Notes: generated by a model from the letters alone, not told the origin. A DNA stretch of 64,000 nucleotides from Macrostomum lignano (GCA_002269645.1 NIVC01000416.1:434001-498000), one strand, 5' to 3'; counted from the stretch's first letter, positions 1 to 64,000 are shown. Program-made: numbers and translations.

Positions 1-10
1 GCCTTCAATC

Positions 11-367
11 TTGATCGGAGGAGCTTTACCGGTATTTTCCGGTGCACAGCGCGGCAACGGCCTGTTTGGCAGCATTGCCCGATTTGCCCTGCCAATTTTA
101 AAGAGTTTTGGCAAAAATATTCTTCGCCACGGAACACGAGCCCTAGCTACAACAGTTAGCGACACACTCGATCAAGGCGGGAACTTGAAAGAAGCGGCAT
201 TGCGTAACTCTGTCCAGGCAGCTAAAGATGCTTTCAAGGACACAGTCGCACAACGAGGTAGCGGCAGACAAAGACGAAGAAAGATGACTAACAAAAAAAC
301 GAGAAAAAGACTGCAGCATTCTGATATTTTCGACTCTATAAATAAAAAAACCCGTGCCAATAACTGA
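11..367 (+). CDS. Small basic Polinton virion/core-like protein (may start upstream of window)
   Basis: Two QRGxG motifs (QRGNG, QRGSG), amphipathic GLFGSIARFALPILKSFGK segment, basic tail ending near SDIF; directly upstream of the capsid gene as in Polintons. Confidence 0.7.
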   Translation: MIGGALPVFSGAQRGNGLFGSIARFALPILKSFGKNILRHGTRALATTVSDTLDQGGNLKEAALRNSVQAAKDAFKDTVAQRGSGRQRRRKMTNKKTRKRLQHSDIFDSINKKTRANN

Positions 368-410
368 TCTGTCTATTAGAGCACCACACTAAGCCGCTGT
401 TGAATGAAAA

Positions 411-1694
411 ATGACTGAGTGCCTGTGTACAAAGTCGGAATTCGAGCTTTTTGCTCCTCGCGCACACCAAATTGCTGCAATTAGCGCCACCACTGAAGAA
501 GTTCACCCTGTTGCCAGTGTTGAAAATGCCAGCGTGGTCGAATTTAGGATTGTTGGTGGTGAGACGTTTATCGATCTTAACGACATTGACCTCGAGATTA
601 AGGCCCGCGTTAAGCAGTCTAATGGTACAAATCTTGCTGCTGATTCGAATGTTGCGCCGGTCAATTACGTCCTTGAAAGCATGTTTAAAAACGTCACGTT
701 GACAATCAACGGGACACACGTAGAGTCGAGCAATAACAACCACGCTTACAAGGCCTATATTCTCACGTGTTTGAATTACGGACACGATTCAAAAACTAAT
801 CAACTGAGAATGATGGGCTACGCAAAGGACGCTGGAGGTCAAATGGCTGTGGTTGGAAATCCTGGCTTTGTAGCCCGCAAGGCGATGGCGGCAAACTCAC
901 GCACCTTTCACCTTTATGGACCTCTTAGTTTAGACTTTTTTGTTACCAACGACCGAATGCTACTGCCATACACTGATATGGTAATTACGCTGACCATGCA
1001 CAATTCCGGCTTCGTTCTGGAAAACCACGCGGACGGGGTTGATGCGCGGCTAGTACTCGAGAGTGCCAAACTACATGTGCGCCGCGTCAAGGCAAACCCC
1101 CAATTGGCATTGGAGATTGAAGAACAACTAGGCAAACAGAATGCAATCTATCCGATTGAGCGACTTGTTGTGCACAATACTTCAGTGGCTGGCGGTGTTC
1201 GGGACATGTCAATCAATAATATATTTCCTGAACAAAAGCCTAAACTAGTGGTTGTTGGCATGGTGAACAGCGGCGCATACAACGGTGTGGCTACACATAA
1301 CCCGTTTAATTTTGAACCGTTTGGTGCCGACAGTGTCGCTCTGTATAAGGACGGAGTCAGTCTGTGTGGACAACCGTTTACTCCTCGATTCGGTGTTCAT
1401 AACTATGCTCGCGAGTATGCCATGCTACTAAAAAGCCTAGGAAAGATGAATCGGGACCTGGATATTGACGTATCATATTCCGACTATGGAGCTGGCTACT
1501 GCTTCTTCGCCTGGAATCTCATGCCCGACATGGAGCTGGGCGGGCATAGCATGCCTCGCGAGCGAGGGAATCTGACGCTACAAATAAAGTTTTCTGCTGC
1601 CTTGGCCGCAGGAATCAACGTGTTGGTGTTTGGCTACTTTGACAATACTGTGCAAATCACTCGCGGTCATCAGGTTATTCTAGACTGCGTGTAG
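411..1694 (+). CDS. Polinton major capsid protein (double jelly-roll, PY/hexon-like)
   Basis: Intact 427-aa ORF; KSEFELF N-terminus, HAYKAYILTCLNY, HNPFNFEPF, DYGAGYCFFAWNL motifs characteristic of Polinton MCPs. Confidence 0.9.
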   Translation: MTECLCTKSEFELFAPRAHQIAAISATTEEVHPVASVENASVVEFRIVGGETFIDLNDIDLEIKARVKQSNGTNLAADSNVAPVNYVLESMFKNVTLTINGTHVESSNNNHAYKAYILTCLNYGHDSKTNQLRMMGYAKDAGGQMAVVGNPGFVARKAMAANSRTFHLYGPLSLDFFVTNDRMLLPYTDMVITLTMHNSGFVLENHADGVDARLVLESAKLHVRRVKANPQLALEIEEQLGKQNAIYPIERLVVHNTSVAGGVRDMSINNIFPEQKPKLVVVGMVNSGAYNGVATHNPFNFEPFGADSVALYKDGVSLCGQPFTPRFGVHNYAREYAMLLKSLGKMNRDLDIDVSYSDYGAGYCFFAWNLMPDMELGGHSMPRERGNLTLQIKFSAALAAGINVLVFGYFDNTVQITRGHQVILDCV

Positions 1695-1744
1695 AAACAA
1701 ACATCTCTTTTTTATTCTCGAATAACGACCATATTCATGCCGAT

Positions 1745-2194
1745 ATGAATAGTCTAGATATATTAGAACGTCTAATACTACCTGTCCCTGTTTGAGTAAC
1801 ACCAGTTGACAGGATTCCGCAGCCTGTTTATCCTGCTGCATACGTGATTAACTTTGACACTGGCAATCTACCAGGCACTCACTGGGCTTTAATTTGTCTT
1901 CATGCCGATGAGAGCGTGACATTTTTTGACCCCTTGTGTATCGATCCTGTGCCAGATTTATTAAAGTTGTGGATCACAAAGTATGTCCCTGTGGAGGTGG
2001 CCATGAACCGGCATCCTGTACAGCATCCGCTGAGTGTGACCTGCGGGGCTCATGTAATATTTGTGGCTGAAAAACACTTTCTGGAGGGTCTGTCAATTGA
2101 AAAAATATTGCGCGACTGTTATAGGACAAATCTTTACGAGAACGACTTGATGGTGCAGAATCACTGTCTACAAATAAAGCAGCATCATCCATAA
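1745..2194 (+). pseudogene. Polinton adenain-type cysteine protease with in-frame stop
   Basis: ATG at 1745 (MNSLDILERL...) is in frame with the 1844 ORF but interrupted by TGA at 1793-1795. Catalytic motifs INFD...PGTHW (His), FFDP (Asp), QHPLSVTCG (Gln/Cys) retained. Confidence 0.85.
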
Positions 2195-2196
2195 AT

Positions 2197-2847
2197 ATGA
2201 TTGGGCGGCCTATCAAAATGTATCAAACAATAGACCCCGACTCTTTAAAATTTTCCCCCAAAACGTCGGCAATTTTTGCTGGGGTGGCTCAAAGCGGCAA
2301 GACCACACTTGTGAAAAACCTATTGAGACAAGAATTTTTTCAAGATCCGAAGCCGATTCGCGTAGACTGGTTTGGCCACTATCCGGATCCTGAACTGTTT
2401 GAATTGCCGTACCCTGTAAATTTTCGTTCGTGTACATTTGATCCTGAACAATATGTCCCTGAACCAAATATTCTGCTTGTCGTCGATGACCAAATGCATG
2501 CCATGGAAAAGAGTGGCGCTTTTACAACTTTTTTCACGCGCAAAGTCTCCCACGTGGGGTTCCGACTTTGGTATCTTGTGCAAAACCTGTTTGCAAAGGG
2601 TAAGGAGCACCGAACTCAGTCGCTCAATTCGAACTACCTTGTTTTATTCCGCAATGTACGGTATGCCAGCACAGTGTCTCATATTGCAAGGCAGCTGGTC
2701 CCCACTAATCCAAAAAGTTTTGTCAAAACGTATGAGGATGCTACTCGCGACCCCTACTCATACTTGATTGTAAACTGTTTGCAAAATGCTCCTGCTCGCT
2801 ATTATTCAAATGTTTTGGGTCGTCACCCAATTGTGTATGCTAAATAA
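2197..2847 (+). CDS. Polinton FtsK/HerA-family (A32-like) DNA packaging ATPase
   Basis: Walker A GVAQSGKTT, Walker B LLVVDD, downstream R...SLNSNYLVLFRN motif; intact 216 aa. Confidence 0.92.
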   Translation: MIGRPIKMYQTIDPDSLKFSPKTSAIFAGVAQSGKTTLVKNLLRQEFFQDPKPIRVDWFGHYPDPELFELPYPVNFRSCTFDPEQYVPEPNILLVVDDQMHAMEKSGAFTTFFTRKVSHVGFRLWYLVQNLFAKGKEHRTQSLNSNYLVLFRNVRYASTVSHIARQLVPTNPKSFVKTYEDATRDPYSYLIVNCLQNAPARYYSNVLGRHPIVYAK

Positions 2848-3059
2848 ATATATACGTATCAAAGCTCGGCCGGCTTTTTGTGTAAGTATATATACGCCTT
2901 TTGAAAACTTATTTGGGAGAGGGGTTGGGGGATGACGTAATTGTCTCGGAGTGTCGACGAGGGCTGAATTCTAGAGAGTGAAGTATGGAAGGAGTGGATA
3001 TAACAGGCTGCAGCAGCGATTTACAGCGGTTGACTGACTCATCATGCCTCCGCGTGGGA

Positions 3060-3330
3060 CCGCCAATTTTGTGGGGGTCACAGACAATTCTGTGCGTACA
3101 CCAATTTTGGGTGTATATATGGACAGTAAATATGGACAAGTAATAATATGGACAGTTATGGGGTGGGCGGACGCTACAATTCTGCGCGTACACCAATTTT
3201 GGGATGGACAGTAAATATGGACAAGTAATAATATGGACAGTTATGGGGTGAGTGGGCGCTCTAATTCTGCCAATTTTTGGTATATGGACAGTTAATATGG
3301 ACAGTTAATTCTGCGTACACCAATGCTGCA
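3060..3330. repeat. Nested short direct repeats (ATGGACAG, CCAATTTT, TGCGTACACC), probable Polinton subterminal/TIR region
   Basis: Block atggacagtaaatatggacaagtaataatatggacagttatggggtg occurs at ~3119 and ~3205, with further partial copies. Confidence 0.55.
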
Positions 3331-3664
3331 TTGTGTGGGGATGGGGCGCGCGCGTTTCTACGTACAACAACGGTGAAGCGCTAATTATGCGTACTATATT
3401 GTACTGGTCGTCGCTTCTGTACGATACAGTGTACACTGATTACATGTATAGATTTTACATGAGAGCATAAATGTCTCACATAATGACTCTGGACCAATTA
3501 GAATCGGTCTAATGTATTTAGATAGGCGTTGAATTTGCATTGGCTCTGACACCCACCTCACCTCCAAAATCAACAAAAATCTGCACGATATGTAGTCCTG
3601 TAGGATATACCGGTCATGGAGAGGGAACAACCCGCCAAATTCCACGGTATCCCCACGGCTTTGC

Positions 3665-4345
3665 CGTCATCCCAACACTTGTCGAGACTTTCAGTTCCTA
3701 ATTGGCTTTCGATTTGGTTACTGGTTTTTGACGGAATTTCCATGGTTTCTCCAATCAGTACGTAATAAATACAAAAGCTTTTATTAAGCCTGTCTGTTAA
3801 GACTATTTGGCAATAAGCATCGCCTCACAACTGTTTGGATACATACGCATGCTAAATGAGCAACACGGATGTGATGTTGGTAAGTTTCTTGGGAATTGAG
3901 ATCTGATTTATAATTAGCATACAAATAATAACTTTGAATTATTTGAGCATCGCAAACGCTAGGCAGCTGATAAATTGTAAATTCATATTTGCATAAATAA
4001 TGTTTTCTTCAACTTTGACTGACGCATGTAGCAGCATCTGCAAATATCTTTTTTCAACTCAACGGTTTTGCCAGCTTTTGCAATCCCATTCGCTAACAGT
4101 CCAAGGGTCAGAGGCAATCCAAGTTCCATGTTCGCATAAATAAGTCAGCTTTACACTGTATGACGCGTACAGAGTACGCGTACAGTAAGGTCTAAAAATA
4201 GTCAAACAATGATATAAAATCTAAATATAGCCACAGGAAATCCGTTAGAAACTTCCTTCTTTGAACCACAAAGGAATGCGATTTGCTGAATAAAACTGCA
4301 ATCTGCATTCAATTTTTATCGAACATGAGGATCGGGATAAAATAC
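3665..4345. repeat. Diverged ~700-bp duplicated block, copy 1 (upstream of gene A)
   Basis: Collinear similarity to 8628-9340, e.g. aacagtccaagggtcagaggcaatccaagttccatgttcg is identical in both. Confidence 0.85.
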
Positions 4346-4359
4346 AAACTTTGTTTCAT

Positions 4360-4635
4360 ATATCCCCAGCAACATTCGCCACTCTAAGCGCCAGTGAGCA
4401 ATTTCTCTTGGACTGTTCTGAAATAAAAGATACGAGAAAACTGATCGGGGCAGCTTTAATCCGTCCAACCCTCGCACACCGCTCCCCCCACCTCATTCCT
4501 CAACTCGAGTCTGCCGCGGCGTAGCTGAATTGCGTCACTCGCAAAGATTGAGAGAGACTTTACCTGCACTCTCAAAATTGGCGACCACAGACGGAATCTT
4601 CTGTGATGGCGACTTTTCAATGTTGCTGGGTATAT
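4360..4635 (-). mobile_element. MITE (~275 bp), inverted relative to the other two copies; left TIR partly deleted
   Basis: Reverse complement matches 39534-39808 and 48455-48731 along its length. Confidence 0.8.
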
Positions 4636-4674
4636 TTCCGGATTCCCAAATAATTTATATATAGTCTTTTATCG

Positions 4675-6972
4675 ATGTTTCAAACTTTTACTATATTAGA
4701 CTCTTTGCTAATCTGTGTCGCATTTCAGCTGCAAATCGTGTCACTCATTCTCCTTGATATCTTGCACGGGTGAGTGATCATATTGTGCAGTAGTAACAGT
4801 CCTAACTGTCTCAATAATTACTTATACTCGTGCTTCCAACAACTGCTTCTCTCAGTGCGTCAGCTGGCACTCACTACTGCAATCTTCGCAGCACCCACGA
4901 GATCGCATTGGGTCCGCAGCGGCAGCGAGTCGGAAACGAAACATTTGTTGCCAAGCTCAATCCATTATTGCCCGTTCAACCATTGGTAAATACGAGAAGG
5001 TGCAAGTGGATTCTCACCTGCGCTGGCCTGAGCGAGTTCCCCCTACAGCTGGTGCTGTTGGGCAGCTCTGAGGGTTTGATGCGGTACGAGTACAATGGCA
5101 AACAGTACGATGTGCTGCCAGGCACGATCCATGCCATGGATGTGCTTGACGAGTGAGTCTTGGTTGGGTGCTAACCATAAGCGTTTTGAAACTGTACCTG
5201 ACCCCTGTCTCCAACCCCCCTTTTCCGCAAATACATGAAACCTAATCCACCCAATCCATGACAGATAAGACGCACTACACTCATTACAAATTCTAAAAAT
5301 CGCCAATCCTACAGTCTAACCTGACCGCTTCTCCCACCCACTGCAGCAGCTGCATCATCAAGGTGTCGGCCTCCATGAGCTCCCAGCATCCTGCCACCCC
5401 GGAGCCGCCCAGTCTCACAGCGGTGCTGCTTCATCCCGAGATCTGTGCCAGGGACTTTCTCCAGTTCAAGGGCGGCTGCTACACAGCCAGTCGAATCCGT
5501 CAGAGCTTCAAGGACTTCTCAAGCAGCATCCTGGGCTCTGCTCAGCTGGCCAGCTTCTCCAGCAAGGCTGAGATCAGCAGCTTCATCGAAGCGAGTGAGT
5601 CCACTCGAGACGAGATTGAGTATTGAGATTTAGTATACATTAGAGGAATTCAAGTAACAGCATTAACTACATTCACTTGAGACGTCAATTAAGTGAAATA
5701 AACTTACTTGCTATTATCCCAGACCTGGTCCGAGCGCGGGTTCATCCGTACAGACCGCCTCTGGACCTGACACAGCCGACTCGAATCGCCGTGTTTTACA
5801 GACCCTCCGATCACAGCGTGCTCTCGCTTGCTTGGAATGAGACTCACTGCTCGCTGGAGCCAGTTGCTGAGCTGCAGAGCCTGGCAGATCATCTGTGAGT
5901 ATCTGGGATTCTATATTTTGATAGTTGTTTGTGTGTCTTCTACCTGACTTGTTTGTGTGTCTTCTACCTGACTTGTTTGTGTGTCTTCTACCTGACTTGT
6001 TTGTGTGTCTTCTTCCTGAGTTGTTTGTGTGTCTTCTACCTGACTTGTTTGTGTGTCTTCTACCTGACTTGTTTGTGTGTCTTCTACCTGACTTGTTTGT
6101 GTGTCTTCTACCTGACTTGTTTGTGTGTCTTCTACCTGACTTGTTTGTGTGTCTTCTACCTGACTTGTTTGTGTGTCTTCTACCTGAGTTGTTTGTGTGT
6201 CTTCTACCTGAGTTGTTTGTGTGTCTTCTACCTGACTTGTTTGTGTGTCTTCTATCTGACTTGTTTGTGTGTCTTCTACCTGAGTTGTTTGTGTGTCTTC
6301 TACCTGACTTGTTTGTGTGTCTTCTACCTGACTTGTTTGTGTGTCTTCTACCTGACTTGTTTGTGTGTCTTCTACCTGACTTGTTTGTGTGTCTTCTACC
6401 TGACTTGTTTGTGTGTCTTCTACCTGACTTGTTTGTGTGTCTTCTACCTGACTTGTTTGTGTGTCTTCTACCTGACTTGTTTGTGTTTCTGAACTTCCAG
6501 CCGACGCAGACCGCCAGACCCTCGCACAGCCAAAGCGCCCACCCTGCTCTGCGCACACCTCACCACACCTGCGGAGAAGTCGTTGGCATCGAATTGGTCG
6601 ATCGTCTTCGCTGACTGCGGCACTCCGATGCTGTCGCTGGTGGCCACCCGTCAGGCCCCGCAGTGCAACCTCAGCGATGCCATGCTGAAGGCTTTCAACA
6701 ACGTCGAGACAGGAGCGCCGCTCGGAGGTGTGCAGAATGAGACCCGGCAGCGGTCTCAGACAGAACTGGGCTCGACTTCTGGATTGGGAAGCTCAGGAGG
6801 AACTGTGGCTGCCGCCGTCCTTGTCCCTGGTTTCTTTATTGTATTTTTATTCGCCGTTTTCTTAATCGCTCGGCGAAGGTTTCCGTCGGTTTGCGAGCAT
6901 TCTGAGTCAGGTGCTGACGACGCTCAAACTCTCAGCACAATCAGTTATCCGAGTTCCAGCTGCTCAAATTGA
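4675..6972 (+). CDS. Gene A: 5-exon type I membrane protein, CUB-like + degenerate C-type lectin-like domain (427 aa predicted)
   Basis: Exons 4675-4769, 4856-5152, 5347-5594, 5723-5894, 6501-6972; GT-AG introns with phases 2,2,1,2 give a continuous frame. Hydrophobic leader, CUB-like RCKWIL, CTLD-like CARDFLQFKGGCY..LASFSS, TM VLVPGFFIVFLFAVFLIA. Start codon least certain. Confidence 0.75.
5910..6490. repeat. 24-bp minisatellite (gtttgtgtgtcttctacctgactt) in gene A intron 4
   Basis: Tandem copies seen directly; ends ~10 bp before the acceptor at 6500. Confidence 0.95.
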
Positions 6973-7892
6973 AGCTTTGGCGAGTTTGAGACTATAATTT
7001 AGTATAAATTTGCTTAACCAGTTTACAGTGAAGTTGGCATTGCAGCTGAAATGAATTGCGAAATAACAAAGAGCACAGGGCTCTGAAAGCTAAGTCACTT
7101 TTACTACAGCTTCAAAGGGTGCTACTTAACCGAAAATGTTGTCCTAGAAATTTTTTAATCCATAGAGCTCAAGAGCACCCTCTGTCACAGTTTAGATAAG
7201 CACACCATAAACTGGCCCGCGAAACACAATGAGGACTGCGAGACCAAAGATGCCTTAAGAGAACTGGACCTGCCTAAATTGCCATGTGTGGAGTAGAAAG
7301 TGAAGTTCATTCTCTGTTTAGGTGTGCTTCCCGTGATAAATTTGAACAGGAAATCTCAGATAAAGTTTCGAATTTAAAAGTCTTACAGCAGAAGATAAAG
7401 TGTTTTCCGAATATCTCTAGAAGATAGAGGCCATAATGTAACTTCTAGCAAAATTCACCACAGGCATGACTCAAGCCAGAATGCAGCTGCCCAGAGGCTT
7501 CATATTAGTACGTTACCCGAAAAAAGCTTGAACTCTTTGTTTGCGCAAACGATATTTTAACACTCGTTTCCCCAAAAATACTTCCTCGCCAGCTTTTTTG
7601 TATCAACTAATCTCATAAAATATAATACTCGGCACCCTCTCTGTAATGCTTATCATAATAATGCTTATCAGTAACAATAATAGTAAAATATAAATAATTT
7701 ACAAACGCTTGATGCATTATTCGTATGTTATTGACTTTGCTTGCAGAAATATATTCAAATAGCTAATGTTATGAGGCATGATGGGTAGGTAAAGTATGTA
7801 AAAAGATGGCGCGATTCACAGTCAGGCCCAGACAGCGAGCTCTGTCCTCTGTCAGGCCGCCACAGGCTGCTGATAAAGAAAAAATGAGAGAC

Positions 7893-8217
7893 GGTCCGAT
7901 GCAGACTCACAAGGTGTGGGACAGTCCGATATAGACTCACAAGGTGTGGGACAGTCCGATACAGACTCTCAAGGTGTGGGACAGTCCGATACAGACTCAC
8001 AAGGTGTGGGACAGTCCGATACAGACTTACAAGGTGTGGGACAGTCCGATACAGACTCACAAGGTGTGGGACAGTCCGATGCAGACTTACAAGGTGTGGG
8101 ACAGTCCGATACAGACTCACAAGGTGTGGGACAGTCCGATACAGACTCACAAGGTGTGGGACAGTCCGATACAGACTCACAAGGTGTGGGACAGTCCGAT
8201 GCAGACTCACAAGGTGT
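7893..8217. repeat. 30-bp minisatellite (ccgatacagactcacaaggtgtgggacagt)
   Basis: Tandem copies seen directly. Confidence 0.95.
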
Positions 8218-8627
8218 CATAGCTCATATACGGCTCAATATTGTCCTATATGACCCAGTGAGAAAACACACTGCATGTAAGTCAAATGTTTGTGTTCTTC
8301 TTTTCTCTCACTTTCTCTCTCTTTCTCTCTTTCTCTTTGACGATGTCTCAGATATCTAATGTCTCAGTTAAATGTCTCAGTTCATATCAGTTAAAAAAGT
8401 AAAAGGTCCGATAGCTTTCTCTCGATCTTTAGTCCTCAACACGGATGTTTTATTTCTTCCACTCCTTAATCGTTACAGTTTCAAATAGATGCTCAGAACC
8501 TAATTGTATTTAGCAATTTAGTGAGAAGGAATAGAGCTTTAAAAGCACGTGACCTTTGAGGGATGGCCCACTGTACACCCTGCCCTCTGTGGGCGTGTTT
8601 GAGTGCGTTTGAGCTTGATGTGGGAGT

Positions 8628-9340
8628 TTCATTCCAATAATTTTCGGGACTTCCAGTTCCTGATTGGCTCTCTATTTGGCTCCTGGTTGGAGACGGATTT
8701 TCGTGGTTTCTCCATAGGCATGAGATACATGTAGGTTTAAAAAAGCTATCTGTCTGCAAGGTCTGTTTGGAAATAATTATCGCCTCGCAACTGCTTGGAT
8801 ACATGCGCATGCTATATAATGAGCAACCCGGATGTGATGTTGGTAAGTTGCTTGGGAATTCAGATATATTTTACACTTAGCATAAAAATGATAACTATGA
8901 ATTATATGAGCAGGATAAGCCGCTTGGCAGCTGATCATTGTAAGCTCACATTAATATAAATAATGTTTTTCTACTTTGACTGATACATGTAGAAGCATCT
9001 GCAAATATCTTTTGGCAACAGCTGATCATCTTTTTTGAAAGAATTTCCTACCAACAGATAAATGAAGACAAGACTTTATTCTGCAATACCATTCACTAAC
9101 AGTCCAAGGGTCAGAGGCAATCCAAGTTCCATGTTCGTATGAATAAGTCAGCTTCACACGCATTGCATGACGCGTACAGAGTACAGTAAGGTCTAAAAAT
9201 AGTCAATGATGTAAAATCTAAATATAGGCACAGAAAATCCGTGTTGAACTACTTTGAACCATGCACTAAGAAGTGCGATTAGCTGAATAAAACTGCAATG
9301 TGCATTCAATTTTTATCAAACCTCAGGATCGAGTTAAAAT
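8628..9340. repeat. Diverged ~700-bp duplicated block, copy 2 (upstream of gene B)
   Basis: Collinear similarity to 3665-4345. Confidence 0.85.
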
Positions 9341-9354
9341 TCCTATATTTCCAT

Positions 9355-11240
9355 ATCTCCATTCCCTCTGTGCCATATCTACATCCATTCCCTCTGTGCC
9401 ATATCTACATCCATTCTCTCTGTGCCATATCTACATCCATTCCCTCTGTGCCATATCTACATCCATTCTCTCTGTGCCATATCTACATCTATTCCCTCTG
9501 TGCCATATCTACATCCATTCCCTCTGTGCCATATCTACATCCATTCCCTCTGTGCCATATCTACATCCATTCCCTCTGTGCCATATCTACATCCATTCCC
9601 TCTGTGCCATATCTACATCCATTCCCTCTGTGCCATATCTACATCCATTCTCTCTGTGCCATATCTACATCCATTCTCTCTGTGCTATATCTACATCCAT
9701 TCCCTCTGTGCCATATCTACATCCATTCCCTCTGTGCCATATCTACATCCATTCCCTCTGTGCCATATCTACATCCATTCCCTCTGTGCCATATCTACAT
9801 CCATTCCCTCTGTGCCATAACTACATCTATTCCCTCTGTGCTATATCTACATCCATTCCCTCTGTGCCATAACTACATCCATTCTCTCTGTGCCATATCT
9901 ACATCTATTCCCTCTGTGCCATATCTACATCCATTCTCTCTGTGCCATATCTACATCCATTCTCTCTGTGCCATATCTACATCCATTCTCTCTGTGCCAT
10001 ATCTACATCTATTCCCTCTGTGCCATATCTACATCCATTCCCTCTGTGCCATATCTACATCCATTCCATCTGTGCCATAACAACATCCATTCCCTCTGTG
10101 CCATATCTACATCCATTCCCTCTGTGCCATATCTACATCCATTCCCTCTGTGCCATATCTACATCCATTCTCTCTGTGCTATATCTACATCCATTCCCTC
10201 TGTGCCATATCTACATCCATTCCCTCTGTGCCATATCTACATCCATTCCCTCTGTGCCATATCTACATCTATTCCCTCTGTGCCATATCTACATCCATTC
10301 CCTCTGTGCCATAACTACATCTATTCCCTCTGTGCCATATCTACATCTATTCCCTCTGTGCCATATCTACATCCATTCCCTCTGTGCCATAACTACATCC
10401 ATTCCCTCTGTGCCATATCTACATCCATTCTCTCTGTGCCATATCTACATCCATTCCCTCTGTGCCATATCTACATCTATTCCCTCTGTGCCATATCTAC
10501 ATCCATTCCCTCTGTGTCATACACTGTATCTACATCCATTCTCTCTGTGCCATATCTACATCCATTCCCTCTGTGCCATATCTACATCCATTCCCTCTGT
10601 GCCATATCTACATCCATTCCCTCTGTGCCATATCTACATCCATTCTCTCTGTGCCATATCTAAATCTATTCCCTCTGTGCCATATCTACATCCATTCCCT
10701 CTGTGCCATAACTACATCCATTCTCTCTGTGCCATATCTAGATCCATTCCCTCTGTGTCATATCTACATCCATTCCCTCTGTGCCATATCTACATCCATT
10801 CCCTCTGTGCCATATCTACATCCATTCCCTTTGTGCTATATCTACATCCATTCCCTCTGTGCCATATCTACATCCATTCCCTCTGTGCCATACACTGTAT
10901 CTACATCCATTCTCTCTGTGCCATATCTACATCCATTCCCTCTGTGCCATATCTACATCCATTCCCTCTTTGCCATATCTACATCCATTCTCTCTGTGCC
11001 ATATCTACATCCATTCCCTCTGTGCCATATCTACATCCATTCCCTCTGTGCCATATCTACATCCATTCCCTCTGTGCCATATCTACATCCATTCCCTCTG
11101 TGCCATATCTACATCCATTCCCTCTGTGCCATATCTACATCCATTCCCTCTGTGCCATATCTACATCCATTCCCTCTGTGCCATATCTACATCCATTCCC
11201 TCTGTGCCATATCTACATCCATTCCCTCTGTGCCATAACT
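9355..11240. repeat. 26-bp minisatellite (ccattccctctgtgccatatctacat)
   Basis: About 1.9 kb of tandem copies with point variants. Confidence 0.95.
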
Positions 11241-12213
11241 CTCTCGTCTCTTACATGTCTCACATCAGCTTTTGCTGTCAATATAGTATATGATTCGCTA
11301 CTAGAGCCCTTTCTATCGGTTTCTAGTGGTCCTTGCGCGTGCCACTAGCCGGCTGCTTAAAACTTGTACTGTACCCTGAATACAAACTTTACTGAATAGC
11401 AGCACGTAAGTGTGCATTAGAATGGAATGAAATATTTATGAATTAGTCATAGTCAAGTAGTTTCCCGTTAGCCAAGTCGTCATGGCCCGAAATACCCGTG
11501 CCATTCTCATTGCTATTATTGGAGCCTATTCAATGTACACTTGCTGGAATTGCCGCTCCGCCACGGGGAATTCCGCGGTTAGCCCTCGGTCATGCCGCAA
11601 TAATTTACTGTCTTCTGGGGATAAATCCAAGGGCATTCCGCAGATAATTCCAAGGGCATCCCAAGGAATTGCTTTGTAATTGCCTCCGAATTTTTCTTAA
11701 ACTGTGCTTTGACAAAATCTGCTTTGAGAAAGTCGTCTTAATTAGCCTATCTGTCCATGCAAAAAATTGGTAAGTTTCAATTTAAAACACCCCCTTTTTG
11801 TTAAATTTTGTGTTTAACATGCAGAATACCGTAACTCTAACTAGCTTTATCAGATATTGTTACAGGTGCTAATTCTTGTTCCAGCTTAGAGCTTTTCAAA
11901 TAGATGTAAAAATTAAACTACTAAAATAGTTGTTTTAATTACCTTGCCGCCCAAGCCTTTGCTAAATTGTAGCACTATTTTTAGTTCCATGTTGCTTCTG
12001 TACACTTGTAGCAGTACACTGTCAAATGTAATGTAGATATCATACTGTACATTGACTAGGGTATGACCGCCAACTGACGAAAAGTACATTTTATATGAAA
12101 ATAAATTTTACTGCAAAGGACTTATCCGTTCGTTTTTTAATTGTTGGTTAACAAAAAATCATAGCTGGAAAAAAACGAATCGATACTTCAAATTTCAACA
12201 CTTCAGAATTAAA

Positions 12214-15200
12214 ATGTGTGAGCGTTTTGGCGAAATCCTTATTATCATCATTTGCGCTGCAAGCATTCTAAGGTGAGTCTGTTGCGGAAATGTCAAAGTG
12301 GGCCAATTTTTTTGCCAATTTGCCAATTCAACGCAAATTTGCGGTCATTTACAATGATTTAAGAAGACTTACACACACTAAATTACGTCTTTCAGCGCCA
12401 CTGCTGGCGAACACCATTGCTACAACTCTCAAATGAATGAAATCGACATTGCCCAACGCCATCAAAAGGACGAGACCCTGATTGCGGAACTGGAACCAAC
12501 CAGTGCTGCTATAAGAGTCTCGCACCCGACACCCACAAACTGTCAATGGGAGATTTCCTGCTCTGGACTGAGGCCAAATGCGTCAATGCAGATGGCACTC
12601 ATTGCAGGCAGGTTCAACAGCAACATCGCCATGCGCTATCTGCTTGGTGAGCAGCAGTACGACGTTTATAACGGCCTAATGCACGGAATCACCCCGGGGA
12701 ATGGGTGAGTACTAACGCTTGGAGTCTTGGGTTATCATGGTATGAGACCAGCTAGCATCTAATTAGCACTCTGAGACAGTGTGAGACCAGCTAGCATCTA
12801 ATTAGCACTCTGAGACAGTGTGAGACCAGCTTACCCATTGTTGTTTTGCATACTACGAGCCTATTTATAGAACATATTTTATATATTTTATATATTACCA
12901 ATGGTAACCGACCCAATCAACCTGCAGGAGCTGCATCATCAAGGTGTCGGCCTCCGTGAGCTCCCAACATCCTCCGGACCCACCCAGTCTAAGAGTGGTG
13001 CTGCTTCAACCCACGACCTGTGCTAGGGGCTTTCTCTATTATCAAGGCGGCTGCTACACAGCCAGTGGAAGCCGTCAGAGCTTCAAGGACTTCTCGAGCA
13101 GCATCCTGGGCTCTGCTCAGCTGGCCAGCTTCTCCAGCATGGCTGAGATCAGCAGCTTCATCACTGCGAGTAGGTAGAGTAGACATGGAGGATAGTGGAG
13201 TAGACATGGAGGATAGTGGAGTAGACATGGAGGATAGTGGAGTAGACATGAAGGATAGTGGAGTAGACATAGAGGATAGTGGAGTAGACATGGAGGATAG
13301 TGGAGTAGACATGGAGGATAGTGGAGTAGACATGGAGGATAGTGGAGTAGACATGGAGGATAGTGGAGTAGACATGGAGGATAGTGGAGTAGACATGGAG
13401 GATAGTGGAGTAGACATGGAGGATAGTGGAGTAGACATGGAGGATTAAAGCGGAGGGAAGCTGAGTTTGATGTAACAGAAAGTGATGAGAAAAGAAATAA
13501 AATATGAGAGCCATGAATAGAGATTTGACAAAACTTCAAAGTCCTTTGCCGAACTTTTCAGACATGGCCATCGTGCCGGACTATTGGCGACCCCTCAGCT
13601 TCACCCAGCCTGTCCGCATCGGTCTGTTCTACCGGACAGCCGATGCTGTCGTCCTGTCACTGGCCTCAAACTCCACCAGCTGCTGGCTACAGCCGGCGCC
13701 TCAGTTTAAACAATTTCGGTGAGCGTCCTGTATGTACTATCTGCACTTTCCGCCTATCCGCTCTCTCCTGACTGTGTGACCCGCTCTCTGACTGTGTGAC
13801 CCGCTCTCTGACTGTGTGACCCGCTCTCTGACTGTGTGACCCGCTCTCTGACTGTGTGACCCGCTCTCTGACTGTGTGACCCGCTCTCTGACTGTGTGAC
13901 CCGCTCTCTGACTGTGTGACCCGCTCTCTGACTGTGTGACCCGCTCTCTGACTGTGTGACCCGCTCTCTGACTGTGTGACCCGCTCTCTGACTGTGTGAC
14001 CCGCTCTCTGACTGTGTGACCCGCTCTCTGACTGTGTGACCCGCTCTCTGACTGTGTGACCCGCTCTCTGACTGTGTGACCCGCTCTCTGACTGTGTGAC
14101 CCGCTCTCTGACTGTGTGACCCGCTCTCTGACTGTGTGACCCGCTCTCTGACTGTGTGACCCGCTCTCTCTCCTGCCTGTGTGACTCTCTCTCCTGCCTG
14201 TGTGACCCTCTCTTCTTCTGTCTGTGTGACCCTCTCGCTCCTGCCTGTGTGATTCTCTCTCCTGCCTGTGTGACTCTCTCTCTCCTGCCTGTGTGATTCT
14301 CTCTCTCCTGCCTGTGTGATTCTCTCTCTCCTGTCTGTGTGATTCTCTCTCCTGCCTGTGTGACTCTCTCTCTCCTGCCTGTGTGATTCTCTCTCCTGCC
14401 TGTGTGACTCTGTCTCTCCTGCCTGTGTGACTCTGTCTCTCCTGTCTGTGTGACTCTCTCTCTCTCCTGCCTATGTGACTCTCTCTCTCTCCTGTCTGTG
14501 TGACTCTCTCTCTCCTGTCTGTGTGACTCTCTCTCTCTTGTCTGTGTGACTCTCTCTCTTGTCTGTGTGACCCTCTCTCTCTCCTGCCTATGTGACTCTC
14601 TCTCTCCTGTCTGTGTGACTCTCTCTCTCTCTCTTGTCTGTGTGACTCTCTCTCTCTCTTGTCTGTGTGACTCTCTCTCTCTCTTGTCTGTGTGACTCTC
14701 TCTCTCGTGTCTGTGTGACTCTCTCTCTCCTGTCTGTGTGACTCTCTCTCTCTTGTCTGTGTGACTCTCTCTCTCTCTTGTCTGTGTGACTCTCTCTCTC
14801 GTGTCTGTGTGACTCTCTCTCTCCTGTCTGTGTGACTCTCTCTCTCTTGTCTGTGTGACTCTCTCTCTCTCTCCTGTCTGTGTGACTCTCTCTCTTGTCT
14901 GTGTGACCCTCTCTCTCTCCTGCCTATGTGACTCTCTCTCTCTTGTCTGTGTGACTCTCTCTCTCTCTCCTGCCTGTGTGACCCTCTCTTCTTCTGTCTG
15001 TGTGACCCTCTCGCTCCTGCCTGTGTGACTCTCTCTCTCTTGTCTGTGTGACTCTCTCTCTCCTGTCTGTGTGAGCCTCTCTCTCCTGTCTGTGTGACCC
15101 TCTCTCTCCTGTCTGTGTGACTCTCTCTCTCTCCTGCCTATGTGACTCTCTCTCTCTCTCCTGTCTGTGTGACTCTCTCTCTTGTCTGTGTGACCCTCTC

Positions 15201-16808
15201 TCTCTCCTGCCTATGTGACTCTCTCTCTCCTGTCTGTGTGACTCTCTCTCTCTCTTGTCTGTGTGACTCTCTCTCTCTCTTGTCTGTGTGACTCTCTCTC
15301 TCTCTTGTCTGTGTGACTCTCTCTCTCCTGTCTGTGTGACTCTCTCTCTCTTGTCTGTGTGACTCTCTCTCTCTCCTGTCTGTGTGACTCTCTCTCTCTC
15401 CTGCCTATGTGACTCTCTCTCTCTTGTCTGTGTGACTCTCTCTCTCCTGTCTGTGTGAGCCTCTCTCTCCTGTCTGTGTGACCCTCTCTCTCCTGTCTGT
15501 GTGACTCTCTCTCTCTCCTGCCTATGTGACTCTCTCTCTCTCCTGTCTGTGTGACTCTCTCTCTCTTGTCTGTGTGACTCTCTCTCTCTTGTCTGTGTGA
15601 CTCTCTCTCTCCTGTCTGTGTGAGCCTCTCTCTCCTGTCTGTGTGACCCTCTCTCTCCTGTCTGTGTGACTCTCTCTCTCTCCTGTCTGTGTGACTCTCT
15701 CTCTCTCTTGTCTGTGTGACTCTCTCTCTCGTGTCTGTGTGACTCTCTCTCTCCTGTCTGTGTGACTCTCTCTCTCTTGTCTGTGTGACTCTCTCTCTCC
15801 TGTCTGTGTGACTCTCTCTCTCCTGTCTGTGTGACTCTCTCTCTCCTGCCTGTATGACCCGCTCTCTTCTGCCTATGTGACTCGCTCTCTCCTGCCTGTA
15901 TGACCCGCTCTCTCCTGCCTGTATGACCCGCTCTCTCCTGCCTTTGTGACTCGCTCTCTCCTGCCTGTATGACCCGCTCTCTCCTGCCTATGTGACTCGC
16001 TCTCTCCTGCCTGTATGACCCGCTCTCTCCTGCCTGTATGACCCGCTCTCTCCTGCCTGTATGACCCGCTCTCTCCTGCCTGTATGACCCGCTCTCTCCT
16101 GCCTGTATGACCCGCTCTCTCCTGCCTGTATGACCCGCTCTCTCCTGCCTGTATGACCCGCTCTCTCCTGCCTGTATGACCCGCTCTCTCCTGCCTGTAT
16201 GACCCGCTCTCTCCTGCCTGTATGACCCGCTCTCTCCTGCCTGTATGACCCGCTCTCTCCTGCCTGTATGACCCGCTCTCTCCTGCCTGTATGACCCGCC
16301 CTCTCCTGCCTGTGTGACCCGCTCTCTCCTGCCTGTATGACCCGCTCTCTCCTGCCTGACTACATGTAATCCACTGTCTCTGCCTCTGTCCAAATGTGTA
16401 CCAAACATCTCTGGAATCTATATTTTCTATACTCGCCCTTAATACACTGCTTTGTTCATTTTCAGGGTGGCCAATGGATCAGAAGGCTTGCTCTGCGGAT
16501 CTCTAAAGCAGCTGGACTCGAGTTCATCGAACTTCAGCATCGAATTCGTTGCTTGCTCCACTCTGCTTCGGTGTCTGGTCAGCTTCCCAGTGAGTGGCAG
16601 ATCGCACAGTCGCTTAGCTTTGTCTTGCGACTTTCTTCAGCTTAAACGTCAGAATTCAGTAGCTGACACGCAGCCTCCGGACCTGATGGAGTCCAAGCTG
16701 AAAGTGCAGACGCCGTTGTCAAGGACGCTAATTATCGTCTTCACTGTTATGGTTAGCTGCACGGTGTTCTGCGGTGTGATCTACTGGGTGTACACACGTT
16801 TAAAGTGA
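12214..16808 (+). CDS. Gene B: 5-exon paralog of gene A (369 aa predicted)
   Basis: Exons 12214-12272, 12396-12704, 12928-13169, 13562-13718, 16466-16808; same phases 2,2,1,2. Leader MCERFGEILIIIICAASIL; exon 3 clearly homologous to gene A exon 3 (SCIIKVSAS..GGCYTAS..RQSFKDFSSSILGSAQLASFSS); C-terminal TM LIIVFTVMVSCTVFCGVIYWVY with almost no tail. Confidence 0.8.
12744..12830. repeat. 39-bp tandem repeat (gagaccagctagcatctaattagcactctgagacagtgt), ~2 copies, gene B intron 2
   Basis: Same unit as 18195-18367. Confidence 0.9.
13179..13446. repeat. 21-bp minisatellite (gtagacatggaggatagtgga) in gene B intron 3
   Basis: Tandem copies begin ~10 bp after the donor at 13170. Confidence 0.95.
13770..16360. 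repeat. CT-rich minisatellite (20-bp ctgactgtgtgacccgctct grading into variable-length (CT)n-containing units) in gene B intron 4
   Basis: Seen directly; several unit variants in blocks. Confidence 0.95.
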
Positions 16809-17782
16809 TATTGTAACGCATCGAATAGACAGAGCAACTTTAAAGTCGTTCCTGACATTGAACAATCATTGTAGTGAAGAGGATGCACTTTTTTAAACCT
16901 GAGTTATCATCTTATTTTTTCCTACTCTTAGTAGCCTGTTCTGGGTTTTTCTTATTTATTCTAGGGTCTTTTTAAATATTGTTTAGACATAATGCACTTC
17001 TTCTGATAGATGTCTTTGCCAATTAGGTCTAAAGGTCAATCTTTTAAGGCCGATTTTGATATTCGATCAACTATTAAGCTCCTTGGGGTCTGAGAGGTCG
17101 CCCGGTAGACGCTTGGCCCGGTCTACTTACTCTCCTTCCGTTTCATCGCATTAATGTATCGTGCTCATCAGTGTATACAAATCGTTTAATATATATTACC
17201 ATTTAGTACTATTAAATTACAGTTTGCTAATGTATTTAGACAAAGGTTGCAGTGTAAGCATGCTTTTTCGAAAAAAAATTTTTTCTGATATCCCTTCTAG
17301 TCAGAAACCCGATTTCAAGACAGCTGATTTGGGTCGAAAACTAATTGGAAATTTTCGGGAAACCCCAGCTTGCTTTTGTCCTTCATTCGTTACTCTGTAA
17401 AACAATGTATTTGCTTAATGCTCATTGTCTGATTCTCATAATTTGTTTTAAGCAACAAATTGAATGAAGTATTATACGAGCTAGTTTATCTTAAAATAAA
17501 TTATATTCAAAACTAATTTTTTCAATATAATTCTGTTCACATGTGCAGCATATCCTGTAGATGCTGGCTAAAATGCATGTAATTTACTTACAGCTAGCTA
17601 CAGGTAGTCACATGCTGACGAATTTGCGATAAAATCAAAGTTAAAGTCAGCGAATTCCACTGCTGCTTTGAAATTTTGAAATGAGTGCCAAATTGAATTC
17701 TCTCCGTTGGTCGGGCAAGCGTGCAAATAAAAATGCGAACTTCATCTGTAGGACATGAAAATTGAAAGTGATAAAAGAGACG

Positions 17783-23648
<5,866 letters not shown>

Positions 23649-24690
23649 TCAAGTTCAAAAATGCTGCTAGCGAACTATGAATTGTAAAACAATCAAACGA
23701 GTTTCAATCTCAGTGTAGAAGGATGATGTAAAATAGTTTCACAATCCCCCAAGTTAACATTTTACATCTTAGAGTTGTACATACTTTTTTTTCTCACGTT
23801 TAGCTTCAAAATTGTTGACAAAAACGTTTGTAACTTTCTCTCCGATCCGATTCCTTAAGATAGTGTTTTCGTTTTGATTTTAACACTCTTTGCGAATGCA
23901 ATGCAATAAAAAATGCAAAATATGACATGGTGGAACTGTTCAAATTCTGTGGCTCAAGGGGAATTGTTGAAAAACGAGTATCTGCAGGGCTAATTTGGGA
24001 AATTGCTGAGATTCCAAGTGTTAATTGGGAGTAGTTGGTAGGCCAGGTATCTTGCCATCTCACCAAAAGCTCACAGGGGATGCTGTTATCTTAGGCTAGA
24101 TCGCTGGCTTTCAATTGTCGCAATAGCGACTGTGCATGGTCAAAAGCTACATGTAGTTTCTTTAAAAGAAATTTATTGCTTTTTTGTTGCGTTTTTGCTT
24201 GTCTCCATAATGTGAGCGACATCGATTGGAATTACACTAGATTACTTGGCCTCATATGGTGGCGATGTGAGCAAGACCTAATGAGTTTAAAACTGTTAGG
24301 CTTTTGCTATAATATGTACATCAAGTGGAAGTCTTAAACAGGTCATTTCCAGCGTAGAGTATACTGTACACAGAGGGCATGCACGTGAAATTTTTTTAGA
24401 CAATAATGGTCTGATGAGAAAGAGGTTTCCAGCAGAAATGAGAGAGAGCGTTTATTTATCGTGGCTTTTCCGCGGAAATACCTTCTATACAAGTAACTAA
24501 AATCTAAACAGGCAGGCCTTGCTTGTTTTTCATCGTTATCAGATTAATATTGAGATTGAATACTTTTATGCAGTGTTCGAGCTCTGTTACAACTCGGATA
24601 TTCTACTAAACACTAAGTGGCTACCGCGAAAAAGCTTTTGAATATCCTGGCAGGAAGTTGCTAGTACTTATACTCTAATTGAAATCTAGA

Positions 24691-39490
<14,800 letters not shown>

Positions 39491-39533
39491 CGACTTTTTT
39501 CACAATCTCAATCAACTTTTCTAATTACGAGCT

Positions 39534-39808
39534 ATATGCTCAGCAACATTGAAAAGTCACCATCACCGCGGATTCCGCTGTGGTCGCCACAGAGTGCAGG
39601 TAGAGTCTATCAATCTTTGCGAGTGACGCAACTCAGCTACGCCGCGGCAGACTCGAGTTGAGGAATGAAATGGGGTAAGCGGTGTGCGAGGGTTGGACGG
39701 ATTAAAGCTACCCCGATCAGTTTTCTCGCATATTTTATTTCAGAATAGTTTAAGAGAAATCGCTTACTGGCGCATAGAGTGGCGACTTTTCAATGTTGCT
39801 GAGTATAT
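39534..39808 (+). mobile_element. MITE downstream of gene D
   Basis: TIRs ATAT(G/A)CTCAGCAACATTGAAAAGTC ... GACTTTTCAATGTTGCTGAGTATAT. Confidence 0.88.
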
Positions 39809-42800
39809 GTACAGTATGTTGTAACGGGACAATAAAATAGAACGATGCACAATCAACCAAATCATATTTGACAAATCTCCTGTACTATGACTGTTTTGGT
39901 CAGCTTAAATAATTTGCACTACAACGATGAGTAAAATTGTACATTTGCATGTACTGAGGCGACCAATGCTGAATGAACTATACAGTAGTTATAGTAGATG
40001 CATATCTAATATTTGCTTGTACTAAAATGTATTCTATTTTTTGTATGATTACTTTTAGTCTTTATCTGACCGGCACTTGGCTCTTTATTCAAGCACTGAC
40101 CAGTTTTTTTGTTAAATTATATTGCATTAATCTTTTGAGCGAATTAATTACTTACGAGCAAATAGCTGCAAACATTTTAAGCCTTCAGAGCTGCAAAAAA
40201 CAAGGAAAATTAAATTTTATAGTATTTGAGCTAAATATGTTAATATGTTCTTTTTTGGTGATGTAATTTTATGAGCATCATTTTGATATCTTTGATGAGT
40301 TTTTCAATTATTCGGCTAAATTATCAACAAACATTTACGCGATTGCCGATTGCACACTCAGTCTTGCATGCAAATTCTGTCCTAATGTTTTTCACTTGAG
40401 ATAAAAATATACTAAGTTGACGAAATTTAATAAACTGAAAGATTTAATTACTTTAAGAATTTAGAAAAATTGATGGATTCGACCTGAGACAGCTGAGAAC
40501 AGAATTTTTCAGCCAGCGAGATTGCTTACAGACGCCGAAACCCCTACCAAAGACATGGTGATCGGGCAAGAAGCTGTGGAAGCTCCTTGTTTGGCGACTC
40601 TGTCTTCGATATGCCGAGGCAATGCAGCTCCGGCTTCCAGGTGGTGGCGTCCGGCTTCCCGGCTTCTGGCAATCTTGCATAGACAGCATGCAACAGCTAG
40701 GAAAAACTTGTTGTAGCTCGTAGTGAACGCGATCTGCTCCGACACAAGGCAGACTTTCAGTTGGTTATTGTCGGTGAGATTTTGCGTAGTTTGGCATCGG
40801 TGCAGGTGTGGAATTTCGTCTCAATTTCTAAATTTTATAGAGTTGCTAGGGTGCTTTATAATGGAATAAAACGCTAGCCCAAAAATTGAAAGTCCCTATA
40901 GATGGAGTGACGCAACTCACGCCATACCGAAAGAGGTTGTTCTTTCTTTCTTTCTTTTATAATTACTATAAGGTCAATTATAAAATGAGTCTGAACCAAC
41001 CGTAGAATTATTTGAAGTCTTTGACCGCGCAGCTTACTGGCGGTAATGTTGAACGGCTTTTGATGTATACAACGGCCCCAGCTTTCTTATCTTTTATTCT
41101 TTCCAAGGACCACTAGAAGTTACCGTTGTATCAGGGCGAATTCTGCCGTAATTTCTCGTAGAATTCTGCCGTAATTTCTCGTAGAATTCTGCCGTAAGGT
41201 ACATATACAAGTATGAATGTTTTAGCCATATGGCTAGCAGCCGAGCTCCAAACAACGACCTCTGAATCCAAACAATTCAACAGTTTAACTAGCTTTCGGT
41301 GACTTAAATGCAGTAAAACAAGTTATCCCTGGATTCCCCCCCCCCAATTAATTGAGAACGTGCAAAGAATTAACATAGTTAAAATACACAATCACAAACA
41401 TTATTTTTTATAAAAAATATATAAAAAATTAAGGAATTAAAATGAAAGGTCAACGTTACAAAGCAGCATGATAAAGTTTCCAGCCTTTTAAACCAGTGGT
41501 AAACAAATGACAGCGCTTTAATTAAACTCCAGATATAATCTGGGATCCGATTATCCGATCAGATTTGCTTCTCACTAAGCTTAAACTGATTGAAAGTTCG
41601 AGCTAGTCGATCTTATAGCATTTCTGGCATACGAAAAGGCATATGCAAAACACCCATGCAATCAAAGGGGTCCCGATAAAGATTGCTCCCTCTTTATCGC
41701 TCTGTCTGTCCACTCTAGCTATTAGGACATATTCTCTACATTGGGGCTGACTACTGGCCCCGAGACCGCATTCGTTTTTGTACGTTCGTCTGCAGAAAAA
41801 GCATTTAACTACGAGTAATTTCTAGATAAATAACAGATAAAACACCCCTCCACGCAAGACCCTGACAGCTGAAGAATACAAATGAAGATAAAGAGCGACG
41901 GTTAGTGGGCCGTTAAAAGAACCGACCTCAGGGAGATGTACATGGCCCTAACCGGCAACGGATTTTTCCAGAGACATGTTTCGTTGCAAACCGGTTGCCC
42001 TGCCACCTGCCTTTTCTGTGACGTAGGAGAAGAGACCGCGGAGTATCAAGTCACTTTCTGCCCTTTACTTCAATAAGGCGCGGCACAAGCTGCACAATCT
42101 GCCACTCCCAGCGGATGGACGAGCTGACCACCCTGGCAAAAACCCGTTATCTTCACGCCTTCGTCTGAGATACCGGCCGGATTGAGACCTGAGTCAGGGG
42201 AAGTGGATACCAGATGGCCGTCACTCGGTAAATGGTAAATTAGGACGTGATTGGCTCGAGAGCAGGGGTAGCCGGATGGCGTTCCTGCCGCGTGCCAAAG
42301 AGTGACCGGATGGTCGGGTCGCACAAAAGATCCGAGCCGAAAAATGCCGTCTTGTACATGTATAGATTTCCAGCGATCTGTGCATCTTAATTGAGCAATT
42401 TTATGACTTTTTGATTACGCTCGTAAACGAGCATGAACTCAAGCTGGTAAATCGATTTTGAGAGGTTGAGTTTAATTTTAACCTCGTACTTCAAACCCTA
42501 CCCTATAAAACTTGACAGGTTCCGTCATAGATCAAGAAAAAACACAAAAGAAAAGAAAAGTAGTCCTAAAAAGTAAACATCCGGGTCCTAAAATACAAGC
42601 CTAAGAACTAACAATGGAGATAAGGACCCTAAGCATGCCTACTAGCAGTAGTAGAGAAAGAATAAGTCCAGTGAGGTGTTCTAGGATTGAAAAAAGTGCT
42701 TTCCCATCATTTTAAATAATTGTACTAAATCAAAATGACTATGAAGGTATTCCTCTCGCATTTTTCGACGCATATTTAATATATACAATCTCTTGTGGGT

Positions 42801-43672
42801 GGACCATTTTTCAAGAAGTCCTCAACAGAGCAGAAGCAAATCAAACAAACAGCAAAAGAATTCAGTAGGATGGATTTCTCGAGAAGAGACTTCCTTGCTG
42901 CCCAACATCAGCTGGGAGCTCGTTAACAGAGAACCGGCCTAAAGGCTGAAGAAGCCCGGATGGAGGAGACGAGCTGTCGCTGAGCAAGAAAGTAAAGAAA
43001 TGCTGGACATCCCTAGGATCATCAGAGACCCCCTGAAGCGTCGTGGAGCAGCGGGAAGTCCGTTCGCTGTACCGTGAGCGGAACTCGACTTGACTCAAAA
43101 GAGGAAAACAGAGCCAAAGGTGTGGCTATGGTGGCGGCTGCAAGTGCCGGCACCGACTTCACTATTTTCACGGATGACTTGGTCAGCGCGGAAGGCAGAG
43201 GCAGAGCTGCAGCGCGAAGCCGTCGTGATGCACTGCGCTGATACCTGCAAGGATGACATTGGAACGGGAGACATCATCGAGAAGCCAGCAGGAGAGGTGA
43301 CCATAGGTGATTTACAGGACCTCGGGCGTAGGGTTTGGCTTGCGTGAGTGCCAGCGCACTCAATGAGCCAGCCAAGGAGGGCGTGAGATCGCAGCGGGAG
43401 CGACTTGAGGCAGACTGAATGCTAAGCTACGTCTTGAGACTGCCAACTTTAGCCTCGACAGATGCCGCAATGTCTTCGGAGGTGGTAACAGGGGAATAAG
43501 ACCGCGTTCAGCTCCATAGCCGTCAGCTTCCGCCGTTTTAGATCGGGACGTTCTCTGGAGCTCGCGTCCGAACTAAGATATCAATAAGGACGCAGAGCGT
43601 TGCAGATGCTGCGCGGTCACCTTCTGGACCAGGGCCAGACACGCCATCACTGAGTTTTCCGACCTATTAGAC

Positions 43673-44350
43673 CAGGGGTCGGCAACCTTTTCTGGGCAAG
43701 GGCCAAATAGCCAAATTTTCAAGGGCTCAGGGGCCAATAACATAAAAAAGTGAAAACCACATTGCATCCACGGACTATTTAATTGCCATTTAATTAGTTT
43801 AACTGCTTAAGTAGTCCGGTAGTAGTTCAGACTGCATCATTTCAGTCTGAACAAACAATTTTTTTATTGATGATTATCAAAACCTCAATTTCACCCCAAC
43901 CATTGAAGTCCCCCAGCCCAAAACCTGCCCTATTCCTTCAATTCTTAATCAAACTCCAATAAACACCCCCTTCTGGAAACATTCAGCCCATCTTCCCCCA
44001 CAGAAGGCCAACACAAAGATAAGGGGTGAGAAAGGTGAGATAGAGAGGGGAAGAAAAAGAAGGTGAACGCATACATGCGCAACCCCCCCCCCCCTAGATT
44101 TACACCGCCTGTGAGACTTACTTTTGACCAAAAATGCGACTTACCTATGAAAGAAAACCTAAACAAAAACAAACTTGATTTCGGGTATACGGCAGAAGTA
44201 ATGATAACCGTATTATAAAGGCTAAATGCCTCGGCATCTAGTTAGTACTCCATCTGTATTTTCCGGTGGGGGCCCCTCACCAGCCGGCCGGATCGGCCGG
44301 ATGTTGCGCATGTACATGTATCAGGTAGAGTGAAGGTTAGAGGGCCGGAT
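43673..44350 (+). mobile_element. Truncated hAT-like non-autonomous element (duplicated at 56918)
   Basis: Starts CAGGGGTCGGCAACC, a typical hAT terminus; GGGCCGGAT subterminal motif near 44342; no matching right TIR seen. Confidence 0.5.
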
Positions 44351-44714
44351 ACAATGCTAGATCAACTTTGTCATCAACAACAACAAACAACAACAACAGC
44401 AGCATCAACAGCTAGTGTTCTGTTGGCTCGTGGACGAGATGACCAACAATGTACACTTTAATTGTTTTCATAACTTGCATGTGGAAAAGTCTGGCAAATT
44501 TACGATGGAAACGAGAAATTCAAAATTTGTAGAGAATTGTACAGTTTGTAGAGAACGATTGCATACTCGTATATTTTCTAACTAAATCTGAGTTATCCTT
44601 ATTTACCAGAAAAGACCGGACTAATCAAGTATAATCGTAAAGAAGGCTTTCTTTGCCTTTGCTAGTTCAATCAGCAAGCAACTGCCAAGAGCTGTCATTC
44701 CCAAAAGCGCTGAA

Positions 44715-44758
44715 ATGCTCAGCCTCTGGTTACTGTGGACATGCAGCATCCTGCTTGG
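44715..44758 (+). other. Extra copy of signal-peptide exon 1 upstream of gene E (MLSLWLLWTCSILLG, phase-2 donor GTAAGC)
   Basis: Part of a ~210-bp block duplicated at ~45783-46010; same arrangement upstream of F (57960-58003). Confidence 0.75.
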
Positions 44759-44854
44759 GTAAGCAAATAACCTTTTAACAATTGATTACCGCAACAAATA
44801 TGCAACAAACAAAAAAAGACATCAAGCGCATTTGAAGATACAACTGCTGGTATG

Positions 44855-45235
44855 ACTCATTTTTGCGCCGCAGACACTCACTTTTGCGCCGCAGACACTC
44901 ATTTTGGCGCCACAAGCGGGCACTCATTTTGGCGCCACAAGCGGGCACTCATTTTGGCGCCACAGGCATTCATTTTTGCGCCGCAGACACTCATTTTGGC
45001 ACCACAAGCGGGCACTCATTTTGGCGCCAGAGGCACTCATTTTGGCGCCACAAGCGGGCACTCATTTTGGCACCACAAGCGGGCACTCATTTTGGCGCCA
45101 GAGGCACTCATTTTGGCTTCACAGGCACTCATGTTGGTGCCACAGGCAGGCACTCATTTCGGCTCCACAGGCATTTATTTTGGCGCCACAGGCAGGCATT
45201 CATTTTGGCGCCACAGGCACTCATTTTTGCTATAT
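44855..45235. repeat. Degenerate minisatellite (cactcattttggcgccacaagcggg), also at 58095-58430
   Basis: Seen directly; copy number differs between the two duplication units. Confidence 0.9.
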
Positions 45236-45942
45236 TTTGGCACTGTGGGGCAAAATTTTTGATCTTCATAAAGTGTCACAAGGTGGAGTGGCCGGGTCAA
45301 AGCATTGGCATGTCACCCATAGCTTTTACTGGGAAGGCATGTCCCACTGTCAACCCCTCGATGGCGACGCGCCTGCGTTAGACATAGTTATCACTATAGA
45401 ATTAAAGTGTTCAAAGTTACCTGTTATTGGCACTCTCATGCCTCAGTCATGCAATGGAATAGTCGAGCCAATTTCACATGTACAGCCAATAATCCGTTGG
45501 CTGACCATCCATTCCAGAATGCTACATGTATGTTTAGAATTCCTTACTGAAATAGCTGTAATAGGCTGTGAAGGGACTGCTTTTTAATGATGTTTACATG
45601 TAAAACCATAACACTAACTCATTGTACACACAGGCACTTTTGGCATGATTTCGGGCGCGGAGGGGTGGGCAAACGAAAAATTCCATGACAATTTCATGGT
45701 CAAGTATTTATCGAACCTGTAACTAAACTAAACTACAAGCGATTTAATATTCTTGACAGCTCTGTCCAAACGACCGTATACACTTTCTAACTAAATCTGA
45801 ATTATCCTTTATTTTGCGAGAGTTTGTATAGGATTACGAGCTTATAATAAAGCTTATAATAATAAAGAAGGAAGCTTTCTTTACCTTTGCTAATTCAATC
45901 AGCAAGCAACTGCCAAAAGCTGTCATTCCCACAAGCGCTCAA

Positions 45943-48409
45943 ATGCTCTGCCTCTGGTTACTGTGGACCTGCAGCATCCTGCTTGGGTAAGCAAATCTTT
46001 AACAACGTATTGTTGTCCTTTTTACAAGAAATACAAAAAGAATACTATGTAAGGTCGCTAATACTTGGCTTTTATTGCTTTGGAATGAATGCGTCACGTT
46101 CGACCCGAGTAGTTACTTTATAACCTTTGTGGTCGAGGCATGACATTGAATTTTAGCCTAGCTTAAACAATATTTTCGAGTGTAAACGTTGAGCAATCCA
46201 TTGTCTACGACATAATAACTCTTGGTACATGACTACAAAATGCGAGCTATTTTTCTGGAAAAAAAACAAACTGACTTTAAGAAAACAGGATGTAAGAAAT
46301 TAAGATGCCAAATCGAATCGGTACACAGAGACACTGAATTTCAAGAAAGGCTATCATGCATGGCAGCTATTTGATTTTGACTTTGATTTTAGATTTCTCT
46401 GGCTTGACAATACGCTCGTAGAACATAGCACTGATTATGACAAAAAAATGTTTTCATATATTTATAAAATGTCTGAAGCATGCTATCATAAATTAACTTC
46501 AAACCTCTCGCAGAGCCGAGGCGGGACACTACTACTGCCGCGTCGGTGGAACAGTTGTTGAAATCAGCGACCGACATGGACGCGTTGATCACTTGGTACT
46601 TCCATGGCAAGAAAACGCGATCAGCTCAGCCAATATAAGTCACGAATGCAAATGGCAGTTCGAAGGCAATTTTAGTAGTGATCCCATCATGCTCCTGAGA
46701 GGATTTGACACATCCAAGGTGGACCTGAGTCGCAGAAGGGTCATCAGATCCGCTGAGTCTTCGATTTCGAGTTCGAGTTCGCCAGCTGCACGAATTCAGT
46801 ACCGATTCATGCTCTATCCTTGTGAGTAATCAGATTTAATTTTTCGACTATGAAATTATTAATTCAATCGATTTAATGAAAGTTTTATTAAACTAAAATC
46901 ATCTTACTGAGTGGTGACGTTTTCAAGCTTGGCTCCAGTTATCCAATAAATTACCTAAACATCAAACTGAGCTATAAGCAAATCTACTGAAACGCAGCTC
47001 ATAGTTTGATTTCACAAACAATAACTTTTAATTCATTTCCTCCTTCAGCCGTTTCTAAAGTCCTGCCAGTCCTGCACTGGCACTCTGTGGACCTGGACAC
47101 AGTTCACGCTTTGCAGCTTTCAAAACGGTCGGTTGTTACCGTTCTCTGAACTGTTGGTTTGGTGAGACTTCATTTTTATTCGAATAGCTGAACCTTCTTT
47201 CTCATTTCAGGGCTGATTTGATTGTCAAGTTAATCGCCAACTCCAGCAGGAATCCCCACGACACACCGGGTCTGCAAATCCAGCTGATGGAGCCCGGATT
47301 CTGCAGCACAGATGTTGCCTACTTTGAGCACAGCTGCTACACAATCTCATCGGCTCGGAGGTCGCTGAAAGCAGAGCTGACTGCAATCTGCAGCGATGGA
47401 GGACTCGCACAGCTGGCCACTTTTAACAGCTCCAGCGCTCTGCAGAACTTTGTGGCTCAAAGTAAGCTGCCATGGTTAACAACGTAACAAGTGACTGAAG
47501 ATTGCATGGTTGCGCAATTTGACTCAAACTCTGTCGATGACTTTTGCAGGCCAGCGGACCATTGTTGGAACCGGTCTGGACGCCCACAGCAAAACTCCGC
47601 TGAATCTCACACAGCCAGTTCGCATCGGGCTTCTGCACGATCGACTGACTGGCTCCATTTTCTACCTCAGCAACTCAAATGGCGAACTGGAACTGAAGCC
47701 GCTGGTCGAGTCGAAAATTCTGTGAGCATTTTCTCTTTGGTCTTGCTCTCCATCAGCTGCCAATCATAAAGTGCTCGTATTTCTTAACTGCAGCTACTAC
47801 AATGTTTGGCCTACGAGTTCGAGATTCTCATGCGGCTCCCTCAGACTTGCTCAGACAGCCGATGGCACCGAGGTGTCCTTCGGAGTCGTCGAGTTTGTCA
47901 GCTGCAGTGAGTCGCTGCCGGCGCTGCTCAGCTTTCGAGACACCGCCAGAAACTGCTGCTGCAGCTGCAGCGCCAGAGCTGTGCTCAGCCAGATTGAAAA
48001 TGCGGGATCTCACGTAGTTTTCCTTAAGACTTCCACTGAATCATCTAATACCACACCCAGTCCGAGACCTCGGTCGGAAACCGTATCAAAAATCAGTTGG
48101 TCTGATGCTGCTGCTCCGAAATCGGATTCCACAGACAGTCGCCGAGAATTTTCGCAAGAGACTGAAATGAAGAGAGTTGACTTCGAGTCGTACTTTATTC
48201 CGTTTTTAGCCGTGCTTGCTTGCGTGATTTTATTAAGTATAGGCATGATCATTGGCGCTTATTACTTTTGTTACAGGATTCGCTCGCCTCCACCGGGCAC
48301 ATTGACCCGTAATTATTACACGGAAAGCACGCTGGGGCCAAGCAGGACTTCAAGTTTAGCCCGTAACCCAAATGATATTTTATTGGACCCCAGCAACCAT
48401 TGCAGTTAG
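45943..48409 (+). CDS. Gene E: 6-exon CUB-like + CTLD-like type I membrane protein (489 aa predicted)
   Basis: Exons 45943-45986, 46514-46821, 47049-47127, 47211-47461, 47550-47721, 47794-48409; open frame, 1470 nt; CUB-like HYYC..LPW..ECKWQFEG..IMLLRGFD; CTLD-like FCSTDVAYFEHSCY..AICSDGGLAQLATFN; TM IPFLAVLACVILLSIGMIIGAYYF. Confidence 0.85.
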
Positions 48410-48454
48410 CGACTTTTTTCTCACAGTCTCAATCAACTTTTCTAATTACGAGCT

Positions 48455-48731
48455 ATATACTCAGCAACATTGAAAAGTCACCATCACCGCGGATTCCGCT
48501 GTGGTCGCCACAGAGTGCAGGTAGAGTCTCTCAATCTTTGCGAGTGACGCAACTTACACACCGCGGCAGACTTGAGTTGAGGAATGAAATGGGGGAGCGG
48601 TGTGCGAGGGTTGGACGGATTAAAGCTACCCCGATCAGTTATTCAGTTATTAGTCTTTTATTTCAGAATAGTTTAAGAGAAATCGCTTACTGGCGCATAG
48701 AGTGGCGACTTTTCAATGTTGCTGAGTATAT
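48455..48731 (+). mobile_element. MITE downstream of gene E
   Basis: Perfect 25-bp TIRs ATATACTCAGCAACATTGAAAAGTC. Confidence 0.9.
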
Positions 48732-49476
48732 GTATGTTGTAACGGGACAATAAAATAGAACGATGCACAATCAACCAAATCGTATTTGACAAATCTCCTG
48801 TTCCACTATAATTGTTTTTGTCAGCTTAAATTATTTGCACTAAAACCATGAGTAAAAGTAAAATTGTACATGTGTGCATGTACTCGTACTGAGGCGACCA
48901 ATGCTGAATGAACTATAGTTATAGTAGATGCATATCTACATGTAATATTTGCTCGTACTAAAATGTTTTCTAATTTTTTGTATGCTTACTTTTAGTATTT
49001 ATCTGACCGGCACTTAGCTCTTTATTCAAGCACTGACCAGATTTTTTTGTTAAATTATATTGCATTAATCTTTTGAGCGAATTAATTACTTACGAGCAAA
49101 TAGCTGCATACATTTTAAGCCTTCAGAGCTGCAAAAAACAAGGAAAATTAAATTTGTGACGTTGCTAGTTTAAGTGGTCCCGCAAAAGGGCCGTTGGACT
49201 ATAGTTTCCCTCGCAATTTCTCATATTAATTTCTCCAATAGTTTATTTTAACGTTTACTTATAGTAGCGTGCAAAAAATCTGTATCAACTGCTAATTCAC
49301 TGTGTATTTGGTAGGCCTTGCGCTCATCTGTGAATTTTGGCACGATCGATAATTTCAAATTCCCTCGCCAGCCAATGAAAACTCTCCGTGTTTTACGCTA
49401 CCCCCTTTTGCGCTCTTTATTAACCCTCGCCTGGCGGGCTGGGGGGTTTCACTCGTCCCGGTTCTTGTGTTCTGTG

Positions 49477-52400
49477 CACAGACCAAGAAATATAACTAGA
49501 CTGCGCATGAGGGTAAAAAAAGTTGTGCCTTTTTCCTAGTAGGAAAAGTGGCACCCCAGTGCCCACTCCCCCACGATCGATAATTGTGCCCGGGCCTTTC
49601 TTCTTACCCTCAGCCAACTCAGCTTGTCGGGGTCTCTTTTTTCTTTATGTTCGTAACTAGTGAAAATTCAGACTCAGTAAGAAATAGGATTAACAAATCA
49701 ACAACTACAGATTCATTTTTAATTTATCTAGAATTTTTTGCACGCATTTAATGGCAAATATATAGTTTATCACGGGAATAAGCTTAAACAGAATGCATTG
49801 AAGCCATAACTTACCAGCCTCCATATGCGAATACGCTGATTACAAATTAAGAAAAATCGCTGTTCGAAGCAGCCTTTGCCTCTTGCCGGGTTTTCTTCCA
49901 GCGCGTGAAAGATCCTTAGCCAGCTTCTTCATTCGAATATTTATAAAAAGCATAGCCATTACTCGAATCAAATGCAGCTTGTGAGACTCAATGCTGATAC
50001 TCGCGGATGCCGAATGAGAGTCCAGTTCAGGGAACAGATCGATTGACATGCGCAGAATCTCCTGAACAGCTACATCACTAGAGAATCCGCTGCTGTAGCT
50101 GGCACGCCGAACAACAGTCTCTGCATTGAGCAGCACCCGCAGGACATTGCTGCTAGGAAAAATCAGGCCGCCAGTTCCTTCCTTGTTCAAAACATTTTTT
50201 ATGGCAACGAGTGAGCATGGTCCGCGTGAAGCTCCTGGCGTCTCAGAGCTTGCGATCAGAGCTGACCTGCACGGAGCACATTCAACTGCTTTCATCATTC
50301 TTCGGACGACCGCGCCTGCGATATAGCACACGATGGACTGGCAAATTTCACACACCGATGCATTCTTGCAGTGTTGGATTGAACCCAGACTCAGTCCCAT
50401 TTCATTTTGAGCTTTCATCTGCTTCCATGGCTGCTGTCCTGATGATGATGGCAGACAAGACAATGATAACTGAATAGTGGCATCCTGCTGCCTCACATTC
50501 GGACTCACGGACTGTAGAATTCCACCTCCGGCATGCACCAACAGCTGCCTGAATGCTGAGCGAAATTGCGTGGGCGTTGGGTTATGGTTCCAGCCATTTC
50601 GTAGCCTTACTGCATTAAAAAACAGTTCGAGAAAATCCTGCGAAAGCTTGTAAGTGCAAAGAAAGAAGGATTCGCCAGTCGAAAATAAATACTTAGCGAG
50701 CTCCATAATGCCATGGCAGTTGGTGATGAAGCCTAGGAAGCCAGTCTTCTTTGCGGTTTCTACTATCTTACAGCCAGCCGGAGTTTCAAGGCTACGGAGA
50801 AGTTCGATCGAGCTAGAGAAGAAATCGATCCAATCCGACTGATTGTCAGCTCTAAGCGCCATTTTGGCGCCATAACTGACCAGCCGCTTGGAATTGAAAG
50901 CGTCGAACAAATCATTCATGTGCTCAACGAAATCTGCGGTGACTAGCACATCAGAGTGCTCAAATCCGATCACACCTTGCTGATGCACCCATCGCAAAGA
51001 GTCGGCCACTGACTTGCTAAACAGTTGTGATGCCAAATAGACCTTCATCTTTAAATTAGCAAAGTTGATGTGATGCCTGCTTAACTTGTTTCCAAGTCGG
51101 AGTCCATGACTTTCTTGTACTTGCTGCAACATGGAAACATATTTCCATTCAATATTTCCTCTGTTCGGCCAAACAAATCTTCCCAGTGACTGCCACTGAT
51201 TGCGAATCAGCTTTAACATGTGAGGCACATCCAGGAAGGCTGCAACCTGAATGCTAGGATCGCAGGGGTGCGGGAAGCAGGCGACGACCTCGTTCGGAGA
51301 ACTTATCCTGGAGCCAAGGAGTTCGATCGCTCGAATGTTGTGCTGAGTTCCATCGCATGTGAATGATGTTGCTATGACGCCAACCTGGTACAGTCGCTGA
51401 ATGGATTCCTCTACAACGCTCGAAAGAAATTCGCCGTCAACTCCATTCACTAGAAAATACCCTAAAGGCAGCTTCCAATAGCTCTTAAGCCCCACTGCCA
51501 TCACTACCAATGCCGAAGACGCCTCCTGATCACTTGGTTTGCCATCACCTTTGTCAACGTAGCCAAAAAACATACCTTCGCTTGAATTCCATTCAATCAT
51601 CGACTCTAGCGACATTTCATCAGCAACAACGTTGCAGTAGTCAAAGGCTTGGCCGTCAGTGGAGCTGCGTCGCCGCGAAAGTTCCTGGAAAGCCTGATCG
51701 CAAAACCCTGGAAAGCACTTTGCATTTGAGCGCCATTTTCTGAGTGACGCAGGATGTGGAAGCTGAAAGTACTTTCGTACATACTCATAAGCCTTCGGAC
51801 TATAGAAATGCAATGTAGAGGCGAATTTGCGCACTTCGTCAGAGAACCTCTTTGTCCTTTTTCTATTGCAAGGCACGATGCTGCTCAGCAGTGAATCGGA
51901 GGTCAAGAAATTCAATCGAGATGCCGCTGCTTCGTTTAACATACACTTGGCCTTTAGATCCAGAATTGCGTCCTTCAATGTTTTGGCTCTATGTTTAATT
52001 TGCCTGTGCTTTGAGCGCAGAGATCGAATTTTTCTGTACTTGCTCTGTACCGTCCGACGCAGGATTTCAATGGCCTTAGCACTTTTCTTAGATCTCTTAT
52101 GAGCAGCCAAAAGCCTTTTGTATCTGCGCCTCAGGTTTTTTAGGACTCTCACCTTTTCTTCGAATAGTTCTCTGGCCACACAGTTGGCATGCAGTTCTTG
52201 TAGGGGTTGTTCTGGTTCATCTGCCTCCGTGTCAGTTGGCTGAGCCTTCGTCTTGCTACATTCCGGCGCTTTCAAAAATGCAGCAAAGTCAACTTCCTGA
52301 GCAGCGGCGGCGGCGGCGGTGGCTGTTTTTCGCTTCTTTTCAACAGGCTGCAGGCGGTCAGGGAGCGTCGGGAAGATAGAAGGAACAGCATTTGGATACA

Positions 52401-52965
52401 GCCGCCTTCTTGTGGTGGGCAGAAAGCCGGCTAGTTGTTCCTTGAAGCAAGACTCTGCAAAGTGGACCGAGCAGACTTGGGTGGTCGCCGATGGTTTGAA
52501 CTCCTTGCGTCGGAGCGCAACCAGCCACTTTCTCTTCATTTCAGTGTCTTTTGGAAAAAAATGGAAGGACACTGCCGGAGACATTGACGAGTTGTTCGAG
52601 CAGCCTAGAGCGCAGCAAAAGCTGCCGTGACTTTTTCTGCTAGGCAGTTTTGAAGAATTAGATTCTTCCATGGCAGTTCGATTTGGTGAGGATTGATTTA
52701 GATTAGACTGAAGCAGCTTGCTTTGTATTTCAAGTATGTGTTTTATAAGTTTATATTTTTGGCCCCAGACCACTTTAATATATAGCTACATATCAACGCA
52801 GGCGGAAAGAAAAGCAGGCCTGTACCCTAACTTCTTGCCCAAGCACAATTATCGATCGTTTTCGAGTAGGGAGAGAGGGACCATTTTTTCCACTGTCATT
52901 TGGTCAAAAACAAGCCCAAGCAAGAAATGCGGGATGCGCAGTCTAGTTATATTTCTTGGTCTGTG
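49477..52965 (-). mobile_element. P-element/THAP9 superfamily DNA transposon, apparently complete
   Basis: Perfect 32-bp TIRs CACAGACCAAGAAATATAACTAGACTGCGCAT (49477-49508, 52934-52965); 8-bp TSD GTTCTGTG; inner inverted motif cgatcgataattgtgc. Confidence 0.95.
49840..52671 (-). CDS. THAP-domain P-type transposase (943 aa from the likely ATG at 52671)
   Basis: THAP C2CH (CCALGC...VCSVHF...AVPSIF), coiled coil, catalytic motifs VADEM, TCDG, FLDVPHMLK, SQDFLELFF; intronless and stop-free. Confidence 0.95.
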   Translation of the reverse strand: MEESNSSKLPSRKSHGSFCCALGCSNNSSMSPAVSFHFFPKDTEMKRKWLVALRRKEFKPSATTQVCSVHFAESCFKEQLAGFLPTTRRRLYPNAVPSIFPTLPDRLQPVEKKRKTATAAAAAAQEVDFAAFLKAPECSKTKAQPTDTEADEPEQPLQELHANCVARELFEEKVRVLKNLRRRYKRLLAAHKRSKKSAKAIEILRRTVQSKYRKIRSLRSKHRQIKHRAKTLKDAILDLKAKCMLNEAAASRLNFLTSDSLLSSIVPCNRKRTKRFSDEVRKFASTLHFYSPKAYEYVRKYFQLPHPASLRKWRSNAKCFPGFCDQAFQELSRRRSSTDGQAFDYCNVVADEMSLESMIEWNSSEGMFFGYVDKGDGKPSDQEASSALVVMAVGLKSYWKLPLGYFLVNGVDGEFLSSVVEESIQRLYQVGVIATSFTCDGTQHNIRAIELLGSRISSPNEVVACFPHPCDPSIQVAAFLDVPHMLKLIRNQWQSLGRFVWPNRGNIEWKYVSMLQQVQESHGLRLGNKLSRHHINFANLKMKVYLASQLFSKSVADSLRWVHQQGVIGFEHSDVLVTADFVEHMNDLFDAFNSKRLVSYGAKMALRADNQSDWIDFFSSSIELLRSLETPAGCKIVETAKKTGFLGFITNCHGIMELAKYLFSTGESFFLCTYKLSQDFLELFFNAVRLRNGWNHNPTPTQFRSAFRQLLVHAGGGILQSVSPNVRQQDATIQLSLSCLPSSSGQQPWKQMKAQNEMGLSLGSIQHCKNASVCEICQSIVCYIAGAVVRRMMKAVECAPCRSALIASSETPGASRGPCSLVAIKNVLNKEGTGGLIFPSSNVLRVLLNAETVVRRASYSSGFSSDVAVQEILRMSIDLFPELDSHSASASISIESHKLHLIRVMAMLFINIRMKKLAKDLSRAGRKPGKRQRLLRTAIFLNL

Positions 52966-55900
52966 GTTCTGTGTTCTCTCTCCTTAGGCTTGTCCTCTGT
53001 CCCGTCTGGCTTGCCTAGCCTTGTCTAGCCTTGTTTTCCTTCTCTCTGTCTGGCTGCCACGAGCCTCCTCATCTCACGCCACGGCTGACGCCAACCTCGC
53101 CACTGCTCATCTGCCTGCCTACTGCGTCTCACTGCCTTCACTGTGCTCATTGCCATTGCTCATCACGTTACGTCGCCATTGCATCATTCGTCTGCCCCTT
53201 GACTTCACATTCAATTTATCTTCAAAACCATTGTTGCAGCCGCCAGTGCCCAGAAAGCTATAGTTGTGTATTGATAGTAACAACCAAGCCTAATATTGAT
53301 ACTACCAAAAAAAAACAACTACGGCAGTTTCCTGCCTTTATCGCCAAGTGCTCCGCTACACAATCCGCTTTGCAAGAGTTGACTTCGATTTATTTTGGAA
53401 CTACGACTTACTGCAATTCTCGTCAAAACGGCCCTTTTAAGGGTCATAGCCATAGCTAGCCGCTACGCCAATAATCGTGACAAATTTTATCATATTTGAG
53501 CTAAATATGTTAATATGTTCTTTTTGGTGATGTAATTTTATGAGCATCATTTTGATATCTTTGATGAGTTTTTCAATTATTCGGCTAAATTATCTACAAA
53601 CATTTACGCGATTGCCGATTGCACACTCAGTCTTGCATGCAAATTCTGTCCTAATGTTTTTCACTTGAGATAAAAATGTACTAAGTTGACGAAATTTAAT
53701 AAACTGAAAGATTTAATTATTTTAAGAATTTAGAAAAATTGATGGATTCGACCTGAGACACCTGAGAACAGATATGTTTCAGCCAGCGAGATTGCTTACA
53801 GACAGCCGAGCCCCCTACCAAAGACATGGTGATGGGTCAAGCAGCTGTGGAAGCTCCTTGTTTGGCGACTCTGTCTTCGATATGTCGAGGCAATGCAGCT
53901 CCGGCTTCCAGGTGGTGGCGTCCGGCTTCCCGGCTTCTGGCAATCTTGCACAGACAGCATGCAACTGCTAGGAAAAACTTGTTGTAGCTCGTAGTGAACG
54001 CGATCTGCTCCGACACAAGGCAGACTTTCAGTTGGTTATTGTCGGTGAGATTTTGCGTAGTTTGGCATCGGTTCAGGTGTGGAATTCATCTCAATTTCTA
54101 AATTTTATAGAGTTGCTAGGGTGCTTTATAATGGAATAAAACGCTAGCCCAAAAACTGAAAGTCCCTATAGATGGAGTGACGCAACTCACGCCATACCGA
54201 AAGAGGTTTTTCTTTCTTTCTTTCTTTTATAATTACTATAAGGTCAATTATAAAATGAGCGTGAACCAACCGTAGAATTATTTGAACAGTCTTTGACCGC
54301 GCAGCTTACTGGCGGTAATGTTGAACGGCTTTTGATGTATACAACGGCCCCAGCTTTCTTATCTTTTATTCTTTCCAAGGACCACTAGAAGTTACCGTTG
54401 TATCAGGGCGAATTCTGCCGTAATTTCTCGTAGAATTCTGCCGTAAGGTACATATACAAGTATGAATGTTTTAGCCATATGGCTAGCAGCCGAGCTCCAA
54501 ACAACGACCTCTGAATCCAAACAATTCAACAGTTTAACTAGCTTTCGGTGACTTAATGCAGTAAAACAATTTATCCCTGGATCCCCCCCCAATTAATTGA
54601 GAACGTGCAAAGAATTAACATAGTTAAAATACACAATCACGAACAATATTTTTTTATAAAAAATAAATAAATAATTAAGGAATTAAAATGAAAGGTCAAC
54701 GTTACAAAGCAGCATGATAAAGTTTCCAGCCTTTTAAACCAGTGGTAAACAAATGACAGCGCTTTAATTAAACTCCAGATATAATCTGGGATCTGATTAT
54801 CCGATCAGATTTGCTTCTCACTAAGCTTAAACTGATTGAAAGTTCGAGCTAGTCGATCTTATAGCATTTCTGGCATACGAAAAGGCATATGCAAAACACC
54901 CATGCAATCAAAGGGGTCCCGATAAAGATTGCTCCCTCTTTATCGCTCTGTCTGTCCACTCTAGCTATTAGGACATATTCTCTACATTGGGGCTGACTAC
55001 TGGCCCCGAGACCGCATTCGTTTTTGTACGTTCGTCTGCAGAAAAAGCATTTAACTACGAGTAATTTCTAGATAAATAACAGATAAAACACCCTCCACGT
55101 AAGACCCTGACAGCTGAAGAATACAAATGAAGGTAAAGAGCGACGGTTGGTGGCCCGTTAAAATAACCGACCTCAGGGAGATGTGCATGGTCCTAACCAG
55201 CAATGGATTCTTCCAGATACATGTTACATGCAGCGCCTGTGTTACCCCCGTAGTAAGAACGGGGTAGTAGTAAGTAGTAAGAACGAGTGATCAACAGTGA
55301 TAACTGTTGATGACTGCTGCTGCTGCTCTTCAATTATATTCAGTGACACCGCTGATGATGATATAGATCTGAGGAGATTTAACTATTGAAGCCGATATTG
55401 GCGATAGTGAACAAGACTTGAGTCAGGGGAAGTGGATGCCAGATGTCACTCGGTAAATTAGGACGTGACCGGCTCGAGAGCAGGGGTAGCCGGATGGCGT
55501 TCCAGCCGCGTGCCAAAGAGTGACCGGATGGTCGGGTCGCACTGAAGATCCGAGCCGAATTTGCAGTCTTTTAAAGATTTCCAGCAATCTGTGCGTCTTA
55601 ACTAAGCAATTTCATGAATTTTTTATTACGCTCGTAAACGAGCATGAACTCAAGCTGGTAAATCGATTTTGAGAGGTTGAGTTTAATTTTAACCTCGTGC
55701 TTCAAACCCTACCCTATAAAACTTGACAGGTGCCGTCATTGATCAAGAAAAAACACAAAAGAAAAGAAAAGTGGTCCTAAAAAGTACATCCGGGTCCTAA
55801 AATACAAGCCAAAGAACCAACAATGGAGATAAGGACCCTAAGCATGCCTACTAGCAGTAGTTACATTACATTACAACGACGCTAGGGTCGGGGGTAGTAG

Positions 55901-57959
55901 TAGTAGTAGAGAAAGAATAAGTCCAGTGAGGTGTTCTAGGATTGAAAAAAGTGCTTTCCCATCATTTTAAATAATTGTTCTAAATCAAAATGACTATGAA
56001 GGTATTCCTCTCGCATTTTTCGACGCATATTTAATATATACAATCTCTTGTGGGTGGACCATTTTTCAAGAAGTCCTCAACAGAGCAGAAGCAAATCAAA
56101 CAAACAGCAAAAGAATTCAGTAGGATGGATTTCTCGAGAAGAGACTTCCTTGCTGCCCAACATCAGCTGGGAGCTCGTTAACAGAGAACCGGCCTAAAGG
56201 CTGAAGAAGCCCGGATGGAGGAGACGAGCTGTCGCTGAGCAAGAAAGTAAAGACATGCTGGACATCCCTAGGATCAGAGACCCCTGAAGCGTCGTGGAGC
56301 AGCGGGAAGTCCGTTCGCTGTACCGTGAGCGGAACTCGACTTGACTCAAAAGAGGAAAACAGAGCCAAAGGTGTGGCTATGGTGGCGGCTGCAAGTGCCG
56401 GCACCGACTTCACTATTTTCACGGATGACTTGGTCAGTGCGGAAGGCAGAGGCAGCAGCGAAGCCGTCGTGATGCACTGCGCTGATACCTGCAAGGATGA
56501 CATTGGAACGGGAGACATCATCGAGAAGCCAGCAGGAGAGGTGACCATAGGTGATTTACAGGACCTCGGGCGTAGGGTTAGGCTTGCGTGTGTGCCAGCG
56601 CACTCAATGAGCCAGCCAAGGAGGGCGTGAGATCGCAGCGGGAGCGACTTGAGGCAGACGGAATGCTAAGCTACGGCTTGAGACTGCCAACTTTAGCCTC
56701 GACAGATGCCGCAATGTCTTCGGAGGTGGTAACACGGGGAATAAGACCGCGTTCAGCTCCATAGCCGTCAGCTTCCGCCGTTTTAGATCGGGACGTTCTC
56801 TGGAGCTCGCGTCCGAACTAAGATATCAATAAGGACGCAGAGCGTTGCAGATGCTGCGCGGTCACCTTCTGGACCAGGGCCAGACACGCCATCACTGAGT
56901 TTTCCGACCTATTAGACCAGGGGTCGGCAACCTTTTCTGGGCAAGGGCCAAATAGCCAAATTTTCAAGGGCTCAGGGGCCAATAACATAAAAAAGTGAAA
57001 ACCACATTGCATCCACGGACTATTTAATTGCCATTTAATTAGTTTAACTGCTTAAGTAGTCCGGTAGTAGTTCAGACTGCATCATTTCAGTCTGAACAAA
57101 CAATTTTTTTATTGATGATTATCAAAACCTCAATTTCACCCCAACCATTGAAGTCCCCCAGCCCAAAACCTGCCCTATTCCTTCAATTCTTAATCAAACT
57201 CCAATAAACACCCCCTTCTGGAAACATTCAGCCCATCTTCCCCCACAGAAGGCCAACACAAAGATAAGGGGTGAGAAAGGTGAGATAGAGAGGGGAAGAA
57301 AAAGAAGGTGAACGCATACATGCGCAACCCCCCCCCCCCTAGATTTACACCGCCTGTGAGACTTACTTTTGACCAAAAATGCGACTTACCTATGAAAGAA
57401 AACCTAAACAAAAACAAACTTGATTTCGGGTATACGGCAGAAGTAATGATAACCGTATTATAAAGGCTAAATGCCTCGGCATCTAGTTAGTACTCCATCT
57501 GTATTTTCCGGTGGGGGCCCCTCACCAGCCGGCCGGATCGGCCGGATGTTGCGCATGTACATGTATCAGGTAGAGTGAAGGTTAGAGGGCCGGATACAAT
57601 GCTAGATCAACTTTGTCATCAACAACAACAAACAACAACAACAGCAGCATCAACAGCTAGTGTTCTGTTGGCTCGTGGACGAGATGACCAACAATGTACA
57701 CTTTAATTGTTTTCATAACTTGCATGTGGAAAAGTCTGGCAAATTTACGATGGAAACGAGAAATTCAAAATTTGTAGAGAATTGTACAGTTTGTAGAGAA
57801 CGATTGCATACTCGTATATTTTCTAACTAAATCTGAGTTATCCTTATTTACCAGAAAAGACCGGACTAATCAAGTATAATCGTAAAGAAGGCTTTCTTTG
57901 CCTTTGCTAGTTCAATCAGCAAGCAACTGCCAAGAGCTGTCATTCCCAAAAGCGCTGAA

Positions 57960-58003
57960 ATGCTCAGCCTCTGGTTACTGTGGACATGCAGCATCCTGCT
58001 TGG
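57960..58003 (+). other. Extra copy of signal-peptide exon 1 upstream of gene F
   Basis: Matches 44715-44758, with intact ATG and GTAAGC donor. Confidence 0.75.
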
Positions 58004-59136
58004 GTAAGCAAATAACCTTTTAACAATTGATTACCGCAACAAATATGCAACAAACAAAAAAAGACATCAAGCGCATTTGAAGATACAACTGCTGGTATGA
58101 CTCATTTTTGCACCGCAGGCACTCATTTTTGCGCCGCAGACACTCATTTTGGCGCCATAAGCGGGCACTCATTTTGGCGCCACAAGCATTCATTTTTGCG
58201 CCGCAGATACTCATTTTGGCGCCACAAGCGGGCACTCATTTTGGCGCCAGAGGCACTCATTTTGGCTTCACAGGCACTCATGTTGGTGCCACAGGCAGGC
58301 ACTCATTTTGGCTCCACAGGCATTTATTTTGGCGCCACAGACAGGCACTCATTTTGGCGCCACAGGCATTTATTTTGGCGCCACAGACAGGCACTCATTT
58401 TGGCGCCACAGGCACTCATTTTTGCTATATTTTGGCGCTGTGGGGCAAAATTTTTGATCTTCATAAAGCGTCACAAGGTGGAGTGGCCGGGTCAAAGCAT
58501 TGGCATGTCACCCATAGCTTTTACTGGGAAGGCATGTCCCACTGTACTGTCAACCCCTCGATGGCGACGCGCCTGCGTTAGACATAGTTATCACTATAGA
58601 AGTGTTCAAAGTTACCTGTTATTTGCACTCTCATGCCTCAGTCATGCAATGGAATAGTCGAGCCAATTTCACATGTACAGCCAATAATCCGTTGGCTGTC
58701 CATCCATTTCAGAATGCTACATGTATGTTTTGAAGTCCTTACTGAAATAGCTGTAATAGGCTGTGAAGGGACTGCTTTTTAATGATGTTTACATGTAAAA
58801 CCATAACACTAACTCATTGTACACACAGGCACTTTTGGCATGATTTCGGGTGCGGAGGGGTGGGCAAACGAAAAATTCCATGACAATTTCATGGTCAAGT
58901 ATTTATCGAACCTGTAACTAAACTAAACTACAAGCGATTTAATATTCTTGACAGCTCTGTCCAAACGACCGTATACACTTTCTAACTAAATCTGAATTAT
59001 CCTTTATTTTGCGAGACTTTGTATAAGATTACGAGTTTATAATAAAGCTTATAGTAATAAAGGAGGAAGCTTTCTTGCTGCTGCTAATTCAATCAGCAAG
59101 CAACTGCCAAAAACTGTCATTCCCAAAAGCACTGAA

Positions 59137-61589
59137 ATGCTCAGCCTCTGGTTACTGTGGACATATAGCATCCTGCTTGGGTAAGCAAATCTTTAACAAC
59201 GTATTGTTGTCCTCTTTACAAGAAATACAAAAAGAATACTATATAAGGTCGCTAATACTTGGCTTTTATTGCTTTGAAATGAATGCGTCACGTTCGACCC
59301 GAATAACTACTTTATAAGCCTTGTGGTCGAGGCATGACATTGAATTTTAGCCTAGCTTAAACAACATTTTCGAGTGTAAACGTTGAGCAATCCATTGTCT
59401 ACGACATAATAACTCTTGGTACATGACTACAAAATATTTTTCTGGAAAAAACCAAACTGACTTTCAGAAAACAGGATGTCAAAAAATTAAGATGCCAAAT
59501 CGAATCGGTACACAGAGACACCGAATTTCAAGAAAGGCTATCATGCATGGCAGCTATTTGATTTTGACTTTGTTTTTAGATTTCTCTGGCTTGACAATAC
59601 GCTCGTAGGACAAAGCACTGATTATGACAAAAAAGAAGTTTTCATATATTTATAATATGTCTGAAGCATGCTATCATAAATTAACTTCAAACCTCTCGCA
59701 GAGCCGAGGCGGGACACTACTACTGCCGCGTCGGTGGAACAGTTGTTGAAATCAGCGACCAATATGGACGCGTTGATCACTTGGTACTTCCATGGAAAGA
59801 AAACGCGATCAGTTCAGCCAATATAAGTCACGAATGCAAATGGCAGTTCGAAGGCAATTTTAGTAGTGATCCCATCATGCTCCTGAGAGGATTTGACACA
59901 TCCAAGGTGGACCTGAGTCGCAGAAGGGTCATCAGATCCGCTGAGTCTTCGATTTCTAGTTCGAGTTCGCCAGCTGCACGAATTCAGTACCGATTCGTGC
60001 TCTATCCTTGTGAGTAATCAGATTTAATTTTTCGACTATGGAATTATTAATTCAATCGATTTAATGAAAGTTTTATTGAACGAAAATCATCTTACTGAGT
60101 GGTGACTTTTTCAAGTTATCCAATAAATTACCTAAACATCAAACTGAGCTATAAGCAAATCTACTGAAACGCAGCTCATAGTTTGATTTCAGAAACAATA
60201 ACTTTTAATTCATTTCCTCCTTCAGTCGTTTCTAAAGGAACGTGTCCTGCTAGAGCTAATCGAGACTGGCACTCTGTGGACCTGGACACAGTTCACGCTT
60301 TGCAGCTTTCAAAACGGTCGGTTGTTACCGTTCTCTGAACTGTTGGTTTGGTGAGACTTCATTTTTATTCGAATAGCTGAACCTTCTTTCTCATTTCAGG
60401 GCTGATTTGATTGTCAAGTTCATCGCCAACTCCAGCAGGAATCCCCACGACACACCGGGTCTGCAAATCCAGCTGATGGAGCCCGGATTCTGCAGCACAG
60501 ATGTTGTCTACTTTGAGCACAGCTGCTACTCAATCTCATCGGCTCGGAGGTCGCTGAAATTAGAGCTGACTGCAATCTGCAGAGATGCAGGACTCGCACA
60601 GCTGGCCAGCTTTAACAGCTCCAGCGCTCTGCAGAACTTTGTGGCTCAAAGTAAGCTGCCATGGTTATAAGTGGCTGAGGATTGCATGATTACGCAATTT
60701 GACTCAAACTCTGTCGATGACATTTGCAGGCCAGCTGACCATTGTTGGAACGGGTCTGGACGCCCACAGCAAAACTCCGCTGAATCTCACACAGCCAGTT
60801 CGCATCGGGCTTCTGCACGATCGACTGAATGACTCCATTTTCTACCTGAGTAATTCAAAGGGCGAGCTGGAGCTGAAGCCGCTTGTCGACTCAAATAATC
60901 TGTGAGCATTTTCTCTTTGGATTTGCTCTCCATCAGGTGCCAGTCATAAATTGCTCGTATTTCTTAACTGCAGCTACTACAATGTCCGACCTACGAGCTC
61001 GAGATTCTCGTGCGGCTGCCTCAGACTTGCTCAGACAGCCGATGGCACCGAGGTGCCCTTCGGAGTCGTCGAGTTTGTCAGCTGCAGCGAGTCGCTGCCG
61101 GCGCTGCTCAGCTTTCGAGACACCGCCAGAAACTGCTGCTGCAGCTGCAGCGCCAGAGCAGTGCTCAGCCAGATTAAAGGTGCGGAATCTCACGTAGTTT
61201 TCTGTAAGACTCCCACTGAAGCATCTAACACGACACCCAATCCGAGACCTCGGTCGGAAACCGTATCAAAAATCAGTAGTTCTGATGCTGCTGCTCCGAA
61301 ATCGGATTCCACAGACAGTCGCCGAGAAATTTCGCAAGAGACTGAAATGAAGAGAGTTGACTGCGATTTGTACTTTATTCCATTTTTTGCCGTGCTTGCA
61401 TACGCGATTTTGTTAAGTATAGGCATGATTATTGGCGCTTGCTACTTTTGGTACAGGATTCGCTTGCCTCCACCGGGCTCATTTACTCGTATTTATTACA
61501 CGGAAAGCACGCTGGGGCCAAGCAAGTCTTCAAGTTTAGTTCGTAACCCTGCTGATATTTTATTGGACCCCAGCAACCATTGCAATTAG
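59137..61589 (+). CDS. Gene F: 6-exon CUB-like + CTLD-like type I membrane protein (493 aa predicted)
   Basis: Exons 59137-59180, 59702-60009, 60226-60316, 60400-60650, 60730-60901, 60974-61589; open frame, 1482 nt. Confidence 0.85.
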
Positions 61590-61799
61590 CGAAATTCTCG
61601 TATGTTGTAACGGGACAATAAAATAAAAAATGCACAGTCAAACATATCGTAGTTGACAGATTTGCTTCACTATAATTGTTTTGGTCAGCTCAAATAATTT
61701 TCACTTCAACGATGAGTGAAATTTTATATGCGCGTGTATTGAGGCAACCAATAATGAACTATAGTTATAGTAACATCCAATATTTGATTGTACTAAAAA

Positions 61800-61990
61800 T
61801 CCTATATACTAAAAATGAGTTGTCTGTGGGTATGCGATAGATTTCAGAAAAATTGGCTCAACCGATTTTCTTCAAACTTGCACCATTCGATCAGAAATTT
61901 TCCTGGGACGGTACATGCATCTTGGCTAAGAAATTGCTCAATATTAAAGGGATTAAATATTCGAAAAACATGCTTTTTTGCAAAGGTCAA
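61800..61990 (+). mobile_element. Possible Helitron-like 5' end
   Basis: TCCTATATACTAAAAATGAGTTGTCTGT...GGCTCAACCGATTTTCTTCAAACTTG resembles the common 5' signature of non-autonomous Helitrons; no 3' hairpin identified. Confidence 0.4.
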
Positions 61991-62384
61991 GCAGCTCTTT
62001 TGACCTGAAATGCATTGTAAAAATGCGAGAGAAAAAACTCACTGACTGAATTTCAATTGTGATAAAGATTGCATCACAAGTTGAAAACAGTGTCAAAGAA
62101 ATGCACACACGACTTGATTAAAATTGCGTAACAATATTGCTAACTTAAATTGAGACTGATACTGGCTGACTGAGAAATTGATTATGTCATAACTTTTACT
62201 CTAACTCACTTGCTGTAAGAATTAAATTATAAGGGCCACAATTCACATTCTCCAATTAAAAAGAGATAGCCCAGATGCGAACAGACTGGAATGCTAAAGT
62301 AGCGACCTGAGTTCGAATCTTAGTAGTGCAAAAATTTTTTTATTAAAACACCTTAAAAACACAAAACTGCTAAACATAAAAGAA

Positions 62385-64000
62385 GCGCAATGTCAAACAT
62401 AGAAGAGCAACCATGTCGAACATTAAAGAGCCACCATATCGAACATAAAAGAGTTTTCATGTCAAACATTAAAGAGCCCCCATGTCGAACATTAAAGGGC
62501 CACCATATCGAACATAAAAGAGCTATCATGTCAAACATTAAAAAGCCACCATGTCATCCATAAAAGAGCCACCATTTTGAACATTAAAGAGCCACCATTT
62601 CGAACATTAAAGAGCCACCATGTCAGACATTAAAAAGCCACCGTATCAAACATAAAAGAGTTACCATGTAGAATAAAAAAGAGCCACCATGTCGAACATA
62701 AAAGAGCCACCATGTAAAACATTAAAGAGCCACCATGTAAAACATTAAAAAAGAGCCACCATGTCAAACCTAAACGAGCCACCATGTCGAACATTAAAGA
62801 GCCACCATGTCAAACATAAAAAAGCCATCATGTCAAACCTAAAAGAGGCATCATGTCGAACATTAAAGAGCGACCATTTTGAACATTAAAGAGCCCCATT
62901 TCGAACATTAAAGAGCCACCATTTCAAACATTAAAGAGCCACCATGTCAAACATCAAAGAGCCACCATGTCAAACATCAAAGAGCCACCATGTCAAACAT
63001 TAGAGCCACCATGTCGAACATTAAAGAGCCACAATGTCAAACATAAAAGAGCCACCATGTCAAACATTAAAAAACCACCATGTCGACCATATACGTGATT
63101 CCATGTCGAACATTAAAGAGTCACTATATCAAAAATTAAAGAGCCACCATGTCAAACATCAAAGAGCCACCATGTCAAACATTAGAGCCACAATGTCAAA
63201 AATTAAAAAGCCACCATGTCAAACATAAAAGAGCCACCATGTCAAACATAAAAGAACCACTATATCAAACATTAAAGAGCCACCATTTCAAACATAAAAG
63301 AACCATCATGTCAAACAGAAAAGAGCCACCATGTCAAACATTAAAGAGCTACCATGTCGAACATTAAAGAGCCACCATGTAAAACATAAAAGAGCCACCA
63401 TGTCATACATTAAAGAGCCATCGTGTCGAACATTAAGGAGCCACCATGTCGAACATTAAAGAGCCACCATGTCAAAGATTAAAGAGCCACCATGTCAAAC
63501 TTTTGAGCCACCATGTCGAACATTAAAGAGCCACAACGTCAAAAATTAAAAAGCCATCGTGTCGAACATTAAGGAGCCACCATGTCGAACATTAAAGAGC
63601 CACCATGTCAAAGATTAAAGAGCCACCATTTCAAACATAAAAGAGCCACTATGTAAAACATATATGACTCTATATAAAACATATACGTGACTTCATGTCG
63701 AACATTAAAGAGCCACCATGTCAAACATATAGGAGACTTTATTTCAAACATAAAAGAGCCACCATGTTGAACATTATAGAGCTACCATGTCAAACATTAA
63801 AGAGCCACCATATCAAACATTAAAGTGCCATCGTGTCGAACATTAAAGAGCCACCATGTCAAACATTCGAGCCACCATGTCGAACATTAAAGAGCCACAA
63901 CGTCAAAAATTAAAGAGCCACCATGTCGAACATTAAAGAGCCACCATGTCAAACATATATGTGACTCCATGTCGAACATAAAAGAGCCACCATGTAGAAC
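62385..64000. repeat. Degenerate ~23-bp minisatellite (catgtcgaacattaaagagccac), runs off the window
   Basis: Seen directly. Confidence 0.93.

What the first reader, a model, noticed from the sequence alone, without database searches (positions are those of the whole stretch)
4675..61589. Hidden tandem cluster of six cell-surface receptor genes: candidate invertebrate immune/allorecognition complex
Seen: hand-splicing gives five open-frame genes (A, B, D, E, F) with signal peptide, CUB-like module, C-type-lectin-like module, stalk, TM and short or absent tail. They share homologous exons in the same intron phases (242-251-nt phase 2-1 exon; 157-172-nt phase 1-2 exon). A sixth, structurally unrelated Ig-type receptor with a signalling tail (C) lies between B and D, all on one strand. 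Paralogs range from near-identical (E/F) to barely alignable (A vs D). Established: clustered, fast-diverging CTLD or Ig receptors with recombination between copies characterise the vertebrate NK complex, the Hydractinia Alr complex and nematode CUB/CLEC arrays. Inference: this may be an undescribed recognition locus in which tail-less CUB-CTLD sensors co-operate with a Tyr-motif signalling receptor.
Basis: partly seen in the sequence, partly recalled or inferred. Interest (0 to 1): 0.88.

Follow-up and report, generated by a model that had tools for sequence, protein, structure and literature searches.

The report
Flatworm surface-receptor gene cluster, two families
This stretch of the flatworm Macrostomum lignano genome carries six intact cell-surface receptor genes from two flatworm-specific families that swap exon-sized pieces with each other, but nothing yet links them to immunity or self-recognition.

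Summary
The window is Macrostomum lignano contig NIVC01000416.1. Five paralogues (A, B, D, E, F) and one unrelated receptor gene (C) splice open on the + strand with GT-AG introns and shared phases. D, E and F need one extra 79-91-nt exon that a five-exon splice skips. D and E match the transcript-derived GenBank models PAA83509.1 and PAA83511.1 exactly. C (13 exons, 744 aa) is 97.8% identical to an annotated homeolog.

No Pfam model hits any member. However, a family profile hits only C-type-lectin-like domains in the PDB. An AlphaFold model (pLDDT 75) matches NK-type CTLDs and neuropilin CUB domains. The CTLD lacks the sugar/Ca2+ motifs. The Ig nature of C is only weakly supported.

Both families were found almost only in M. 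lignano. They are interleaved again at another locus, and the whole block is duplicated as a homeolog. Exon-scale gene conversion is clear: A/B exon 3, the 3' half of D against E, and a ~600-bp N-terminal block shared by all C-like genes.

Pairwise dN/dS is 0.35-0.6. There are no ITAM/ITIM motifs and no charged transmembrane residues. The immune/allorecognition reading and the sensor-adaptor pairing remain speculation. This is a new variant of a clustered receptor family, of moderate interest.

The parts
4675..6972 (+). Gene A. CUB-CTLD type-I membrane protein, 427 aa, 5 exons: 4675-4769, 4856-5152, 5347-5594, 5723-5894, 6501-6972. Intron 4 holds a 24-bp minisatellite (5925-6490).
   Evidence: Open GT-AG model. 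It aligns with the family. The exact sequence is not in the public protein collection. Minisatellite.
12214..16808 (+). Gene B. CUB-CTLD type-I membrane protein, 369 aa, 4-aa tail, 5 exons: 12214-12272, 12396-12704, 12928-13169, 13562-13718, 16466-16808. Introns 3 and 4 hold minisatellites.
   Evidence: Open GT-AG model. All exons and splice sites are kept in the homeolog L002 at 94-100% nt identity. dN/dS against the homeolog for exons 1-4 is about 0.1, from 3 synonymous and 1 non-synonymous change.
5341..5596 (+). A/B exon-3 conversion tract, paired with 12922-13171. It encodes the N-terminal half of the CTLD.
   Evidence: 88% nt identity, confined to the exon. Synonymous difference is 0.14 here against 0.65-0.89 in the other A/B exons.
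17783..23648 (+). Gene C. Weakly Ig-like type-I receptor, 744 aa, 13 exons: 17783-17873, 17941-18129, 18389-18613, 18679-18857, 18935-19100, 19232-19389, 19571-19736, 20688-20869, 20969-21113, 21846-21985, 22077-22251, 22346-22446, 23331-23648. Four ~105-115-aa modules are each split by a phase-0 intron. The tail contains YDVP, VYER, RYGD and YINW.
   Evidence: Open GT-AG model, 728/744 identical to P0048 = BOX15_Mlig007224g1. Not among the called genes of this contig. There are 26 M. lignano relatives. Only weak Ig evidence: CADM4 E=0.039 and C2-set_2 in 2 of 14 members.
17932..18526 (+). Homogenised block of the C family: exon 2, intron 2 with its 39-bp minisatellite, and the first ~135 nt of exon 3. 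It encodes the near-invariant N-terminal domain.
   Evidence: 90-98% nt identity to at least 8 paralogues on three other loci whose remaining sequence blastn does not align, apart from one 126-bp match at 71% in exon 8. Synonymous difference is 0-0.07 in seven of the nine copies compared.
24691..39490 (+). Gene D = PAA83509.1 (BOX15_Mlig017891g1), 489 aa, 6 exons: 24691-24737, 25133-25425, 37969-38059, 38293-38543, 38631-38802, 38875-39490. Intron 2 is 12.5 kb.
   Evidence: The model equals P0001 exactly. The gene range matches the annotated range. AF2 model of this protein has pLDDT 75 and pTM 0.69.
26990..31339 (+). LTR retrotransposon inserted in a (GACA)n array inside intron 2 of D. LTRs at 26990-27148 and 31181-31339; gag-PR-RT-RNaseH-IN ORFs at 27177-29597 and 29648-31144.
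   Evidence: LTRs are 99.4% identical. Pfam RVT_1, RNase H, rve and aspartyl protease hits. The stretch 26989-37403 is absent from homeolog L002.
38305..40217 (+). 3' half of D (CTLD, stalk, TM, tail and 3' flank), which is E-like. It pairs with 47223-49155.
   Evidence: 92% nt identity. D/E dS is 0.08 in the CTLD part against 1.08 in the CUB part.
45943..48409 (+). Gene E = PAA83511.1 (BOX15_Mlig022272g1), 489 aa, 6 exons: 45943-45986, 46514-46821, 47049-47127, 47211-47461, 47550-47721, 47794-48409. Exon 3 (47049-47127) is 12 nt shorter than its counterpart in D and F and lacks a Cys.
   Evidence: Exact match in the protein collection. The annotated gene range is identical.
59137..61589 (+). 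Gene F. Tandem copy of E, 493 aa, 6 exons: 59137-59180, 59702-60009, 60226-60316, 60400-60650, 60730-60901, 60974-61589.
   Evidence: Open GT-AG model. 88% aa identity to E, dS 0.105, dN/dS 0.55. Not in the protein collection.
40212..48412 (.). First unit of the E/F tandem segmental duplication. The second unit is 53482-61592.
   Evidence: 94-96% nt identity over 8 kb.
49840..52773 (-). Intact P-element/THAP9-like transposase ORF (977 aa) lying between the two duplication units.
   Evidence: Pfam THAP, Tnp_P_element and TNP-like RNaseH/GBD, E 1e-15 to 7e-38.

Best explanation
Shown: the interval holds six intact, same-strand genes of Macrostomum lignano. Five of them (A, B, D, E, F) belong to a family found almost only in this species. 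They are type-I membrane glycoproteins with a signal peptide, a CUB-fold domain, a divergent C-type-lectin-like domain without the sugar/Ca2+ residues, a Ser/Thr/Pro-rich stalk, one transmembrane helix and a 4-44-aa tail. The sixth (C) belongs to a second M. lignano family of multi-module, weakly Ig-like type-I receptors. It has a near-invariant N-terminal domain and a ~110-aa tail bearing tyrosines and prolines.

Shown: the array grew by tandem duplication (the 13-kb E/F unit). It exists a second time as a collinear homeologous block. Its members exchange exon-sized segments by gene conversion. Similar mixed arrays of the two families occur elsewhere in the genome.

Inferred: these are cell-surface binding receptors forming a recognition/adhesion repertoire. 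The CUB-CTLD head most likely binds a protein or other non-sugar ligand, as NK-type CTLDs and LOX-1 do. Signalling would run through their own short tails or through associated membrane proteins. The tissue, the ligand and any link to immunity are unknown.
For: - Gene models.
- Exact identity of D and E to GenBank models. That annotation is built from RNA-seq and transcript assemblies (PMC5730564).
- The C homeolog is annotated and 97.8% identical.
- All B, C and D exons and splice sites are conserved in homeolog L002.
- dN/dS is below 1 for every pair: 0.1-0.55.
- CTLD: all 32 PDB hits of the family profile are CTLDs, best E 2e-4. A coral mannose-receptor-like CTLD protein is the only non-Macrostomum hit of the exhaustive search, E 1e-5.
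- Folds: the AF2 model (pLDDT 75) matches LOX-1, NKp80, NKR-P1B, Mincle and CLEC5A at TM 0.6-0.77. It also matches neuropilin-2 CUB (6gh8_A, TM 0.56; 8ivx_A) and the CUB-containing Gpr126 ectodomain.
- Family restriction: 33 hits among 1.84 billion representatives; every one whose source was shown is M. lignano, apart from that coral protein and one repetitive protein whose source was not looked up.
- Gene conversion.
- Second mixed array: L004 holds at least 7 C-like and at least 3 CUB-CTLD genes, all on one strand.
Against: - No expression, localisation, ligand or phenotype data were obtained for any of the six genes.
- A, B, F and this copy of C are not in the public protein set. They may be filtered out (the GenBank set dropped transcripts overlapping repeats) or silent.
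- No member reaches any Pfam CUB, Lectin_C or Ig threshold.
- The CUB assignment rests on a predicted structure and on UniRef names.
- The non-sugar-ligand inference comes only from missing motifs.
Confidence: 0.6

Rival explanations
1. One reading: an immune or allorecognition complex in which tail-less CUB-CTLD sensors signal through the neighbouring Tyr-motif Ig receptor C.
For: - Clustered CTLD and Ig-like receptor genes with recombination between copies.
- The two families are interleaved at a second, independent locus.
- The B-C-D order is kept in the homeolog.
- The constant N-terminal domain of the C family could be a shared docking surface.
- The tail of C has YDVP and YINW.
Against: - There is no ITAM or ITIM, and no charged residue in any transmembrane segment to pair receptor with adaptor (sequences).
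- D, E and F carry their own 44-aa tails.
- dN/dS is 0.35-0.6 in the ligand-binding domains.
- There are no polymorphism or infection data.
- The homeolog linkage is explained by genome doubling (PMC5730564).
- From general knowledge, the solitary life style gives no setting for allorecognition.
Confidence: 0.12
2. Reproduction-related recognition proteins, for example sperm, egg or female-tract surface molecules. Such genes evolve fast and lineage-specifically in Macrostomum.
For: - Both families were found almost only in M. lignano, and no orthologues were found elsewhere.
- Constraint is relaxed, with dN/dS 0.4-0.6.
- Rapid evolution of reproduction-related genes is reported for the genus (title and abstract of PMC7336406).
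Against: - The gene identifiers were not found in the supplementary tables held for three M. lignano expression papers, though those files are truncated.
- There is no tissue information at all.
Confidence: 0.13
3. Largely decaying duplicates in a redundant neopolyploid genome. Only D and E would be working genes, with A, B, F and this copy of C on the way to becoming pseudogenes.
For: - A, B, F and C are absent from the public protein collection or gene calls.
- The genome has 180 Mb of duplicated blocks at 95% identity or more (PMC5730564).
- Introns are full of minisatellites and transposons.
- E has lost 12 nt and a Cys from its third exon, 47049-47127.
Against: - All six reading frames are open across 5-13 exons, with every splice site canonical.
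- B and C keep all exons and sites in both homeologs.
- Non-synonymous change lags synonymous change in every comparison.
- The GenBank set removed transcripts overlapping repeats, which can explain the gaps.
Confidence: 0.1

Closest known systems
Vertebrate NK-complex and related CTLD receptors (LOX-1, NKp80, NKR-P1B, CD69, CLEC5A, NKG2D)
   Same: They are the best structural matches to the CTLD of gene D, at TM 0.6-0.77, and the best sequence-profile matches. Like many of them, this CTLD lacks the Ca2+/sugar motifs. Both sets of genes lie in tandem clusters with exchange between copies.
   Different: NK-complex receptors are type-II proteins with the CTLD as their only globular domain. They signal by ITIMs or by a charged transmembrane residue that recruits adaptors. 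Here the proteins are type I, carry a CUB domain in front of the CTLD, and have neither feature.
Nematode CLEC proteins that combine CUB and C-type lectin domains (from general knowledge, not tested here)
   Same: They share the CUB plus CTLD domain pair, a large lineage-specific expansion and a clustered gene arrangement.
   Different: The nematode proteins are mostly secreted and are recognised by standard domain models. The flatworm proteins are membrane-anchored and escape every Pfam model. No sequence relationship was detected.
Type-I membrane CTLD proteins of vertebrates (layilin, chondrolectin, CD302) and CUB-bearing receptors (neuropilins, NETO, attractin), from general knowledge
   Same: They have single-pass type-I topology with a CTLD or CUB head and a short tail. 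Neuropilin-2 CUB is the best CUB structural match. Attractin also carries both a CUB and a CTLD.
   Different: None has the simple CUB-CTLD-stalk-TM architecture, and none forms tandem arrays. No sequence homology was detectable beyond the domain folds.
Hydractinia Alr allorecognition complex
   Same: It is a genomic complex of many type-I receptors with divergent Ig-like domains that standard models miss. It has tandem organisation and recombination between members.
   Different: Alr genes are defined by extreme allelic polymorphism, homophilic binding and a colony fusion/rejection phenotype. None of these is shown here, and the animal is not colonial. In the C family the membrane-distal N-terminal domain is the constant part. 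CUB-CTLD genes are not part of Alr.

Membership tests
CUB domain | A roughly 110-residue beta-sandwich (jelly-roll) fold | tested here: met
   The AF2 model of D has pLDDT of about 70-90 over residues 20-170, apart from a loop at 86-98. Foldseek matches neuropilin-2 CUB1 (6gh8_A: prob 1.0, TM 0.56), NRP2 (8ivx_A) and the Gpr126 ectodomain.
CUB domain | Match to the curated sequence model (Pfam PF00431) | tested here: not met
   No hit at E up to 10 in any of 29 family members. UniRef does call many members 'CUB domain-containing', but the basis for those names was not reproduced here.
CUB domain | Four conserved cysteines forming two disulfides | tested here: inconclusive
   The first pair (C23 and C60, in the CxW motif) is invariant in alignment A1. 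For the second pair, D and F have only one Cys in the extra exon. E, A and B have none.
C-type lectin-like domain (CTLD) | The CTLD fold: a beta hairpin, two helices and a beta sheet | tested here: met
   pLDDT is 85-97 over residues 170-350. Foldseek prob is 1.0 and TM 0.6-0.77 to many CTLDs.
C-type lectin-like domain (CTLD) | Detectable sequence relationship to known CTLDs | tested here: met
   All 32 PDB matches of the family profile are CTLDs (CD69 at 2e-4, DC-SIGN and DC-SIGNR at 6e-4), covering the N-terminal half. A coral CTLD protein scores E 1e-5. Pfam Lectin_C itself does not hit single members.
C-type lectin-like domain (CTLD) | Ca2+/carbohydrate-binding motifs (EPN or QPD, and WND) | tested here: not met
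   In alignment A4 the WND position reads (V/I)(E/V)F followed by xxC, and no EPN or QPD is present. This is therefore a CTLD, not a lectin in the strict sense.
Vertebrate NK gene complex-type receptors | Type-II topology, with an ITIM or a charged transmembrane residue for adaptor pairing | tested here: not met
   The N-terminal signal peptide and C-terminal transmembrane segment give type-I topology. There is no D, E, K or R inside any transmembrane segment, and no ITIM (sequences).
Immunoglobulin superfamily (gene C) | An Ig fold recognised by sequence or structure | tested here: inconclusive
   The family profile hits only the CADM4 Ig domain, at E 0.039. Pfam C2-set_2 is weak in 2 of 14 members, best E 0.0024. 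Fourteen of the 26 relatives are named 'Ig-like domain-containing' by UniRef. Four modules are phase 1-1 units of ~105-115 aa.
Allorecognition complex (Hydractinia Alr, Botryllus fuhc type) | Extreme allelic polymorphism and a self/non-self phenotype mapped to the locus | not testable with these tools
   Only one genome and its internal duplicates were available. The homeologs differ by about 1-2% in exons, which reflects duplication and is not a measure of allelic diversity.

The most novel reading that the evidence does not exclude
The two families may form one flatworm-specific recognition system that expands as a unit. In this reading, the C-like receptors keep a DNA-level homogenised 'constant' N-terminal domain, maintained by gene conversion across loci and perhaps helped by the minisatellite in intron 2. 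Their Ig-like modules and the neighbouring CUB-CTLD proteins diversify. The constant domain would serve as the common interface between the two kinds of protein.
Probability: 0.15. Interest if true: 0.75.

Novelty: new variant of a known kind. Interest (0 to 1): 0.45.

Why it matters
Flatworm surface recognition receptors are almost unknown. M. lignano is the one flatworm with routine transgenesis and RNAi, so these genes can be tested directly.

The locus also gives a clean example of how a receptor repertoire is built in a young polyploid. It shows tandem duplication, transposon insertion into introns without loss of splicing, and exon-precise gene conversion. That conversion keeps one domain constant across paralogues that are otherwise unalignable.

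It is also a caution for annotation. Both families are invisible to Pfam, and four of the six genes are missing from the public protein set.

Tried and rejected
- Pfam scans of all models and of 29 plus 14 family members gave no CUB, Lectin_C or convincing Ig hit.
- A first AF2 run with a shallow 13-row alignment failed (pLDDT 38) and was not used.
- Aligning A/B exon fragments as separate rows misplaced them (alignment A2), so that alignment was dropped.
- Word-indexed homologue searches with E and with the family profile found only 4-5 D/E-like proteins. The exhaustive search was needed to see the family.
- Gene identifiers were absent from paper texts and from the truncated supplements of three M. 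lignano papers. No expression information was obtained.
- My five-exon D, E and F models and my first 11-exon C model were rejected after comparison with P0001 and P0048.
- UniRef 'X domain-containing' names for the older M. lignano proteins are erratic (Reelin, LAM_G, Ricin B, protein kinase and others). I used them only where they were consistent across many members.
- The capsid-sized ORF at 411-1694 has no PDB or phage match.

Full report
**Origin of the window.** A homologue search with my first splice of gene E returned only Macrostomum lignano proteins. One of them, P0001, lies on GenBank contig NIVC01000416.1 of assembly GCA_002269645.1. The fetched locus shows that window position 14691 is record position 448691. 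The window is therefore a piece of the published Mlig_3_7 genome. That genome is a recent polyploid with 180 Mb of duplicated blocks at 95% identity or more (PMC5730564).

**The five paralogues.** Hand-splicing guided by three-frame translations gave five-exon open models for A, B, D, E and F. Every intron is GT-AG and the phases are identical.

Comparison with P0001 showed that D has one more exon (37969-38059), and that its second exon ends four bases earlier at a stronger GTGAGT donor. With this change my D model equals PAA83509.1 residue for residue. The equivalent six-exon E model equals PAA83511.1. F has the same extra exon and is open at 493 aa. In E the extra exon is 12 nt shorter and lacks a cysteine. 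A and B have no counterpart, and their CUB region is shorter.

So the D and E junctions have RNA support, including the D splice across a 12.5-kb intron. The absence of A, B, F and C from the public protein set is not evidence that they are silent.

**Gene C.** The exhaustive search returned a fused older prediction (P0014) containing a C-like part. A search with my first C model then returned P0048 (BOX15_Mlig007224g1). Guided by these, C resolves into 13 exons (17783-23648) encoding 744 aa, 728 of them identical to P0048. The protein has:
- a signal peptide;
- a ~125-aa N-terminal domain encoded by exons 2-3;
- four modules of ~105-115 aa, each a phase 1-1 unit split by a phase-0 intron;
- a transmembrane helix;
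- a tail of about 110 aa with YDVP, VYER, RYGD and YINW.

There is no ITAM or ITIM.

**What the domains are.** No Pfam model hits any member of either family.

For the five paralogues, the exhaustive HMMER search found 33 proteins. Every one whose source was shown is M. lignano, except a coral mannose-receptor-like protein with canonical tandem CTLDs (E 1e-5) and one repetitive protein whose source was not looked up. A profile of 29 family members matched 32 PDB sequences, all of them CTLDs (CD69, DC-SIGN, CLEC4 members, mannose receptor 2, NKG2A, Clr), with best E 2e-4.

A first AlphaFold run with a shallow alignment failed. With 37 family sequences, the model of D reached pLDDT 75 and pTM 0.69, and 85-97 across the CTLD. 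Foldseek against the PDB gave CTLDs of the NK/LOX-1/Mincle type at TM 0.6-0.77. It also gave neuropilin-2 CUB domains and the CUB-containing Gpr126 ectodomain.

The CTLD lacks EPN/QPD. It has (V/I)(E/V)F where lectins have WND (alignment A4), so sugar binding through Ca2+ is unlikely.

For C, the evidence for Ig domains is thin. It consists of one PDB hit (a CADM4 Ig domain, E 0.039), weak C2-set_2 hits in 2 of 14 members and UniRef names.

**Genomic context and evolution.** Self-comparison shows a 13-kb tandem duplication that produced E and F (40212-48412 and 53482-61592, 94-96% identical). An intact P-element/THAP9-like transposase lies between the two units. A young LTR retrotransposon (LTRs 99.4% identical) sits inside a (GACA)n array in intron 2 of D.

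A second contig carries the collinear homeolog, with B-like, C-like (P0048), D-like (P0003) and E-like genes in the same order and strand. It is 91-98% identical and lacks the retrotransposon stretch. All B, C and D exons and splice sites are kept there.

A third locus (L004, 97 kb) holds at least seven C-like genes interleaved with at least three CUB-CTLD genes or fragments, all on one strand. These are far more divergent paralogues. The co-clustering of the two families is therefore not only a product of the recent genome doubling. The window itself holds no further members.

**Mosaic evolution.** Three cases are clear:
- A and B are saturated at synonymous sites in exons 2, 4 and 5 (pS 0.65-0.89) but differ by only 0.14 in exon 3. 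The nucleotide match stops at the exon borders.
- D and E have dS 1.08 in the CUB half and 0.08 from the CTLD onwards, with the switch at about 38305.
- A ~600-bp block of C (17932-18526) covers exon 2, the minisatellite-bearing intron 2 and the start of exon 3. It is 90-98% identical at the DNA level to at least eight paralogues on three other loci. Apart from one 126-bp match at 71% in exon 8, blastn aligns nothing else of those genes. Synonymous differences are 0-0.07 in seven of the nine copies compared.

The third case means concerted evolution of one domain in an otherwise diverging family.

**Selection.** Pairwise Nei-Gojobori estimates give:

| Pair | dN/dS |
|---|---|
| E/F, overall | 0.55 |
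| E/F, CUB | 0.59 |
| E/F, CTLD | 0.37 |
| D/E | 0.47 |
| A/B | 0.38 |
| C vs homeolog | 0.40 |
| B vs homeolog, exons 1-4 | ~0.1 |

This is relaxed purifying selection. Only the short stalk exceeds 1, on few sites. Site-specific positive selection cannot be excluded with these data.

**Interpretation.** The genes are real and the domain architecture is as proposed. The locus behaves like a birth-and-death receptor array with gene conversion.

The functional reading is not supported by anything measured. There are no adaptor-pairing transmembrane charges and no ITAM or ITIM. D, E and F have their own tails. There are no polymorphism or expression data, and the animal's biology offers no obvious place for allorecognition.

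I consider a cell-surface recognition/adhesion repertoire with unknown ligands the best-supported statement. Immune, reproductive and partly degenerating readings remain live rivals.

The short same-strand spacing (about 1 kb for B-C and C-D) may point to co-transcription of B, C and D. So may the fused B-C and CTLD-C predictions in the older annotation (P0049, P0014) and the frequency of polycistronic, trans-spliced units in this species. I could not test this.

Noticed in passing
window 1-2850: A compact run of + strand ORFs (11-367, 411-1694, 1844-2194, 2197-2847). The last has a Walker-A motif and weak P-loop NTPase hits. The third has an HW...D...CG pattern that recalls adenain/Ulp1-type cysteine proteases. 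From memory this looks like the capsid-protease-ATPase module of a Polinton/Maverick-like element. The 427-aa ORF has no Pfam, PDB or phage match.
   Followed up: partly
window 5925-6490, 13177-16358, 18194-18368, 19877-20662, 21286-21728, 22459-23272, 25467-26989, 32901-35471: Almost every long intron of A, B, C and D is filled by a minisatellite or microsatellite (units of 4-67 bp, up to 380 copies). Copy numbers differ between the window and its homeolog; for example, intron 9 of C is 732 nt here and 2241 nt there.
   Followed up: partly
window 4360-4635, 39534-39808, 48455-48731: A ~280-bp repeat lies just downstream of D and of E. An inverted copy lies just upstream of A (83-86% identity). 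It may be a small mobile element or a shared 3' flank.
   Followed up: no
window 17941-18526 (gene C exons 2-3): The near-invariant N-terminal domain of the C family runs from a Cys after the signal peptide to '...LPLELQLEDPC', with 'GPRWLVMQLRQPMMLEAVSV' in the middle. From memory this pattern recalls discoidin (F5/8 type C) domains. No model or PDB sequence matched it, so this is an untested lead.
   Followed up: partly
P0017 (older M. lignano assembly) versus window 4856-5152 and 12928-13169: A predicted protein from the earlier assembly joins A-type exon 2 to B-type exon 3. This is either an assembly collapse or a real recombinant haplotype.
   Followed up: no
window 62372-63995: A 23-bp satellite array (71 copies) runs to the end of the window, downstream of F.
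   Followed up: no
C-termini of A, D, E and F (6958-6969, 39476-39487, 48395-48406, 61575-61586): The otherwise unalignable tails of A and of D, E and F end alike (…SSCSN, …NHCS, …NHCS, …NHCN). This may be a conserved C-terminal motif.
   Followed up: no
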